Of a DNA stretch of 64,000 bases, positions 1 to 64,000 are shown piece by piece. The number at the start of each line of letters is the position of its first letter. Position 1 is the stretch's first letter. The position numbers were made by a program, and so were the translations under genes. The stretch lies in IMG/VR virus record IMGVR_UViG_3300012000_000013, positions 1,712 to 65,711 of that record. One strand, written 5' to 3'. A model generated the notes under the pieces. The model had not been told where the DNA came from and ran no database searches. It saw only the letters and a program-made list of their open reading frames with translations. This stretch comes from a virus. Taxonomy: Duplodnaviria > Caudoviricetes.

Positions 1-336
1 CTTTTGCATAATGTTCATTTGCTCGGCAATACGAGGCAAAGACATTGAATTCTTAGCTGCTATTTTACCATTAATACTAATTTCTTGTAAAACACTTGAA
101 GAACCAGAAGAAATGGCTTCAGAAACATTTGATACTTTACTTGAGCGGTCTATTGCTGAATAACCTTTACCAAAAACTTTACGACCAACAATTGATCCTA
201 GCCCAGACCCTCCAAAAAGAATGTTTCTAACATCCATTTTTTCTCGGTTAGACTTATTCAAAGCGGAAGCTGTTCCGCCAATTAAACCTTTGGTTTTATA
301 TTCTTGTTGTAATATGTCAGCTAATCTACTTGCCAT
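1..336 (-). CDS. 5' part of a gene running off the window (MASRLADILQQEYKTKGLIGG...); tape-measure/hub-region candidate by position
   Basis: Manual translation: ATG at 336-334, open for 112 codons to position 1; starts 2 nt after the gp51-like stop. Function inferred from position only. Confidence 0.6.
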   Translation of the reverse strand, partial: MASRLADILQQEYKTKGLIGGTASALNKSNREKMDVRNILFGGSGLGSIVGRKVFGKGYSAIDRSSKVSNVSEAISSGSSSVLQEISINGKIAAKNSMSLPRIAEQMNIMQK

Positions 337-338
337 TT

Positions 339-470
339 TTAATGCCTTTGCATTTGTTTAATCTTCTCGTTTTCTTCTTCCAGATATCTCATTAGCATAT
401 TCACATAGATATCTCTTTCCCAAGGTAACATATTTTCCAATTCAGTCAAACTATACTTGTGATGTTGCAT
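339..470 (-). CDS. gp51: gp51-like baseplate hub assembly protein (43 aa from first ATG; frame open upstream to 551)
   Basis: Manual translation MQHHKYSLTELENMLPWERDIYVNMLMRYLEEENEKIKQMQRH, the typical small ORF following gp26 in T4-like cyanomyophage-type genomes; below the ORF-track length cutoff. Confidence 0.8.
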   Translation of the reverse strand: MQHHKYSLTELENMLPWERDIYVNMLMRYLEEENEKIKQMQRH

Positions 471-520
471 TAAAGCAAAGTTTGTTTGATAATAGTTCGT
501 CAGGTTTTCATAACCAAAAC

Positions 521-1255
521 TTATACGAAAAAATTTTGAATTCCTTCTACTTCAATTTTTTCTTCGTGGCCACATTTATTGCATTTAAAATCTACATCTT
601 TTCTTATCTTTGGCATCGTGTCAAAGAAATTTTTAATTTTTTCCAAATCTTTACTCTGCATGGATTCTATAAATTCAATTAAATCTTCCTCTTGAGAATC
701 TTTTGCATAATAAATTTTATCGGCATCATACACATAATCAATACAATTTACTGTCATTTTAATAATTGAATCCGCTTCTGATACATCTTTAAATTTTTTA
801 AGAGTTTCAAAATTTGGATATTTCATTACAATACCAAGTTTTTCAGTAATTTGAATTTTATTTGTATGTCCTTCTTGTTTTTCTGGATGAATATCTAAAA
901 CATTTAAATCAATTTGAACAACATTATTACATTTTTTTTCTTCTTTAGTTTCTTCATCCAAAACATCATTATTGCATTTATATTTTAGATTCACCACTTC
1001 TCCTATTGACCTTGCACGAATATTTAAAAATAAATGTTCAATGTCAAATAAAGGTAAAGAATCTGCTTGAAACTCATCTAAAATACAATTATTAAGAATC
1101 TGTTTAATTGTATCAACAATCGTAGTTAAATCTTCACCTTCATTAGCCATCAAAAAGAGTTTTTCTTCTTTTACTGTAAATGGTCTAAATCGCAAGCTTT
1201 TGCCGGTGGACAATAACTTTACATTATAAATGGGCACATCAATTTTAGGTAACAT
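521..1255 (-). CDS. gp26: baseplate hub assembly protein gp26-like
   Basis: MLPKIDVPIY...RFRPFTVKEEK, LFLNIRARSIGE, CxxC near C-terminus, ends GIQNFFV. Confidence 0.85.
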   Translation of the reverse strand: MLPKIDVPIYNVKLLSTGKSLRFRPFTVKEEKLFLMANEGEDLTTIVDTIKQILNNCILDEFQADSLPLFDIEHLFLNIRARSIGEVVNLKYKCNNDVLDEETKEEKKCNNVVQIDLNVLDIHPEKQEGHTNKIQITEKLGIVMKYPNFETLKKFKDVSEADSIIKMTVNCIDYVYDADKIYYAKDSQEEDLIEFIESMQSKDLEKIKNFFDTMPKIRKDVDFKCNKCGHEEKIEVEGIQNFFV

Positions 1256-1271
1256 ATTAAATCCTCATAAA

Positions 1272-2042
1272 TTAAAAAATCTTTGCAAGCGTTTTTCCTA
1301 TTGTATTGTTAATAGAATTTCCTGCTCTATCAAAAAAAGGCGCAGCTTTAACACCAAACAAAGCACTAGCGGCTGCAGCCAAATCATAACTACCTTCGTA
1401 TATAACTTTATATCGCTGATATGCAAACTGTACCGATAACCGATGAAAGTTATCTTCTGACCAATTTAATGGTTGTGCAGCCACACCAATTGGAAAAGCA
1501 TCAACCAATTCTACTGAGTAAATCTTTTTAATAAAATCATCATATTGAATAATTGTGATATTGCACATATAACGAGTTGAGTTTCCTTTTGGAAATCTCA
1601 TATTGTTTGTGTCTGACGGATGGATTGCTTCTATCCAACGGTCAAACAGTTTTCTCTCATAGAAATCATTTGTGCAAATAAATCCTAAATTAATATCATT
1701 GTATTGTGATTGATATGGCACTTTAAATGTGGGGCCGTAAATCTTAACATCCTGTGTTAATAATGTTCGACCGGGCAACTCAGCAGTTTCACATTGTAAA
1801 GCTAAGTAACGAGATAAAGAAGCATTGGTTGTTCTTGTTGCTGGATCCTGAGGTGCTGAAAAGATATCAGTTACAGATGATACAATATTATTTGGTAAAT
1901 TAATCAATTGTTCAAGAACTGAATTACCTACAAATGAATTGATATAACTTGGAATAGGAAGAATCACCTCAAACCTAGAAGGTTTTGCCGGGCCATCGTG
2001 TGCTTTAATGTTAGTTAAAAATAATTGTGGTGAAAAAGACAT
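1272..2042 (-). CDS. gp54: baseplate tail-tube initiator (gp54-like, gp19 fold)
   Basis: PSRFEV, CETAELPGR, KLFDRW, AFPI...LNW, LSVQFAY tube-fold motifs; position next to gp2. Confidence 0.7.
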   Translation of the reverse strand: MSFSPQLFLTNIKAHDGPAKPSRFEVILPIPSYINSFVGNSVLEQLINLPNNIVSSVTDIFSAPQDPATRTTNASLSRYLALQCETAELPGRTLLTQDVKIYGPTFKVPYQSQYNDINLGFICTNDFYERKLFDRWIEAIHPSDTNNMRFPKGNSTRYMCNITIIQYDDFIKKIYSVELVDAFPIGVAAQPLNWSEDNFHRLSVQFAYQRYKVIYEGSYDLAAAASALFGVKAAPFFDRAGNSINNTIGKTLAKIF

Positions 2043-2620
2043 TAGAATTTTTTCCTAGAATCTGCGTAAACTTTATTTTTTGTTGCGCCTATAAAATATT
2101 CATATGGAATTAAGGCAGCAATATCCCATTCTTCAGCAGGTATTTCTAAGAACCTACTGTCAACGTGTTTGTAAAGGTACCTCTTGATACAAGGAGTACC
2201 TTCAAAAATTCTGGAGGCATTTTTAAGTGTGTGATACCTCAAACGAAACTTTGTGGTTTCATCGTAGTCATCATTATTTAAAAATACACTCAATTTGTCT
2301 AAAAGGATAATCCGTTGCTTTGGGCTGATATAATGCAAATTCAGGCCTAGAAAACCGTCTGGGTAACGTTCAATTGGTATAACCAATGGGAACCTATCGT
2401 AATATGGCAACGAATCCTTTAACTTAGGGTCGTAAAAATAAAAATACATACAACCCAACATCGACCTATTTTTTATCTTATCACGGTCTTTCATTAACGC
2501 CGTGCGCTGAGGTGATAAATTCTTTACCTTAGCTTTTAACCACTCTCTAGCTGCATTGGTTCTTGGTTCTAAACCTTCTTCCGATAGCTGCTGAGTGATT
2601 CTTTCTAGTAAATAAGCCAT
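2042..2620 (-). CDS. gp2: DNA end protector protein
   Basis: YFYFYDPKLKDSLPYYDRFPL, GLNLHY, CIKRYL motifs. Confidence 0.9.
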   Translation of the reverse strand: MAYLLERITQQLSEEGLEPRTNAAREWLKAKVKNLSPQRTALMKDRDKIKNRSMLGCMYFYFYDPKLKDSLPYYDRFPLVIPIERYPDGFLGLNLHYISPKQRIILLDKLSVFLNNDDYDETTKFRLRYHTLKNASRIFEGTPCIKRYLYKHVDSRFLEIPAEEWDIAALIPYEYFIGATKNKVYADSRKKF

Positions 2621-2624
2621 ACTC

Positions 2625-2632
2625 TATTTATA
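2625..2632 (-). promoter_or_regulatory. T4-type late promoter TATAAATA for gp2
   Basis: Exact consensus on minus strand, 4 nt before the ATG; gp55 is present in the window. Confidence 0.8.
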
Positions 2633-2711
2633 CTCAAAAATAAAGTCCATTATTACCTGCTTTTTGGCAGCAAAACCTTATAAGTATCGGTGTTCCGCTT
2701 TAAAGATAAGG

Positions 2712-3158
2712 TTATAGTAATCCAAGCTCCTGTTCCGTTACCACGAGGAACTTCCACCCATGTTCCTGACAGAATATATCCGCAGCTCTCCATTTCTCCT
2801 GATTAACCGCATAGGTTGCCATCTCCTGTAAAAATCTCTTAGTTTTCCTTTTCTGAGTAGGCATCTTTGTCTGTGCCATTGGCTTTACCTCAATAATATA
2901 AGTCATTACCTTGCCGTCTTTCAACCTCATCTTGGCGATAAAATCTGGAAAGTAGCGGTGCATTTTATTGTCGATTGGAGACTTGTATGGTACTGCCAAT
3001 TCTTCTGACGACCACCAGAGAACATTCGGATGTTCATCGAGCCATTTCATTACCCTACGTTCCCATGTTGACCGATAGACGATGTTATCCGCATCACCTT
3101 TATATTTGGTGGGGTGTCTTGGATTGAACCATCCTTTATAAGTTTTGCCAAATGTCAT
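2712..3158 (-). CDS. gp4: head completion nuclease (TnsA-like PD-(D/E)xK)
   Basis: KYKGD...YRSTWE, WSSEE, HRYFPDF, IEVKP, NQEKW motifs. Confidence 0.92.
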   Translation of the reverse strand: MTFGKTYKGWFNPRHPTKYKGDADNIVYRSTWERRVMKWLDEHPNVLWWSSEELAVPYKSPIDNKMHRYFPDFIAKMRLKDGKVMTYIIEVKPMAQTKMPTQKRKTKRFLQEMATYAVNQEKWRAADIFCQEHGWKFLVVTEQELGLL

Positions 3159-3165
3159 ATAAATA
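3158..3165 (+). promoter_or_regulatory. late promoter TATAAATA for gp48 operon, overlapping the gp4 start codon
   Basis: Exact consensus in the divergent gp4/gp48 junction. Confidence 0.8.
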
Positions 3166-3191
3166 TGTAGTAAATCTCCATAGGATACTAA

Positions 3192-4460
3192 ATGGCACTT
3201 TTCAATCTCACCGACATTAGTTTTAAGGCTCCAGGTTCAGCAAAAGGACCCCTCGCTTCTCTAACTGAAAATTCAGAGTATGCGTCATCAACACTTCGTT
3301 TTCCTAGTGATGTTGGAAGTAGTGATAAAGCTCACTACATGGTTATTAATATAAATGAACAAAAGAAAACTCAGTTTTCTGGTACTGAAGCTTCAGAAAA
3401 ACCATTTGTTATTCAAAATCGTATTGATAATCCAACTTTAAGACCAAATATAGGTGGTGTAAAAGAACTTTTAGGTTCAGCTTTATCAAGTGATCCTGGT
3501 AAAATAGTTCAAGAAAAATTTAGAAATGCAGGTAGTTCTCTTTTAGGAGCAATTTCTGGAACAGGAAGAGCTGGAGAAATCGTGTCTAGTTTATCATCTG
3601 GAGTTGGAGACCAAGCAATACAATACATTAAACAAATTGATTCAATTGGATTTACAAGAACAATTCGCAGAATTAAAAACACAATTGTTTTGTATATGCC
3701 TGACACTTTAATGTATTCACAAAGTCAAAGTTATTCACAAACAGACATTGGTGGAGGTCTTGTTTCTGGAATGATGTCCGCTGCTAGTTCATTAATGGAA
3801 ACAAAAAGAAATAATCCTGGGGCTAATAGTGAACAATTAGCTAAAGAATATGGAAAAAATTTAGCACCATTTTTTGCCAGTGCTGCTTTAAATCAATCAG
3901 CTCTTGGCAAAACAATTTTTGCAGCTGCTACAGGCACAGTTGTTAATCCAATGATGGAAATACTTTATAGTTCTCCAACGCCTCGTAATTTTCAATTTGA
4001 TTTTCAATTTAACCCAAGAGATGAAAAAGAAGCAAAAGAAGTTCAAGACATTATTGATAGTGTTAGATTCTTTCAGGCACCAGAAATCGCTCCATCAAGT
4101 GGAGGTTTCTTTTTAATTCCTCCTGCTGAATTTGATATTAGTTTCTATTATAACGGACAAATTAATCCAAATATACCTCCAATTTCTACTTGTGTATTGA
4201 CGAATGTTAATGTCAATTATGCTCCAAGTGGTTTTTCTGCATATGAAGTTCCAAATCAAAAAGCTTCTATTGGTGGTACAGGTATGCCAGTTTCAATTAT
4301 TATGCAATTGTCATTTATGGAAACTGAAATGGTCTATAAAAATAGTAATTTATTAAGAAGGCCTGTTGGAATTGGATCTTCAGCAACACAAAGAAATGCA
4401 GATATCTCTGCAGCTTATAACACAGCCGAATTAGGTCAAGTTCAGTTCCGTCAAGAATAA
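3192..4460 (+). CDS. gp48: baseplate tail tube cap
   Basis: LYMP, VVNPMMEILYSSP-R-FQFDF-F-P, CVLTNVNVNYAP, MQLSFMETE motifs. Confidence 0.85.
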   Translation: MALFNLTDISFKAPGSAKGPLASLTENSEYASSTLRFPSDVGSSDKAHYMVININEQKKTQFSGTEASEKPFVIQNRIDNPTLRPNIGGVKELLGSALSSDPGKIVQEKFRNAGSSLLGAISGTGRAGEIVSSLSSGVGDQAIQYIKQIDSIGFTRTIRRIKNTIVLYMPDTLMYSQSQSYSQTDIGGGLVSGMMSAASSLMETKRNNPGANSEQLAKEYGKNLAPFFASAALNQSALGKTIFAAATGTVVNPMMEILYSSPTPRNFQFDFQFNPRDEKEAKEVQDIIDSVRFFQAPEIAPSSGGFFLIPPAEFDISFYYNGQINPNIPPISTCVLTNVNVNYAPSGFSAYEVPNQKASIGGTGMPVSIIMQLSFMETEMVYKNSNLLRRPVGIGSSATQRNADISAAYNTAELGQVQFRQE

Positions 4461-4471
4461 AAAAAACAATC

Positions 4472-5110
4472 ATGTCAAAATATTTTAACTACTTTCCAAA
4501 AACTTTTTATAAGTTAAATCAAAATTCAAATGATGTTGATGCTGTTACAAATATAACAGCTCGTTTTGGATTTGAACAAGCTTTTAAAAATAATTCTGCT
4601 GTTTATTATGAATATGATGTGCAGGATAGTGATACTCCAGAAATAATTGCAAACAAGTTTTATGGATCTCCAGAACGCCATTGGGCAGTTTTAATGATAA
4701 ATGACATTGTGGATCCACAATTTGATTGGCCTCTTGACCAAAGAACAATCATTTCATACATAGATGAAAAATATTCGGCTAATGCGAGTGTTGGTCAATC
4801 TGGCAAAACTTGGGCTCAAGCAAACATTCACTCATATTATAAAGTTGAAACACGCACCACAAATTCAACTGGAACTGAATTGCAATCAAAACTTAAAATT
4901 GATGCGAATACATATGCTAATGTGGCAGCTACAACATCCAATCTAACATTAGATGACGGCAATTCAATTACAATTACCACAACTAAAGAAACCAAATCAT
5001 ATTATGATTATGAGGTTGAAGAAAATGAAGCTAAGAGAACCATTAAATTGTTAAAGCCAGAATTTGTTTCATCCATTGAAGAAGAACTTAAAATTATTTT
5101 TAATACATAA
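4472..5110 (+). CDS. gp53: baseplate wedge subunit (LysM-like)
   Basis: MSKYFNYFP, DTPEIIANKFYG...HW...N-I-DPQFDWP, YEVEENEAKRTIKLLKP. Confidence 0.9.
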   Translation: MSKYFNYFPKTFYKLNQNSNDVDAVTNITARFGFEQAFKNNSAVYYEYDVQDSDTPEIIANKFYGSPERHWAVLMINDIVDPQFDWPLDQRTIISYIDEKYSANASVGQSGKTWAQANIHSYYKVETRTTNSTGTELQSKLKIDANTYANVAATTSNLTLDDGNSITITTTKETKSYYDYEVEENEAKRTIKLLKPEFVSSIEEELKIIFNT

Positions 5111-6405
5111 TGTCCATTGAAATAAATCAAACCTCACAATTTAAAATAAAAGATTTATCAATTATATCAAAGTTTGGTAAAATTGATATAGGAGGAGTGT
5201 TTCAGGAATTAAACATTTTTGATACAATGTTAATGCCTTGTATGTCAGGCAATATTGTTATACATGATGCTATAGGTCTTTCTCAAAAACTATACTTCGA
5301 TGGAAGTGAAAGTATCAGTATTGATATCTCTAAAAGTGATGAGAGTTTGGCTGTAACAAACATGAAAAAAACTTTTAGAATTTATAAACAATCCGACAGA
5401 AAAAATATAAATCAAACATCTGAGGAATATATTTTATATTTTGTTTCTGATGAATTTATATATTCTTTGCAACAAAAAATTAATCAATCTTTTACTGGTT
5501 CATATAGTTCTGCAGCTGAAAAAATATTAAAAAATTATTTAAAAGTTAAAACTCCAATTGTTGTTGAGCAATCTCAAGGCCTTCACGATTTTATTATTCC
5601 TCTATTATCACCTTTTGATTCTCTTAATTGGTTAGCTACTCGTTCTTTAAACAGTAAAAATTTACCAAATTTTATATTTTTTCAAAACAAATATGCTTAT
5701 AATTTTACTTCTTTAGATACAATTTTTTCAAATAAAGAAATTGCAAAAATTAATTTTAATCCAAAAAACACAGGCACTTCAGTAGAAAACGATGAATTTT
5801 TTGGTGCAAGAGATGTGAGAATAATATCTCAATTTAATATAGCACAAAATATATTAGATGGAGCATATTCTGGAAAATTTATTGGTTTTGATGTTTTAAC
5901 TAGAAATTTAAGCATAAATTTAATTCCTTTTAATAATGTTTATTCAAAAGGAAAACACTTAAACAAATATCCTAATGTTCCAGCTGCAAAAAATAGACAA
6001 AATTTAAATGTTGATGAGATGACGGATTCTAAAATTAATTTGTATCCATTCATGTCAACAAGAGTAAATAGTTCATATGTTAAAAAAAATTACAATCGAA
6101 ATGCAACCGTTATAGATGATACGGATAATTATGTGTTTCAAAGAGCTGCTTTGTTATCAAATCTAATTGCAACCAGGTTACAAATAACTTTGCCTGGTAA
6201 TTTTTCTCTTTCATCAGGATTTAATGTGTATCTTAATTATCCAAAACGAGGAGTTTATGATAACCCATCTGAAGCTATGGATAAAACTTTACAAGGCAAA
6301 TATTTAATTGTGGCCGCAAGACACATAATTAGATATGATAAACATGAAACTTTACTTGAAGTTGCTAGCGATTCAAGTAATCGTCCTTTAGTAACACAAG
6401 GATAA
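5110..6405 (+). CDS. baseplate hub protein (gp27-like)
   Basis: Position between gp53 and gp5; LPGN...GKYLIVAARH C-terminal hub motif. Confidence 0.65.
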   Translation: MSIEINQTSQFKIKDLSIISKFGKIDIGGVFQELNIFDTMLMPCMSGNIVIHDAIGLSQKLYFDGSESISIDISKSDESLAVTNMKKTFRIYKQSDRKNINQTSEEYILYFVSDEFIYSLQQKINQSFTGSYSSAAEKILKNYLKVKTPIVVEQSQGLHDFIIPLLSPFDSLNWLATRSLNSKNLPNFIFFQNKYAYNFTSLDTIFSNKEIAKINFNPKNTGTSVENDEFFGARDVRIISQFNIAQNILDGAYSGKFIGFDVLTRNLSINLIPFNNVYSKGKHLNKYPNVPAAKNRQNLNVDEMTDSKINLYPFMSTRVNSSYVKKNYNRNATVIDDTDNYVFQRAALLSNLIATRLQITLPGNFSLSSGFNVYLNYPKRGVYDNPSEAMDKTLQGKYLIVAARHIIRYDKHETLLEVASDSSNRPLVTQG

Positions 6406-6407
6406 AA

Positions 6408-6704
6408 ATGGAAAAAGTGAATTTTGCTGGAGCAAATGGTTTTATATGGTGGGTTGGAGTTGTTGAGGACCGACTTGATCCTTTAGCCATTGGCCGGTGC
6501 CGTGTAAGAATATTTGGATGGCATTCTGAAAAAAAGAATTTAGTTCCTACAAAAGATTTACCTTGGGCTCACCCAATGCAACCAATTAATAATTCTAAAA
6601 ATTTCTCTGCTCCAAGAATTGGAGATTGGATTGTTGGTTTCTTTTTAGATGGTGAAAATGCACAACAACCAGTAATGATGGGAGTTTTACCAGGAATAAA
6701 ATGA
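6408..6704 (+). CDS. gp5: gp5 N-terminal OB-fold domain as a stand-alone ORF
   Basis: FIWWVGVVEDRLDPLAIGRCRVRIFGWH, LPWA, VGFFLDGENAQQPVMMG; stops after 98 aa. Confidence 0.88.
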   Translation: MEKVNFAGANGFIWWVGVVEDRLDPLAIGRCRVRIFGWHSEKKNLVPTKDLPWAHPMQPINNSKNFSAPRIGDWIVGFFLDGENAQQPVMMGVLPGIK

Positions 6705-6928
6705 GTAAATTAATGGAACTACATAAGTTGGCTGCAAAAGTAAAAATATTGGAAGAAAAATATTTTGCTGGAGTATTAACTGAAAAAGAGTTTGCTGAAC
6801 AAATGGAAAAAACAAACTGCCATTGCCATGATGATATTGTGCTTGATGCTTGTCATGCAGACCAAGATGTTTGTTATCGTGAAATAATTAATAATGCAAT
6901 GAAAATGATTAAAAAAGGAACATCATAA
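6701..6928 (+). CDS. small Cys/His-rich hypothetical protein
   Basis: ATGA overlap with upstream ORF, TAATG overlap with downstream ORF; CHCH...CH...C. Confidence 0.65.
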   Translation: MSKLMELHKLAAKVKILEEKYFAGVLTEKEFAEQMEKTNCHCHDDIVLDACHADQDVCYREIINNAMKMIKKGTS

Positions 6929-7821
6929 TGGCTACGGAAGCTATACCAAGTCCCAATGTAGCAAAGATAGATTCTTTAACATCTGCTGATTCTAATGATA
7001 AGAAAAAGAATTTGCCGTCAAATCCACCAGCTTTAGGTGTAGGCATTGTTGAAGGCACAATTGTTGACAATTTAAATTCTCAAATATCTCATGTTTGTGA
7101 TTTTTCTTTAGATATTCAAAAAAATATTGGATTAAAAAAATATGTTAAAGCCATTTCTAGGTTTATTAGAGATGGAATTCGTGCTGTCAAACTTGCATTA
7201 GGTTTTGGAGAACCATCTGGACTTATTTTTACCGTTATTGAGAAATTAAAAGCTGCAGCTGCTTTTATTAGGTATGTTCAAAAAGAATATATTCAACCTG
7301 TTCTTGATTTTCAAAAATATGTTCTTGATGTTGTTGTAAAAATAAAAAAACTAATTCAATGGATTTTAAGTTTGCCAGCAAAAATATTTGCCATGTTAAA
7401 AGGTTGTTTAACAAGACTTTATAAAACAATTGCAAGTATTTTCTCTGACGCTTGGAATGAAGCTACAGCTGAAGAAGCAGCTGACTTTGCCGCACAAAAT
7501 CCAACTAGCGATTTGATTACTGAACCACCAGGAACACCAGAAGAAGGATCTTTCTCTCAATTAAGAGAAGCTGCTAGCGATTTAAATAATGCTAGAAATA
7601 AACTCACTCAAGGAGTAGAAACTGTTGTTAAAGATACTGTAACAATATTAGCTTCTGCTACAAATTTAACCTCTGTTTCAACCACAGATGGTGATTTAGA
7701 TCCAGAATACATAGAAGCCATTCTTGTTGAAGTTCAAGAATCATCAGCTAACGCTACGCTTGTTGCTGAAAACAATATGAATAGTGTTTCTGGTATTATT
7801 AATAATAGTAATGGAGGATAA
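6928..7821 (+). CDS. hypothetical helical baseplate/spike-region protein
   Basis: 297-aa ORF coupled within the gp5 locus; basic amphipathic middle, acidic C-terminus. Confidence 0.7.
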   Translation: MATEAIPSPNVAKIDSLTSADSNDKKKNLPSNPPALGVGIVEGTIVDNLNSQISHVCDFSLDIQKNIGLKKYVKAISRFIRDGIRAVKLALGFGEPSGLIFTVIEKLKAAAAFIRYVQKEYIQPVLDFQKYVLDVVVKIKKLIQWILSLPAKIFAMLKGCLTRLYKTIASIFSDAWNEATAEEAADFAAQNPTSDLITEPPGTPEEGSFSQLREAASDLNNARNKLTQGVETVVKDTVTILASATNLTSVSTTDGDLDPEYIEAILVEVQESSANATLVAENNMNSVSGIINNSNGG

Positions 7822-7823
7822 TT

Positions 7824-8666
7824 ATGGCAACGTATGAAAGACCTCCAATTGAAAGCACCTGGATTGAACCAGAATCTGCTGCAAACGATGAAACTAAACC
7901 AGAATATCCATATAATAACATTCAACAAACTGAAGGTGGCCATTCATTTGAAATGGATGATACACCCACTCGTGAAAGAGTTCGTATTCAACATGGTAAA
8001 TCAAAAAACTTTATTGAAATGCACCCCAATGGTGACCAAGTTGTAAAAATATTTGGTGATGGTTATGAAATTGTAGCCAAAAATAAAAATGTTTTAATAA
8101 AAGGTGTTTGTAATATTACTGTGCGTGGTGATTGTAATATGGAAGTTTTAGGCAATTTTAATCAATCTGTTACTGGTGATTACAATCTTGCTGTTAAGGG
8201 TCAATATAATGTTCGAGCAGTTAAAGATATTTCTATATCAGGTGATGATGATGTATCAATTTCTGCAAATGAAAATACTGGCGGTTCTGTAAGACTTGGT
8301 GCTGCAACATCGGTTGATATAAGTTCAGATTTGAATGTGTATGGACCAGCTACTTGTGATTCGCTTGTTGCAACAACACGAGTAACTGGAGGTATGGGTG
8401 TTACAGCTGGACCATTTGGATTTACATCTGCTCTTGGAGGACTTTCTCTTGGCAAACCAACTCCAGCAACTCCAGTTGCAATACCTGGTTCTATCACCAC
8501 GGTGGGACCAATTATTTCTGATGTATCTGTGGCTGCACCTCTTGGTAATTTTTTAATAATGACTTCTGTTTTGATGACGGATATAGTTAATACCACAATG
8601 TATAATTTTCACCAGCATCCTGCACCAAGAGGAATTACAGGATTTCCAACTTTGCCAATGATTTAA
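7824..8666 (+). CDS. gp5: gp5 C-terminal spike (beta-helix) protein with HxH tip
   Basis: YPYNNIQQTEGGHSFEMDDTP..ERVRIQH, EMHPNG, VxG repeats, C-terminal FHQHP. Confidence 0.85.
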   Translation: MATYERPPIESTWIEPESAANDETKPEYPYNNIQQTEGGHSFEMDDTPTRERVRIQHGKSKNFIEMHPNGDQVVKIFGDGYEIVAKNKNVLIKGVCNITVRGDCNMEVLGNFNQSVTGDYNLAVKGQYNVRAVKDISISGDDDVSISANENTGGSVRLGAATSVDISSDLNVYGPATCDSLVATTRVTGGMGVTAGPFGFTSALGGLSLGKPTPATPVAIPGSITTVGPIISDVSVAAPLGNFLIMTSVLMTDIVNTTMYNFHQHPAPRGITGFPTLPMI

Positions 8667-8685
8667 TTTATAATGGAGAAATAAA

Positions 8686-9564
8686 ATGACAACAATAGCA
8701 AATTCAGCGGGAGTTTTTGCAAGACTTGGATATAACTTTGATGATCCAAATGAAACCATACAAAATTTTTCAGACGAAACAAAAGCACAATTAAATGCAG
8801 TTCCTGCTTTGCTTACTTCTTGGGCTGGAAAAGATTTAGCAACTAGTAATGTGGGTTCTTATTATAAAAATCCTGTCGCTACAGATGTGCAAAGTATTAG
8901 CGATTCTGCAAATTTAATTGTTTCAATTGTTACTGCAGCCAATGGATTACAAGGATTAACGGGAACAATTACTACTCTATTTGCTAATATTGCAAATACT
9001 AATTTGGCTACTGTTTGCCAATCTTATAAATTACATACTGATAGGCTTTCAGGCCTAAGAAATTTTGATGATGATGTGGGTGCCAATACTTCAGCCATTT
9101 ACACCTCACCATATAAAGATCCAGCAATTGGTTATGGCAAATCAGCAATGTATCTTGTTAATCAAACAGACGGAATCGTTAACACCGCACCAATTTTAGG
9201 TAGTTTTACTAGTCTTTTTGTTGGCCCACAGATAAATGCAAACTCAAGTATAATTTCAACTTACTATAATATAATTAATAATAGTATAACAGTAACACAA
9301 GACACAAGTGGAGCTTACTCAAACACAGTCCACACCTCAAATCTTTCTTTATCGGTAGTTACAACAATTGATAGCCAGCTGGCGAACACCACTATATTTT
9401 TGGCAAACAGAGAAAATCACGATAAAAATTATTATGCCAATCTAAAAACTGTGTCGGAAGATTATCAAGAGCTTCGCAAATTACAAAATTTAGGAGAATC
9501 AGAAAGCACTCTGATTCAAGATTATATTGGAACAGACAAACTACTTTCTAGGCTGAACGCATAA
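8686..9564 (+). CDS. hypothetical virion protein
   Basis: 292-aa ORF with GGAG SD between gp5 and gp25. Confidence 0.7.
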   Translation: MTTIANSAGVFARLGYNFDDPNETIQNFSDETKAQLNAVPALLTSWAGKDLATSNVGSYYKNPVATDVQSISDSANLIVSIVTAANGLQGLTGTITTLFANIANTNLATVCQSYKLHTDRLSGLRNFDDDVGANTSAIYTSPYKDPAIGYGKSAMYLVNQTDGIVNTAPILGSFTSLFVGPQINANSSIISTYYNIINNSITVTQDTSGAYSNTVHTSNLSLSVVTTIDSQLANTTIFLANRENHDKNYYANLKTVSEDYQELRKLQNLGESESTLIQDYIGTDKLLSRLNA

Positions 9565-9571
9565 ATAAGAT

Positions 9572-9976
9572 ATGGCAACCGTAACCACAAATATCGCTCG
9601 GGAATATAGTGATTTAGACTTAAATTTCACTATTCATCCAGTCAAAAAAGACATAAACCGCCATGTTGGTGATATGGCGGTCATCAATTCTATAAAGAAT
9701 TTGGTGTTAACTAATCACTATGAGAGACCATTTCAACCAGATATTGGTAGTAATATTCGCCGACTTTTGTTTGAAAATATGGATACGATTACTGCTTCTT
9801 CCATAGAAACAGAAATAGAACAAACAATATTAAACTACGAACCTAGAGCTAGAGTTTCAAGAATTAATGCTGTTGCAGATTTTGACAGAAATGGGTTTAA
9901 TGTAGAAATGGAATTTTTTGTTATCAATAGAACCGACCCAATTACAATTAATTTTTTCTTAGAACGGATTAGATAA
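9572..9976 (+). CDS. gp25: baseplate wedge subunit
   Basis: YSDLDLNF, SIKNLVLT..YERPFQP-IGS, NYEPR, LERIR. Confidence 0.93.
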   Translation: MATVTTNIAREYSDLDLNFTIHPVKKDINRHVGDMAVINSIKNLVLTNHYERPFQPDIGSNIRRLLFENMDTITASSIETEIEQTILNYEPRARVSRINAVADFDRNGFNVEMEFFVINRTDPITINFFLERIR

Positions 9977-9980
9977 GAAA

Positions 9981-12035
9981 ATGGCCAACGCTCGTTTACA
10001 AATTTCTGACCTTGATTTTGACCAAATCAAGACAAACCTAAAAGCATATTTAAAACAACAATCTCAATTTCAAGACTATGATTTTGATGGTGCTGGATTA
10101 AATATTCTTTTAGATATTCTTGCTTATAATACCCACTACAATTCATACTACTTGAACATGGTGGCCAACGAAGCATTTTTAGATACTGCTTTACTAAGAG
10201 ATTCGGTTGTTTCTCACGCCAAAACTTTAGGTTATATTCCTTTTTCTGTTACTGCACCACGAGCAATCGTTAATGTAACTGTGAATAGTGGAACAACAAC
10301 ACCTGAAACATTGACTATTCCAAAAGGGTTTACATTTAGTTCAAATTTAATTGATAGTCTTTCTTATAATTTTGTTGTATTAGAAGAAACCACAGTAACA
10401 AAATCCAACACTTCTTTTTTCTTTGAAAATTTGGACATTTATGAAGGTTCATTGGTAAGTTATGTTTTCAATTATACTGAAAACTCTAATCCAAAATCTG
10501 TATTTGTATTACCTGATAACAATATTGATACAACAACAATTTCTGTATCCGTATCACCAAATGTGGGAAATACATCAACACAAGTTTATAATCAAGTAAC
10601 AGATATTCTTGATATTACTTCAACATCTAATGTTTATTTTTTACAAGAAAGTAAAAATGGAAACTACGAAATTTATTTTGGTGATGGAGTGGTTGGCAAA
10701 GCACTTAATGATGGTGCAGTTGTTACAGTAACATATTTGGTTACCAATGGTGTTGCTGCCAATCAAACGAATGGTTTTGTTGCCGCTTCTTCAATTGGCG
10801 CTTATTCTGATATCGTTGTTGATGTTGTTGATGTAGCATCTGGTGGTTCAACTCGTGAAACAGTCGATTCAATTAAATACTCAGCTGCAGCTCAATATGC
10901 AACACAAAACAGATTGGTTACAGTTAAAGATTATGAATCGTATATTAAGAGTAAATACCCAAGCGTAGATTCTTTATCCGTTTGGGGTGGCGAAACTGAA
11001 ACACCAAAAGTTTTTGGTAAAGTTTATATTGCACTAAAACCAAAAGCTAATTATTTTATTTCTGAAACTGAAAAACAAAGAATTATTGATGATATTATTA
11101 ACCCAAAAGCAATTGTATCAGTAAGTGCAGAAATTCGTGATGCACAATTTTTATATTTAATTGTTGAAAACCGAGTTCAATATGACCCAAAGAAAACATC
11201 TTCAGATGAAGGCACAATTAGAACAAATATTCGTCAAGCTATTTTAGATTACCGTGATACCAATTTAAACAAGTTTGCTGGCACATTCATTCTTTCAAAA
11301 TTACAAGACGCTATTGATGCTACCAATGGTGATTCTATTATTGGTTCTGAAACTGTTGTTCGTGTTCAACGCCGGTTTCAACCTCAATTGAATGAGTCTG
11401 TAAGTTATACAATTAAATATAATGTTCCTATTCATCGTGGAACACTAACAAATAAATTAACATCAACACTATTTACAGTATTTGATATTACTGGAACAGT
11501 AAGAACGGCTCAATTTGATGAAGCTCCACAATCTTTTACTGGTATATCTTCAATTCAAATTACCAATCCAGGCACAGGATATACAACCACACCAACAGTT
11601 ACAATTACTGGCGATGGCACAAATGCAACAGCTGAAGCAGTAATTGTAAATGGTAAAATTCAAAGTATTAATATTACCAATCGTGGTGTTGATTATACTC
11701 GTGCCACAGTTTCAATTACTGGCGGTAACGGATATGGTGCAGAAGCACTTGCTGTTATTGATGGTAAAACAGGTACACTTAGAACAATTTATTATGATAG
11801 TTTAGCACAAAGACAGATTATTAATTCTAATGCAGGAACTATTGATTATGACAATGGAATTGTAACCATTAATAACATTCGGTTTTTAAGTATTGATTCT
11901 GTTGATGGATTAATTCGTGTAACAATTGAATCTGAAAAAGGAATTATTGAATCAACAAGGGACACAATTCTTACCATTGATGAAGATGATCCTATAGCAA
12001 TTTCAACAATATTAGAAAAGAAATATAGTTCATAA
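9981..12035 (+). CDS. gp6: baseplate wedge subunit
   Basis: LDFDQIK-NL..YL, DYDFDG, LAYNTHY, VVSHAK-LGY-P, YFGDG, QNRLVTVKDY. Confidence 0.93.
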   Translation: MANARLQISDLDFDQIKTNLKAYLKQQSQFQDYDFDGAGLNILLDILAYNTHYNSYYLNMVANEAFLDTALLRDSVVSHAKTLGYIPFSVTAPRAIVNVTVNSGTTTPETLTIPKGFTFSSNLIDSLSYNFVVLEETTVTKSNTSFFFENLDIYEGSLVSYVFNYTENSNPKSVFVLPDNNIDTTTISVSVSPNVGNTSTQVYNQVTDILDITSTSNVYFLQESKNGNYEIYFGDGVVGKALNDGAVVTVTYLVTNGVAANQTNGFVAASSIGAYSDIVVDVVDVASGGSTRETVDSIKYSAAAQYATQNRLVTVKDYESYIKSKYPSVDSLSVWGGETETPKVFGKVYIALKPKANYFISETEKQRIIDDIINPKAIVSVSAEIRDAQFLYLIVENRVQYDPKKTSSDEGTIRTNIRQAILDYRDTNLNKFAGTFILSKLQDAIDATNGDSIIGSETVVRVQRRFQPQLNESVSYTIKYNVPIHRGTLTNKLTSTLFTVFDITGTVRTAQFDEAPQSFTGISSIQITNPGTGYTTTPTVTITGDGTNATAEAVIVNGKIQSINITNRGVDYTRATVSITGGNGYGAEALAVIDGKTGTLRTIYYDSLAQRQIINSNAGTIDYDNGIVTINNIRFLSIDSVDGLIRVTIESEKGIIESTRDTILTIDEDDPIAISTILEKKYSS

Positions 12036-14542
12036 TGGCTGACCAAAAAACATCGTTACTGATTAATCGTCAGGTACCGGAGTTTGTTCGTGAAGAACAT
12101 CCTAATTTTATTGCTTTTTTGGAAGCATATTATGAGTTCTTAGAAAACAAACAAGGCACAAAAAAGAATGACTTAATAACTAAGTCAAAAGACCTTCGTT
12201 ACATATCCGATGTTGATTATTCTATTGCAGAATTTGAAAATAACTTTTTCAATACCTATGCTAGTTTAATTCCTCGTAATGTTGAGGTAGACAAAGGCAC
12301 TCTAATCAAACAAATATTGCCTTTGTATTTGGCTAAAGGTAATCAGAAATCTTTTCAACTTTTATTCCGTCTTTTATTTAATGAAGAAGTAGAAGTTATT
12401 CAACCAAATTTAAATGTTTTGCGTGCTTCTGATGGCAAATGGTTGATTGAAAATGCATTCCGTATCTCACAAAATGTTTACAGTAATTATACTGGTAACG
12501 GAACAAAAACAACATTTAAATTGGCTCAAGTTGCTGCGGCAGAAACAATTGCCGTGTATGTGAATGGAGTTTTGAAAACCGAAGCCACAGATTATTATGT
12601 TCGCAAAGAATCCAGAAAATTAATATTCAACTCTGCTCCGGCAAATAATTCTGAAATAAAAGTTTTATATAATGATTTTAATTTTGAAATTTTAACAAAC
12701 CGTAAGTTGACCGGGTCAGATTCTTCTGCTACAGCTTTAGTAGAAAGGGTTTCACAAAAAACAGTTAATACTGTTCCTATTTTTGAACTTTATGTAAACA
12801 AAAAAACTCTCCTTGGAGAATTTACAACAGGCGAAAATGCAACATTAGATATTATAGATCCAGATGATGGTTCGTTAATTGAGATAGAAGTTTTAGGGTT
12901 AGCTTCACTTAGAACAATTAACATTATTAATGGTGGTGCAAGTTATAATGTTGGAGATCCAGTAACAATTACTGGAGGCAACCCTACAAATCCAGCAACT
13001 GCCGTTATTTCAGAAGTATTCTCTGGTTTTATTAATAAAATTCAAGCTTTAGCTGGCGGTGCCGGATTTAAAGTTGGTTCAAATGTTTATGTGGTTGGAA
13101 CGGGCGCAGCTTCATTAACTCTTGCTATTGATGGTGTTGATGTTTCTGGTCAAAACACAGCAAATGTTTTTGTTGTTAATACTGATAGAATTGCTGATTA
13201 TGGAAGTATTGCAATTAATGCTGCCAATTATGGATTTAATGCTTCAATTGTTACTGAAAATGTTAATTCAAAAATTATTGATGCTTTAAGTTTTCAGAAT
13301 GTTACAAGTATTGGTGCAATTACCAATGTGGCAATTTTATTTGCCAATGCCGCATTTGCTTCTATTCCAACATTAGATGCTGATTCTGCACCGTTTCAAG
13401 CAAACGGCACAACGCATCAAGTTTTAAGCACATATTCACTAGGTAGAATTGAAATTAATAATGGCGGCAGTGGATATGCCATTGGAGATGAATTATTATT
13501 CACACAAAAATCTATGACTTTTGGTATTGGTGGAGCTGCAGCCGTAACCAATGTGTCACCAACAGGTGCAATTACTAAAGTAGAATTACAACCATCAAGA
13601 ATTCGTGGTACCGCAAATACTTTTGGCAATTCAAATGTAACAGTTATTGGAACTAATACTGTATTTCAAGATGATTTACGAGTTGGTGACCGAATTATGG
13701 TTAACAATGAACCTCGTTATATTAATTCCATTTCATCCAACACCTCATTGAATGTTAATGTTAATTTTAATTATGCTACAACTAACAAAACAATTGGTAA
13801 ATTTGGTGATTATCCAATAGGCGGTCAAAATTATGATGCTAGAAAATTACCAACAATAACCATTTCATCAACAGCCGGTTCTAATGCTAATTTGACTGTA
13901 TCGGCTCTAATGGGAGATGGTGAGAATTTGTTAGCACAATCTGACCAGAACCCTGGTGCTATATTAAAAATAAGAATTACTGATGCTGGTCAAGGATATG
14001 AATTTGCACCACAGATTAGTTTGACAGCATATGGTGATGGAACAGCTACAGCAAATACAGAAATTGAACCAAGTTATGTTACTTTCCCTGGTCGTTGGAC
14101 AACATCTGATTCTTTACTGTCGAGTTCAGAAAGAGTAATTCAAGGTCGTGAATACTATGTTGATTATTCATATTTACTCTCATCTTCGGTAGAATTTAGT
14201 AAATTTAAAGATGTGTTCAAAGATTTAATTCACCCAGCTGGATTCATTGATTATGCAGAATATAAGATTAATGAAACAATTAATACCACTATTGACAAAA
14301 CGGCTTTAAATGTGGCAAATACTATTGCTGGAACAGTCAATGTAAATAGTAGCATCTATATAACTGGCACAAACACGAAATTTAATATTTCTAATAGTTT
14401 AGGTGTGTTAACAATAGGTTCTCAAATTGCTGTTAATTCACAAATTAGATATGTTAATGCTATTTACAGTAACACGGTAGCAACAGTAAATTCTGCATTT
14501 ACGATAACTTCAAACGGCGAAACCCTTGTAATTGTTACATAA
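12035..14542 (+). CDS. gp7: baseplate wedge initiator gp7-like with inserted beta-domains
   Basis: QVPEFVREEHPNF..FLEAYYEFLE, KG...SF..LFRLLF, YYVDYSY, LIHPAG; between gp6 and gp8. Confidence 0.75.
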   Translation: MADQKTSLLINRQVPEFVREEHPNFIAFLEAYYEFLENKQGTKKNDLITKSKDLRYISDVDYSIAEFENNFFNTYASLIPRNVEVDKGTLIKQILPLYLAKGNQKSFQLLFRLLFNEEVEVIQPNLNVLRASDGKWLIENAFRISQNVYSNYTGNGTKTTFKLAQVAAAETIAVYVNGVLKTEATDYYVRKESRKLIFNSAPANNSEIKVLYNDFNFEILTNRKLTGSDSSATALVERVSQKTVNTVPIFELYVNKKTLLGEFTTGENATLDIIDPDDGSLIEIEVLGLASLRTINIINGGASYNVGDPVTITGGNPTNPATAVISEVFSGFINKIQALAGGAGFKVGSNVYVVGTGAASLTLAIDGVDVSGQNTANVFVVNTDRIADYGSIAINAANYGFNASIVTENVNSKIIDALSFQNVTSIGAITNVAILFANAAFASIPTLDADSAPFQANGTTHQVLSTYSLGRIEINNGGSGYAIGDELLFTQKSMTFGIGGAAAVTNVSPTGAITKVELQPSRIRGTANTFGNSNVTVIGTNTVFQDDLRVGDRIMVNNEPRYINSISSNTSLNVNVNFNYATTNKTIGKFGDYPIGGQNYDARKLPTITISSTAGSNANLTVSALMGDGENLLAQSDQNPGAILKIRITDAGQGYEFAPQISLTAYGDGTATANTEIEPSYVTFPGRWTTSDSLLSSSERVIQGREYYVDYSYLLSSSVEFSKFKDVFKDLIHPAGFIDYAEYKINETINTTIDKTALNVANTIAGTVNVNSSIYITGTNTKFNISNSLGVLTIGSQIAVNSQIRYVNAIYSNTVATVNSAFTITSNGETLVIVT

Positions 14543-14557
14543 ATAGAATATTAAACC

Positions 14558-16129
14558 ATGGCAACTTTTTACACTTCCAAAAAACTCTCGTTTAATAACG
14601 CAGAACAATTCAAAGAATCGTTCTATGAACCGGAACCAGCTACAGTTGGTTATGTGTTCATTGGAAATCATGTTCCGTATGCAAACGAATCTTCTCCAAA
14701 CTCCATAGTTGATTCCTCTTTTGATGAAAAATCTGTATGGGACAATATGTATGCGGCCAAACGCATTACTGGAAACGATGTAGAATTAGTTATTCCTCGT
14801 GTTAATTGGACAACAGGAAAAAGATACAAACAGTTTGATGACAAAATATCAATTGACACATTATTGACAGCCGATTCTGGTGCTGGTGGCAATAGTCAAC
14901 CAATGTATATTTTGACTACCGCCAGAAATGTATATAAGTGTTTATCTAACAACGCAAACTCTATTTCCACAGTAGAACCTACTGGAGATTATTCTACGGC
15001 TAATGGAACAATCTTTACAGCCGATGGTTTTATTTGGAAATATATGTATAATGTCAAACCTTCTAATCGGTTTTTGACAACAGATTGGATTCCAGCTCCA
15101 ATTTCTACCTCAAAGTTGGACTATAATGTAAGCTCAACAAACTTAATTGATGGCGAATTAACGACAATTATAGTTACTGGCGGAGGCAAGGGATATGCTG
15201 AACCTTCAATTACCGCAACGGCGTTTGTATCAGGAGTAACTACAATTGCTCTTGCAAATACTACAAATGTGGTTGCAAATATGGCAGTAACCGGAACAGG
15301 CATTGCTTCTGGAACAACTGTAACGACCGTAAATCCAAACACAAGTTCAATCATTATTTCAACTGCCACAACTGCAAACGGTGGCGGAACAACAGCCAAT
15401 AACCTTACATTTAAAACAAGAGTTTATATTGATGGTGATGGAACAGGAGCAGTAGCTACTGCCAATATTACAAATAGTGCCATATCAAAAATTACACTAG
15501 ATATTCCTGGAACTGGATATTCGTATGCCAATGCAACAATTTATGGCTCAGCAACCGCTGGTGCAAACACGGCAAATGCTCGAGTGGTTATTACTCCTAA
15601 ATTTGGCCACGGTTTCAATCCTGCAAAAGAGTTAGATGCAACAAATGTTATGGTTGTAGAGAGGATTGGAGCAGTTGACGCCACAGAAAATGGTTTAATT
15701 TCAACATCCACCTCGTTTAGACAGTATGGACTTCTGAGAGATCCATATAAATATGGCAATACTTCACCTGTGATTAGTTCAAATGCAAATACAGTTATTT
15801 CGCAAACCACAAATATAACTTTAATTGCTGGTACAAACTTTGAGTTAAACGAGTTTGTTTATCAGGGAGCTTCTTCTAATAGTGCCTATTTTTATGGGTT
15901 TGTAAATGCTCAATCAGCAAATGAAGTTAGATTGACCAAAGTGAAAGGAACAGTATCAGTTGGTGGCACATTAATTGGTGCAAATTCTGGTATAAACAGG
16001 ACTGTTGTAAAATTGACCAATCCTGAATTTCAACCATATACCGGTGATATATTGTATGCTGAAAATATTCAAAAAGTTACACGAGCAGATGGACAAGCTG
16101 AAAATGTTAAGTTTGTTATTAGATTCTAA
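14558..16129 (+). CDS. gp8: baseplate wedge subunit
   Basis: IPRVNWT, VYKCLSN, DGFIWKYMY, GHG-NP..EL, FRQYGLL-DP, ENVKFVIRF. Confidence 0.88.
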   Translation: MATFYTSKKLSFNNAEQFKESFYEPEPATVGYVFIGNHVPYANESSPNSIVDSSFDEKSVWDNMYAAKRITGNDVELVIPRVNWTTGKRYKQFDDKISIDTLLTADSGAGGNSQPMYILTTARNVYKCLSNNANSISTVEPTGDYSTANGTIFTADGFIWKYMYNVKPSNRFLTTDWIPAPISTSKLDYNVSSTNLIDGELTTIIVTGGGKGYAEPSITATAFVSGVTTIALANTTNVVANMAVTGTGIASGTTVTTVNPNTSSIIISTATTANGGGTTANNLTFKTRVYIDGDGTGAVATANITNSAISKITLDIPGTGYSYANATIYGSATAGANTANARVVITPKFGHGFNPAKELDATNVMVVERIGAVDATENGLISTSTSFRQYGLLRDPYKYGNTSPVISSNANTVISQTTNITLIAGTNFELNEFVYQGASSNSAYFYGFVNAQSANEVRLTKVKGTVSVGGTLIGANSGINRTVVKLTNPEFQPYTGDILYAENIQKVTRADGQAENVKFVIRF

Positions 16130-16141
16130 GGAAAATAGTTA

Positions 16142-19100
16142 ATGTCGTTAGATACCAATTTTAATGTCAATCCATATTATGATGATTTTAACGAAGATAA
16201 GAAATTTCTTCGGATATTGTTTAAGCCTGGTTTTGCTGTTCAAGCTCGTGAATTAACACAATCTCAAACTCTTTTACAAAAACAAGTTGAGCGTTTTGGC
16301 GAACACGTTTTCAAAAACGGTTCTGTCGTTTCTGGTGGTCAACTGTTCATCCATGATTCCACATATTTAAATGTGGCCACAGATTATGCTGGTACAGCGG
16401 TTAATATTAACAATTTTAACGGCAAAACAATTACCAACTTGGCAGGAACAAAAACTGGTCAAGTTGTGGTTGTTTATGATGCTGATGCTGGTACTGGTGA
16501 TCCAAAAACAATCTATGTAAAACAAATTTCAGGAACAGCTTTTGCTGTTGGTGATACAATTACCACAGTTGAAGCTGCTCCAGTTTTTGCTAATGTTTCA
16601 ACAGGTGGTGTTGGAACTGGCAAAACATTTTCTGTAAGTGATGGTGTTTATTTTTATGATGGTTTTTTCATTAAAAACAGTTCTCAAACAATAGCACTCA
16701 GTAAATATAATACATCTGCCAATGCAAGAATTGGTTTTCAAATTACAGAATCTATTGTTGAATATACACAAGATACTTCGTTGCTGGATCCAGCACAAGA
16801 TGCTTCCAACTTTCAAGCTCCAGGTGCCGACCGATTTAAGATTGAACTAATTCTTTCTAGCAGAACGCTTGATTCTACCGATGACACGCAATTTATTGAG
16901 TTAGCTAGAACTGTAAATGGAACTCTATCTTACGCATTAATTTATCCACAATATGCTGTGCTTGAAGATACTTTAGCACGCAGAACATATGATGAATCTG
17001 GTAACTATACTGTTCGACCATTCAAACTTGCATTAGAAACAAGTGCAGCTAATACTGCAAAGGCTAATGTCATTCTATCGCCAGGTAAAGCATATGTTTA
17101 TGGTTACGAATTTGAAACCATTGCACCAACAACAATTACATTTGATAAACCAAGAACAACCGATTCAGTAAATAATAAACGACTGACTGCTGACTATGGT
17201 TATTATGTGTATTCAAATACGCATTTTGGTTCTTTACCAATTAACAGTTTACAAACAGTAGATTTACATTGTGTATCAAATAGCACAATCAATGTGGCAA
17301 CTGCTGGCACAATTACTAACACTAAGATTGGTACAGCTCGTGTTAAATCTATTGCATTTGATTCTGCATCCAATACACAAAATTCTTCAACATATACCTA
17401 TCGCACATATTTGTTTGATGTGAATGTTGGTTCTATTACAGGTGGTAATGTAGTTGTTTTAGGAACAAATACAGGTTATGTTCAGATTGCAAATAGTATA
17501 ACTGGTTCACAATTATATTCTACTGCTAATACCGCTTATGTTGGTGCCAAGTTTAGAGTTATTGCTGGTCCTGGTGTTGGTGAAACACCAAAAACAATTA
17601 CCAATTACAATGGTGCAACTCAGACAATTCAACTTTCTGAGCCTTTCATTACTACACCAAATTCATTATCTAATTGGTCTATTGACTTTGAAGTTAATGA
17701 TGTTAAGTCATTATCAATAGTTAGCGGTACAACTCGTCTTGCCGCAGCTGATATTGATACTTCATCTAAAGATCCAGCTTCAACGTATAACGACACATTT
17801 ATTTCAGATAGCAACCTTGAGCCATTATTGTTTAATCTTGGCCAAAACTATATTGCACAAAATACAATTGCTGATTTTTCATACTCGTATAAGCGTCTGT
17901 ATGCATCTCAGTCATTCTCATCTTCAGATTCTCCAGCATTAACTGTTGGTACTGGTGAAACAATTTCTGCTGCTACAAGTTCTTCTGCTAAGGCTGAGAA
18001 TTATCAAATTGTTGTAACAACTGCCGGCACATCACCATATACTGTTGGCCAAATTATTCCTGCTAACTTATATACTGTTGATACAGGTACTCGTAAGATT
18101 ACTGTTACCAATGGTAACAATATGGTTGCAAATATTACTGCAACAATTGATGCAAGTAATCCTGGTTCAAAAGGCAAAACATATGTTGGTGCCAATGCTA
18201 CTGTGCAAACATCTGGCGGCACAAGTATTTTTGCAAATAATGGAGTAATTCTTTATACTGCAAATGGTCAAGTTCATATTATGGCCAACACAGTTTATAA
18301 AACTCCAGGTACAGTTCAATCGTTATTTGTTCCTGATGTAATTGAATTAGTTTCTGTTTTAGACTTTAACAATAATCAAATTACTGTTGCTAACTCAGCA
18401 ACTGCAACTGATGTTACATCACGATACACATTAGATACTGGTCAAAGAGATTCATTGTATGACCATTCATCAATTAGATTAAGGGCTGGTTCAGCTACAC
18501 CTACTGGTCCGTTAGTTGTTAAATTTAATCGTTTCAATTCATCTGGTGCTGGATTCTTTACCGTAGATTCTTATGTTGGATACAATTACGGAAGTATTCC
18601 TTCTTACACAACTCAGGCAACCGGGCAAATTTATCAATTAAGAGATTGCCTTGATTACAGACCTGTTAGGTCGATACCCACATCAGCAGCGACAGCAAAC
18701 ACCGTCAGCTTTGATGTTGATTCAACCACGACTGGTCCTAAGATTCCAGAGAATGGTTCCGACATACTTTTAGACTATCAATATTATCTACCAAGAACGG
18801 ACAAGGTAATATTGAATAAGAATCGTACCTTTGAAGTTCTCCAAGGCAACCCATCGTTAACTCCTGTTCAGCCAAACGATAAAGATGGTGCGATGACAAT
18901 GTATATTCTTCGTGAGCCTGCCTATGTTGCCAACACATCTGATATTGATGTTGAATATGTTGATAACAAACGCTATACAATGCGTGATATTGGTAACCTT
19001 GACAAACGGATTGGCAACTTAGAATACTATACTTCGCTTTCTTTGCTTGAACAAAATGCATTGAACAAACAAGATTTGACTATTTTGGATTCTACAAACT

Positions 19101-22072
19101 TACCACGATTTAAGAATGGTATTGTTGTAGATTCTTTTGATGGTACTTCTGTTGCTGATGTAACTAATAATGACTATTCTATTGCTGTTGATCCTAAGAG
19201 AAAAGAAATTAGGCCAACATTTAATATTACATCACATCTATTAACATTTGATTCAGCGAATTCATCTAATTATTTGAAGGCTGGTCCAATTGTGATGCCT
19301 ACAGCAACACATACTGTTTTTGTTGACCAAAATAAATCTTCAAAAGTATATAATATTAACCCATTTAATATTGTAAACTACATTGGTAAAATTCAATTAG
19401 ACCCACCATCAGATGTTTGGATTGATACAGACAAACAACCAGATGTTCTTGTAAACCTTGAAGGTGATAAAGACGCATGGGCTTTAATTACACGAGATGC
19501 TTACAGTTATGAATGGGGTAATTGGGAAACTTATTGGACAGGAACAACAAGTTCTTCATATGTTGCTGATAGGCGCCCAGCACTCGTTCAAGTAACAACT
19601 ACAACGACAACACAAAACCAAACTCGTTCTGGTGTATTCTCGCAAGTTGTACCATCAACAATCACTCAATCCTTGGGTGACCGTGTTATTGATGTGTCAA
19701 TTATTCCTTATATGCGTGACCGTGGTATATTGTTTACTTGCTCTGATTTCAAACCAACCACAGAACTTTTTGGTTTCTTTGATAACATTAGTGTAAACAA
19801 ATACATTGCTCGTGCAAACAAGTTTACATTAAGTTCTAATAACTTGGGTTACATTACACAGTCTGGTAATGCAGAAAAAGTCAATGTAACTAATACTGCA
19901 ACAAGTACCGTTAATGCAACAGCATTTGTTGTTCGCACATCAAATAGAGAAGCATTTGTAGTTAATTTGAATCCATCAACATTGTTGAATGGCGCAACTA
20001 TGAATTTGGTTGGCCAATCTAGTGGCACAACAATTAAGATTAATGGGTATGACCATTATTCTGGATTTGTAACTTCTGCCACATCTAACACAATCGTATT
20101 GTCTGTGGATGCTACAAGTGCAAATAATACTGGTGATTATGCTGGTTCAACAGTTTATATTGTGTCTGGAACTGGCGCTGGTCAATCTGCCACAGTTTCT
20201 TCTTACACCGCAGGAACAAGAACATTAGCAATTGTTGGAACATGGACAACCACGCCAACATCCAATTCTATTTACTCAATTGGTAATCTAACAACAACAT
20301 CTGCAGGCGATGTTGCTGGTGTGTTCAATATTCCAAATGGTGTATTCCGTATTGGTGAGAAAAACTTCCGATTGATTGACACCTCAAGTGGTGATATTGG
20401 ATCATCTTCTACAAATGGAGATGCCACATTCTTTGCACAAGGTATTTTACAACAAACAGAAAACACAATTATTTCTGCAACTGTTCCAACAATTCAACGG
20501 GTTGCTGTTAAAGATGACCGTGTTGTTACGACAACAGCTGTTACTGAACGTGTTGTTGGTTGGTATGACCCATTAGCACAAACATTCTTAGTATCTCCTT
20601 CAAATTATCCACAAGGTATTTTCTTATCTAAGGCTCGTTTCTGCTTCAAAACAAAAGATCCAACTGTACCTGTTACATTACAAGTTCGTTCTGTTGTAAA
20701 CGGATACCCATCAACATCTTTGATTTATCCATATTCAACAGTTACATTAACACCAGATAAAGTTAAGACAACTACATCTCCTAATTTGGATGATGCAACC
20801 AAATACACAGAATTTGTATTTGATTCTCCATTGTTCTTGCAACCTGGCGAACATTGTTTTGTATTGTTATCTAACTCTAACAAGTATGAAACATATTCAG
20901 CTGAAATTGGTAAATTAGATACAGTATCAGGTCGACAGATTTCAGAACAACCATATCAAGGTTCATTGTTCTTATCACAAAACGGTTCTACATGGACTGC
21001 TGAGCAAAACTCAGATTTGATGTTTAGATTGTTCCGTTATACATTTGATACTGGCACAACGCAAACACAATTTAATGTTAACTATCCATCGGCTAATACA
21101 GTATATGACTTAATGCATTTGATTGCAACTGGCATATCTGTTGAGAATACATCAATCACATATCAGTTCAATTCTGAGAAAGCTGTGACTGGCGGTAAAA
21201 CAGGCTTCTTGCCATTTACTCCGTTGACTGATTACCCAATGACCGATGGTAATGGACGCCGTGTATTAACAACAACTGCTAACACAACATTGACAGTTAA
21301 AGCTACAATGGCAACAAGCAATCCTGATATTGCACCATTTATTGATACTTCACGCATTAGCATGATTGCGGTTGAAAACATTATCAATGATTTGCCACTA
21401 AGTAATTCTGATATTGTATTGTCAAGTGGCGGAACAGGTTACTCTACTAACGCCAATGCCGTTGTAACAATTACTGGCGGTGGAGGTTCAGGTGCAACTG
21501 CAGCTGCTGTTGTGACCAATAATGTGGTTACATCTGTATATCTAACGGCTGCTGGTTCTGGTTACGAAACATCACCAACAATTACGCTTGTAGATGCAAA
21601 TACAACACCAGGTACCGGCGTAACAATTACCTATAACGGTGAAGATAAGAAGTCTGGTGGTAACTCTAATGTTCGCTACATTACTCGCAAGGTTAATTTA
21701 GCAGATGGATTTGATTCAGGTGATTTGCGTGTCTACCTAACGGCATACAAACCATCCAATTCAAACATTCGTGTTTACTATAAAGTGTTGTCTATTTCTG
21801 ACCCTAATGCATTTGAAGATAAAAACTATCAATTAATGACACAATTGAATAATACCAACTTTGTGTCAACTAGCTACAACGATTATCGTGAAATCTCGTA
21901 TGCTCCAGGTGTTAATGGCACAGCAAACAATTCTGTAACCTACACTTCTGGTTCAACAGCATACAATTCATTTAGAACATTTGCCATTAAGATTGTATTG
22001 ACTGGAACTAATACTACCGATGTTCCTAAGGTGCGTGATTTCCGTGCAATTGCTTTACCTGCAGGTAGTTAA
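16142..22072 (+). CDS. large virion structural protein (VrlC/DUF4815-type)
   Basis: NVNPYYDDF, LFKPG-AVQARELTQ-Q, APGADR, LARRTYDESGNY, RYTMRDIG, DPLAQTF; follows gp8. Confidence 0.8.
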   Translation: MSLDTNFNVNPYYDDFNEDKKFLRILFKPGFAVQARELTQSQTLLQKQVERFGEHVFKNGSVVSGGQLFIHDSTYLNVATDYAGTAVNINNFNGKTITNLAGTKTGQVVVVYDADAGTGDPKTIYVKQISGTAFAVGDTITTVEAAPVFANVSTGGVGTGKTFSVSDGVYFYDGFFIKNSSQTIALSKYNTSANARIGFQITESIVEYTQDTSLLDPAQDASNFQAPGADRFKIELILSSRTLDSTDDTQFIELARTVNGTLSYALIYPQYAVLEDTLARRTYDESGNYTVRPFKLALETSAANTAKANVILSPGKAYVYGYEFETIAPTTITFDKPRTTDSVNNKRLTADYGYYVYSNTHFGSLPINSLQTVDLHCVSNSTINVATAGTITNTKIGTARVKSIAFDSASNTQNSSTYTYRTYLFDVNVGSITGGNVVVLGTNTGYVQIANSITGSQLYSTANTAYVGAKFRVIAGPGVGETPKTITNYNGATQTIQLSEPFITTPNSLSNWSIDFEVNDVKSLSIVSGTTRLAAADIDTSSKDPASTYNDTFISDSNLEPLLFNLGQNYIAQNTIADFSYSYKRLYASQSFSSSDSPALTVGTGETISAATSSSAKAENYQIVVTTAGTSPYTVGQIIPANLYTVDTGTRKITVTNGNNMVANITATIDASNPGSKGKTYVGANATVQTSGGTSIFANNGVILYTANGQVHIMANTVYKTPGTVQSLFVPDVIELVSVLDFNNNQITVANSATATDVTSRYTLDTGQRDSLYDHSSIRLRAGSATPTGPLVVKFNRFNSSGAGFFTVDSYVGYNYGSIPSYTTQATGQIYQLRDCLDYRPVRSIPTSAATANTVSFDVDSTTTGPKIPENGSDILLDYQYYLPRTDKVILNKNRTFEVLQGNPSLTPVQPNDKDGAMTMYILREPAYVANTSDIDVEYVDNKRYTMRDIGNLDKRIGNLEYYTSLSLLEQNALNKQDLTILDSTNLPRFKNGIVVDSFDGTSVADVTNNDYSIAVDPKRKEIRPTFNITSHLLTFDSANSSNYLKAGPIVMPTATHTVFVDQNKSSKVYNINPFNIVNYIGKIQLDPPSDVWIDTDKQPDVLVNLEGDKDAWALITRDAYSYEWGNWETYWTGTTSSSYVADRRPALVQVTTTTTTQNQTRSGVFSQVVPSTITQSLGDRVIDVSIIPYMRDRGILFTCSDFKPTTELFGFFDNISVNKYIARANKFTLSSNNLGYITQSGNAEKVNVTNTATSTVNATAFVVRTSNREAFVVNLNPSTLLNGATMNLVGQSSGTTIKINGYDHYSGFVTSATSNTIVLSVDATSANNTGDYAGSTVYIVSGTGAGQSATVSSYTAGTRTLAIVGTWTTTPTSNSIYSIGNLTTTSAGDVAGVFNIPNGVFRIGEKNFRLIDTSSGDIGSSSTNGDATFFAQGILQQTENTIISATVPTIQRVAVKDDRVVTTTAVTERVVGWYDPLAQTFLVSPSNYPQGIFLSKARFCFKTKDPTVPVTLQVRSVVNGYPSTSLIYPYSTVTLTPDKVKTTTSPNLDDATKYTEFVFDSPLFLQPGEHCFVLLSNSNKYETYSAEIGKLDTVSGRQISEQPYQGSLFLSQNGSTWTAEQNSDLMFRLFRYTFDTGTTQTQFNVNYPSANTVYDLMHLIATGISVENTSITYQFNSEKAVTGGKTGFLPFTPLTDYPMTDGNGRRVLTTTANTTLTVKATMATSNPDIAPFIDTSRISMIAVENIINDLPLSNSDIVLSSGGTGYSTNANAVVTITGGGGSGATAAAVVTNNVVTSVYLTAAGSGYETSPTITLVDANTTPGTGVTITYNGEDKKSGGNSNVRYITRKVNLADGFDSGDLRVYLTAYKPSNSNIRVYYKVLSISDPNAFEDKNYQLMTQLNNTNFVSTSYNDYREISYAPGVNGTANNSVTYTSGSTAYNSFRTFAIKIVLTGTNTTDVPKVRDFRAIALPAGS

Positions 22073-22074
22073 TT

Positions 22075-22299
22075 ATGTTCGCTAAAGTAAAAGACCACGA
22101 AAACTTAGTAAGAGATATGAACTCCAAAGCGATTCTAAATACAGATAAATTAGCTTTGCAAGAGTATTATCAGAAAAGAGAAATGGCAAAAAAAGAACTA
22201 TCTGAAAAGGTAGAATCAAAACAACGCCTAGATAAAATAGAAAACGAAATGTCAGAGATAAAAGACTTGTTGCGTGAACTGATTGGCAGAGGTAAATAA
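22075..22299 (+). CDS. small coiled-coil protein
   Basis: LVRD..SKAILN, C-terminal EIKDLL; typically follows the VrlC-like gene. Confidence 0.7.
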   Translation: MFAKVKDHENLVRDMNSKAILNTDKLALQEYYQKREMAKKELSEKVESKQRLDKIENEMSEIKDLLRELIGRGK

Positions 22300-22625
22300 T
22301 GGCAGCCAATACAATAAACCAAATAACCACAGCAAATACATTCCAGCAGTGGTTAACTGCCACTTCTTCATTGATTGCCACTGCCAATTTAATCACAAAT
22401 GGTAATGGTCAAACATTTTATGCAAATACAATACTAGAGGTTTCTGGTAGTGGTGCTCGTTTAAATGTCAACACCTCTGGTTTCATTGAAACTTTTTATA
22501 GTAACACCGCAAATTTATTGACTGCCAATGTCCAAACTTTAGTTGGAACTGCAAATACCGCAATTTATGATAAAATTGCAGCTGTTGAAGCTTCTTCTTT
22601 AGCGTTCTCAATTGCACTTGGATAA
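22299..22625 (+). CDS. short fibre/anchor protein ending AFSIALG
   Basis: N-terminal NTFQQW motif, C-terminal hydrophobic peptide shared with 38077..40236. Confidence 0.65.
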   Translation: MAANTINQITTANTFQQWLTATSSLIATANLITNGNGQTFYANTILEVSGSGARLNVNTSGFIETFYSNTANLLTANVQTLVGTANTAIYDKIAAVEASSLAFSIALG

Positions 22626-22658
22626 ATAGATAAATAACAAAGAATAGGAATTTTTTTC

Positions 22659-22985
22659 ATGCCAAATACATTTAAGAATTATTTTTTAAAAAATGCAGGA
22701 ACAACTGCGGCTAACGTATATGCTCCAGCAGCATCTACACAGGCTACGGTGATTGGTTTAACGATTGGAAACACAACTGCTTCTCCAATTACTGCAAATG
22801 TGACCGTAGTTTCTGGCGGAACAACACATTTTATGGTACAAAATGCAACCATTTCAAATGGTGGCGCTTTAGTTCCAATTGGTGGAGACCAAAAATTGGT
22901 GTTAGAATTTGGAGATTATTTACAAGTTCAAACATCTACAAACAACTCAGCAGATTGTATTTTATCGGTACTGGAGATAACCTAA
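22659..22985 (+). CDS. beta-rich fibre adaptor-like protein (MPNTFKN...LEIT)
   Basis: 108-aa ORF similar to 23736 and 24083 paralogs; tandem GATAAATA late-promoter-like sites at 22621-22636. Confidence 0.65.
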   Translation: MPNTFKNYFLKNAGTTAANVYAPAASTQATVIGLTIGNTTASPITANVTVVSGGTTHFMVQNATISNGGALVPIGGDQKLVLEFGDYLQVQTSTNNSADCILSVLEIT

Positions 22986-22986
22986 A

Positions 22987-23736
22987 ATGGCATACCTTGG
23001 CAACGAGCCTGGTGTAGGTGCTTTTATTGTTGCAACCGAAAGGTTCAACGGTACAGGTTCTTGCACACAATTTACTATAACACAAACGGGTATTCAAGAT
23101 GCCAATGTTGTTGATGTTATCGTAAATAGCATTCAGCAAGATCCAATTAATTCTTATTCTATTGCTAATGGCGTAATTACTTTTACTGAAGCTCCATCTT
23201 CTGGAACTCAAAATATTATTGTTCGTTATCGTGCAACAACGGTAATTACATATAACAATATTCAAAATTCACAGATTCCTGATGGCACGATTACTGCAAG
23301 TAAACTGGCCGCAGGAGTTATTGTTCCTAGTGCAACTGCTAATTCGGCTGCAGGTTATGCTAATAGTGCTTTCTCTACTGCTAATTCATCATTTATAGCA
23401 GCTAATAGTTCAGGCACATATGCTAATACTGGTTTTGCAGTAGCAAACTCTGCAGCAATATATGCTAACTCTGCGTTTTTACGAGCAAATACACCGTCTG
23501 CAACAGCTAACTCTGGTTCAGTTTATGCTAATTCAGCATTTAATGTGGCTAACGGTGCTGCATCGGTAGCTAATACTGATTATACAACTTTATCATTTAC
23601 AGCAGGTGTTTATGGAAATGCAACAATTATTCCTTCATTAACCATTTCTTCAAATGGTCGTATTACAGCAGTAGCAAATACCGCTGTATCTGGAATTGAT
23701 GCACATCCATTTTTCTTTACAGCTATGGGGTCATAA
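22987..23736 (+). CDS. tail fibre-like protein (MAYLGN...; ANSA repeats; ends HPFFFTAMGS)
   Basis: N-terminal beta domain shared with gp7 and 28198 ORF; heptad ANSA repeats. Confidence 0.7.
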   Translation: MAYLGNEPGVGAFIVATERFNGTGSCTQFTITQTGIQDANVVDVIVNSIQQDPINSYSIANGVITFTEAPSSGTQNIIVRYRATTVITYNNIQNSQIPDGTITASKLAAGVIVPSATANSAAGYANSAFSTANSSFIAANSSGTYANTGFAVANSAAIYANSAFLRANTPSATANSGSVYANSAFNVANGAASVANTDYTTLSFTAGVYGNATIIPSLTISSNGRITAVANTAVSGIDAHPFFFTAMGS

Positions 23737-24083
23737 TGCCAACAGCATATAAAATTTTAGGTCAAACATTACCAACTGCAAACACATTAAGTAATGTGTA
23801 TGTGGTTCCAACATCCACATCTGCAATCGTTAGCACAATTACTATTTGTAATCAAAGCTCTGCTAATGCAAACGTGGATATTATTGTTCGCCCAATCAAT
23901 GAAACTTTGGCAAACAAACATTATCTTTTAAGAACAATTACAATTCCTCGTGCGGACACAATGATTCTTTCACCAGGACTTACACTTAATGCATCAGTAA
24001 TTGTAGCAGTAAATAATGCCGTTGTTACTGGTGAAACTGCAGCCAATGTATCCTTTAACGTATTTGGAGTAGAGTTAACATAA
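23736..24083 (+). CDS. adaptor-like virion protein paralog 1 (MPTAYKILGQ...VELT)
   Basis: Tandem paralog of 24083..24424. Confidence 0.7.
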   Translation: MPTAYKILGQTLPTANTLSNVYVVPTSTSAIVSTITICNQSSANANVDIIVRPINETLANKHYLLRTITIPRADTMILSPGLTLNASVIVAVNNAVVTGETAANVSFNVFGVELT

Positions 24084-24424
24084 TGCCTAATACATATAAA
24101 ATTCTTGGTCAGGTTAATCCTAGTGCCAACACACAAGCTAATATAGATGTTGTTCCTGCTGCAACAGAAGTAGTAATTAATTCAATTCAAATTTCAAATC
24201 AATCAGCATCAAATGCATCTTACAGTTTGATGGTTTTTCCATCTTCTGAGTTTTCTTCACCTGCATCTAATGGAAAATATTTCCTTATTCGTGGTGGAAC
24301 AATTCCTGCTAGCGATGCTGCCACATTGACTTTGAGTTTAACTTTACCTGCTGGAGCAATTTTAGCAGCTAACACAAATTCAGCAAGTCTTTCGTTCTCA
24401 GCATTTGGTGTTGAAATCACCTAA
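24083..24424 (+). CDS. adaptor-like virion protein paralog 2 (MPNTYKILGQ...VEIT)
   Basis: Tandem paralog of 23736..24083. Confidence 0.7.
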   Translation: MPNTYKILGQVNPSANTQANIDVVPAATEVVINSIQISNQSASNASYSLMVFPSSEFSSPASNGKYFLIRGGTIPASDAATLTLSLTLPAGAILAANTNSASLSFSAFGVEIT

Positions 24425-24436
24425 CAGGAAGGTGAT

Positions 24437-25381
24437 ATGTCAATACTATTTTCAAAAAATTTCTCAACAGGCTCTTTTGTAAGACCACTGGGATATACTT
24501 TTCCTGTTGGTCTTAATACCGGTGGATCATTATCGGTTGATTACCTAGTTATTGCTGGTGGCGGTGGCGGTGGTGTTAATATTGGCGGTGGCGGTGGAGC
24601 TGGTGGTTTGTTATCTGGCTCTAATTTAACGCTTGATACAAATTCTATTTACACAGTAACCGTAGGAGCTGGTGGAGCTGCATTAGCTGCATCAACACAA
24701 TCTACAACAGGAAATAACGGCTCTAATTCATCATTTAGTATTGTTTCTACTGCTTCAGTAGGTGGTGGTGGAGGTGGTTACTATGCAAGCACATCAGGAT
24801 TTGGTGCAAACGGTGGCTCAGGTGGTGGTGCTGGAGCACAAAGCACTCCAACAGTAAATGGAGGCACAGGAACATCTGGGCAAGGTAATAATGGTGGTAG
24901 TTCAAGTGGTTCTGGTTCTGCTTACGGTGGTGGTGGTGGCGGAGGTGCGAGCGCAGCAGGAGGAAATGCAAGCACAGGTGCTGCTGGTAATGGTGGAGCA
25001 GGATCAGCCTCATCTATTACAGGATCATCTGTAACTTATGCTGGAGGCGGTGGTGGCGCTGCTTACGGAAGCGGTGCAGTTGCAGGTAATGGTGGATCTG
25101 GCGGTGGTGGTGCTGGTGCAGCATCAAATGGTGCAACTGGTGGCACTGGAACAATAAATGCGCAAAACGGAACTGCAAATACTGGTGGTGGCGGTGGCGG
25201 TGGATCTTACTATACTCAAGGAGGCACAAACGCTTCTGGTGGTTCAGGCATCGTAATCATCCGCTACTCAGGTTCACAAGCAGCTGCTGGTGGAAATTAC
25301 AGTTCTTCTGGTGGATTCTCTATACATACCTTCACGGGTGACGGTACATTTACTGCTAACGTTGAATATCAAATTAATTAA
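24437..25381 (+). CDS. glycine-rich adhesin-like protein 1
   Basis: VDYLVIAGGGGGG, NTGGGGGG, GGSGIVIIRY, IHTFTGDG. Confidence 0.8.
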   Translation: MSILFSKNFSTGSFVRPLGYTFPVGLNTGGSLSVDYLVIAGGGGGGVNIGGGGGAGGLLSGSNLTLDTNSIYTVTVGAGGAALAASTQSTTGNNGSNSSFSIVSTASVGGGGGGYYASTSGFGANGGSGGGAGAQSTPTVNGGTGTSGQGNNGGSSSGSGSAYGGGGGGGASAAGGNASTGAAGNGGAGSASSITGSSVTYAGGGGGAAYGSGAVAGNGGSGGGGAGAASNGATGGTGTINAQNGTANTGGGGGGGSYYTQGGTNASGGSGIVIIRYSGSQAAAGGNYSSSGGFSIHTFTGDGTFTANVEYQIN

Positions 25382-25389
25382 AGAAAATA

Positions 25390-26328
25390 ATGGGAATTGA
25401 ATTTTTTAAAGCCTCTTCAAATTTAATGTTGGTTCGGCCACAGGGATATACTTTTCCTAACGGGTTAACTGGAGGGACGACAATTTCAGTTGATTATTTG
25501 GTTGTTGCTGGTGGCGGTGGTGGTGGCGGAAATACTGGCGGTGGCGGTGGCGCAGGTGGTTATAGAACAGCTTCAGGATTCTCTGTTACTGCATCAACTT
25601 CATATTCAATTACTGTTGGTGCTGGCGGATCAGGAACAACAGGAGGAACTTCAACAAATGGTTCTTCATCTATATTTTCTTCTATAACTTCCAGTGGAGG
25701 AGGTTATGGTGGTGATTTAGTTTTTCCTGCAGGAGGTTATAATAGACCCGCTGCAAGTGGAGGGTCTGGTGGTGGAGGAGGAAGTGCTTATGCAGGAAAT
25801 CCTACTCCAAGCACAAATTTTGGACCAGGTGCTGCTGGAACTCCAGGCCAAGGAAATTCTGGTGGAAATGGCCAATCAAATGTTTCTAATAATTCACCAG
25901 GAACAAATTTAACTGCTGGCGGTGGTGGCGGTGGTTCAGGTGGTACTGGCGGAGGCACAACACCTGGAACAGGCGGTGCTGGTGGTGCAGGTACAGCTTC
26001 GCCATTATCAGGAACACCAGTAACATATTCTGGCGGCGGTGGTGGCGGAGGATTTGTTACTTCAGGCCCTGCTGGGACTCCTGGTGGTGCAGGAGGAGGT
26101 GCTAGTCCAGGCACAGGAGCAAATGGAACAACAAACACTGGCGGTGGCGGTGGCGGTGGTGGGACAGGAACAACTTTAGGAGGCAACGGTGCCTCTGGCA
26201 TCGTAATTATTCGTTATTCAGGAGTTCAAGCTGCTACTGGTGGTACTGTAACATCTTCTGGTGGAAATACAATACACACCTTTAACGGTGACGGAATTTT
26301 TAGAACAGAATTTTTCGTAATCAATTAA
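25390..26328 (+). CDS. glycine-rich adhesin-like protein 2
   Basis: Same framework motifs as paralogs 1 and 3. Confidence 0.8.
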   Translation: MGIEFFKASSNLMLVRPQGYTFPNGLTGGTTISVDYLVVAGGGGGGGNTGGGGGAGGYRTASGFSVTASTSYSITVGAGGSGTTGGTSTNGSSSIFSSITSSGGGYGGDLVFPAGGYNRPAASGGSGGGGGSAYAGNPTPSTNFGPGAAGTPGQGNSGGNGQSNVSNNSPGTNLTAGGGGGGSGGTGGGTTPGTGGAGGAGTASPLSGTPVTYSGGGGGGGFVTSGPAGTPGGAGGGASPGTGANGTTNTGGGGGGGGTGTTLGGNGASGIVIIRYSGVQAATGGTVTSSGGNTIHTFNGDGIFRTEFFVIN

Positions 26329-26334
26329 AAAAAT

Positions 26335-27318
26335 ATGTCCGCAATTAAATATCTCAAAGCAAACAGAGTAGGCAAATTGGTTCGGCCAAATGGATATATT
26401 TTTCCTTCTGGACTTTCTGCAACCGCAAATTTAGTTGTGGACTATATTGTAGTTGCTGGAGGCGGTGGCGGTGGTGGTTATGGTGGAGGCGGTGGCGGTG
26501 GTGGTATGAGAACTGGTTCAGGATTTTCTGTAACATCATCAACTCCCTATTCAATTACAGTTGGAGGCGGCGGGCCAGGAGGTTCTGCTGGTTCAAGCAG
26601 AGGTGGAACAGGAACAGGAACAGCGGGAAGTAATGGTTCATCTTCTATTTTTTCTTCAATAACTTCTTCTGGTGGTGGCGGAGGAGGAACAGAAGATGGA
26701 AACGGCCGAAGCGGGGGTTCTGGTGGAGGCGCAGGCGGAACAGGTTTTCCAAGTGCTCCAATGACAGCAGGACAAGGAACTCCAGGTCAAGGAAACAATG
26801 GTGGCACAAGTGCAGGTAGCGGTTCTGTGCCAGGAAGTCCTTCAGGTTCAGGATGCGGTGGCGGTGGTGGCGCCGGTGCTGTTGGTGCCAATGCAGTTAA
26901 TCCTTCTGGAGGAAATGGCGGCGATGGAACATCAACAACAATTGCACCTTCAGGTAACCCAACAACTTATGCTGGTGGCGGAGGTGGCGGTTTTAGAGCT
27001 AGTCCTGGTGCTACTGTTTCTGCTGGTTCTGGAGGTAGTGGAGGCGGAGGTGCTGGAGCTTTTACAGCACCAGTAGCCACAGCAGGTACGACAAATACTG
27101 GTGGCGGCGGCGGCGGCGGAGGTCATTTGAACGGACCAGGAAACCAAGGAGCTGGCGGTGCAGGTGGTTCAGGTACTGTAATCATTCGTTACGCTGGTAT
27201 CCAAGCTGCTACAGGTGGTGCCGTTACATCTTCTGGTGGATATACAATACATACTTTTACTGGTGACGGAACATTTGCTACTAATTCCAATTTTGGACTT
27301 ATTTACTCAATCAATTAA
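26335..27318 (+). CDS. glycine-rich adhesin-like protein 3
   Basis: Same framework motifs as paralogs 1 and 2. Confidence 0.8.
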   Translation: MSAIKYLKANRVGKLVRPNGYIFPSGLSATANLVVDYIVVAGGGGGGGYGGGGGGGGMRTGSGFSVTSSTPYSITVGGGGPGGSAGSSRGGTGTGTAGSNGSSSIFSSITSSGGGGGGTEDGNGRSGGSGGGAGGTGFPSAPMTAGQGTPGQGNNGGTSAGSGSVPGSPSGSGCGGGGGAGAVGANAVNPSGGNGGDGTSTTIAPSGNPTTYAGGGGGGFRASPGATVSAGSGGSGGGGAGAFTAPVATAGTTNTGGGGGGGGHLNGPGNQGAGGAGGSGTVIIRYAGIQAATGGAVTSSGGYTIHTFTGDGTFATNSNFGLIYSIN

Positions 27319-27322
27319 ACCA

Positions 27323-27330
27323 TATAAATA
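27323..27330 (+). promoter_or_regulatory. late promoter TATAAATA
   Basis: Exact consensus, followed by AGGAG SD and the 27360 ORF. Confidence 0.8.
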
Positions 27331-27359
27331 GCGGTGTCACTTTTTATTAGGAGCTTTAA

Positions 27360-27752
27360 ATGGCACATTTTGCAAAATTAAATTCAGACAATGTAGTAGT
27401 CCATGTTTCAGTTGTTGATAACTGGAACTGCGTTGATGGTTCGGGTAATGAAGTAGAAGCAATTGGTGTTGCTTTTCTACAAAGCGTTCACGGTGTTGAA
27501 CCTGGCATTACATGGAAACAAACAAGTTATAACGGCAACATTCGCAAGAACTATGCAGGTATTGGAATGACATATGACGCTGGTCGTGATGCTTTCATTT
27601 CACCAAAACCATTTGCATCTTGGGTTCTAAACGAAACAACTTGCCGCTGGGAAGCACCAGTTGCTATGCCTTCTGATGCTGGCACAGGAACACCGCCAAA
27701 GATGTATCGCTGGGATGAAGATACAGTTAATTGGGTTGAAGTAACAATTTAA
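27360..27752 (+). CDS. conserved phage protein (MAHFAKL...WKQTSYNGNIRKNYAGIG), probable partner/chaperone of the Gly-rich proteins
   Basis: Recognisable family that commonly follows Gly-rich genes; function inferred. Confidence 0.65.
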   Translation: MAHFAKLNSDNVVVHVSVVDNWNCVDGSGNEVEAIGVAFLQSVHGVEPGITWKQTSYNGNIRKNYAGIGMTYDAGRDAFISPKPFASWVLNETTCRWEAPVAMPSDAGTGTPPKMYRWDEDTVNWVEVTI

Positions 27753-27767
27753 TTATAGGAGTTTATA

Positions 27768-28175
27768 ATGGATGTAAATAATGTTAGTGAAGTAATGAAG
27801 AATTTTTCTGGCGACAATGGTATGCCAGTTGGTATTGATACTGCAATCAAGGCTTTAAGGCCTGGTGCAACATGGGAAATTGAAATGGCCGGTGGCAATA
27901 TCACTTATCATAAGTGGTATCACAAAGATGGATTAAAACCGCCAACCAAAGATGAGATTGATGTAGAGCTTGCTTATCAAGAAAAGTTAGCTAAGCATTA
28001 TCAATATGCTTATGATAGGTGCAAACATTATCCTGATGGATTTGAGCAACTAGATATGTTGTGGCACGCAGTCAATGAAGGAATAGATTTAAAGAATTCA
28101 GAGTGGTTTCAAACGATTAAGGAAGTTAAAGAACAATTTCCTAAATCAGAAGGTAATCCACCAACAAAAGATTAA
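27768..28175 (+). CDS. fibre-associated hypothetical protein (possible chaperone)
   Basis: AIKALRPGATW, YP...EQLDMLWH...W...IK-VK..FPK; AGGAG SD. Confidence 0.6.
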   Translation: MDVNNVSEVMKNFSGDNGMPVGIDTAIKALRPGATWEIEMAGGNITYHKWYHKDGLKPPTKDEIDVELAYQEKLAKHYQYAYDRCKHYPDGFEQLDMLWHAVNEGIDLKNSEWFQTIKEVKEQFPKSEGNPPTKD

Positions 28176-28197
28176 TAACAAGAATAAATAGGCTACC

Positions 28198-29304
28198 ATG
28201 GCATTCATAGGCAACACCGTTCAAACAGTTCCGTTTATCACAGATACTTTCTCTGGTACTGGTGCTCAAACGGCATTTACTCCGTTAACTAGAGCACCAG
28301 CTGGCTCAGCATCTATTGCTGTGTTTATCGCTGGTGTTTATCAACCTCCTTCTGCATATACATTAAGTGGCGTTACCATTACTTTTGTTTCTGCACCAAC
28401 AGCAGGCGCAGGTAATATTATTGTTTTACATTTAGGTAATGGTTCTGCAACACAAGTTCCATCTGATGGCTCTGTAACAGTTTCTAAATTAAGCAGTGAT
28501 GTTTATGGATATATCAATGCAGCTTTTGCAACTGCCAATTCAGATAGTGGTGTTGCTAATAGTGGTGCTAGTTATGCTAACTCTGCATTTATTACTGCTA
28601 ACAATAGTCTTGGTATTGATTTAACACAGAACACTAATATTACAAATGCTGGAACTTATGCCAATTCAGCCTTTGCTGCAGCTAATACGGCAACAGCTTC
28701 TGGTTCATACGCCAATTCAGCATTTATAGCTGCTAACAACAGTCTTGGTATTGATACTACTCAAAATACCAACATAACAAACGCTGGCACTTATGCTAAT
28801 GCGGCTTTCTTAGTTGCTAATACTCCAACTCATGTAGCAAATAGTGCCGCTAGTTATGCAAATAGTGGATTTGCCGTAGCTAACTCTGCCGCTGGATATG
28901 CTAACTCCGCATTTGCAAAAGCTAACACTGCTGGTGTTGGAACAGTAACTTCAGTTGCTACTGGTAATGGATTATCAGGTGGAACAATTACTTCTACTGG
29001 AACCTTAGTAGTTGCTTGCCCAACATTTAATACTGTTGGAAGTTATTGTTTTGGTGGGTGGACAAATAATTGCGGTGGCGCAACTTTAAGTTCAGGTAGC
29101 AATTATTCTGCTGGAAGTGGTTTTAGACAAATTCGATCTGTAACAATAGTAAGAAATGATTCTCAACCTTCTTGCAGTAGTTCCGCAGGTTCTGTAAGTA
29201 GTAATAATTTATCAGGCACTTGGAAAATTATGGGTGCACCTGCCTCATCAACTACAAATATGGGTGAAGTTGCTAACATGACTTTAGTTTGCAGAGTATC
29301 TTAA
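28198..29304 (+). CDS. tail fibre protein with ANSA stalk and Cys-containing tip
   Basis: MAFIGN N-terminus, ANSA repeats, GTVTSVATGNGLSGGTIT, LSGTWK...CRVS tip. Confidence 0.75.
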   Translation: MAFIGNTVQTVPFITDTFSGTGAQTAFTPLTRAPAGSASIAVFIAGVYQPPSAYTLSGVTITFVSAPTAGAGNIIVLHLGNGSATQVPSDGSVTVSKLSSDVYGYINAAFATANSDSGVANSGASYANSAFITANNSLGIDLTQNTNITNAGTYANSAFAAANTATASGSYANSAFIAANNSLGIDTTQNTNITNAGTYANAAFLVANTPTHVANSAASYANSGFAVANSAAGYANSAFAKANTAGVGTVTSVATGNGLSGGTITSTGTLVVACPTFNTVGSYCFGGWTNNCGGATLSSGSNYSAGSGFRQIRSVTIVRNDSQPSCSSSAGSVSSNNLSGTWKIMGAPASSTTNMGEVANMTLVCRVS

Positions 29305-29316
29305 AAAGGAAAATAT

Positions 29317-29571
29317 ATGTTTACTTTAGAATATGCCAAAAATCCAATTTACAACAACGAAGAAGGCACAGCCATTCTCCTAACAGTTAAATGGGAAGAA
29401 TTTGTAGAAGAAATGCCTTTTGGTGCTTGCTCTTTTGATCCTGAGCCTTGGGGTGTTGATTTATATAATCGTGCAAAAACGGGTGAATTTGGTGAAGTTT
29501 TACCATTTCAAACAACAGTTGTTGCAAGCATTGATTTTCAGCCAACATCAACAGGTACACAAACATTGTGA
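29317..29571 (+). CDS. probable tail fibre assembly chaperone
   Basis: Directly follows the fibre; PF-A...DPE..G..LY.RA..GEFG-V motif. Confidence 0.6.
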   Translation: MFTLEYAKNPIYNNEEGTAILLTVKWEEFVEEMPFGACSFDPEPWGVDLYNRAKTGEFGEVLPFQTTVVASIDFQPTSTGTQTL

Positions 29572-29846
29572 TTCAAGTATCACCAAAACATTTTTTTACT
29601 TATGATGGGGCAACTTTATCGGTTTATCATGCTAATAAAGGTCAAGGTTTGCCTAAACACGAACATTCATATCATCATGCAATAGTTTGTCATTCAGGTT
29701 CTTGCGTAGTTCGTGTTGAAGGTAAAGAATTAGTAATGACTAAAAATACTCAACCTGTTAATTTATTAGCAGGTAAATGGCATGAAATTGAAGCATTAGA
29801 AAATGAAACTGTGTTTGTTAATGTTTTTGCAGAAGGTAAATCTTAA
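29568..29846 (+). CDS. cupin-fold protein
   Basis: LPKHEHSYHH...WHEIEALENETVFVN cupin signature; GTG start. Confidence 0.75.
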   Translation: MIQVSPKHFFTYDGATLSVYHANKGQGLPKHEHSYHHAIVCHSGSCVVRVEGKELVMTKNTQPVNLLAGKWHEIEALENETVFVNVFAEGKS

Positions 29847-30022
29847 TGAGAACTGAATATTGTAAAGGCAGAATTTATCCTAATAGTGTTCCTGAGTTTC
29901 GGCACTTACAAAAAGCAGACGGAACAATGGAAATGCAAGTGCGGTATATAAATTCAGGTATGGGTTACACAGGCAAATGGATGCCTGTTAAAACAGAGCA
30001 AGAGCAGACTGAAGTAAAATAA
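29846..30022 (+). CDS. small hypothetical protein (58 aa, MRTEYCKGRIYPNSVPEFRH...)
   Basis: Manual translation; TAATG overlap with cupin stop; ends before terminator. Confidence 0.6.
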   Translation: MRTEYCKGRIYPNSVPEFRHLQKADGTMEMQVRYINSGMGYTGKWMPVKTEQEQTEVK

Positions 30023-30067
30023 AACAATAAAACTTAGTTGATAACTACTTGCCAGCCAAGAAAGTTT

Positions 30068-30092
30068 AAACCCTGCTTTTGCAGGGTTTTTT
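30068..30092 (+). terminator. Rho-independent terminator
   Basis: AAACCCTGC-TTTT-GCAGGGTTT followed by T run. Confidence 0.88.
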
Positions 30093-30195
30093 CTATCCAT
30101 CAATACCCAATTGGACTAAATATAAATGCCTATCACGGTGCGCTAACACCTATAGGCTCTATGTCTTGATTCCATAACAGTAAGGAGACACAGCT

Positions 30196-30936
30196 GTGAA
30201 TATTTATCATCCAATTCAAAACAAGTATTGTCAATGGTACCAAAATTTGGTAACTAAGGCTAAAGATAGAGTCCTTGATAATACTATTTACCAAGAAAAA
30301 CACCATATCATACCTAAATGTTTTGGTGGAAATGACTTGCCAATCAATCTAGTTTCTTTAACACTTAGAGAACACTATGTTGCACATTTACTTTTATCAA
30401 AAATGTATGTTGGTGAAGCCAAAAGAAAAATGATGTATGCTTTATGGAGAATGTTACTGCGAGAGAAAACTCGTGGTTCAAGAACATTTGAAATGTATAG
30501 GCAACAGTATATTGAAACTGCCTTAAATACACAAGTAATAACTGATGAATTTCGTCAGAAAGTTTCTAATAGTACCAAAGGAATAAAAAAAACAATCACT
30601 CAAAAAGTTTTGGATAAAAACAAAAGATTGAAAGTTGAACTGTCTGGTATTGGCAATCCAATGTATGGCAAAAAGCAAACGGATAATGCCAAATTATTAA
30701 TATCTAAAAGACTAACTAAGCATTATGAAAATCCAGAAAATCGTAAAAAACAAGCATTAACTAGAATTGGTTCAAAACACTCTGAGGAAGTCAAAAATAA
30801 AATGTCTAAAGATAGAGCTGGTGCAGGAAATGCTATGTTTGGTAAAAAACATTCAGAAGAAACCCGTAAAAAGATAAGTGAGGCAGGCAAAAAAAGGTAT
30901 AAAACAGAACGGCAAGATAACATAAATAGAACATAA
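30196..30936 (+). mobile_element. free-standing HNH homing endonuclease with NUMOD3-type repeats
   Basis: EKHHIIPKCFGG...NLV-LT-REHYVAHLLL; NPMYGKK, KHSEEVKNKMS, MFGKKHSEETRKKISE; AAGGAG SD, GTG start. Confidence 0.9.
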
Positions 30937-30963
30937 AGTTAATCAAATTTAAGGGGAACTAAA

Positions 30964-31296
30964 ATTTCTGCTTTTTCGGAACTGCTCATTGAGCAGAATG
31001 CCACTTTCTCCACCACAGTTAATGTAGTAGATTCAGCCGGTTCTGCTGTCAATCTCTATGGGTATTCTGCTTCCACTCAAATGCGTAAATCATACTACGC
31101 AACATCAGCTACAATAATTACTTCAACCATTACAGGTAATGCTAATGGTGAAATTACTCTTTCTATGACGGCAGCCAATACTGCCAATTTGACCCCTGGT
31201 CGATCCGTTTTTGACCTTTTAATTACAGCTCCAAATGGAACAAAAACAAGAGTAATTGAAGGAATTGTTGTAATATCGCCAGGAGTTACACAATAA
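30964..31296 (+). CDS. beta-sandwich virion protein; probable non-canonical ATT start
   Basis: Frame open from stop at 30940-30942: (I)SAFSELLIEQNATFSTTVNV...NLYGYSASTQMRKSY...RVIEGIVVISPGVT; AAGGGG SD upstream of ATT. Confidence 0.65.
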   Translation: MSAFSELLIEQNATFSTTVNVVDSAGSAVNLYGYSASTQMRKSYYATSATIITSTITGNANGEITLSMTAANTANLTPGRSVFDLLITAPNGTKTRVIEGIVVISPGVTQ

Positions 31297-31511
31297 TGGC
31301 TATTACAGGAATTGTTAAACAACAGGTTAGGTCAACAATTGTAGCACAAAGTTTTGCACCTAAACCAAATGTGGCGTTAACTGAATTGACAGATGTTAAT
31401 GTTTCAACAATTCAGAACAATCAAGTGTTACAATACAATTCTGCTACAGGTAAATTTGTAGCAAACACAGTAACCGCTTCTTTAGTTGCGGTTAACGGCG
31501 GTTCGTTTTAA
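31296..31511 (+). CDS. small fibre-associated protein ending NGGSF
   Basis: LTELTDV...VLQYNSATGKF repeat unit; coupled ORF. Confidence 0.7.
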   Translation: MAITGIVKQQVRSTIVAQSFAPKPNVALTELTDVNVSTIQNNQVLQYNSATGKFVANTVTASLVAVNGGSF

Positions 31512-34288
31512 TGGCAAATACATTAATACAACTAAAGTCATCCACATCTAATGCGGCTCCAATCGTATTAGATGTTGCTGAACCGGCGTATTCGTATGTA
31601 AGTAATACCTTATTCATTGGCACTGCTGCTGGTAATGGCGTATTGCCTATTGGCGGCCAGTTTTATGTTGCTCAGCAAGAACTAATATTTGCAAAAACTA
31701 ATGCCGCTTTTGCAGCTGCTAATACTGGTTCAGGTGCTGCTTCTGCTGGTTCATATGCCAACTCAGCTTTCTTAGTAGCTAATACTCCAAACTATGTAGC
31801 CAATTCAGCGGCCTCTTATGCTAATGCTGGTTTTGCAGTAGCTAACTCTGCTGCTAGTTATGCTAATAGTTCTTTTTTATCTGCAAATACTCCAAGTAAT
31901 GTAGCAAACTCAGCTGCACTCTATGCTAATTCTGCCTTTGCAGCTGCTAACAATGCTTCTGATACATGGGTTCGTAATCAGGCAAACGCTGCCTTCTTAC
32001 AGGCTAATACTCCATCATATACTGCTAATAGTGCAGCCTTATATGCTAACTCTGCTTTCTTACAGGCAAACACACCAAGTTATGTAGCTAACTCAGCAGC
32101 TGCTTATGCCAATGGCGCATTTGCGGCCGCTAATACAAAATTTAATTCATCTGGTGGTACAATCACAGGTGACACAAGTATTACTGGTAACTTAACTGTT
32201 ACTGGCACCACAACATATACAAATACTGTTACTGTATTAATTGCTGATAATATTATCACAGTTAATGCCGCTATTAGTCAGTCAGCACAACCAACATCAA
32301 ACGCTGGTATTGAAGTTGATAGAGGCGCACAACCAAATTCTTCATTTTTATGGATTGAAACTGCTGGTAAATGGTCTGCGAACAACGGAAATGCTTCATT
32401 TTATATTGCAGCCGACTCGGCAGAATCTTATGCTAATGCAGCCTTTGCAGCTGCTAATGCCGCTAATGCAACAGATGCCACTCAAAATGCCAGTATTACC
32501 GCAGCTTTTATTCAAGCAAATGCGGCTTTCTTACAGGCTAATACTCCAAGTAATGTAGCAAACTCAGCTGCAAGTTATGCTAATGCAGCCTTTACTGCTG
32601 CTAATACGGCTGGTGGTTCAGTTCAAGGTAATACAATAAACCTTGGTTCAAACACAGTTGGTCTTTTAGTAAGTAATGCAGTAACACTTACAACAACAAC
32701 AAAAGTAACTGATGGTTTGGCATTAATTAATAATGTGTTAGGTAAATTAGTTCCACCTGGCCCACCTGCTTTCCCATCTTCTAATACTATTTCTATTGCT
32801 TCTGTATCTTCTTACAGAATGACAAACTTCAGTCAGACAGATAGAACATCAAGTAGTCGTGGTGTTGCTGCTGGCACAACTGTTACAAATACAAGACGAG
32901 CTGCAACATACTCAATTACACCAACTATTCCTGACCAGGGACCGGGTGATAGTGGCACATTAACATTATTTGTCAATGGTGCAAACACCGTTGCCTATAC
33001 ATTTACATCATCAAGTGCCAATGGTACTTACACAAGTGGTGGTCACTCATTAGTTATTTCTGATAGTGTTGATTATGGTTCTAAGATTGTAGGTACTGCA
33101 CAAGGCTTCTGGAGAAGTTTTGATTGTAGTGCCAACGGTACTGTATCAAATGGTTGGAATGAATTATTCATTACTCATAGTGGCGCTTCCTCTACCAACA
33201 CTCCATTTTGGTATTATGATGATAGTGCGCCAGGTGCTGTTGTAGTTAATAACGGAAGTTTAACAGTTAACTCAGCTGCATACTCCAACTCATCTACAAT
33301 TCCACACTATACAAGTGCCACATTATTCAATCTTGGATTTAATATCTCTAAGTTAAGTGGCGATATGTATCCAACTAGTGATACATTTGTTGCCTCTGCA
33401 GCTGGTGGTGCATTTGGTGCCAACTCTGGTGTAACATATGCACAAGCAGGCATCACAACACCACTTGCAAGGAATCTTTATGTTTCAAGTGGTCAAGCAA
33501 CAGTCAATTTAACATCAGCAATCGTATCAGGTTTTGGAAATAGTTCAACTGGTGTTGTTGTAACTGGTCAAAACAGTTATACCGCAGGCACATTATCGGT
33601 AACTCCAGGCGTTACTATTCAATACAAAACAGGCAACACAAGTTCCAATACTGTAATTGGTGGTGAAGATAATCTATTCTTCGGCTCAACAGTTGGTACC
33701 GGATCAACGGCGGCGTTTCGTATCGTCAATCCTGGTTCAACGGATAATCCTGCATATGCGAATGGTGCATCAGCATTTAACTCGACCTCTGGTACATTGG
33801 AAGCATATGATGCCACAGTAGTTGCCGCTACATTAAAACATGATATAACAAATTACTCCACAGGTTACTTGCCTGTTGGTCCAAATTTAAGTTCAGGCCG
33901 CTCAGGTCCACAATATTTTACATTCAAATTTGTTAGAACATCTTTGTCCAAATTTGATATTCAATTTACAGGTAATACTGCTGGTGTTTGGGTAGCCGCA
34001 CCAGGAACTGTAATTGATTCCACTTCTTCGTTGAATGGCTGGTTGTCCATGACTACTGCATATGCAGGCTCTGGAATTCCAGGTGCTAATGCTCCAGGTA
34101 ATGGTAGCAATGGTTGTGCTTTGGGTGGAACAATTACTGCAAATACAGCAGTTACAACACACAGAAAGACTTGCACATTCGGTACAGTATCAACATCTAA
34201 TTCCACAGGTAATGAAGTTTATGTAAGAATTAAATTGTTGGCTGGTCAGACTATTACTGCACTTTCATTACAAACAGCGAATAATTAA
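31511..34288 (+). CDS. long tail fibre-like protein (MANTLIQLK N-domain, ANSA stalk, large beta-rich C-terminal region)
   Basis: 925-aa ORF, heptad repeats, AGIEVDRG module. Confidence 0.75.
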   Translation: MANTLIQLKSSTSNAAPIVLDVAEPAYSYVSNTLFIGTAAGNGVLPIGGQFYVAQQELIFAKTNAAFAAANTGSGAASAGSYANSAFLVANTPNYVANSAASYANAGFAVANSAASYANSSFLSANTPSNVANSAALYANSAFAAANNASDTWVRNQANAAFLQANTPSYTANSAALYANSAFLQANTPSYVANSAAAYANGAFAAANTKFNSSGGTITGDTSITGNLTVTGTTTYTNTVTVLIADNIITVNAAISQSAQPTSNAGIEVDRGAQPNSSFLWIETAGKWSANNGNASFYIAADSAESYANAAFAAANAANATDATQNASITAAFIQANAAFLQANTPSNVANSAASYANAAFTAANTAGGSVQGNTINLGSNTVGLLVSNAVTLTTTTKVTDGLALINNVLGKLVPPGPPAFPSSNTISIASVSSYRMTNFSQTDRTSSSRGVAAGTTVTNTRRAATYSITPTIPDQGPGDSGTLTLFVNGANTVAYTFTSSSANGTYTSGGHSLVISDSVDYGSKIVGTAQGFWRSFDCSANGTVSNGWNELFITHSGASSTNTPFWYYDDSAPGAVVVNNGSLTVNSAAYSNSSTIPHYTSATLFNLGFNISKLSGDMYPTSDTFVASAAGGAFGANSGVTYAQAGITTPLARNLYVSSGQATVNLTSAIVSGFGNSSTGVVVTGQNSYTAGTLSVTPGVTIQYKTGNTSSNTVIGGEDNLFFGSTVGTGSTAAFRIVNPGSTDNPAYANGASAFNSTSGTLEAYDATVVAATLKHDITNYSTGYLPVGPNLSSGRSGPQYFTFKFVRTSLSKFDIQFTGNTAGVWVAAPGTVIDSTSSLNGWLSMTTAYAGSGIPGANAPGNGSNGCALGGTITANTAVTTHRKTCTFGTVSTSNSTGNEVYVRIKLLAGQTITALSLQTANN

Positions 34289-34849
34289 ATGGCAATTTTA
34301 GATTCCGCAAAAGTCGACCTACTATACAAAAAGCTCTTTGGTGTTGCTAAGACAGACACACCTGTTAATAAGGGTGCAAGTAATGAATCTATTGCTAGTC
34401 CTGCAATTAATCGTGGTGACAAAATTTGGACACAGGCATCAAGCATACCTGGAACTGCTGCGGCCGTTACTGGTATTGTTGAAGCATACCAAACAACTTC
34501 GGCTGTTCAATGTACCGCAGACACAACATCAACTGCTATCAGTAGCGTTTTTCCAACTTGGAAAACTAATCTAACCGATTGGATTCCACCAGAGTTTGGT
34601 TCAACATACTTTGTGGCAGTCTATGCTGACACTTCAGGAGCAGCAAATCCTGTATCAACTGGAACACAAATGTTTGATTCTGGTATTGGTGGTGTAGGTG
34701 AGTGGTTCTTTGACTATCAATCAGGTGTATTAAATTTCATTGGTGGCACAATTCCAGCCACACTAACATCCGCTAAAGTTGTCTATGTTACAGGCTACAG
34801 ATATGTTGGAGAAATAGGAATACAAACAATTAAAGGTGGTAGTTTCTAA
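34289..34849 (+). CDS. virion protein ending KGGSF
   Basis: KVDLLYKKLFGVAKTD, EWFFDYQSGVLNF, GYRYVG. Confidence 0.7.
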   Translation: MAILDSAKVDLLYKKLFGVAKTDTPVNKGASNESIASPAINRGDKIWTQASSIPGTAAAVTGIVEAYQTTSAVQCTADTTSTAISSVFPTWKTNLTDWIPPEFGSTYFVAVYADTSGAANPVSTGTQMFDSGIGGVGEWFFDYQSGVLNFIGGTIPATLTSAKVVYVTGYRYVGEIGIQTIKGGSF

Positions 34850-34906
34850 CTACCGCAAAACATAAATAGACTATAAAGAGCCTTACCCAATAGAGGATCA
34901 TAAAAA

Positions 34907-36577
34907 ATGGCAAATACAGTAATTCAACTAAAGTGGTCTGATGTAACATCAGCACCAACTTCATTAAATGTCGGTGAGGCTGCATATTCTAATACCTCAC
35001 AAAGATTATACATTGGTGACACATCTAACAATGTTCTCACCATTGGCGGTAAATTCTTTGTAGACCAACAAGGTCAAATATTTACCAAAACTAACGTAGC
35101 ATTTGATGCCGCTAATAGTGCAGCTTCTTATGCTAACTCTGCTTTTGCAACGGCTAACTCCGGTTCTGCAGCTGCATCAGCCGCAAGTTATGCCAACTCA
35201 GCATTTGTTGCTGCTAACTCAGCTGGTGTTTATGCCAATTCAGCATTTGTTGCCGCCAATACTCCATCTTATGTTGCTAATAGTGCAGCCAGTTATGCTA
35301 ACTCTGGATTTGCTGTTGCTAATAGTTCTGCTTCTTATGCGAATAGTGGATTTGCTACTGCTAACTCTGCTGGTTCATATGCCAATTCAGCATTTAGTTT
35401 AGCAAACGGCCATAGTGCTATTGCTAACTCAGCAGCTGCTTACGCAAACTCCGGTTTTGCAGTTGCTAACTCAGCTGCAACTTATGCTAACTCAGCATTT
35501 ACTCGTGCTAACAATAGTATCAACGCAAATACTGGCGGTACAATTACTGCTGACTTGGTTATTACTGGTAACTTGACAGTTCAAGGTAATACAACTTATG
35601 TTGATACAAAAACAATTACAACAGGCGATTCATTAATTCACCTTGCTAATAATAATACGGCAGGTGATACAGTAGATATTGGTTTCTACGGAACATATAA
35701 CTCTGGTGGTCAGAAATATACTGGTCTTGTAAGACAAGCTGGTGCAAATTACTTCTTGTTCCAAAACTTAACTAGTGACCCAACTGCAAACACTCTTGCT
35801 CCAGGTTCGTTAACTGCCGCTAACACAGGCACATTGACTGCTAATTTAACATCATACTCTGTTACAATTAATGGTCAAGACATCAACCTCTATACAACAA
35901 ATGCTTATACACAGGCAAATACTGCTGTAGCAAATGCACTTGCGGCTTCAACTGCTGCTAATGCGGCTTTTGCGGTTGCAAATACTGCTAGTGCTTCTGG
36001 TACATCTGCTGGTTCATATGCTAATGCAAGCTTTGCGGTTGCTAATAGTTCCGCTTCATATGCAAATAGTGGATTTGCGGTTGCCAATAGTGCCGCTAGT
36101 TATGCTAACTCAGCGTTTTTATCTGCTAATACTCCATCATATGTAGCAAACTCTGCTGCTAGTTATGCTAACGCAGCCTTTAGTGTTGCTAATACTGCTA
36201 GTGCTTCTGGTACATCTGCTGGTTCATATGCAAACTCTGCGTTTGCAAAGGCTAATACAGACTTTACAAACATTAGTATTACAGGTGCTGATTATGGTAC
36301 AGCATCTTCTGTTCCTGCATTTAGAGTCGAAGCGAATGGTCGTATCAGTTCTGCCAACTCAACTGCTATCGCAATCGCTGCTTCTGCAATTACTTCTGGC
36401 ACATTAGGTGTGGCACGAGGCGGTACTGGTGCTGGCACATTTACAACAAATGGTGTTCTGTTGGGTCAAGGTACTTCTGCATTTACCACGGCTTCATCGT
36501 CAACAGAAGGACATTTATTGACTATCAATGCTTCTGGTGTTCCAACTTTCTCTCATTTACAAGGCGGAACATTCTAA
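34907..36577 (+). CDS. tail fibre-like protein (MANTVIQLK...QGGTF)
   Basis: ANSA repeats, DIGFYG module, LGVARGGTG motif; CATAAATA at 34861. Confidence 0.75.
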   Translation: MANTVIQLKWSDVTSAPTSLNVGEAAYSNTSQRLYIGDTSNNVLTIGGKFFVDQQGQIFTKTNVAFDAANSAASYANSAFATANSGSAAASAASYANSAFVAANSAGVYANSAFVAANTPSYVANSAASYANSGFAVANSSASYANSGFATANSAGSYANSAFSLANGHSAIANSAAAYANSGFAVANSAATYANSAFTRANNSINANTGGTITADLVITGNLTVQGNTTYVDTKTITTGDSLIHLANNNTAGDTVDIGFYGTYNSGGQKYTGLVRQAGANYFLFQNLTSDPTANTLAPGSLTAANTGTLTANLTSYSVTINGQDINLYTTNAYTQANTAVANALAASTAANAAFAVANTASASGTSAGSYANASFAVANSSASYANSGFAVANSAASYANSAFLSANTPSYVANSAASYANAAFSVANTASASGTSAGSYANSAFAKANTDFTNISITGADYGTASSVPAFRVEANGRISSANSTAIAIAASAITSGTLGVARGGTGAGTFTTNGVLLGQGTSAFTTASSSTEGHLLTINASGVPTFSHLQGGTF

Positions 36578-36602
36578 ATTATTATCGTGAAAAGGAGTTA
36601 TT

Positions 36603-37091
36603 ATGAATGTGGAGTTTTCAAATGCATATCAAGAGGTTTTGCTTGAGAACCTAGATGTAATTCTTAAGCAAAACTTTATGATGCAAACAAGATTAAAGTT
36701 GCTTGAAAAAGAAGCAAATGTTCGTGCAGAAATGCAGGCAAAAATTGATGAGCTTACAGTAAAACACCAAGAAGCGTTAGAGCAAATTGGTCAAAGCCAA
36801 CATTATAAGGTACAAGCAGAAAGTAATGATGCTATAGTTCAAGAAAAAACTAGAATTCAATCTGCTTTAAATGATACTATGCGAGAGCTTGGTACAACAA
36901 AAAGTGCGTTAGAGGCAAGACAAAAAGAAGTAGAGGAAATGAATTCTCGTATAATTGAATTAGAAAAATTAGTTCCTCCTGCACCTAAAGTTGTTAAGAA
37001 AGTTACTGTAAAAGCTATTGAAGAAAAGCCTGTTGAAATTTCTGCTACTGAAACCAATAAAGTAAGGGTTGAGGCTGGCGGTACATTTTAA
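36603..37091 (+). CDS. charged coiled-coil protein ending AGGTF
   Basis: AAGGAG SD; E/K/Q-rich heptads. Confidence 0.7.
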   Translation: MNVEFSNAYQEVLLENLDVILKQNFMMQTRLKLLEKEANVRAEMQAKIDELTVKHQEALEQIGQSQHYKVQAESNDAIVQEKTRIQSALNDTMRELGTTKSALEARQKEVEEMNSRIIELEKLVPPAPKVVKKVTVKAIEEKPVEISATETNKVRVEAGGTF

Positions 37092-38068
37092 TGGCAAATA
37101 CAGTAATACAACTTAAACACTCAACATTAACCGGTAATGTTCCATCATCACTGGCTAATGGTGAAATTTCCATCAACAGTCGTGATGGAAAGTTTTTCTA
37201 TTCCACGCCAGCAGGTGTAGTCACCACTCATTATCCTTATTTGGGACCAGCAGGTCTCAACAAGGAAATTCAATTTAATGATGGTGGCACTCTAGGTTCA
37301 AGTTCAGGTCTTACATTTGATAAAGCATCTGGATATTTAACTGCCACATTAATAAGAGCAAATCAATCTTCTGGTGATGAAGGAGGTCAAATTGACCTTG
37401 CAACAGCCGCAACAAATCAAAGTTTGTCTGGCGGCTATGTTAACATTGACATCTTTCAAAATAAATTAAGAATTTTTGAATCTGGTGGTACTAACCGTGG
37501 TGTCTATATTGATATTGCAAATGGTGCATCAGCTGGAGTAGGAACAAATTTATTATCACCATCATCATCTACTGATGGATGGGCAAGAGGTCAAGCAAAC
37601 GCTGCCTTTTTACAAGCAAACACTCCAAGCTATACGGCCAATTCTGCCGCTAGTTACGCTAATGCCGCTTTTGCACAAGCAAATACGGGTTCTGGTTCTG
37701 TATCAGCTGGTTCATATGCCAACTCAGCATTTTCTAAAGCTAATTCTGCTTGCACTGCTGCTGCAACAGCACAATCAACAGCATCTAGTGCAGCTGGAGC
37801 CGCTGCGGCCGCACAAGCTACCGCCGATGCAGCTTATAACACTTATGATTTTGCTTCAATATATACACCAAATAATGCAACAACTGTTACTGCGTCCAAT
37901 CGAAACGACACACTTACAATTGTAGGTGAATCTGGCATTGTTGCTTATGCTAATTCTTCAACAAAAACAATAACGATTGCTGGCACTCCAGGCGCACAAG
38001 GATTAACGGTAGACTATGGATTTGTTGCGGATCCATTATATTATGCCATTGATTACGGAACTCTATAA
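37091..38068 (+). CDS. tail fibre-like protein (MANTVIQLK...IDYGTL)
   Basis: P-SL-NGEI-IN..DGK N-domain, IQFNDGG, GDEGGQI, ANSA repeats. Confidence 0.72.
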   Translation: MANTVIQLKHSTLTGNVPSSLANGEISINSRDGKFFYSTPAGVVTTHYPYLGPAGLNKEIQFNDGGTLGSSSGLTFDKASGYLTATLIRANQSSGDEGGQIDLATAATNQSLSGGYVNIDIFQNKLRIFESGGTNRGVYIDIANGASAGVGTNLLSPSSSTDGWARGQANAAFLQANTPSYTANSAASYANAAFAQANTGSGSVSAGSYANSAFSKANSACTAAATAQSTASSAAGAAAAAQATADAAYNTYDFASIYTPNNATTVTASNRNDTLTIVGESGIVAYANSSTKTITIAGTPGAQGLTVDYGFVADPLYYAIDYGTL

Positions 38069-38076
38069 ATACAAAT

Positions 38077-40236
38077 ATGTCAACACAAGTCCAATTTCGT
38101 AGAGGTACAACAGCTCAGACCGCATCATTTACTGGTGTAACGGCTGAGATTACTGTTGATACCACAAAAAATACAGTCGTTGTCCATGATGGGTCAACTG
38201 CTGGTGGCTTTGCTTTAGCTAGAGAAAATTCAAGTAATACTGCTGGTTCTTATGCCAACTCTGCATATGCCACCGCTAACTCGGCACAGTCATATGCTAA
38301 CTCTGCTTTTGCAACTGCTAACACTTCTGCAGCTGCTGGTTCTTATAGTAACTCTGCATTTGGTGTTGCCAATTCAGCAGCCAGTTATGCAAATAGTGGA
38401 TTTGCCGTTGCTAACTCAGCATCTTTATATGCCAATTCAGCATTTTTAACTGCAAACAATTCTGCTGGTGTAAATCTAACTCAAAACACCAACATAACAA
38501 ATGCTGGTACTTACGCTAACTCAGCATTCCTTGCCGCTAATACTCCAAGTCATGTAGCAAATTCAGCTGCATCATACGCTAATGGTGCTTTCACTAGAGC
38601 CAACAATAGTATCAATGCAAATACTGGTGGTACAATATCTGGTAATCTTGTAATTGCTGGTGCAAACCTTGTTGTTGCCAATGGTGCAACAGAAGTTTTT
38701 AATGTTAGAAGTTGGAGCACTTCAGGTTTAGCTTCTACATCCAATTCAACTGGTACTGTAACAATTACCGGTGGTGTTGGTGTAAAAGGTAATATTTACG
38801 CTGATGCTGTCTTTGATGGTGATATTGAAATTATAGCATATGCTAATACTGCTTTCTTAGCTGCTAATACCCCAAGTCATGTTGCCAATTCAGCGGCCAG
38901 TTATGCTAATTCTGGTTTTGCCGTAGCAAATTCAGCTGCAAGTTATGCTAACTCTGCTTTCATAGTTGCTAATAATAGTTTAGGTATTGATACTACACAG
39001 AACACCAACATCACAAATGTTGGAACTTATGCCAACTCAGCATTTTTAACCGCTAATACTCCAACTCATGTAGCAAATTCAGCTGCAAGTTACGCCAATT
39101 CAGGATTTGCAGTAGCTAATAGTGGCAGTTCTTATGCTAACTCAGCATTTGCTTCTGCTAACAATTCTGCTGGCGTAAATCTAACACAGAATAATAATAT
39201 TAGTTCTGCTGCCAGTTATGCCAATTCTGCTTACACAAGAGCAAATAATTCATTAAATGCAAACACTGGCGGTTCAATCACCGGTGATATTTCAATAACT
39301 GGTAATTTAACTGTAACTGGTAATACAACTTACACCAATACAATCACAGTTTTAATTGCAGATAATATTATTACAGTTAATGCCGCAATCGACCAAGCAG
39401 CACAACCAGCAGTTAATGCTGGTATTGAAGTTGACCGTGGCGCTCAACCAAATTCTTCGTTTTTATGGATTGAAACTTCTGGTAAATGGGCAGCAAATAA
39501 CGGCAATGGTTCTATATTCATAGCGGCTGATTCGGCTGAATCATATGCAAATGGTGCTTTTGCTAAAGCTAATAATGAAGGTGGTGTTAATGCCACACAG
39601 AACACCAACATAACAAACGCTGGCACTTATGCTAATGCAGCTTTCTTAGTTGCTAATACTCCAACTCATGTAGCCAATTCAGCCGCTAGTTATGCTAATT
39701 CAGGATTTGCGGTAGCCAATTCTGGTGCAAGCTATGCTAACTCAGCATTTATAATTGCTAACAATAGTTTGGGTATTGATTTAACTCAGAATACTAACAT
39801 TACAAATGCTGGAACTTATGCTAATAGCGCCTTTGCAGCTGCTAACACAGCTGATGCCAAAGCAGTAACAGTAGGTTCATATGCCAACTCAGCATTCCTT
39901 GCTGCTAATACTCCAAGTCATGTTGCTAATAGTGCCGCTGGTTATGCTAACTCCGGTTTTGCAGTAGCTAACTCAGCTGCATCTTACGCTAACTCAGCAT
40001 TTCTTGCCGCTAATACTCCAAGTCATGTAGCAAACTCAGCTGCACTATATGCCAATGGTGCTTTTGCTCAAGCAAATACAGACTTTACAAACATTAGTAT
40101 TTCACCATCACAAACATATGGTAATTCTGGTTACTATCCTGTAATTACTATATCAGCAAATGGCAGAATTAATGCAGTTTCGACTCAAGTGGTTACTGAC
40201 CCAAGTGCTATCGCATTTGCAATTGCTCTAGGATAA
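38077..40236 (+). CDS. tail fibre protein with Mtd_N-like N-terminus, ending AIAFAIALG
   Basis: MSTQVQFRRGTTAQ..SFTG..AEITVDT-K-TVVVHDG-TAGG; long ANSA repeats; TATAAATA at 38064-38071. Confidence 0.78.
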   Translation: MSTQVQFRRGTTAQTASFTGVTAEITVDTTKNTVVVHDGSTAGGFALARENSSNTAGSYANSAYATANSAQSYANSAFATANTSAAAGSYSNSAFGVANSAASYANSGFAVANSASLYANSAFLTANNSAGVNLTQNTNITNAGTYANSAFLAANTPSHVANSAASYANGAFTRANNSINANTGGTISGNLVIAGANLVVANGATEVFNVRSWSTSGLASTSNSTGTVTITGGVGVKGNIYADAVFDGDIEIIAYANTAFLAANTPSHVANSAASYANSGFAVANSAASYANSAFIVANNSLGIDTTQNTNITNVGTYANSAFLTANTPTHVANSAASYANSGFAVANSGSSYANSAFASANNSAGVNLTQNNNISSAASYANSAYTRANNSLNANTGGSITGDISITGNLTVTGNTTYTNTITVLIADNIITVNAAIDQAAQPAVNAGIEVDRGAQPNSSFLWIETSGKWAANNGNGSIFIAADSAESYANGAFAKANNEGGVNATQNTNITNAGTYANAAFLVANTPTHVANSAASYANSGFAVANSGASYANSAFIIANNSLGIDLTQNTNITNAGTYANSAFAAANTADAKAVTVGSYANSAFLAANTPSHVANSAAGYANSGFAVANSAASYANSAFLAANTPSHVANSAALYANGAFAQANTDFTNISISPSQTYGNSGYYPVITISANGRINAVSTQVVTDPSAIAFAIALG

Positions 40237-40239
40237 AAA

Positions 40240-41193
40240 ATGGCAAAACCAGCTTCTCGTGCTCAACTAAAAGAATATTGTCTAAGAAAACTTGGTAAGC
40301 CTGTCATTGAAATCAATGTGGATGATGACCAAGTAGATGACCGTATTGATGAAGCATTAAGTTACTTTGAAGATTATCATTTTGATGGTACTGAAAAGAT
40401 TTACATGAAACATCAACTCACAGCTGAAGATATTAATCGCCGTTGGATTTATGCACCAGATGCGGTTACATTTGTAACAGGTGTATTTCCATTTGATAAT
40501 TCTAATGCATCTGTCAATATGTTTGACCTACGATATCAATTACGCTTGCATGACCTTTATGACTTTACATCGGTAAGTTATGTGTCATATGAAATTACCA
40601 TGCAACATTTAAGAACACTTCAATTATTGTTCTCTGGTACACCACAGTTTAGATTTAATCGTAAACAAAACAAAGTATTTTTAGATATAGATTGGACAAG
40701 AGATATTCAACCAGGTCAATATGTGGTTGTTGAATGTTATAGAACATTAAACCCACAAACAATTACTTTAACTGGTACTTGTGCAACAACAGCTGCTTCT
40801 AATACAGTAGTTGGAACAGGCACAATATTTGACCAACAATTGTTAGAAAATGATTTTGTTACCTTTGGTACAGAAACATTACAGATTGATAAAATTAATT
40901 CACCAACATCCATTACAGTTCGTGGCCCATTTACAACAACACAAACTGGTGCAACAATGACTGCTGCTGGTTATTCAGATGTTTGGAATGATAGATTCTT
41001 AAAGAAATATACTACTGCATTGATTAAACTTCAATGGGGTAATAATTTATCCAAATTTGCTGGCATACAAATGCCAGGTGGTGTAACACTTGATGGTGTT
41101 CGCATTATGGCCGAAGCTCGTGAAGAACTTGAAAAACTTGAAGAAGAAATGCAAGTAATCAATGTTCTTCCTGGCGAAATTATGATGGGTTGA
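40240..41193 (+). CDS. gp13: neck protein
   Basis: LKEYCLRKLGKPVIEINVDDDQ, YHFDG, QWGNNLSKF-G.QMPGGVTLDG. Confidence 0.93.
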   Translation: MAKPASRAQLKEYCLRKLGKPVIEINVDDDQVDDRIDEALSYFEDYHFDGTEKIYMKHQLTAEDINRRWIYAPDAVTFVTGVFPFDNSNASVNMFDLRYQLRLHDLYDFTSVSYVSYEITMQHLRTLQLLFSGTPQFRFNRKQNKVFLDIDWTRDIQPGQYVVVECYRTLNPQTITLTGTCATTAASNTVVGTGTIFDQQLLENDFVTFGTETLQIDKINSPTSITVRGPFTTTQTGATMTAAGYSDVWNDRFLKKYTTALIKLQWGNNLSKFAGIQMPGGVTLDGVRIMAEAREELEKLEEEMQVINVLPGEIMMG

Positions 41194-41199
41194 TAATGA

Positions 41200-42093
41200 A
41201 TGCCTACCAACTTCTACTTTAATCCTTTTCCAATAAATCAAATTACCAGCGAGCAATTGCTGGTGGAAGACCTTGTCATTGAGGCCATGCAAATCTATGG
41301 CATGGATATTTTTTATCTGCCAAGAAGTTCTCGTGATTCAGTAGATTTATTGTATGGTGAAGATACATTAAAAACATACACCTCAGCATATGCACTTGAA
41401 ATGTACCTTGAAGATGTTACTGGCATGGAAGGTGAAGGTGATTTTATGTCCAAATTTGGGCTTGAAATCCGAGATGATTTAACACTTTTGGTTTCTCGCC
41501 GTAGATTTGCATTTACTGTAAACCAACTTCGGCCAAATGAAGGTGATTTAATTTATATCCCTTTATTACAAAACTTTTTTGAAATTACTTTTGTAGAGCA
41601 TGAAAATGGTCAGGCCATGTATTACACATTAGGTCGTGGTCGTGGCGGTAATGTTTATGTGTATGCATTGAAATTAAAACAGTTTGTATTTTCTAATGAA
41701 GTTGTTGAAACAGGCAATGCTGAAATTGATGGTCAAATCAGAGATGCATACCCACGCACTCGCCTTACACTAAACGCTGGTGGTTCAGGTGCATTTGTTA
41801 ATGATGAGATTGTATTTGTAAGTCCTGATGCCACATATGCTAATGCAACAGCACAAGCTATTGTCCATGATTATACAACTGGTTCTCATGTTGATGTTTA
41901 CAGAGTTAGAGGAACATTTACATCTGGCACATTAAGAGGCAAAACCAGTAATGCAACATGGACATTGAATACTGTTTCTGATACTTCAACAATGGATGAT
42001 GCCTTTGAAGATGTGGTTGATAATAATCGTATTGAAACCGAGTCTGATGCAATTATAGACTTTACAGAACACAACCCATTTGGTGAAGCATAA
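41200..42093 (+). CDS. gp14: neck protein
   Basis: EQLLVEDLVIEA, SKFGLEIRD, RPNEGDLIY, DFTEHNPFG. Confidence 0.93.
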   Translation: MPTNFYFNPFPINQITSEQLLVEDLVIEAMQIYGMDIFYLPRSSRDSVDLLYGEDTLKTYTSAYALEMYLEDVTGMEGEGDFMSKFGLEIRDDLTLLVSRRRFAFTVNQLRPNEGDLIYIPLLQNFFEITFVEHENGQAMYYTLGRGRGGNVYVYALKLKQFVFSNEVVETGNAEIDGQIRDAYPRTRLTLNAGGSGAFVNDEIVFVSPDATYANATAQAIVHDYTTGSHVDVYRVRGTFTSGTLRGKTSNATWTLNTVSDTSTMDDAFEDVVDNNRIETESDAIIDFTEHNPFGEA

Positions 42094-43094
42094 TGTTAGG
42101 TAATGCACATTTTTATAACCGAACTATTCGCAAAGTTGTTGTTGCGTTTGGTTCTATGTTCAATGACATTCTTTTGACCCGCTATTCAAAAGATGGGTTA
42201 ACCGCATACGAAATTACCAAAGTGCCATTGTCTTATGGTGCAAAAGAAAAATACTTAGTTCGTTTACAATCTGACCCAACTCTTACAAAATCTATTGCAA
42301 CAACTGTACCTCGTATGAGTTTTGATTTGGTAGGAATGTCATACGACACCACAAGAAAACAACAAACTACATTACAGAATTTTGGCTTTAGTTCTGGTTC
42401 TTTTAGAAGCCAATATGTTCCAATTCCATATAATTTTGATTTTAATTTATCAATCTATGTAAGAAACACAGAAGATGGCACACAAATACTAGAACAAATA
42501 TTGCCATTTTTTACACCAGATTTTACAGTAACAATTGATTTCATCAAAGAGATGGATCAAAAGTATGATATGCCTGTTATTCTTAACTCAGTAAGTCCTG
42601 AAGTTGATTATGAAGGCGACTTTATGAATACTCGGTTAATTATTTGGAATCTCACATTTACTGCCAAAGGTTACATTTGGCCTCCAGTATCCGCCAATAA
42701 TTCTAGTAAATACATTACTTCAGCCAATGCAAACATATATACCGATTCTACTAACCTAGATGCACAAAAAGTATATGTTAATATGGCAACAGGTTTTGGT
42801 GTATATACCACTGGTGAAGATATTAAAGTTGAAGCCAAAGGTGTAACAGGCAAAGTATTATACTTTAGTAATACTGCGGATGGAACATTAGTATTGACAA
42901 ACTTGAATAAAAAAGTTCAAGCGAATGATAAAGTAACTGGAGTGTATTCTAATTCAACATTTACAGTTACAAGAATAGATACTTCACCAACAAAAGCGGT
43001 GGCAATTGTGGTAACGCCAAGTCCACCAACTGCAAATGGAAATGGGCCATATGGATTTGAAGAAACATTTACTGAATGGCCTGATACATTATGA
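42093..43094 (+). CDS. gp15: tail sheath stabiliser / completion protein
   Basis: HFYNRTIRK..VAFG..FN, KVPLSYG, PRMSF, QILEQILPFF-P. Confidence 0.93.
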   Translation: MLGNAHFYNRTIRKVVVAFGSMFNDILLTRYSKDGLTAYEITKVPLSYGAKEKYLVRLQSDPTLTKSIATTVPRMSFDLVGMSYDTTRKQQTTLQNFGFSSGSFRSQYVPIPYNFDFNLSIYVRNTEDGTQILEQILPFFTPDFTVTIDFIKEMDQKYDMPVILNSVSPEVDYEGDFMNTRLIIWNLTFTAKGYIWPPVSANNSSKYITSANANIYTDSTNLDAQKVYVNMATGFGVYTTGEDIKVEAKGVTGKVLYFSNTADGTLVLTNLNKKVQANDKVTGVYSNSTFTVTRIDTSPTKAVAIVVTPSPPTANGNGPYGFEETFTEWPDTL

Positions 43095-43498
43095 AAAAAT
43101 TAAACGACAATTTATCTGAGATTTTTGATATTGAACCAATGGAACAACCAGAGGTTTTGCCTGCGGTTAAACCAACCACAGAGTTAGTTGCCTCTGATGA
43201 AGTGGAAACTGACGCAGCTTTAGCAAGAAAAAACATTAAAGGTTTACTAGATAAAGGTGGTGCAGCCATAGATAATCTATTGTTAGTTGCACAAGAATCT
43301 GAGCACCCACGAGCATATGAAGTTGCCGCTAATTTTATTAAAACATTAGGTGACTTAAATAAAGACTTGTTAGAGATTCAAAAACAAAAACAAAGTTTAC
43401 GGCCAGTTGAGATAAACAACCAATCTATCAATGTAGAGAAAGCAGTATTTGTTGGATCTACCGCAGAATTACTTAAACAAATTAGAGAGAATAAATAA
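43091..43498 (+). CDS. gp16: terminase small subunit
   Basis: ESEHPRAYEV, VFVGSTAEL. Confidence 0.92.
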   Translation: MKKLNDNLSEIFDIEPMEQPEVLPAVKPTTELVASDEVETDAALARKNIKGLLDKGGAAIDNLLLVAQESEHPRAYEVAANFIKTLGDLNKDLLEIQKQKQSLRPVEINNQSINVEKAVFVGSTAELLKQIRENK

Positions 43499-43502
43499 TA
43501 CC

Positions 43503-43937
43503 ATGGAACAATTAATTGAACAAATGAAAACAATTTTAGGTACAACCTTTGGGTTGTATTTTAAGGCACACTCATACCATTGGAACATTGAGGGTCCTGA
43601 TTTTGCACAATACCATGATTTTTTAGGTAATTTTTACACTGGCGTTTTTGCCAATGTTGACCCAATCGCAGAACATATTCGTGCCTTAAATTCATATGCA
43701 CCAGTATCATTAAGTAGAATGTTAGAACTATCTGATATTGAAGAAACAGATACCGTTCCATCAGCATTAACAATGTTGTCAAATCTAAAAAATGATAACG
43801 AAAGATATATGATGCATTTGCGTGCTGGTATTGCCGCAGCTGAAGGTGCAAATGAGCCAGCCGTTGGTAATTTTCTACAAGACATTTTAGACCAACATCA
43901 AAAACAAGGTTGGATGTTAAGAAGTTTTACAAAATAA
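43503..43937 (+). CDS. dps: Dps / ferritin-like DNA protection protein
   Basis: KAHSYHWNIEGPDF..YH, D-IAEHIRAL, H-K..WML; start moved to ATG 43503 after the gp16 stop. Confidence 0.88.
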   Translation: MEQLIEQMKTILGTTFGLYFKAHSYHWNIEGPDFAQYHDFLGNFYTGVFANVDPIAEHIRALNSYAPVSLSRMLELSDIEETDTVPSALTMLSNLKNDNERYMMHLRAGIAAAEGANEPAVGNFLQDILDQHQKQGWMLRSFTK

Positions 43938-43941
43938 TTGA

Positions 43942-45627
<1,686 letters not shown>

Positions 45628-45679
45628 AAAACTAAATAGAACATAAAGAAAAATTGACCCGTAAACTAAGGAGAAATCC

Positions 45680-47593
45680 ATGGCATTTCAGCTATCACCA
45701 GGGGTAAATGTATCAGAAATCGACCTGACTACAATTGTCCCTTCCGTTGCCACCTCTATTGGTGGTATTGCTGGAAATTTCAATTGGGGTCCAGTAAATG
45801 AAGTCGTTACCGTGTCTGACGAAGTTCAACTCGTTAGTCGTTTTGGTAAACCAGACACTACAAATTATGAATACTGGTTCTCAGCTGCAAACTTCCTTGC
45901 ATATTCAAATAATTTAAAAATTGTTCGTGCTGCTAACACCACTTCTACTCTTAATGCCACAGCCAATGGTTCTGGTGTTTTGATTGAAAATCAAAGTGAT
46001 TATGTAAACAACCACGAAGGTGCAACTAATACTGCTTACGGCCCAATGTCGTCTAAATGGGCTGGCGCTTTAGGTAATAGTTTGCGTATTTCTATGTGTC
46101 CATCTTCACAAGCATATTCTGCTAACTTAACAGTTACAGATAGTCTAAGAGCAAATGCTCTCAACTATTTGACAGATGTTACCACAGTTATCAATATTAA
46201 TGGTAATGCAAATGCTGCTGCCAATATTGTTGCTGGTGATTTAATTTCTGTTGACGGTGGAACATCTTATGTTCGTGTTGCCTCTGTCAATGCAACTGCA
46301 ATTACTGTTGCAACCGCATTTACTTCAAATGTGACAGTTGGTACAGCAATCTTGCGTAAATGGCAATATGCTGACCAATTTGGTGTTGCTCCAAGCACAT
46401 CAAATTATGTATCAGATAAAGCCGGTAGTAGAGATGAAATGCATATTATTGTTGTTGATGAAGATGGTAAATTTAGTGGTACTGCAAACACAGTATTGGA
46501 AAAATATTTGTTTGTTTCTAAAGCATCTGATGCAATCAACAATGATGGTTCTTCAAACTATTATAAGACAGTATTGAATACTCAATCACAATATGTTTGG
46601 TGGTTAGGTCATCAACCTGGCGCATCTAATTGGGGAACTGCGGCTGCAGGAACAACTTACACCAATATCAACACTCCATTTACAGCATCATTAAGTGCTG
46701 GTGCAGATGGTACAATTGGTAATTCTGAAACTATTACTGCATATGGATTCTTTGCTAATCCTGATGTTGTTGATGTTTCGTTGTTAATTTCTGGTCCAGG
46801 AAATGCAACAGTAGCAGCAAGTTTGATTTCTACTGTTGAATCTCGTAAAGATGCACTAGTATTCTTGTCGCCAACCAAAGCATCTGTTGTTAACAATGCT
46901 GGTTCTGAATCAACAAGCATTCTTTCTTTCCGTGCAGGATTGACAAGTTCATCTTACGCTGTATTAGATTCTGGTTACAAATATCAATACGACAAGTATA
47001 GTGATGTGTATCGCTGGGTACCATTAAATGGTGATATTGCTGGTGTTTGTGCTCGCACAGACCTTGAGCGTGATCCATGGTTCTCACCTGGCGGTTTAAA
47101 TCGTGGTATTATTAAGAATGTTATTAAGTTGGCATACAACCCAACCAAAACTGAGCGTGATAACTTGTATGTTCAAGGTATCAATCCAGTTGTAACATTC
47201 CAAGGTGAAGGTACAATTTTGTTTGGCGACAAGACAATGTTGAATCGTCCATCAGTATTTGACCGCATCAATGTTCGCCGTTTATTCATTGTGCTTGAGA
47301 AATCTATTGCTCGTGCAGCTCGTTCAACATTGTTTGAATTCAACGACCAATTTACTCGTGCTCAGTTTGTAAACTTAGTAGAACCATACCTGCGTGATGT
47401 CCAAGGTCGCCGTGGTATTACTGACTTCCGTGTAGTTTGCGACACAACAAACAACACACCAGAAGTTATTGACAGTAATCGTTTTGTAGGCGATATCTAC
47501 ATCAAACCAGCTCGTTCAGTCAACTTTATTCAACTTAACTTTGTGGCAGTTCGCACAGGTGTTTCGTTTGAAGAAATCGTTGGCCGGTTCTAA
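45680..47593 (+). CDS. gp18: tail sheath protein
   Basis: SPGVNVSEIDLT, WFSPGG-NRG, FDRINVRRLF, IKPARSVNFI-LNF. Confidence 0.97.
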   Translation: MAFQLSPGVNVSEIDLTTIVPSVATSIGGIAGNFNWGPVNEVVTVSDEVQLVSRFGKPDTTNYEYWFSAANFLAYSNNLKIVRAANTTSTLNATANGSGVLIENQSDYVNNHEGATNTAYGPMSSKWAGALGNSLRISMCPSSQAYSANLTVTDSLRANALNYLTDVTTVININGNANAAANIVAGDLISVDGGTSYVRVASVNATAITVATAFTSNVTVGTAILRKWQYADQFGVAPSTSNYVSDKAGSRDEMHIIVVDEDGKFSGTANTVLEKYLFVSKASDAINNDGSSNYYKTVLNTQSQYVWWLGHQPGASNWGTAAAGTTYTNINTPFTASLSAGADGTIGNSETITAYGFFANPDVVDVSLLISGPGNATVAASLISTVESRKDALVFLSPTKASVVNNAGSESTSILSFRAGLTSSSYAVLDSGYKYQYDKYSDVYRWVPLNGDIAGVCARTDLERDPWFSPGGLNRGIIKNVIKLAYNPTKTERDNLYVQGINPVVTFQGEGTILFGDKTMLNRPSVFDRINVRRLFIVLEKSIARAARSTLFEFNDQFTRAQFVNLVEPYLRDVQGRRGITDFRVVCDTTNNTPEVIDSNRFVGDIYIKPARSVNFIQLNFVAVRTGVSFEEIVGRF

Positions 47594-47617
47594 TAAATAG
47601 AGAGATAGGAGAAAACA

Positions 47618-48163
47618 ATGGCATTTAATGTAAATCAATTCCGCTCTCAGATGGTAGGAGACGGTGCTCGCCCAAATTTATTTGAGGTGAGTATGCCGTT
47701 TCCTGGTTTCTCAGCACCGGGAGATGCACAACAGAAATTAACTTTCATGTGCAAAACAGCTCAGTTACCTGGCACAACAGTTGGTGTAGTTCCTGTTCAA
47801 TACTTTGGCCGCGAGTTAAAGTTTGCAGGCAACCGCACATTCCAAGATTGGACAATTACAATTATTAACGATGAAGATTTTGTTGTTCGCAATGCTTTCG
47901 AGCGTTGGTTGAATGGCATCAATAGTCATAGTTTGAATGTTCGTAGTCCAATAGCTCAGACACCTGGTAGTTACACAGTTGATTCTGATGTTACACAATT
48001 TGGTAAAGCAGGACAATCGCTTAAGAAGTATAAATTCTTAGGTGTGTTCCCAACTGATGTTGCACCAATTGATGTTGATTGGGGTTCTAACGATACTATT
48101 GAAGAATTTACCGTAACTCTGTCCTACCAGTGGTGGGAATCAGTAGAAACCGGTGTTGTGTAA
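47618..48163 (+). CDS. gp19: tail tube protein
   Basis: GARPNLFEV, GRELKFAGNRTF.DWT.TI.NDEDF, IEEFTVTL.YQWW. Confidence 0.96.
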   Translation: MAFNVNQFRSQMVGDGARPNLFEVSMPFPGFSAPGDAQQKLTFMCKTAQLPGTTVGVVPVQYFGRELKFAGNRTFQDWTITIINDEDFVVRNAFERWLNGINSHSLNVRSPIAQTPGSYTVDSDVTQFGKAGQSLKKYKFLGVFPTDVAPIDVDWGSNDTIEEFTVTLSYQWWESVETGVV

Positions 48164-48165
48164 GG

Positions 48166-48194
48166 AGAAGGACTTCGGTCCTTCTTTACTTTTT
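48166..48194 (+). terminator. Rho-independent terminator with cUUCGg loop
   Basis: AGAAGGAC-TTCG-GTCCTTCT followed by T-rich tail, after gp19. Confidence 0.88.
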
Positions 48195-48207
48195 AGGATG
48201 ATATAAA

Positions 48208-49866
48208 ATGGCGGTAAAACTTTTTGGCTTTACACTAGGTAAAAAGGATATTGTTCAGGTTGAGAAACCTGAGCAAGCTTCTTTTTCGCTTCCAACCGAA
48301 ACCATTGATGATGGTGCGGTTACTATTACTCAAAATGCTCACTATGGTACATATGTTGACCTAGAGGGTTCTATTCGTAATGAGTTAGAGTTAATTACTC
48401 GTTACCGTGAAATGTCTAACCATCCAGAATGTGATATGGCAATTGATGAAATTGTCAATGAAGCTATTACACATGATACAGATGGCAAGGTTATGGATAT
48501 CAATTTAGATAATCTAAAACAACCTGAAACAATTAAGAAAAAGATTATTGAAGAATTTAACAACATTCAAAAAATGTTAAACTTTAGTAATCTTGCTGAC
48601 GACCTATTCAAACGTTGGTACATTGATGGTCGTATTTACTATCATGTCATTGTAAATGATAAGGCACCAAAAGAAGGAATTAAAGAGCTTCGTTATATTG
48701 ACCCACGCAAGATTCGTAAAGTGCGTGAGATTCAAAAAGACCGTGATTCAAAAACTGGTGCTCAGATTATTAAATCTGTAGCTGAATATTATATTTACAA
48801 TGACCGTGGTACGGCAACACAATCATTTACGGCATCTACAAATCAAGGCTTAAGAATTGCACCTGAGTCCATTATTAATGTGAACTCTGGTTTAATGGAT
48901 GCAAAAAATACATTTGTAATTTCGTATCTACATAAAGCAATTAAAGCTCTCAATCAATTAAGAATGATTGAAGATGCTGTTGTAATCTATCGTTTATCAC
49001 GAGCACCTGAGCGCCGTATATTTTATATTGATGTTGGTAATTTACCAAAAGGTAAAGCTGAACAATATATGCGTTCTATTATGACACAGTATCGTAACAA
49101 GTTAGTGTATGATGCTAATACAGGTGAAATTCGTGATGAACGTAAACATTTATCCATGTTAGAAGATTTCTGGTTACCACGCCGTGAAGGTGGTAAAGGT
49201 ACTGAGATTACTACACTTCCTGCTGGTCAAAACCTTGGTCAAATGGAAGATGTTGAATACTTCCAAAAGAAACTATTACAATCGTTGAATGTTCCAATTT
49301 CTCGCCTTGACCCACAACAAGGTGCAGGCATTATGGGTATTGGTAAAACAACTGAAGTAACCCGTGATGAAGTTAAGTTTAATAAATTTATTAATCGTTT
49401 GCGTAATAAATTCTCTCGTATTTTTGATGATGCTTTGCGTGTTCAATTAGCACTCAAAGGAATTTGTACCACAGAAGAATGGGACGATTTTAAAGAAGCA
49501 ATTTATTACGACTTTAAGAAAGATAATAACTTTGTTGAAATGCGTGAAGCCGAACTTATTCGTGAGCGTGTATTAACAGCAACACAATTAGACCCATTTA
49601 TTGGCAAATATTACTCTAGTAAATGGGTTAAGAAAAATGTGCTTCGTATGACAGATGAAGATATTGAAGAAATGGAGAAAGAAATTGAAGAAGAAGGCAG
49701 CCAACCCGTTCTTGCTGATGGCGAAGAAACCTCAGCCCAAGCAACCAACGCAGACGCAACAAGTCAAGCCGAGGACAACACTCAGGAAAGCAACGGCACG
49801 GAGTCGTTAACTCCTCAGTTGGATGATGCGGTAAATAAGTATGCTTTTAATATAAATAAGAGATAA
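48208..49866 (+). CDS. gp20: portal protein
   Basis: WYIDGR, RAPERRIFYIDVGNLPK-KAEQY, EDFWLPRREGGKGTEITTLP. Confidence 0.97.
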   Translation: MAVKLFGFTLGKKDIVQVEKPEQASFSLPTETIDDGAVTITQNAHYGTYVDLEGSIRNELELITRYREMSNHPECDMAIDEIVNEAITHDTDGKVMDINLDNLKQPETIKKKIIEEFNNIQKMLNFSNLADDLFKRWYIDGRIYYHVIVNDKAPKEGIKELRYIDPRKIRKVREIQKDRDSKTGAQIIKSVAEYYIYNDRGTATQSFTASTNQGLRIAPESIINVNSGLMDAKNTFVISYLHKAIKALNQLRMIEDAVVIYRLSRAPERRIFYIDVGNLPKGKAEQYMRSIMTQYRNKLVYDANTGEIRDERKHLSMLEDFWLPRREGGKGTEITTLPAGQNLGQMEDVEYFQKKLLQSLNVPISRLDPQQGAGIMGIGKTTEVTRDEVKFNKFINRLRNKFSRIFDDALRVQLALKGICTTEEWDDFKEAIYYDFKKDNNFVEMREAELIRERVLTATQLDPFIGKYYSSKWVKKNVLRMTDEDIEEMEKEIEEEGSQPVLADGEETSAQATNADATSQAEDNTQESNGTESLTPQLDDAVNKYAFNINKR

Positions 49867-50081
49867 TGGAGAATAACATGACAGCAGAAACATTTATTAA
49901 TCAGTTAGCTTCTGGACAAGCTGCTGATGCAAAAGAAACATTAGCAGATTTATTGTCTGCTCGTGCCTTTGAGGCACTAGATGCTCGCAAGCAAGAATTG
50001 GCAACAGCATTGTTTGGTGGGCAACAAGAACAACCTGAAGTTGAAGTGCAAGATACGGAAGACACAGAAACGGAAGTTTAA
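49866..50081 (+). CDS. gp67: prohead core protein gp67-like (true start may be ATG 49878)
   Basis: Small acidic ORF right after the portal; TATAAATA at 49851-49858. Confidence 0.6.
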   Translation: MENNMTAETFINQLASGQAADAKETLADLLSARAFEALDARKQELATALFGGQQEQPEVEVQDTEDTETEV

Positions 50082-50866
50082 TGAAGTCCATTAAAGATTT
50101 TAGAAACATTCTATTAGAAGAAGAAAAATCAGACTATAAACAGTTTGACCAATTAGTTCGTGCTGGTTTAGCCAATAAAGCACAGATACAAAAAATTCAT
50201 CGTGTTTTAGACAAGATGAAAGAAGATAAACCAGTATTAACATCCGTTGATAGAGCAATTGTGCAAGATTTGTTAAATAAAATGGTAGATGTTGTTACCA
50301 ATAATAAACAAATCTTTCAACAAACTCGCCGGGCTGTAAGAGAAGATATTGTTGATACTTCAGATTTTAAGATTGATAAGACTGGTCGAAAGTATAAAGC
50401 TCACCGAATTAAACTTGGTGACACACCTGCAGCTGATGGGTCAGTTGAGTTGGCAAAAGAAGAAGTGGTTCAATTAACAGAAGCACAAGACCCACCTTTT
50501 GTATTGGTATTGAAGCGTAAAGCAATTCGTTTGTATCCTGATGGTACTAAAATTGCTTTGTATCATAATGACCGATTAGACAAAGATTTTGCTGTACCTT
50601 ATGCAACATCATCTCAACCTGTTATTCAGGCTGAAGCAGTTGATGCAATCGGTCAGTTACAAAAAATTAAAGATTCTCATCAACACGGCACAGTAAACCA
50701 TAAAGATGGTTCTGCCAGTAAAGTTGATGTTCAAACTGCACACGCTGTATTAATGGTGCATAAGAATTTGAATGATGAGAACAAAAAAAAATTTGCTGAT
50801 ATGGTGGCAAGGTCTGCACATCATATGCAAAAAGCAGCCAACTTTGCTGTTAGTAAAATGAAATGA
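50081..50866 (+). CDS. probable internal head/prohead core protein
   Basis: In the head operon; several L/I/V-x-E gp21-type cleavage motifs (LLE, VRE, LTE). Confidence 0.6.
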   Translation: MKSIKDFRNILLEEEKSDYKQFDQLVRAGLANKAQIQKIHRVLDKMKEDKPVLTSVDRAIVQDLLNKMVDVVTNNKQIFQQTRRAVREDIVDTSDFKIDKTGRKYKAHRIKLGDTPAADGSVELAKEEVVQLTEAQDPPFVLVLKRKAIRLYPDGTKIALYHNDRLDKDFAVPYATSSQPVIQAEAVDAIGQLQKIKDSHQHGTVNHKDGSASKVDVQTAHAVLMVHKNLNDENKKKFADMVARSAHHMQKAANFAVSKMK

Positions 50867-51303
50867 GTTTTGTAGAGCTAATTGCAAAAAACAAACTTAT
50901 TGAGGCAAAAGAATTTATATTCAATCGCCTTGATGAAATTACTGCTGACTATTTGGCAGAAGAAAAAGAATTTGTAGGTAGAAATACTTATGTTGAAGTA
51001 GAAGAACAATTAGACGAGGCCTCAACGAATGTGATTAAAATGGGTCGAGTCAAAAAGATTCGCCGCCGTATTCGTAGAAATGCACAAGGTAGAATTATTG
51101 TTCAAAAGAATATAAGAAAGTCTGCAATAAAAGGTTACAGAGTATCAGGTAGCACAGTTAAAAGAATACCTGCTATTGAAAGAATACAGAAAGCAAGAAA
51201 ATTAAAAAGGTACTGGAAGACAAAAGGTAAAGCAAAATTGCGTAGAACATTACTCAAAAGAAAAATGTCTATCAGACGCCGAACATCCATGGGAATAAAA
51301 TAA
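50863..51303 (+). CDS. gp68: prohead core protein gp68-like
   Basis: Acidic N-terminus with LDEA, very basic C-terminus (KRKMSIRRRTSMG). Confidence 0.7.
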   Translation: MSFVELIAKNKLIEAKEFIFNRLDEITADYLAEEKEFVGRNTYVEVEEQLDEASTNVIKMGRVKKIRRRIRRNAQGRIIVQKNIRKSAIKGYRVSGSTVKRIPAIERIQKARKLKRYWKTKGKAKLRRTLLKRKMSIRRRTSMGIK

Positions 51304-51304
51304 A

Positions 51305-51655
51305 ATGCCAATAGAAATTTCAAATACATTAAGGTCAGTTTCGGTTGTTCGTGTTGAAGGCACTGGCACCTACTATGCTAATCTTATTTCTTTAGCAGCC
51401 AATAGTAATGAAGTTGTTAGTGCTGCTAACATTAAACGGATTAACTGGTCAACAAACGGTAACATTACTATTGTTCGCAATGGCAATGTAATTGGTACAT
51501 TCCATAATGCAGGTGAAATTAGATGTGATGAGTGGGCATATTCAATTGCAAACAACAACACATCTAACGTAGTCATTACAATTACAACAGGCGGAACATT
51601 ATTTTTAGAGTTATCTAAATCTGCTAATTACACAACACCACTAACAGGAATGTAA
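51305..51655 (+). CDS. hypothetical beta-rich head-region protein
   Basis: 116-aa ORF between gp68 and gp21. Confidence 0.65.
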   Translation: MPIEISNTLRSVSVVRVEGTGTYYANLISLAANSNEVVSAANIKRINWSTNGNITIVRNGNVIGTFHNAGEIRCDEWAYSIANNNTSNVVITITTGGTLFLELSKSANYTTPLTGM

Positions 51656-51656
51656 T

Positions 51657-52307
51657 ATGAAACTTATTACAGAAAGAATAGAACAAGTTCAGTATATTAC
51701 TGAAGCTTCTGAAAACGGCAAAAAGAACCTGTATATCACGGGTCCTTTTTTAGTTTACGACAAACCAAATAAAAACAACCGACTTTATACCAAAGATACT
51801 CTATCTAAGGAAGTTGGTCGTTATAATGAGGAGTTTGTCAAAACAAATCGTGCCTTAGGTGAATTAGGTCATCCTGATACCCCATCTATTAATTTAGAGC
51901 GTGTATCACATAAGATTGTTTCACTTGAGGACAATGGTGAGGCATTCATTGGTAAAGCGATGATTTTAGAAACACCCTATGGTCAGATTGTTAAAAACTT
52001 TATTGATTCTGGTGTTAACCTTGGAGTATCTTCTCGTGGCATGGGTTCACTCACGCAAACAAGAGAAGGTTATAACTTGGTACAAGATGATTTCAAATTG
52101 GCAACGGCAGCTGATATTGTAGCAGATCCATCTGCTCCAGGTGCATTTGTCAATGGGATTATGGAGAACAAAGAATGGTTATTTGTTGATGGTCGTTTTG
52201 TAGAGGCCGACATTGATTCAGCAAAAAGACAGATTAGACAAGCATCACGCAAAGACATAGAACAGGTTGCCTTAACCTTGTTTGAAAACTTTATCCGAAA
52301 ACTTTAA
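51657..52307 (+). CDS. gp21: prohead protease
   Basis: RALGELGHP, GVSSRGMGS, DIVADPSAP-AFV-GIME. Confidence 0.96.
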   Translation: MKLITERIEQVQYITEASENGKKNLYITGPFLVYDKPNKNNRLYTKDTLSKEVGRYNEEFVKTNRALGELGHPDTPSINLERVSHKIVSLEDNGEAFIGKAMILETPYGQIVKNFIDSGVNLGVSSRGMGSLTQTREGYNLVQDDFKLATAADIVADPSAPGAFVNGIMENKEWLFVDGRFVEADIDSAKRQIRQASRKDIEQVALTLFENFIRKL

Positions 52308-52310
52308 TTT

Positions 52311-52318
52311 TATAAATA
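52311..52318 (+). promoter_or_regulatory. late promoter TATAAATA for gp22/gp23
   Basis: Exact consensus followed by AAGGAG SD. Confidence 0.85.
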
Positions 52319-52340
52319 GAAAATCATAAGGAGATTCCTA

Positions 52341-53372
52341 ATGGCATCAAACAAATTATTTGAGGCAGCCGCAGAAATTCTTGCACAAAGCAAGAGTGCT
52401 GCACCAGCTATGCCTACACAAAAACTAGATGGCGAAATTATTGACTTGGGTGGACCAACACCACAAGACAGTAAGCCAACTGACGATTCTAATAAAATCG
52501 ACACAACAAAGGGCGCTAAATCTGCAGCTGCTCCAACAACGAAGCCATCTGCCGCTTCTGCCAAAATGGAAGAAGCAGAGTCCAATGAAGAAATCATTGC
52601 TGAAAAAATGCATGATGACGAGAAAAAAGAAATGATGAAGAAAAAGATGAAAGAGGACATTGACGCCCTTTTCGCTGATGATTCTACCATTTCAGAAGAA
52701 TTCAAATCCAAAGTTTCTACAATTTTTGAAGCTCGTGTCCAAGACCGTGTTACTCAAATTGAAGAAGAAACCGAAGAGCGTTATGCTGGTATGCTTGAAG
52801 AAGCAGTTGAGTCTATCAAGCAAGATTTGACAGAGAAAGTTGACGACTATCTATCTTACATTGTTGAGCAATGGATGGAAGAAAACCAAATCGCTATTGA
52901 ATCTGGTCTCCGTTCTGAAATGACCGAAGATTTTATTGCCGGTTTACGCAATCTATTTGCAGAGCACTATATTGATGTGCCTGCAGAAAAAATCGACCTC
53001 GTTGATGAGTTGGCTGGTAAAGTTGAAGAACTTGAAACCAAACTCAACGAAGAAATCGAGCGTGGTGTTAGCTATGCTAAGGCATTAGTTGAATCTCGCA
53101 AAAAAGAAATTACTGCCGAAGTATGTGAAGGTCTCATCGCAACTCAAGTTGAAAAAATCAAATCACTCGCAGAGAGTGTTGAATTCTCCACAGAGGACGA
53201 ATACAAAGAGAAACTTGAAACAATCCGTGAGAACTATTTCCCATCTGGTGTTAAAAAAGCCAGTGAAGCACAACTTCAGGAAGAAGTAACTGATGGCTCA
53301 GAGAAGCAAGTCGTTTCTAACGACCCTTATGTTGCCGCAGTTGCAAACGCAATTTCTAAAACAAAAATTTAA
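52341..53372 (+). CDS. gp22: prohead scaffolding protein
   Basis: SEEFK..IFEA, VDDYL-Y.VEQWMEEN..AIE-GLR-E. Confidence 0.93.
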   Translation: MASNKLFEAAAEILAQSKSAAPAMPTQKLDGEIIDLGGPTPQDSKPTDDSNKIDTTKGAKSAAAPTTKPSAASAKMEEAESNEEIIAEKMHDDEKKEMMKKKMKEDIDALFADDSTISEEFKSKVSTIFEARVQDRVTQIEEETEERYAGMLEEAVESIKQDLTEKVDDYLSYIVEQWMEENQIAIESGLRSEMTEDFIAGLRNLFAEHYIDVPAEKIDLVDELAGKVEELETKLNEEIERGVSYAKALVESRKKEITAEVCEGLIATQVEKIKSLAESVEFSTEDEYKEKLETIRENYFPSGVKKASEAQLQEEVTDGSEKQVVSNDPYVAAVANAISKTKI

Positions 53373-53394
53373 TTAAACTCTAAGGAGAAACTCA

Positions 53395-54741
53395 ATGTAT
53401 TTGTCCGAACAATTACAGAAAAAATGGGAAGGCGTTCTGGATCATCCAGATATGCCTGCTATTAAAGACCCATATCGTAAAGCAGTAACAGCTGTCGTTC
53501 TTGAAAATCAAGTTCAAGAAATGGCTAAAGCTGGTAACATCCTTCAAGAAGCTGGTTCCCCAACAAACTTTGCTGGTACAGGCGGTTTTGGTGGCAGTGC
53601 AGCTGCTGCAGGCCCTGTTGCTGGTTTCGACCCAATCTTAATCAGCTTGGTTCGCCGTTCGTTGCCTAACCTCATCGCTTATGATATTTGCGGTGTTCAG
53701 CCAATGACTGGTCCAACAGGTTTGATTTTTGCTATGCGTTCACGCTATGCATCACAAGGTGGTACAGAAGCATTCTACAACGAAGCCAACACAGGTTTCG
53801 CTGGTGCAAACGGTGGTGGCGCTCAAATCGCCCTTAGCATTCCTTCTGATACTGCTGCTAACAACACATTTGCTGGTAATGCTGCTGCAATCGCTGCTAT
53901 GACCACAGGTAGTGCTGAAGCTTTAGGTGATGGCGCATCTGGTAATACATTCCAAGAAATGGCATTCTCTATTGAGAAAGTTACTGTAACTGCAAAGACT
54001 CGTGCTTTGAAGGCAGAATACTCATTAGAACTCGCTCAAGACTTGAAAGCAGTTCATGGTTTGGATGCAGAAACAGAATTGGCAAATATTTTGTCGTCTG
54101 AAATTCTTGCTGAAATTAACCGTGAAGTTATCCGCACAATCTATGGTGTTGCTAAGTTGGGTGCTCAAGTTGGTACAACAACTGCTGGTACATTCAACCT
54201 CGACACAGATTCCAACGGTCGTTGGATGGTTGAGAAGATTAAAGGTTTGGCATTCCAAATCGAGCGTGAAGCTAATACAATTGCCAAGACAACACGTCGT
54301 GGCAAAGGTAACGTTCTAATCTGCTCTTCTGATGTTGCATCTGCTTTTGCAATGGCAGGCTTGTTAGATTATAACTCTGCTCTCCAATCTCAAGTTAACC
54401 TCACAGTTGACGATACTGGTAACACATTTGCTGGTACAATGTTTGGTCGTATCAAGGTTTACATCGACCCATACTTCACCACAAATTCTACCAATGAGTT
54501 TGCTGTTGTTGGTTACAAAGGTACAAACGCCTATGACGCTGGTATTTTCTACTGCCCATACGTTCCATTGCAAATGGTTCGTGCAGTTGATACTGGCACC
54601 TTCCAGCCAAAGATTGGTTTCAAGACCCGTTACGGTCTCGTTGCCAACCCATTTGCAGAAGGTACATCACAAGGCCTTGGCGCATTGACTGTTCAATCCA
54701 ACAACTACTACCGTGGTTTCCGGATTTACAATTTGATGTAA
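53395..54741 (+). CDS. gp23: major capsid protein
   Basis: GVQPMTGPTGLIFAMR, RALKAEY-.ELAQDLKAVHGLDAE, FYCPYVPLQM, FQPKIGFKTRYG. Confidence 0.98.
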   Translation: MYLSEQLQKKWEGVLDHPDMPAIKDPYRKAVTAVVLENQVQEMAKAGNILQEAGSPTNFAGTGGFGGSAAAAGPVAGFDPILISLVRRSLPNLIAYDICGVQPMTGPTGLIFAMRSRYASQGGTEAFYNEANTGFAGANGGGAQIALSIPSDTAANNTFAGNAAAIAAMTTGSAEALGDGASGNTFQEMAFSIEKVTVTAKTRALKAEYSLELAQDLKAVHGLDAETELANILSSEILAEINREVIRTIYGVAKLGAQVGTTTAGTFNLDTDSNGRWMVEKIKGLAFQIEREANTIAKTTRRGKGNVLICSSDVASAFAMAGLLDYNSALQSQVNLTVDDTGNTFAGTMFGRIKVYIDPYFTTNSTNEFAVVGYKGTNAYDAGIFYCPYVPLQMVRAVDTGTFQPKIGFKTRYGLVANPFAEGTSQGLGALTVQSNNYYRGFRIYNLM

Positions 54742-54767
54742 TTAAAAACTCCAACAAGAGAGTTCTT

Positions 54768-54796
54768 AAAGAGGCACTTCGGTGCCTCTTTTTTTT
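54768..54796 (+). terminator. Rho-independent terminator with cUUCGg loop
   Basis: AAAGAGGCAC-TTCG-GTGCCTCTTT followed by T run, after gp23. Confidence 0.92.
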
Positions 54797-54813
54797 GGCG
54801 TATAAATAGTAGT

Positions 54814-55365
54814 ATGACAGCAATCACAAGAAACCCAGCCAATCCAAATTACTTACACCCTAATAAGTTTCAATTAAACTTTAGTAGGGCATCCAATGTG
54901 CAATACTTTTGCCAATCAGTAAGTGTGCCTGGCATCTCCATGTCTGAAGTTCCACAGAATACTCCTTTTGTTGACTTGTATAGACCTGGTGAAAAAGCCA
55001 TTTATGACTTACTGAATGTTACCTTTATTGTTGATGAACAATTAAAAGCATGGTTAGAAATACATGATTGGATCCGTGCTATGACTTTTCCAACAGATTT
55101 TAAAGAATACCAAAATTTAAGTTTGTTAAGTAAACAAGCTGGCATAAGGCAAGAATTGGGAATTGGTGCCCAATATTCCGATGCTACAGTTACCATATTA
55201 TCATCGGCAAATAATCCAACTCACCGATTTAAATTTTATGAAGTATTCCCTACAACACTATCTACATTTGTAATGTCGGCATCTGATACTCCAGACAGTA
55301 TCATTACTGCCGATGCCACATTCAGATATTCCTATTATGATGTTGACATAGTATCACAAAACTGA
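54814..55365 (+). CDS. gp3: tail tube terminator / completion protein
   Basis: NYLHPNKF, YFCQSV-VPG, FIVDE, EIHDW, YSDAT; TATAAATA at 54801-54808. Confidence 0.88.
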   Translation: MTAITRNPANPNYLHPNKFQLNFSRASNVQYFCQSVSVPGISMSEVPQNTPFVDLYRPGEKAIYDLLNVTFIVDEQLKAWLEIHDWIRAMTFPTDFKEYQNLSLLSKQAGIRQELGIGAQYSDATVTILSSANNPTHRFKFYEVFPTTLSTFVMSASDTPDSIITADATFRYSYYDVDIVSQN

Positions 55366-55371
55366 TATACT
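55343..55371 (+). promoter_or_regulatory. sigma70-type promoter upstream of uvsY
   Basis: TTGACA - 17 nt - (TG-n)TATACT, followed by AGGAGG SD. Confidence 0.85.
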
Positions 55372-55390
55372 CCTGAAAGGAGGCTTTGGT

Positions 55391-55825
55391 ATGAATAAAC
55401 TTGATGAATTATTAGAATTGTGGGCAAAAGATTCTGTTATTGATAGAACAGAACCAGGCAAAGAACTCACAAACATTCCACAATTACATAGTAAGTATTT
55501 GAATATACTTTCACGGCATCGCCTATTGGCAAAAGAAGCCGAGTTCAAGTATAACAAATTAAAACGAATTAAATGGGAATATTATACAGGTAAACTAGAT
55601 GATGATACTCTTAGACAATATGGATGGGAACCATTTCCATTTGTATTGAAATCTGAAATCAATACCTACTTTGAAAGTGATGATGACTTAAACAAATTAG
55701 TGGCATCAAAAATGATACACGATGAGATTGTAGATGCTTGTCAAAGTATTTTGAAAGAACTGAATAGTAGAACCTACCAGCTAAGGGATTTTATTTCCTG
55801 GGAGCGGTTCATACAAGGAATTTAA
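55391..55825 (+). CDS. uvsY: recombination mediator
   Basis: W-KDS-ID, IPQLHSKYL, EYYTGK, precedes uvsW. Confidence 0.9.
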   Translation: MNKLDELLELWAKDSVIDRTEPGKELTNIPQLHSKYLNILSRHRLLAKEAEFKYNKLKRIKWEYYTGKLDDDTLRQYGWEPFPFVLKSEINTYFESDDDLNKLVASKMIHDEIVDACQSILKELNSRTYQLRDFISWERFIQGI

Positions 55826-57289
55826 TTGGATATTAGACTAGAGAAAGTCAATGAAGCTTTTATTCGTGTTCAATCAGAAAGAAATATAGCTCAAGAACTT
55901 TCAGATTACTTTACTTTTTTTGTGCCAGGTTATCAATTTACACCTGCATACAAAGCACGATATTGGGATGGAAAGATACGCCTATTGGATTTACGAACAA
56001 TGGGCCTGTATCATGGCCTTGTTCCATACATTCAAAAGTTTGCTGAAGAACGGCAATATCAAGTAGAGATTGATTCAGAGGTAACTGCTACTGAAAATTT
56101 CTCAATCAAAGAAGCCAAAGATTTTATTGAAACACTTAATCTTCCACATGAAGTGCGAGATTACCAATTAAATTCTTTTGTTCATGCAATACGAAACAAA
56201 CGAATACTTCTATTATCTCCTACGGCATCAGGTAAATCTCTTATTCTTTATTTGATACTCCGTCAAATACAAGATTCAGGCCACAAGAAAGGTCTATTGA
56301 TTGTTCCAACCACATCATTGGTTGAACAAATGTATAAAGACTTTCAAGATTATGGATACGATTCAGATAAACATTGTCACCGACAGTATGCAGGTAAAGA
56401 CAAAGTTACAGATAAGTTTCTAACGATTACCACATGGCAATCTATCTACAAGAACCCACCAGAGTATTTTGAACAATATGATTTTGTTCTTGGTGATGAA
56501 GCACATCAATTCAAAGCCAAATCACTCACAACGATTATGTCTGGCACAATTAATGCCAAGTATCGTATTGGTTGCACAGGTACATTAGATGGTACTCAAA
56601 CACATCGCCTTGTGTTAGAAGGTTTATTTGGTCCTGTTTATAGAGCCACTTCTACCGCAGAACTAATTCAAAACAAACAATTAGCAGATTTCAAAATCAA
56701 ATGCCTTATATTAAAGTATCCTGATTCTGTTTGTAAAATGGCTCGTGATTGGGACTATAATACAGAAGTTGAATATATAGTTATGAGCGCTGCTAGAAAT
56801 GAATTCATTAAGAACCTAGCACTATCTTTAGAAGGTAATTCTCTTATTCTTTTCCAGTTTGTAGAAAAACATGGCAAAGATTTACATTCAATTATCAAAG
56901 AACAAGCAAAGAATCGCCAGGTATTCTTTGTTTACGGAGGAACAGATGTTGAAGTCCGTGAATCAATTCGTGCTATTACTGAAAAAGAAAAAGACGCTAT
57001 TATTGTGGCATCTTATGGCACTTTCTCTACTGGTATTAACATTCGCAATCTACACAATATCATCTTTGCAAGTCCTTCTAAGTCTAGGATTCGTAATCTG
57101 CAATCTATCGGTAGAGGTTTACGGATAGGTGATGATAAAACTGAAGCCACATTATTTGATATCTCTGATGATTTCCGTATAGGCAAATTTACCAATTACA
57201 CCTTGAAACATTTCGTAGAACGTGTTAAAATATACGATGATGAAAAATTCAATTACAAGTTTTATAACATAGACCTAAAAAATGGATAA
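55826..57289 (+). CDS. uvsW: SF2 DNA helicase
   Basis: WDGKIRL, SPTASGKS, DEAH, LQSIGRGLR; TTG start. Confidence 0.95.
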   Translation: MDIRLEKVNEAFIRVQSERNIAQELSDYFTFFVPGYQFTPAYKARYWDGKIRLLDLRTMGLYHGLVPYIQKFAEERQYQVEIDSEVTATENFSIKEAKDFIETLNLPHEVRDYQLNSFVHAIRNKRILLLSPTASGKSLILYLILRQIQDSGHKKGLLIVPTTSLVEQMYKDFQDYGYDSDKHCHRQYAGKDKVTDKFLTITTWQSIYKNPPEYFEQYDFVLGDEAHQFKAKSLTTIMSGTINAKYRIGCTGTLDGTQTHRLVLEGLFGPVYRATSTAELIQNKQLADFKIKCLILKYPDSVCKMARDWDYNTEVEYIVMSAARNEFIKNLALSLEGNSLILFQFVEKHGKDLHSIIKEQAKNRQVFFVYGGTDVEVRESIRAITEKEKDAIIVASYGTFSTGINIRNLHNIIFASPSKSRIRNLQSIGRGLRIGDDKTEATLFDISDDFRIGKFTNYTLKHFVERVKIYDDEKFNYKFYNIDLKNG

Positions 57290-57698
57290 TATAAAAATAG
57301 TAAGACTGCAATCAGGTGAAGATGTTATAGCAAATTATACTGATGATGAAGAAGGCTCAATTACTTTAACAAACCCAATGACTTTGATGTTTAAAAGAAT
57401 GCCAACTGGCAGAGCTGTAATGATGATGAGTCCTTGGTTACCTTTAGAATTAGTTGAAGATAATGTTGCTAACATATATGCTCAAGACATTCTTTCCGTA
57501 TTTCAACCAAAACAACACATTATTGATTATTACAATACAACGGTAACAGAAGTTGAAGAAGATAGAAAAAATGATGAGATGGATGAACTGCATGATATGG
57601 AAGAAGATGATTTGGAGATGTCAGTAGAGGAAGAACAAGAAGCTATGGAAGAATTAAAACTGCTTCGTCAGGATATTAAGAAGAAGCTTTTACACTAA
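57282..57698 (+). CDS. conserved T4-like protein, Sm-like N-terminus with acidic tail
   Basis: IKIVRLQSGEDVIA...NP...PW; position after uvsW. Confidence 0.6.
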   Translation: MDNIKIVRLQSGEDVIANYTDDEEGSITLTNPMTLMFKRMPTGRAVMMMSPWLPLELVEDNVANIYAQDILSVFQPKQHIIDYYNTTVTEVEEDRKNDEMDELHDMEEDDLEMSVEEEQEAMEELKLLRQDIKKKLLH

Positions 57699-57768
57699 AC
57701 TTGCAAACGGAACACCGCTACTATAACATTGTCAAGCGATAAATGAGGCAAATGTAGCATAAGAATGG

Positions 57769-57795
57769 TGCTTTTTCTGGAAAGTATGATATAAT
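57769..57795 (+). promoter_or_regulatory. early/middle-type promoter (TGCTTT box + extended -10 TGaTATAAT) for the gp55-gp47-gp46 operon
   Basis: TATAAT at 57790-57795, MotA-box-like TGCTTT 15 nt upstream. Confidence 0.65.
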
Positions 57796-57801
57796 GATTG
57801 T

Positions 57802-58215
57802 ATGTTAGAATATAATGAACAGAACCTACAAACAGTATGCGAGGTTATTAAACGAAACCTTACACCAGATTTGTTGCCAAAAAAATGGATAATTAGAAAC
57901 GAAAGTAATCCGGCCTTTGGCCATTGTCATAATGCCTCTGGTTGTTTGTATAAGATATTTGGTTCTAAACAATTAAGTTTGTACCGAGGCTTTGATGGTG
58001 AAATATATCATTGGTGGGTTCAAGATAAAGAAGGTAAGATAATTGATTTAACTTCAGAACAATACACAAGTATTGGTAAAGTACCACCTTATGATAAAGC
58101 CGAGAAGGCAGGTTTACTTGGCTTTGAATATAAAAAAAGAGTTCTTAAATTGCATGACAGAGTAGTAAATGAATTGAGCGGTAATAAATTAGGATTATTA
58201 AATCATTATGAGTAA
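57802..58215 (+). CDS. hypothetical protein with possible Cys-His-Asp triad (YunG/transglutaminase-like)
   Basis: GHC...HWW...IDLT-EQY pattern. Confidence 0.55.
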   Translation: MLEYNEQNLQTVCEVIKRNLTPDLLPKKWIIRNESNPAFGHCHNASGCLYKIFGSKQLSLYRGFDGEIYHWWVQDKEGKIIDLTSEQYTSIGKVPPYDKAEKAGLLGFEYKKRVLKLHDRVVNELSGNKLGLLNHYE

Positions 58216-58762
58216 AAAACATTACATAAACAATGCAGACTTCTTGGCTGCACTTATTGACTATAAAGAAAGATGTAAGAAAGCAAAGAAAGCCAAGAAA
58301 GAAGATCCACCAATTCCAAATTATGTTGGTGAATGTTTTCTAAAGATTGCAGAACACCTTTCTCGCAAACCTAATTTTGTATCATATTCTTTTCGTGATG
58401 AAATGATTGCAGATGGTATTGAGAATTGTATCCAATACTTCCGTAATTTTGATGAAACTAAATCAAAGAACCCATTTGCCTACTTTACACAAATTATTTA
58501 CTTTGCTTTTTTGCGTAGAATCCAAAAAGAAAAAAAACAACTGTATGTAAAGTATAAGGCAACACAACAATTTGGTATGCTTGATGAAGGCGAAATGTAT
58601 GAAGATGTTGATGGTCATATGAAACAGTTTGAACTCTATGATAACATTGCTGAGTTTATTGAAACATTTGAAGAAGCTAAAGAAAAGAAAAAAAAATCTA
58701 AGACAAAAGGATTAGAGAAGTTTCTTGACGCTGACGAATTGGATATTCCAAAAGAACTATGA
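58208..58762 (+). CDS. gp55: late transcription sigma factor
   Basis: HYINNADF, IAEHLS-KPNF, EMIADGIENC, NPFAYFTQI.YFAFLRRI.KEKKQ. Confidence 0.96.
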   Translation: MSKKHYINNADFLAALIDYKERCKKAKKAKKEDPPIPNYVGECFLKIAEHLSRKPNFVSYSFRDEMIADGIENCIQYFRNFDETKSKNPFAYFTQIIYFAFLRRIQKEKKQLYVKYKATQQFGMLDEGEMYEDVDGHMKQFELYDNIAEFIETFEEAKEKKKKSKTKGLEKFLDADELDIPKEL

Positions 58763-59826
58763 AGATTGCTCTTATAAACGACACCCATGCAGGTGCTCGT
58801 GGTGATGACCCACGATTTAATGAATTCTTTTTTAAGTTTTGGGAAGGCACATTCTTTCCTTATCTAAAAGAAAACAACATTAAACACATCTGCCATCTTG
58901 GTGATGTTGTTGACCGCAGAAAGTTTATTTCATTTGTAACACTCAATTCTTGGCGTAAACGCTTCTTTGATGTATTACAGACAGAAGGCATTAATATGGA
59001 TGTGATTGTTGGTAACCATGATGTTACTTACAAGAACACCAATGAGATTAATGCTATGCATGAGTTGTTTGACCATTACACTAATATCAATGTGATGATT
59101 GAACCAAAAGATATGGAGTATGATGGTCTATCTGTTGCGATGATACCATGGATTAACTCAAGTAATTATGAACAAGCTTTAGAATTTCTAAAGACAACCA
59201 AATCGCAAGTAGTATTTGGACATTTTGAGATTGCTGGGTTTGAAATGGATAGAGGTAATGTGTGTCATACAGGAATGGACAAATCAACCTTTGATAGGTT
59301 TGATATGGTTCTATCTGGCCACTTTCATCATAAGTCTACCAATGGTTCTATTCACTATCTTGGTAATCAATATGAAATAACATGGGCAGATTATAATGAC
59401 CCTCGTGGTTTCCATGTGTTTGATACTGAAACAAGAGAGTTGACATTTGTTTCAAACCCTAATAGAATGTTTCATAAAATTAACTATGATGATGCAACAA
59501 CTGACTTTGCTTATTGGCAAAAATTTGATTATGCAGCCTTGAAAGATTGTTATGTAAAGATTGTAGTATTGAATAAACAAAACCCATATCTATTTGATAA
59601 TGTGTTAGATAATCTATACAAGGCAGGCATTGGTGATATTGCCATTGTTGAGGACTTTACCGATACGATTATTGAAGATGATAAAGACCTTGTGAATCAG
59701 GCAGAAGATACAATGACCATTCTATCCAAGTATATTGATAACTTGACATTGACTGTGGATAATGATAAACTTAAAACTTTAATGAAAGAGCTTTATGTTG
59801 AAGCTCTCACTACTGAAACTGAATGA
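58759..59826 (+). CDS. gp47: recombination endonuclease subunit (Mre11/SbcD-like)
   Basis: DTH-G, LGD..DRR, GNHD, GHFE, SGHFH. Confidence 0.95.
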   Translation: MKIALINDTHAGARGDDPRFNEFFFKFWEGTFFPYLKENNIKHICHLGDVVDRRKFISFVTLNSWRKRFFDVLQTEGINMDVIVGNHDVTYKNTNEINAMHELFDHYTNINVMIEPKDMEYDGLSVAMIPWINSSNYEQALEFLKTTKSQVVFGHFEIAGFEMDRGNVCHTGMDKSTFDRFDMVLSGHFHHKSTNGSIHYLGNQYEITWADYNDPRGFHVFDTETRELTFVSNPNRMFHKINYDDATTDFAYWQKFDYAALKDCYVKIVVLNKQNPYLFDNVLDNLYKAGIGDIAIVEDFTDTIIEDDKDLVNQAEDTMTILSKYIDNLTLTVDNDKLKTLMKELYVEALTTETE

Positions 59827-61535
59827 TATTATTTCGTAAAATAAAATGGAAAAATCTGTTAAGTACCGGTAACCACTTTACAGAGATACAGTTTGATAAG
59901 TCACCTAGCACACTAATAGTTGGTTCAAACGGAGCAGGTAAATCTACAATGCTTGATGCATTGTGTTTTGTTTTGTTTGGCAAGCCATTTCGCTCGGTGA
60001 ATAAACCATTGTTGTTGAATTCAATCAATGGTAAAGATTGTCTTGTTGAAGTTGAATTTAATTCTGGCAACAAGCACTATAAGATTGTTCGTGGCATTAA
60101 GCCAAATGTGTTTGAGATTTGGCAAGATGGTGAGATGATTAATCAAGATGCTGCTGTAAGAGATTACCAAGAATACCTTGAAAAGTTTATTCTTAAATTA
60201 AACTATAAATCATTTACACAAATTGTAATTCTTGGTTCAGCATCATTCACACCATTCATGCAATTGTCGGCATCTGACCGCAGAGCAATCATTGAAGAAC
60301 TTTTAGATATTCAGGTGTTTTCTGCCATGAACAATATTCTAAAAGACAAGATTACAATGAACAAAGATGCCACGACAACTAAAAAATATGACATTGATTT
60401 GGCTGAACAGAAGTATAACTTACAGAAAAAACATATTGATGAACTAAAACAAAACAATGAAGATAAGGTAAAAGAATATGAAGGTGAGATTAGTGGTAGT
60501 GCGAACACCATATCCACGCTGGCAGAACAGATTGAATTGTTCTCTAACGAAGTTCGACAGTTACAAATACTCGTCAATGCAAAGGCTGAAACAGAGGCTA
60601 AGGTCAAAAAGATTACAAAACTTGAATCGCAAATTGAAAGCAACTTATCCAAATTTCGTAAGGATATCAATTTCTTTCAACACAATGACGATTGTCCAAC
60701 GTGTAGGCAAGCCATTGCCATGGAATTCAAAGAGAAAGAACTTACCTTACTTGGTACCAAGGTTACGGAATGTGACCATGGTTTGCAAGAGTTAGAGAAG
60801 AAGTTATTAGCAGAACAAACTAAACTGAATTCAATCTCTGAAACACAAAAGAAAATTCAAGAATTGCAAATTGAAATTGCAACCAAAAATACCACTATTA
60901 CCGAAACAAACAAATATATTAAACGGTTAGAAAAACAGATTGAAGATTTGAAGTTAAACAAATCAACTACCGACAAAGAAGAACAAGAATTAAGTGTCAT
61001 AAATGAATCATTAAGTCAGTTAAAGCAACATTTAAGAACCCTTATAGATGAAAAAACATACTATGAGGTAGCATCAGGCTTGTTGAAAGATACAGGTATC
61101 AAGACCAAGATTATCAAACAGTATTTGCCAATCATCAATAAATTGGTAAACAAATATTTGGCATCATTTGATTTCTTTGTGAACTTTAACCTTGATGAAT
61201 CATTTAAAGAAACAATTAAGTCAAGGCACCGTGATGATTTTACCTATGATTCTTTTTCAGAAGGTGAAAAACAAAAGATTGATTTGGCACTATTGTTTAG
61301 TTGGCGTGCTGTTGCTAAACTGAAAAACTCTGCCAATACTAATCTATTAATACTTGATGAAGTGTTTGATTCCAGCCTTGATGCCAATGGCACAGAATAT
61401 CTAATGACCATATTGCAGATGTTAGAAGGCACAAATGTATTTGTTATCTCTCATAAGGGTGATATACTACAAGATAAATTCCGTAGTGTGGTTCGTTTTG
61501 AGAAGGTAAAAAACTTTAGTAGGATTGTAAAATGA
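59823..61535 (+). CDS. gp46: recombination endonuclease subunit (Rad50/SbcC-like)
   Basis: GSNGAGKST, CPTC zinc hook, FSEGEK, LDEVFDSSLD, ISHK. Confidence 0.96.
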   Translation: MILFRKIKWKNLLSTGNHFTEIQFDKSPSTLIVGSNGAGKSTMLDALCFVLFGKPFRSVNKPLLLNSINGKDCLVEVEFNSGNKHYKIVRGIKPNVFEIWQDGEMINQDAAVRDYQEYLEKFILKLNYKSFTQIVILGSASFTPFMQLSASDRRAIIEELLDIQVFSAMNNILKDKITMNKDATTTKKYDIDLAEQKYNLQKKHIDELKQNNEDKVKEYEGEISGSANTISTLAEQIELFSNEVRQLQILVNAKAETEAKVKKITKLESQIESNLSKFRKDINFFQHNDDCPTCRQAIAMEFKEKELTLLGTKVTECDHGLQELEKKLLAEQTKLNSISETQKKIQELQIEIATKNTTITETNKYIKRLEKQIEDLKLNKSTTDKEEQELSVINESLSQLKQHLRTLIDEKTYYEVASGLLKDTGIKTKIIKQYLPIINKLVNKYLASFDFFVNFNLDESFKETIKSRHRDDFTYDSFSEGEKQKIDLALLFSWRAVAKLKNSANTNLLILDEVFDSSLDANGTEYLMTILQMLEGTNVFVISHKGDILQDKFRSVVRFEKVKNFSRIVK

Positions 61536-62299
61536 ACTTTGAACATTATTTAAGAAACTATAAAGAAGTAATTGATAAAGAAGTAGAGGGTTGGTTTTAT
61601 CCTAAAGACATTATCATTACTTACGGCATATTAAAAGAATTACAAAAACCAAAAGGTGATGTGTGTGAGATTGGTGTTGCATATGGTAAAAGTGCCATTG
61701 CTATCTCACAGTTTATTGGTAACAATAACTTTTACTTGTATGATATCTTTTCTGAATCTGATAAAGAAAAAGCATCTGCTAATATTGCAAAGTTTGGTAA
61801 TGCAAACAATCTAATTTGGAGATTAGAAGATACAACAGAGTTGAAATATGATGATGTTGTTTTTCAGAATGAATTAAGATTTCTCCACATTGATGGTTGC
61901 CATGAACACTCAGCTGTGTTAAGTGATTTGCTATTGTTTAATACCAAAATGAGAGATGATGGCATCATTGCACTTGATGACTTTCAAGACCAAGAATTTC
62001 CTGGTGTTAATAGTGCAGCCTTTCAATTCTCATTATCAAATACTAATTATAAAAATTGGAGAATATTTGCGATTGGCGACAACAAAGCATATATGTGCCA
62101 AAAGAAATATGCCGAATTATATCAAAAGGCTTTGATAGATTACATTCAAAAGGCAAAAGAACAATACAATGTTCCATTTGCTATGCATTTGGGTTTGCGT
62201 GAACTTTTGGATATGAATGTTCTTATGTGTGATTCCAGAACGGCATGGGACCCACAGGTAATAAAAGAATCTTTGTTTGACAAACCAATGATAGGGTGA
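61532..62299 (+). CDS. class I SAM-dependent methyltransferase (Methyltransf_24-like)
   Basis: EIGVAYGKS, LHIDGCH, D...GII-LDD...PGV. Confidence 0.85.
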   Translation: MNFEHYLRNYKEVIDKEVEGWFYPKDIIITYGILKELQKPKGDVCEIGVAYGKSAIAISQFIGNNNFYLYDIFSESDKEKASANIAKFGNANNLIWRLEDTTELKYDDVVFQNELRFLHIDGCHEHSAVLSDLLLFNTKMRDDGIIALDDFQDQEFPGVNSAAFQFSLSNTNYKNWRIFAIGDNKAYMCQKKYAELYQKALIDYIQKAKEQYNVPFAMHLGLRELLDMNVLMCDSRTAWDPQVIKESLFDKPMIG

Positions 62300-62303
62300 T
62301 ATA

Positions 62304-62498
62304 ATGAGTGAATTCAAAAAATTAAGTGAGTATACCGATGGGCATAACCGAACAGGTCAAGTCTACCTAACAGGCGTAGGCAAATCTAGGTTTATGGCCT
62401 TGCTTTATGAAGCAGAAACAGATTATAATGATGCTAAGTATTTTGACAGAGAAGAAGATGCCGAAATTTGTGCAGAAGATTGGGTAATGAAAGCATGA
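62304..62498 (+). CDS. small hypothetical protein
   Basis: 64-aa ORF ending AE..AEDWV. Confidence 0.65.
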   Translation: MSEFKKLSEYTDGHNRTGQVYLTGVGKSRFMALLYEAETDYNDAKYFDREEDAEICAEDWVMKA

Positions 62499-63082
62499 GT
62501 GAAATGTTTATAATTAATACCGAAGAAGGTATTGTTAAAGAAAAAGAAGAAGTAATTGAGCCATTGTCTTTGTTTGATGATAATCATCCAATGCTTCTTC
62601 AGAAGATACCTGAATATGATGTTACACGATTGCCAAATCCCATTCTTGGTAAATTAATCAAGCGATTAAAGATGACCATGAAGTTACATGGTGGTATTGG
62701 ACTATCTGCTAATCAATGTGGCATATTTGAAAGAGTGTTTGTGTTGGGTGCAAACGATGCCATTTGGGCTTGTATCAATCCAAAAATTATTAATGCTTCG
62801 CCTGATTTAATTAGAGAGAAAGAAGGTTGTTTATCTTTTCCTGGATTGGCACTTGGTGTAGAAAGACATTCTTGGGTAGAAGCAGAATTCATCAACGAAG
62901 AATGTAGGGTTGTGCAAATGCGTTTTGAAGGTTTAACAGCAAGATGTTTTCAACACGAACTAGACCATATGAACGGCATTAAGTTTACAAGTAGAGTTAA
63001 ACCACTTGCATTACAGTTGGCAAAAAAACAACAACAGAAATTAATTAAGAAAATTACGAGATTGAAGAAACAACATGGTTGA
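62495..63082 (+). CDS. def: peptide deformylase
   Basis: GIGLSANQCG, EGCLS, QHELDH motifs; start set at ATG overlapping the upstream stop. Confidence 0.93.
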   Translation: MSEMFIINTEEGIVKEKEEVIEPLSLFDDNHPMLLQKIPEYDVTRLPNPILGKLIKRLKMTMKLHGGIGLSANQCGIFERVFVLGANDAIWACINPKIINASPDLIREKEGCLSFPGLALGVERHSWVEAEFINEECRVVQMRFEGLTARCFQHELDHMNGIKFTSRVKPLALQLAKKQQQKLIKKITRLKKQHG

Positions 63083-64000
63083 TCCTAAAGCTGATGTAGA
63101 AGAACAATGGAAGCAATGGCAAGATGAGAATCCGCCAAGTTCTTTTGTTAACATTGATGAGGGTTATCTTAAAGAGAAAACCATCAATGACTTAACCTAT
63201 GTTTCACAAATGGATGTAAAAGAATACACACTCTATCAAAAGTGGTGTGAAGTAAAAGAAAAGTATCCTACTGTTACCAATCAAACATTATTTGGTGAAG
63301 AAACACAATTAGTTGAACCTAACCAACAAAAGATTGTTGATGAAGTTAAATCTTCTATTTGGATTCCAACAGAAGCTGATGACTACCTAAAACTACAACC
63401 TGTATTAGAATACACAGATGATTCTGGTAAAGATATGCAGATTGGTATTGATGGTTCTACATTTGAAGTTGAGAAGAAACGAAGCAAAGACTTACCTGAA
63501 AGATGGAATACTGTTCGTAATTTCATTTCAACAATGAAGAACAATAGTAACATTGGTCGCAACCTAAACTTCTTGGTTCGTGACCAGGTGACTGGCAAGT
63601 ATCTAGGTGTCATCTGTATATCATCTGACTTCTTAGACCTTACTCCTCGTGATGAGAAGATTGGTTGGCCTCGTGAACTAAAGACACAAGGCAGTATGAT
63701 TAATCACACGGCAATTGGTTCTACTATTGTGCCATTTCAACCACTTGGTTTCAATTATGTTGGCGGTAAGTTATTGGCATTGCTCTGCCTGTCTGATGAA
63801 GTGCAAAGACTTTGGAAGAAACAGTATGGTGATGTTCTTGTTGGTGTAACTACTACATCATTGTATGGCAGAACAAAGGCAGATGGTCTATCACAATATG
63901 ATAATCTTGACCATTGGCAGAAAATGGGCTTCACGGCAGGTTCAGTATCATTTGAACCAAGTAGAGAAACTCGGTATGATATTATTAATTTGTTAAAGAA
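63075..64000 (+). CDS. DUF4338 (Druantia DruA-like) protein, truncated by window end
   Basis: Manual translation MVDPKADVEEQW...; NIGRNL-FLV-D..TGKYLG, GFNYVGGKLLALLC, TTTSLYG, SQY. Confidence 0.7.
   Translation, partial: MVDPKADVEEQWKQWQDENPPSSFVNIDEGYLKEKTINDLTYVSQMDVKEYTLYQKWCEVKEKYPTVTNQTLFGEETQLVEPNQQKIVDEVKSSIWIPTEADDYLKLQPVLEYTDDSGKDMQIGIDGSTFEVEKKRSKDLPERWNTVRNFISTMKNNSNIGRNLNFLVRDQVTGKYLGVICISSDFLDLTPRDEKIGWPRELKTQGSMINHTAIGSTIVPFQPLGFNYVGGKLLALLCLSDEVQRLWKKQYGDVLVGVTTTSLYGRTKADGLSQYDNLDHWQKMGFTAGSVSFEPSRETRYDIINLLK

What the first reader, a model, noticed from the sequence alone, without database searches (positions are those of the whole stretch)
22299..40236. Plug-and-socket code in the fibre cluster: C-terminal peptides paired with cognate N-terminal domains
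Seen: four end/start pairings. (i) ORFs ending GG[S/T]F (31296 NGGSF, 34289 KGGSF, 36603 AGGTF) are each immediately followed by an ORF starting MANT[L/V]IQLK (31511, 34907, 37091); 34907 itself also ends QGGTF. (ii) 37091 ends DYGFV...IDYGTL and is followed by the MSTQVQFRRG (Mtd_N-like) protein. (iii) 22299 ends AFSIALG and 38077 ends AFAIALG; the first is followed by the MPNTFKN adaptor and a MAYLGN fibre, with MAFIGN (28198) as an alternative. (iv) 22987 ends HPFFFTAMGS and is followed by two MPxxYKILGQ adaptors and three Gly-rich proteins. All three adaptors end E[I/L]T. Inference: long, branched, combinatorial appendages are assembled from separate polypeptides through orthogonal peptide-domain docking, letting tips be swapped. 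This is the best candidate for an undescribed system in the window.
Basis: partly seen in the sequence, partly recalled or inferred. Interest (0 to 1): 0.85.

Follow-up and report, generated by a model that had tools for sequence, protein, structure and literature searches.

The report
Docking ends that join phage tail-fibre pieces
In this marine T4-like phage, tail fibres seem to be built from many separate proteins, each with a short conserved tail that appears to fit the start of the next; T4 fibres are also multi-part, but these motifs and a small connector protein look undescribed.

Summary

The pairings recur well beyond the window.
- A viral-contig scan for the MANTxIQLK start alone gave 92 assessable unique junctions. 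In 83 the upstream ORF ends GGxF.
- Over 1475 adjacent ORF pairs the end-to-start table is almost diagonal.
- In 6 of 6 distant cultured phages the ORF before the ~108-aa adaptor ends ...IALG.
- The tails sit on at least 5 unrelated protein bodies each. They use different codons and persist across long spacers.
- Three natural fusions link the partners.
- A docking model places ...VAVNGGSF on MANTLIQLK: score 0.77, best of 3 controls 0.32.

The MANT domain resembles the T4 gp37 N-terminus, which binds gp36. So this is a new variant of a known kind, not a categorically new system.

"Branched", "combinatorial" and "strictly orthogonal" are not shown. IALG tails also precede neck genes and Mtd_N-like starts.

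Two earlier first-reader notes on other genomes describe similar cassettes.

The parts
22299..22625 (+). 108-aa protein ending ...SSLAFSIALG (IALG tail), first piece of cassette A
   Evidence: Relatives of 105-387 aa keep the tail before adaptor 1.
22659..22985 (+). Adaptor type 1 (MPNTFKN...LEIT), 108-aa nine-strand beta-sandwich
   Evidence: phrog_1276 N-terminal part. AF2 pLDDT 94.5. The upstream ORF ends IALG in 36 unique pairs and in 6 of 6 isolates.
22987..23736 (+). MAYLGN fibre with YANSAF repeats, ending HPFFFTAMGS
   Evidence: It follows adaptor 1 in 30 of 36 pairs. It is fused to adaptor 2 in L135, L138 and L144.
23736..24083 (+). Adaptor type 2 (MPTAYKILGQ...VELT)
   Evidence: It is preceded by FFTAMGS/LMLSGM tails in 15 of 15 such pairs.
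24083..24424 (+). Second adaptor type 2 (MPNTYKILGQ...VEIT)
24437..27318 (+). Three paralogous Gly-rich proteins (24437-25381, 25390-26328, 26335-27318), the likely distal tips of cassette A
   Evidence: Pfam PF21722 at E 1.8e-17 to 5e-12. A Gly-rich protein follows adaptor 2 in 16 of 22 pairs.
28198..29304 (+). Second fibre with the same N-domain (MAFIGN), a possible alternative partner of adaptor 1
   Evidence: 47% identity to 22987 in the alignment. phrog_18673 at E 8e-12.
31081..31296 (+). 71-aa protein ending ...SPGVTQ, a possible anchor of cassette B
   Evidence: phrog_1084 at E 3.6e-16 and phrog_3304 at E 2e-12. ORFs before small GGxF proteins mostly end P[SGN][VI]T[RQK]: at least 46 of 69 among the classes printed.
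31296..31511 (+). 71-aa connector ending ...VAVNGGSF (GGxF plug)
   Evidence: In the family alignment A4 only M1, G68, G69 and F71 are invariant. Homologous to the N-terminus of the HTVC008M gp062 fibre. Residues 63-71 form the modelled interface.
31511..34288 (+). 925-aa fibre with a MANTLIQLK N-domain (socket) and a large C-terminal domain
   Evidence: phrog_8578 at E 6.4e-92. Residues 1-12, 14, 17-18, 23 and 26 lie in the modelled interface.
34289..34849 (+). 186-aa protein ending ...IQTIKGGSF, first piece of cassette C
   Evidence: phrog_9417. A 186-188 aa family recurs before MANT starts.
34907..36577 (+). 556-aa fibre carrying both a MANTVIQLK socket and a ...SHLQGGTF plug
   Evidence: The same architecture recurs in many contigs.
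36603..37091 (+). 162-aa coiled-coil-like protein ending ...VEAGGTF; role in the chain unresolved
   Evidence: A family of 23 members stands before MANT...GNVP starts.
37091..38068 (+). 325-aa fibre segment with a MANTVIQLKHSTLTGNVP socket resembling the T4 gp37 N-terminus, ending ...IDYGTL
   Evidence: BLASTP against the gp37 N-terminus gives E 8e-7. DYGxx is followed by an Mtd_N-like start in 13 of 13 pairs.
38077..40236 (+). 719-aa fibre with an Mtd_N N-domain (MSTQVQFRRG), ending ...AFAIALG; last gene before the neck genes
   Evidence: Pfam PF18454 at E 7.7e-14. The last fibre before the neck gene ends IALG in many contigs.

Best explanation
The 18-kb cluster between the DUF4815/VrlC giant protein and the neck genes of this marine T4-like myophage encodes segmented tail fibres. 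Each segment is a separate polypeptide. Its last 5-10 residues form a conserved tail that docks non-covalently on the N-terminal module of the product of the next gene.

Gene order gives three cassettes.
- Cassette A: 22299 (...IALG) > adaptor 1 (...LEIT) > MAYLGN fibre (...FFTAMGS) > adaptor 2, two copies > Gly-rich tips.
- Cassette B: 31081 (...PGVTQ) > 31296 (...GGSF) > MANT fibre 31511.
- Cassette C: 34289 (...GGSF) > MANT fibre 34907 (...GGTF) > 36603 (...GGTF) > MANT segment 37091 (...DYGTL) > Mtd_N fibre 38077 (...IALG).

For the GGxF/MANT joint, the model has three tails each lying as a strand along MANTxIQLK of the trimeric N-domain, with the terminal Phe next to residues 9-11, 14, 17 and 26.

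Shown: the motifs, their cross-genome coupling and the fusions. Modelled: one joint. Inferred: that the other joints dock in the same way, that the adaptors are trimeric connector nodes, and the order in the virion.
For: 1. GGxF before MANT. It gave 135 matches and 99 unique junctions, 7 of them at contig edges. Of the other 92, 83 upstream ORFs end GGxF, 3 end G[SN]xF, 4 end DDF and 1 ends DDINF. The last one is a spurious 50-aa ORF that hides an 87-aa ORF ending GGRF.

2. The table over 1475 unique adjacent ORF pairs:
- GGxF > MANT 86, > adaptors 0.
- IALG > adaptor 1: 36.
- FFTAMGS/LMLSGM > adaptor 2: 15, and nothing else.
- DYGxx > Mtd_N-like: 13, and nothing else.
- Adaptor 1 > MxY[IL]G fibre: 30 of 36.
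- Adaptor 2 > Gly-rich protein: 16 of 22.

3. Independence from the protein body. The 84 GGxF-bearing and the 36 IALG-bearing upstream proteins each fall into 5 BLAST families once the last 20 aa are removed. In 37 small proteins that are 24-72% identical to the window's copy, only M1, G, G and F are invariant.

4. Distant cultured phages. In 6 of 6 (CRP-9, HTVC010P, Yersinia GN1, S-TIM5, Ochrobactrum OC, Rhizobium I1_18) the ORF before the adaptor ends [AS][LM][AS]IALG. In 5 of 6 an M.[YHF][IL]G[NR] ORF follows directly. Melnitz shows the GGTF and IALG pairings as well.

5. Fusions.
- P0029 reads ...ALAIALG-QN-MAQTFKNY... in one chain.
- L135, L138 and L144 carry fibre and adaptor 2 in one frame.
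- The small-protein family matches residues 1-67 of the 1020-aa HTVC008M gp062 fibre, with hhalign probability 95% and E 3.3e-8.

6. Docking model. Score 0.77 (runs 0.77, 0.76, 0.79); best of 3 controls 0.32. The runs agree in at least 97% of their contacts and the partner's pLDDT is at least 67. The mark was reached by 58 of 80 solved complexes and 2 of 110 mismatched pairs; the tool says these counts hold only roughly here, because my own alignments and a 3+3 design were used. The interface is residues 63-71 of 31296 against residues 1-12, 14, 17-18, 23 and 26 of 31511. No sequence relatives were found in the PDB.

7. The 37091 N-terminus against the T4 gp37 N-terminus gives E 8e-7. gp36 binds that region (PMC3004832).
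Against: - Only one joint was modelled, and a model is not a measurement.
- All loci come from related phage gene clusters, so the counts are not independent events.
- The motif classes used were written after seeing the data. The loci were chosen by the MANT start or by adaptor homology.
- Adjacency is not universal. GGxF is followed by something other than my MANT pattern in 93 pairs. Most of these are MANT fibres followed by the coiled-coil protein, or MANT variants that my pattern missed.
- IALG is followed by something other than adaptor 1 in 39 pairs, mostly the neck gene. In 16 unique cases of another phage group it is followed by an Mtd_N-like 134-aa protein.
- Of 93 assessable Mtd_N-like starts, only 25 follow a strict D[YFLW]Gx tail.
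- The window has 4 GGxF plugs for 3 MANT sockets and 2 IALG tails for 1 adaptor 1, so the partner of 34907, 36603 and 38077 is not settled.
- 37091 shows no similarity to T4 gp36 (E 1.3).
- No virion proteomics or structure exists for this phage.
Confidence: 0.7

Rival explanations
1. The small tail-bearing proteins and the ~108-aa adaptors are assembly chaperones or scaffolds. They recognise fibre termini during folding but are not part of the finished fibre.
For: - Phage fibre chaperones are typically small and encoded beside their fibre (established knowledge; T4 gp38 and gp57A appear in PMC3004832).
- 36603 is a helical or coiled-coil protein with no structural annotation.
- Plugs outnumber sockets in the window.
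Against: - The adaptor is annotated 'virion structural protein' in S-TIM5, HTVC010P, CRP-143 and Rhizobium phages. These are annotations only.
- The adaptor occurs fused at the C-terminus of a fibre and at the N-terminus of fibre-like proteins (P0071 and P0121).
- The small-protein module is the N-terminal domain of a one-piece fibre in HTVC008M.
Confidence: 0.12
2. The motif pairs are only inherited synteny. An ancestral gene pair with conserved ends was duplicated and vertically inherited, and the tail does not contact the next N-terminus.
For: - All loci are homologous fibre clusters of related phages.
- There are exceptions to adjacency.
- The motif classes were defined after seeing the data.
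Against: - The same tail sits on at least 5 unrelated bodies per class.
- The tail is the only invariant part of the small-protein family.
- Nearly identical sockets (MANTVIQLKFSTVTAAPT[ST]L) follow upstream proteins of 85, 186 and 369 aa.
- The IALG/adaptor pair is kept in podoviruses and myoviruses of very different hosts.
- Fusions exist, and the docking model passed its controls.
Confidence: 0.1
3. The conservation is at the nucleotide level. GGN-GGN would act as a Shine-Dalgarno sequence for the overlapping downstream gene, or the junction DNA would be a recombination linker for module exchange.
For: GGAGG-type codon pairs make up 15 of 41 junctions with a gap of 12 nt or less, against 1 of 43 with a larger gap. 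So translational coupling does shape codon choice at tight junctions.
Against: - Gly-Gly-x-Phe is kept in 43 unique junctions that lie 13-97 nt from the next start.
- In the window, Ser is TCG in one tail and AGT in another. The 60 nt upstream of the three junctions are only 25-45% identical.
Confidence: 0.03

Closest known systems
T4 long tail fibre joint gp36 > gp37 (distal half-fibre)
   Same: - Separate polypeptides are joined end to end in gene order. Trimeric gp36 binds the N-terminal region of gp37 (PMC3004832, passages).
- The 37091 N-terminus resembles the gp37 N-terminus: 41% identity over 39 aa, E 8e-7.
- T4 gp36 ends ...DFGYY just before MATLKQIQFKRS. This resembles DYGTL > MSTQVQFRRG.
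   Different: - Here the main plug is GGxF, not found in T4 gp34-37.
- No similarity of 37091 to gp36 (E 1.3).
- There are several such joints per genome, plus two adaptor-mediated joints.
- The cluster sits between the baseplate and neck genes. From recall, that is where T4 has genes 9-12 and wac, not 34-37.
Mtd_N-type N-terminal domain (Pfam PF18454; Bordetella phage BPP-1 Mtd)
   Same: 38077 matches at E 7.7e-14.
   Different: The MANT domains get no Pfam hit. They are not linked to the Mtd_N-like set by hhalign (probability 0.8%).
Branched or multi-protein receptor-binding systems (T5-like DT57C LtfA/LtfB, Klebsiella anchor-branch RBPs, CBA120 tailspikes)
   Same: Separate fibre or spike proteins dock through conserved terminal modules, so distal parts can differ. 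The papers PMC4728585, PMC6872550 and PMC13579863 were seen only as search listings. CBA120 is recalled from memory.
   Different: In those systems it is the N-termini of the branches that dock on an anchor protein. Here a C-terminal tail goes with the next N-terminus. No gp10-like domain was found by Pfam. Branching is not shown here.
T2-type gp38 adhesin on the tip of gp37
   Same: A small, separately encoded protein sits on the C-terminal end of a fibre (PMC3157838, seen as a listing and the start of the abstract only).
   Different: The adaptors are conserved rather than hypervariable, have no Pfam match, and are themselves followed by a further fibre.
Jellyroll-type beta-sandwich subunits (Ena endospore appendages 7a02, nucleoplasmin cores, a chain of the phage 7-7-1 tail fibres 9rkv_M)
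   Same: The adaptor model shares a general beta-sandwich topology with them: Foldseek E 4e-4 to 5e-3, TM 0.47-0.65.
   Different: The matches are weak and sequence identity is 6-17%. A profile search of the PDB found no relative. The adaptor is not a member of any of these families.

Membership tests
T4 gp37-type N-terminal (gp36-binding) end | Sequence similarity to the first ~45 residues of T4 gp37 | tested here: met
   37091 against gp37 gives E 8e-7, 16/39 identical. 38077 against gp37 is weaker, E 0.003.
T4 gp37-type N-terminal (gp36-binding) end | A separately encoded upstream protein binds this end | tested here: inconclusive
   Co-occurrence is strong. One model passed: score 0.77 against best control 0.32. 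There is no measurement.
T4 gp36 (Pfam Phage_T4_gp36; the family name is recalled) | Sequence similarity of the upstream partner to gp36 | tested here: not met
   37091 against gp36 gives E 1.3. No Pfam hit for 31296, 34289, 36603 or 37091 above cut-off.
Pfam Mtd_N (PF18454) | Score above the gathering cut-off of 26.3 bits | tested here: met
   38077 scores 51.8 bits, E 7.7e-14. This holds for 38077 only. 31511, 34907 and 37091 have no hit at E 0.01 or better, and hhalign of A5 against A7 gives probability 0.8%.
Pfam Gly_rich_2 (PF21722) | Score above the gathering cut-off of 24.3 bits | tested here: met
   24437, 25390 and 26335 score 64.5, 60.7 and 46.7 bits.
Anchor-branch RBP systems with a T4 gp10-like docking domain | A gp10-like domain in one fibre protein | tested here: not met
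   Pfam found no such domain in any of the 20 cluster proteins scanned.
T2-type gp38 adhesin | Sequence membership of the small protein that follows the fibre | tested here: not met
   The adaptors have 0 Pfam families at E 0.01 or better.
Adaptor family (phrog_1276 N-terminal part; no Pfam entry) | ~100-120 aa beta-sandwich starting M[AP]N[TN]FK or MxxxYKxLG and ending [LV]E[IL][TS] | tested here: met
   phrog_1276 at E 4.8e-6 to 1.3e-7. The profile finds 7448 clusters at E 1e-3 or better. The model has pLDDT 94.5. BFVD neighbours reach TM 0.95.

The most novel reading that the evidence does not exclude
Tailed phages of many kinds share a portable joining grammar for fibres. A small stand-alone beta-sandwich connector (more than 7000 protein clusters, no Pfam family, no solved structure) captures the hydrophobic ...IALG C-terminal strands of one trimeric segment and presents the next segment, which starts MxYIGN. 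GGxF and DxGxL tails do the same job on gp37-like and Mtd_N-like N-domains. Plugs outnumber sockets in a genome, so one socket could accept alternative segments. That would give mixed or branched fibre sets and a natural route for exchanging distal parts.
Probability: 0.3. Interest if true: 0.8.

Novelty: new variant of a known kind. Interest (0 to 1): 0.62.

Why it matters
Fibre clusters of marine T4-like phages (pelagiphages, cyanophages and their uncultured relatives) are mostly annotated 'hypothetical' or mis-annotated. HTVC008M fibres, for example, are labelled 'baseplate wedge initiator'.

Simple terminal rules would let annotators order fibre segments from sequence alone: GGxF before MANTxIQLK, ...IALG before the adaptor, the adaptor before MxYIGN, FFTAMGS/LMLSGM before adaptor 2, and adaptor 2 before the Gly-rich tip. 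The same rules would help recognise split and fused forms.

They also give structural biologists defined peptide-domain pairs to test. The adaptor family is very large (7448 clusters) and has neither a Pfam entry nor a solved relative.

The T4 gp36-gp37 joint, still modelled only at low resolution in the 2026 preprint (passages read), gains a set of diverse relatives for comparison.

Tried and rejected
- **DNA duplication or recombination linker:** rejected. Codons differ and the upstream DNA is 25-45% identical.
- **Shine-Dalgarno reading:** rejected as the cause, though it shapes codon choice at tight junctions.
- **Close relatives among cultured phages:** megablast and blastn of the cluster found nothing. 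tblastn of 36603 and of 34907 found nothing.
- **A GGxF-ANT fusion inside HTVC008M gp062:** not present. The small module there runs straight into a different shaft. Homology of the module itself was then confirmed.
- **MANT and Mtd_N-like domains as one family:** not supported.
- **37091 as a gp36 homologue:** not supported.
- **Solved structures:** none by sequence for 37091, the adaptor profile, T4 gp36 or the MANT N-domain profile. Foldseek against the PDB gave only weak beta-sandwich matches for the adaptor.
- **Literature:** five searches found no paper describing these terminal motifs. The string AIALG together with 'phage' occurs in 9 papers, and none of the listed titles concerns fibres.
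- **Not done:**
  - I did not open the papers on Melnitz, S-TIM5 or HTVC010P.
  - Supplements are closed. Virion proteome tables that could show whether adaptors and small proteins are in particles were not seen.
  - Pairs (ii)-(iv) were not modelled, because only one complex job was allowed.
  - The second structure job was not used.

Full report
**What the window is.** The window is part of an IMG/VR viral contig of 65.7 kb, estimated 37% complete. Its neck protein and its DUF4815/VrlC giant protein are most like those of Methylophilales phage Melnitz and Pelagibacter phages HTVC008M and Mosig, which are T4-like marine myophages. The fibre cluster (22075-40236) lies between the DUF4815 protein (16142-22072) and the neck and tail-completion genes. 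Those genes are gp13-like at 40240, gp14-like at 41200 and a sheath stabiliser at 42093, followed by the terminase genes. A homing endonuclease gene (30196-30936) interrupts the cluster.

**The observation.** In the window, 3 of 3 MANT starts are directly preceded by one of only 4 ORFs that end GG[ST]F, out of 66 plus-strand ORFs. Shuffling gene order reaches this in 18 of 200000 permutations.

**Protein signal or DNA signal.** The four GG[ST]F tails use different codons: GGC GGT TCG TTT, GGT GGT AGT TTC, GGC GGA ACA TTC and GGC GGT ACA TTT. The 60 nt before the three junctions are 25-45% identical, and one junction has a 57-nt spacer. Across contigs, GGAGG-like codon pairs are common when the next start is within 12 nt (15 of 41) and rare otherwise (1 of 43), yet Gly-Gly-x-Phe is kept in both groups. 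So the motif is selected at the protein level. Translational coupling only colours codon choice.

**Pair (i) across genomes.**
- I scanned the viral contig collection for the MANTxIQLK start alone.
- There were 135 matches and 99 unique junctions, 7 of them at contig edges.
- Of the other 92, the nearest upstream ORF ends GGxF in 83, G[SN]xF in 3, DDF in 4 and DDINF in 1. In the last case a spurious ORF hides an 87-aa ORF ending GGRF.
- The 'background' ORFs that end GGxF (114 of 1325 unique) are, judging from the printed list, mostly the same system. They are MANT fibres ending SGVPTFxHLxGG[ST]F, coiled-coil proteins of about 170 aa and small proteins of about 80 aa.
- Socket subtypes go with plug subtypes. 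Starts of the ...GNVP type follow coiled-coil proteins ending [VE]xGGTF or KSGGTF. KKS-type starts follow ...DDF. W/Y/F-S-type starts follow the small or the 186-aa proteins.
- Nearly identical sockets follow upstream proteins of 85, 186 and 369 aa.

**The other pairs.**
- Loci encoding relatives of the three adaptors (46 loci) show the upstream ORF ending ...IALG down to 36% adaptor identity, with rare variants IVMG and IAFG. The upstream proteins are 97-603 aa.
- Over 1475 unique adjacent same-strand ORF pairs the table is nearly diagonal:

| Upstream tail | Cognate next start | Other socket classes | Other starts |
|---|---|---|---|
| GGxF | MANT: 86 | 2 (counted as Mtd_N-like by my pattern; they read MANLxIQIKRS, i.e. 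MANT-like) | 93 |
| IALG | adaptor 1: 36 | 0 | 39 |
| FFTAMGS/LMLSGM | adaptor 2: 15 | 0 | 0 |
| DYGxx | Mtd_N-like: 13 | 0 | 0 |

- Adaptor 1 is followed by an MxY[IL]G fibre in 30 of 36 pairs. Adaptor 2 is followed by a Gly-rich protein in 16 of 22. ORFs before the small GGxF proteins mostly end P[SGN][VI]T[RQK].
- Caveats: the classes were written after seeing the data, the loci were chosen by two of the motifs, and the phages are related.

**The 'other' cells.** GGxF > other is mainly a MANT fibre followed by the coiled-coil protein, or MANT variants that my pattern missed. IALG > other is mainly the last fibre before the neck gene.

**Independence from the protein body.** With the last 20 residues removed, the 84 GGxF-bearing and the 36 IALG-bearing upstream proteins each fall into 5 single-linkage BLAST families. 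In 37 small proteins that are 24-72% identical to the window's copy, the only invariant columns are M1 and the G, G and F of the tail.

**Distant cultured phages.**
- Melnitz has a 90-aa protein ending NGGTF before a fibre starting MSTIIQIKR. It has two ...IALG-type proteins, each before a MAN[NT]FKNA adaptor, and a 71-aa ...FAIALG protein before the neck gene.
- The adaptor also occurs in podoviruses and in other myoviruses.
- In 6 of 6 examined (CRP-9, HTVC010P, Yersinia phage GN1, S-TIM5, Ochrobactrum OC, Rhizobium I1_18), the ORF just before the adaptor ends [AS][LM][AS]IALG, whatever it is (81-669 aa). In 5 of 6 an M.[YHF][IL]G[NR] ORF follows directly.

**Fusions.**
- P0029 (429 aa) reads ...ATALAIALG-QN-MAQTFKNY...SVLEQT in one chain.
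- L135, L138 and L144 carry an MxYIGN fibre joined in frame to an adaptor 2 domain.
- P0071 joins two adaptor 2 domains to a collagen-like fibre.
- The small-protein family is homologous to residues 1-67 of the 1020-aa fibre gp062 of HTVC008M (hhalign probability 95%, E 3.3e-8). The match ends just before the plug, and gp062 has no GGxF/MANT joint.
- So the split pieces are modules of one fibre, and the adaptor can be attached on either side.

**Docking model.**
- Design: three copies of 31511(1-100) with three copies of 31296, each with a 36-37-row alignment.
- Result: score 0.77 (runs 0.77, 0.76, 0.79) against a best control of 0.32 from 3 controls. The runs agree in at least 97% of their contacts, and the partner's pLDDT is at least 67.
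- Calibration: the mark was reached by 58 of 80 solved complexes and 2 of 110 mismatched pairs. The tool notes that these counts hold only roughly here.
- Interface: residues 63-71 of 31296 against residues 1-12, 14, 17-18, 23 and 26 of 31511.
- No PDB sequence relatives exist for the socket family or for T4 gp36, so recall of a deposited complex is unlikely.
- The model supports binding. It does not show it.

**What the adaptor is.**
- The model of 22659 is confident (pLDDT 94.5, pTM 0.83) and has nine strands.
- PDB neighbours are only weak beta-sandwich matches: Ena subunits, IBDV VP2, nucleoplasmin cores and a chain of the phage 7-7-1 tail fibres, with TM 0.47-0.65.
- BFVD has 87 neighbours at E 1e-3 or better, up to TM 0.95. 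They are mostly 'uncharacterized' or 'virion structural protein'.
- The family profile finds 7448 representative clusters at E 1e-3 or better and 1732 at 1e-10 or better. Most of the best 150 are stand-alone proteins of 101-120 aa.
- There is no Pfam family and no PDB relative by profile search.

**Relation to T4.**
- T4 gp36 ends ...SVQDFGYY and gp37 starts MATLKQIQFKRSKIAGTRP...GELAINLKD.
- The 37091 N-terminus aligns to the gp37 N-terminus at E 8e-7, and 38077's does so weakly (E 0.003).
- Leiman et al. 2010 state that trimeric gp36 binds the N-terminal region of gp37 (PMC3004832, passages). A 2026 preprint still models (gp36)3-(gp37)3 at low resolution (passages).
- 37091 is not detectably like gp36. 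The MANT and Mtd_N-like sets are not linked by hhalign.

**Limits of the 'code'.** It gave 103 unique junctions, 93 of them assessable. The upstream ends were:
- a strict D[YFLW]Gx(1-3) tail in 25, plus about a dozen near variants (DMG, DQG, DAG) by my reading of the list;
- ...NLFWSEAQA-type tails in 18;
- ...AIA[IV]ALG in 16;
- ...IDGGTY in 8.

In the AIAVALG group the order is: fibre (...AIAVALG), then a 134-aa xQFRRG protein (...LALIVALG), then adaptor 1. So IALG > adaptor 1 holds again, but an IALG tail can also stand before an Mtd_N-like start. Either the pairing is not one-to-one, or gene adjacency is not always physical adjacency.

**Verdict.** It goes too far on 'orthogonal', 'branched', 'combinatorial' and 'undescribed system'. 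The principle is that of the T4 long tail fibre. New here, as far as five literature searches show, are three things: the specific tails, the number of joints per genome, and the widespread triad ...IALG > adaptor > MxYIGN. Two earlier first-reader notes on other genomes describe similar cassettes. They are unchecked and were not used as evidence.

Noticed in passing
window 30196-30936: A homing endonuclease gene (phrog_655, E 1.5e-45) sits in the middle of the fibre cluster, between cassette A with its accessory genes and cassettes B and C.
   Followed up: no
window 43449-43937: A 162-aa DNA-binding protein (phrog_3636, E 2.4e-30) lies between the small and large terminase genes.
   Followed up: no
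window 27360-28175 and 29317-29571: Small ORFs follow fibre or tip genes: 27360 (phrog_7759, E 3e-46), 27768 (phrog_9114) and 29317 (matches the N-terminal part of tail fibre phrog_1795, E 8e-13). Melnitz has MSHYAKV/MAHYAKI homologues after its Gly-rich proteins. They may be fibre assembly factors.
   Followed up: partly
L129 (Melnitz) 12445-15961: The Melnitz fibre starting MSTIIQIKR ends ...GIDGGTYS and is followed by a fibre starting MSTVIKLKK. In other contigs, 66-84-aa proteins that start MAVTVQFRRG end ...IDGGTY before a second xQFRRG protein. DGGTY looks like a further tail class between GGxF and DxGxL.
   Followed up: partly
L184 onward (e.g. L189, L201, L225): In another phage group a ~955-aa protein (MARQLIEKYI...) ending ...NLFWSEAQA stands 23-31 nt before an Mtd_N-like fibre. 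I count 18 unique cases in the list.
   Followed up: no
L130 (HTVC008M) 1646-12406: Four long fibre-like proteins of HTVC008M are annotated 'baseplate wedge initiator' in RefSeq. They share repeated fibre motifs and one starts MPTALQLRRG, which is Mtd_N-like. The annotation looks wrong.
   Followed up: partly
window 22987-23736, 28198-29304, 31511-38068: The shafts of five fibre proteins share (S)YANSAF-type repeats, which give many internal matches within the genome.
   Followed up: partly
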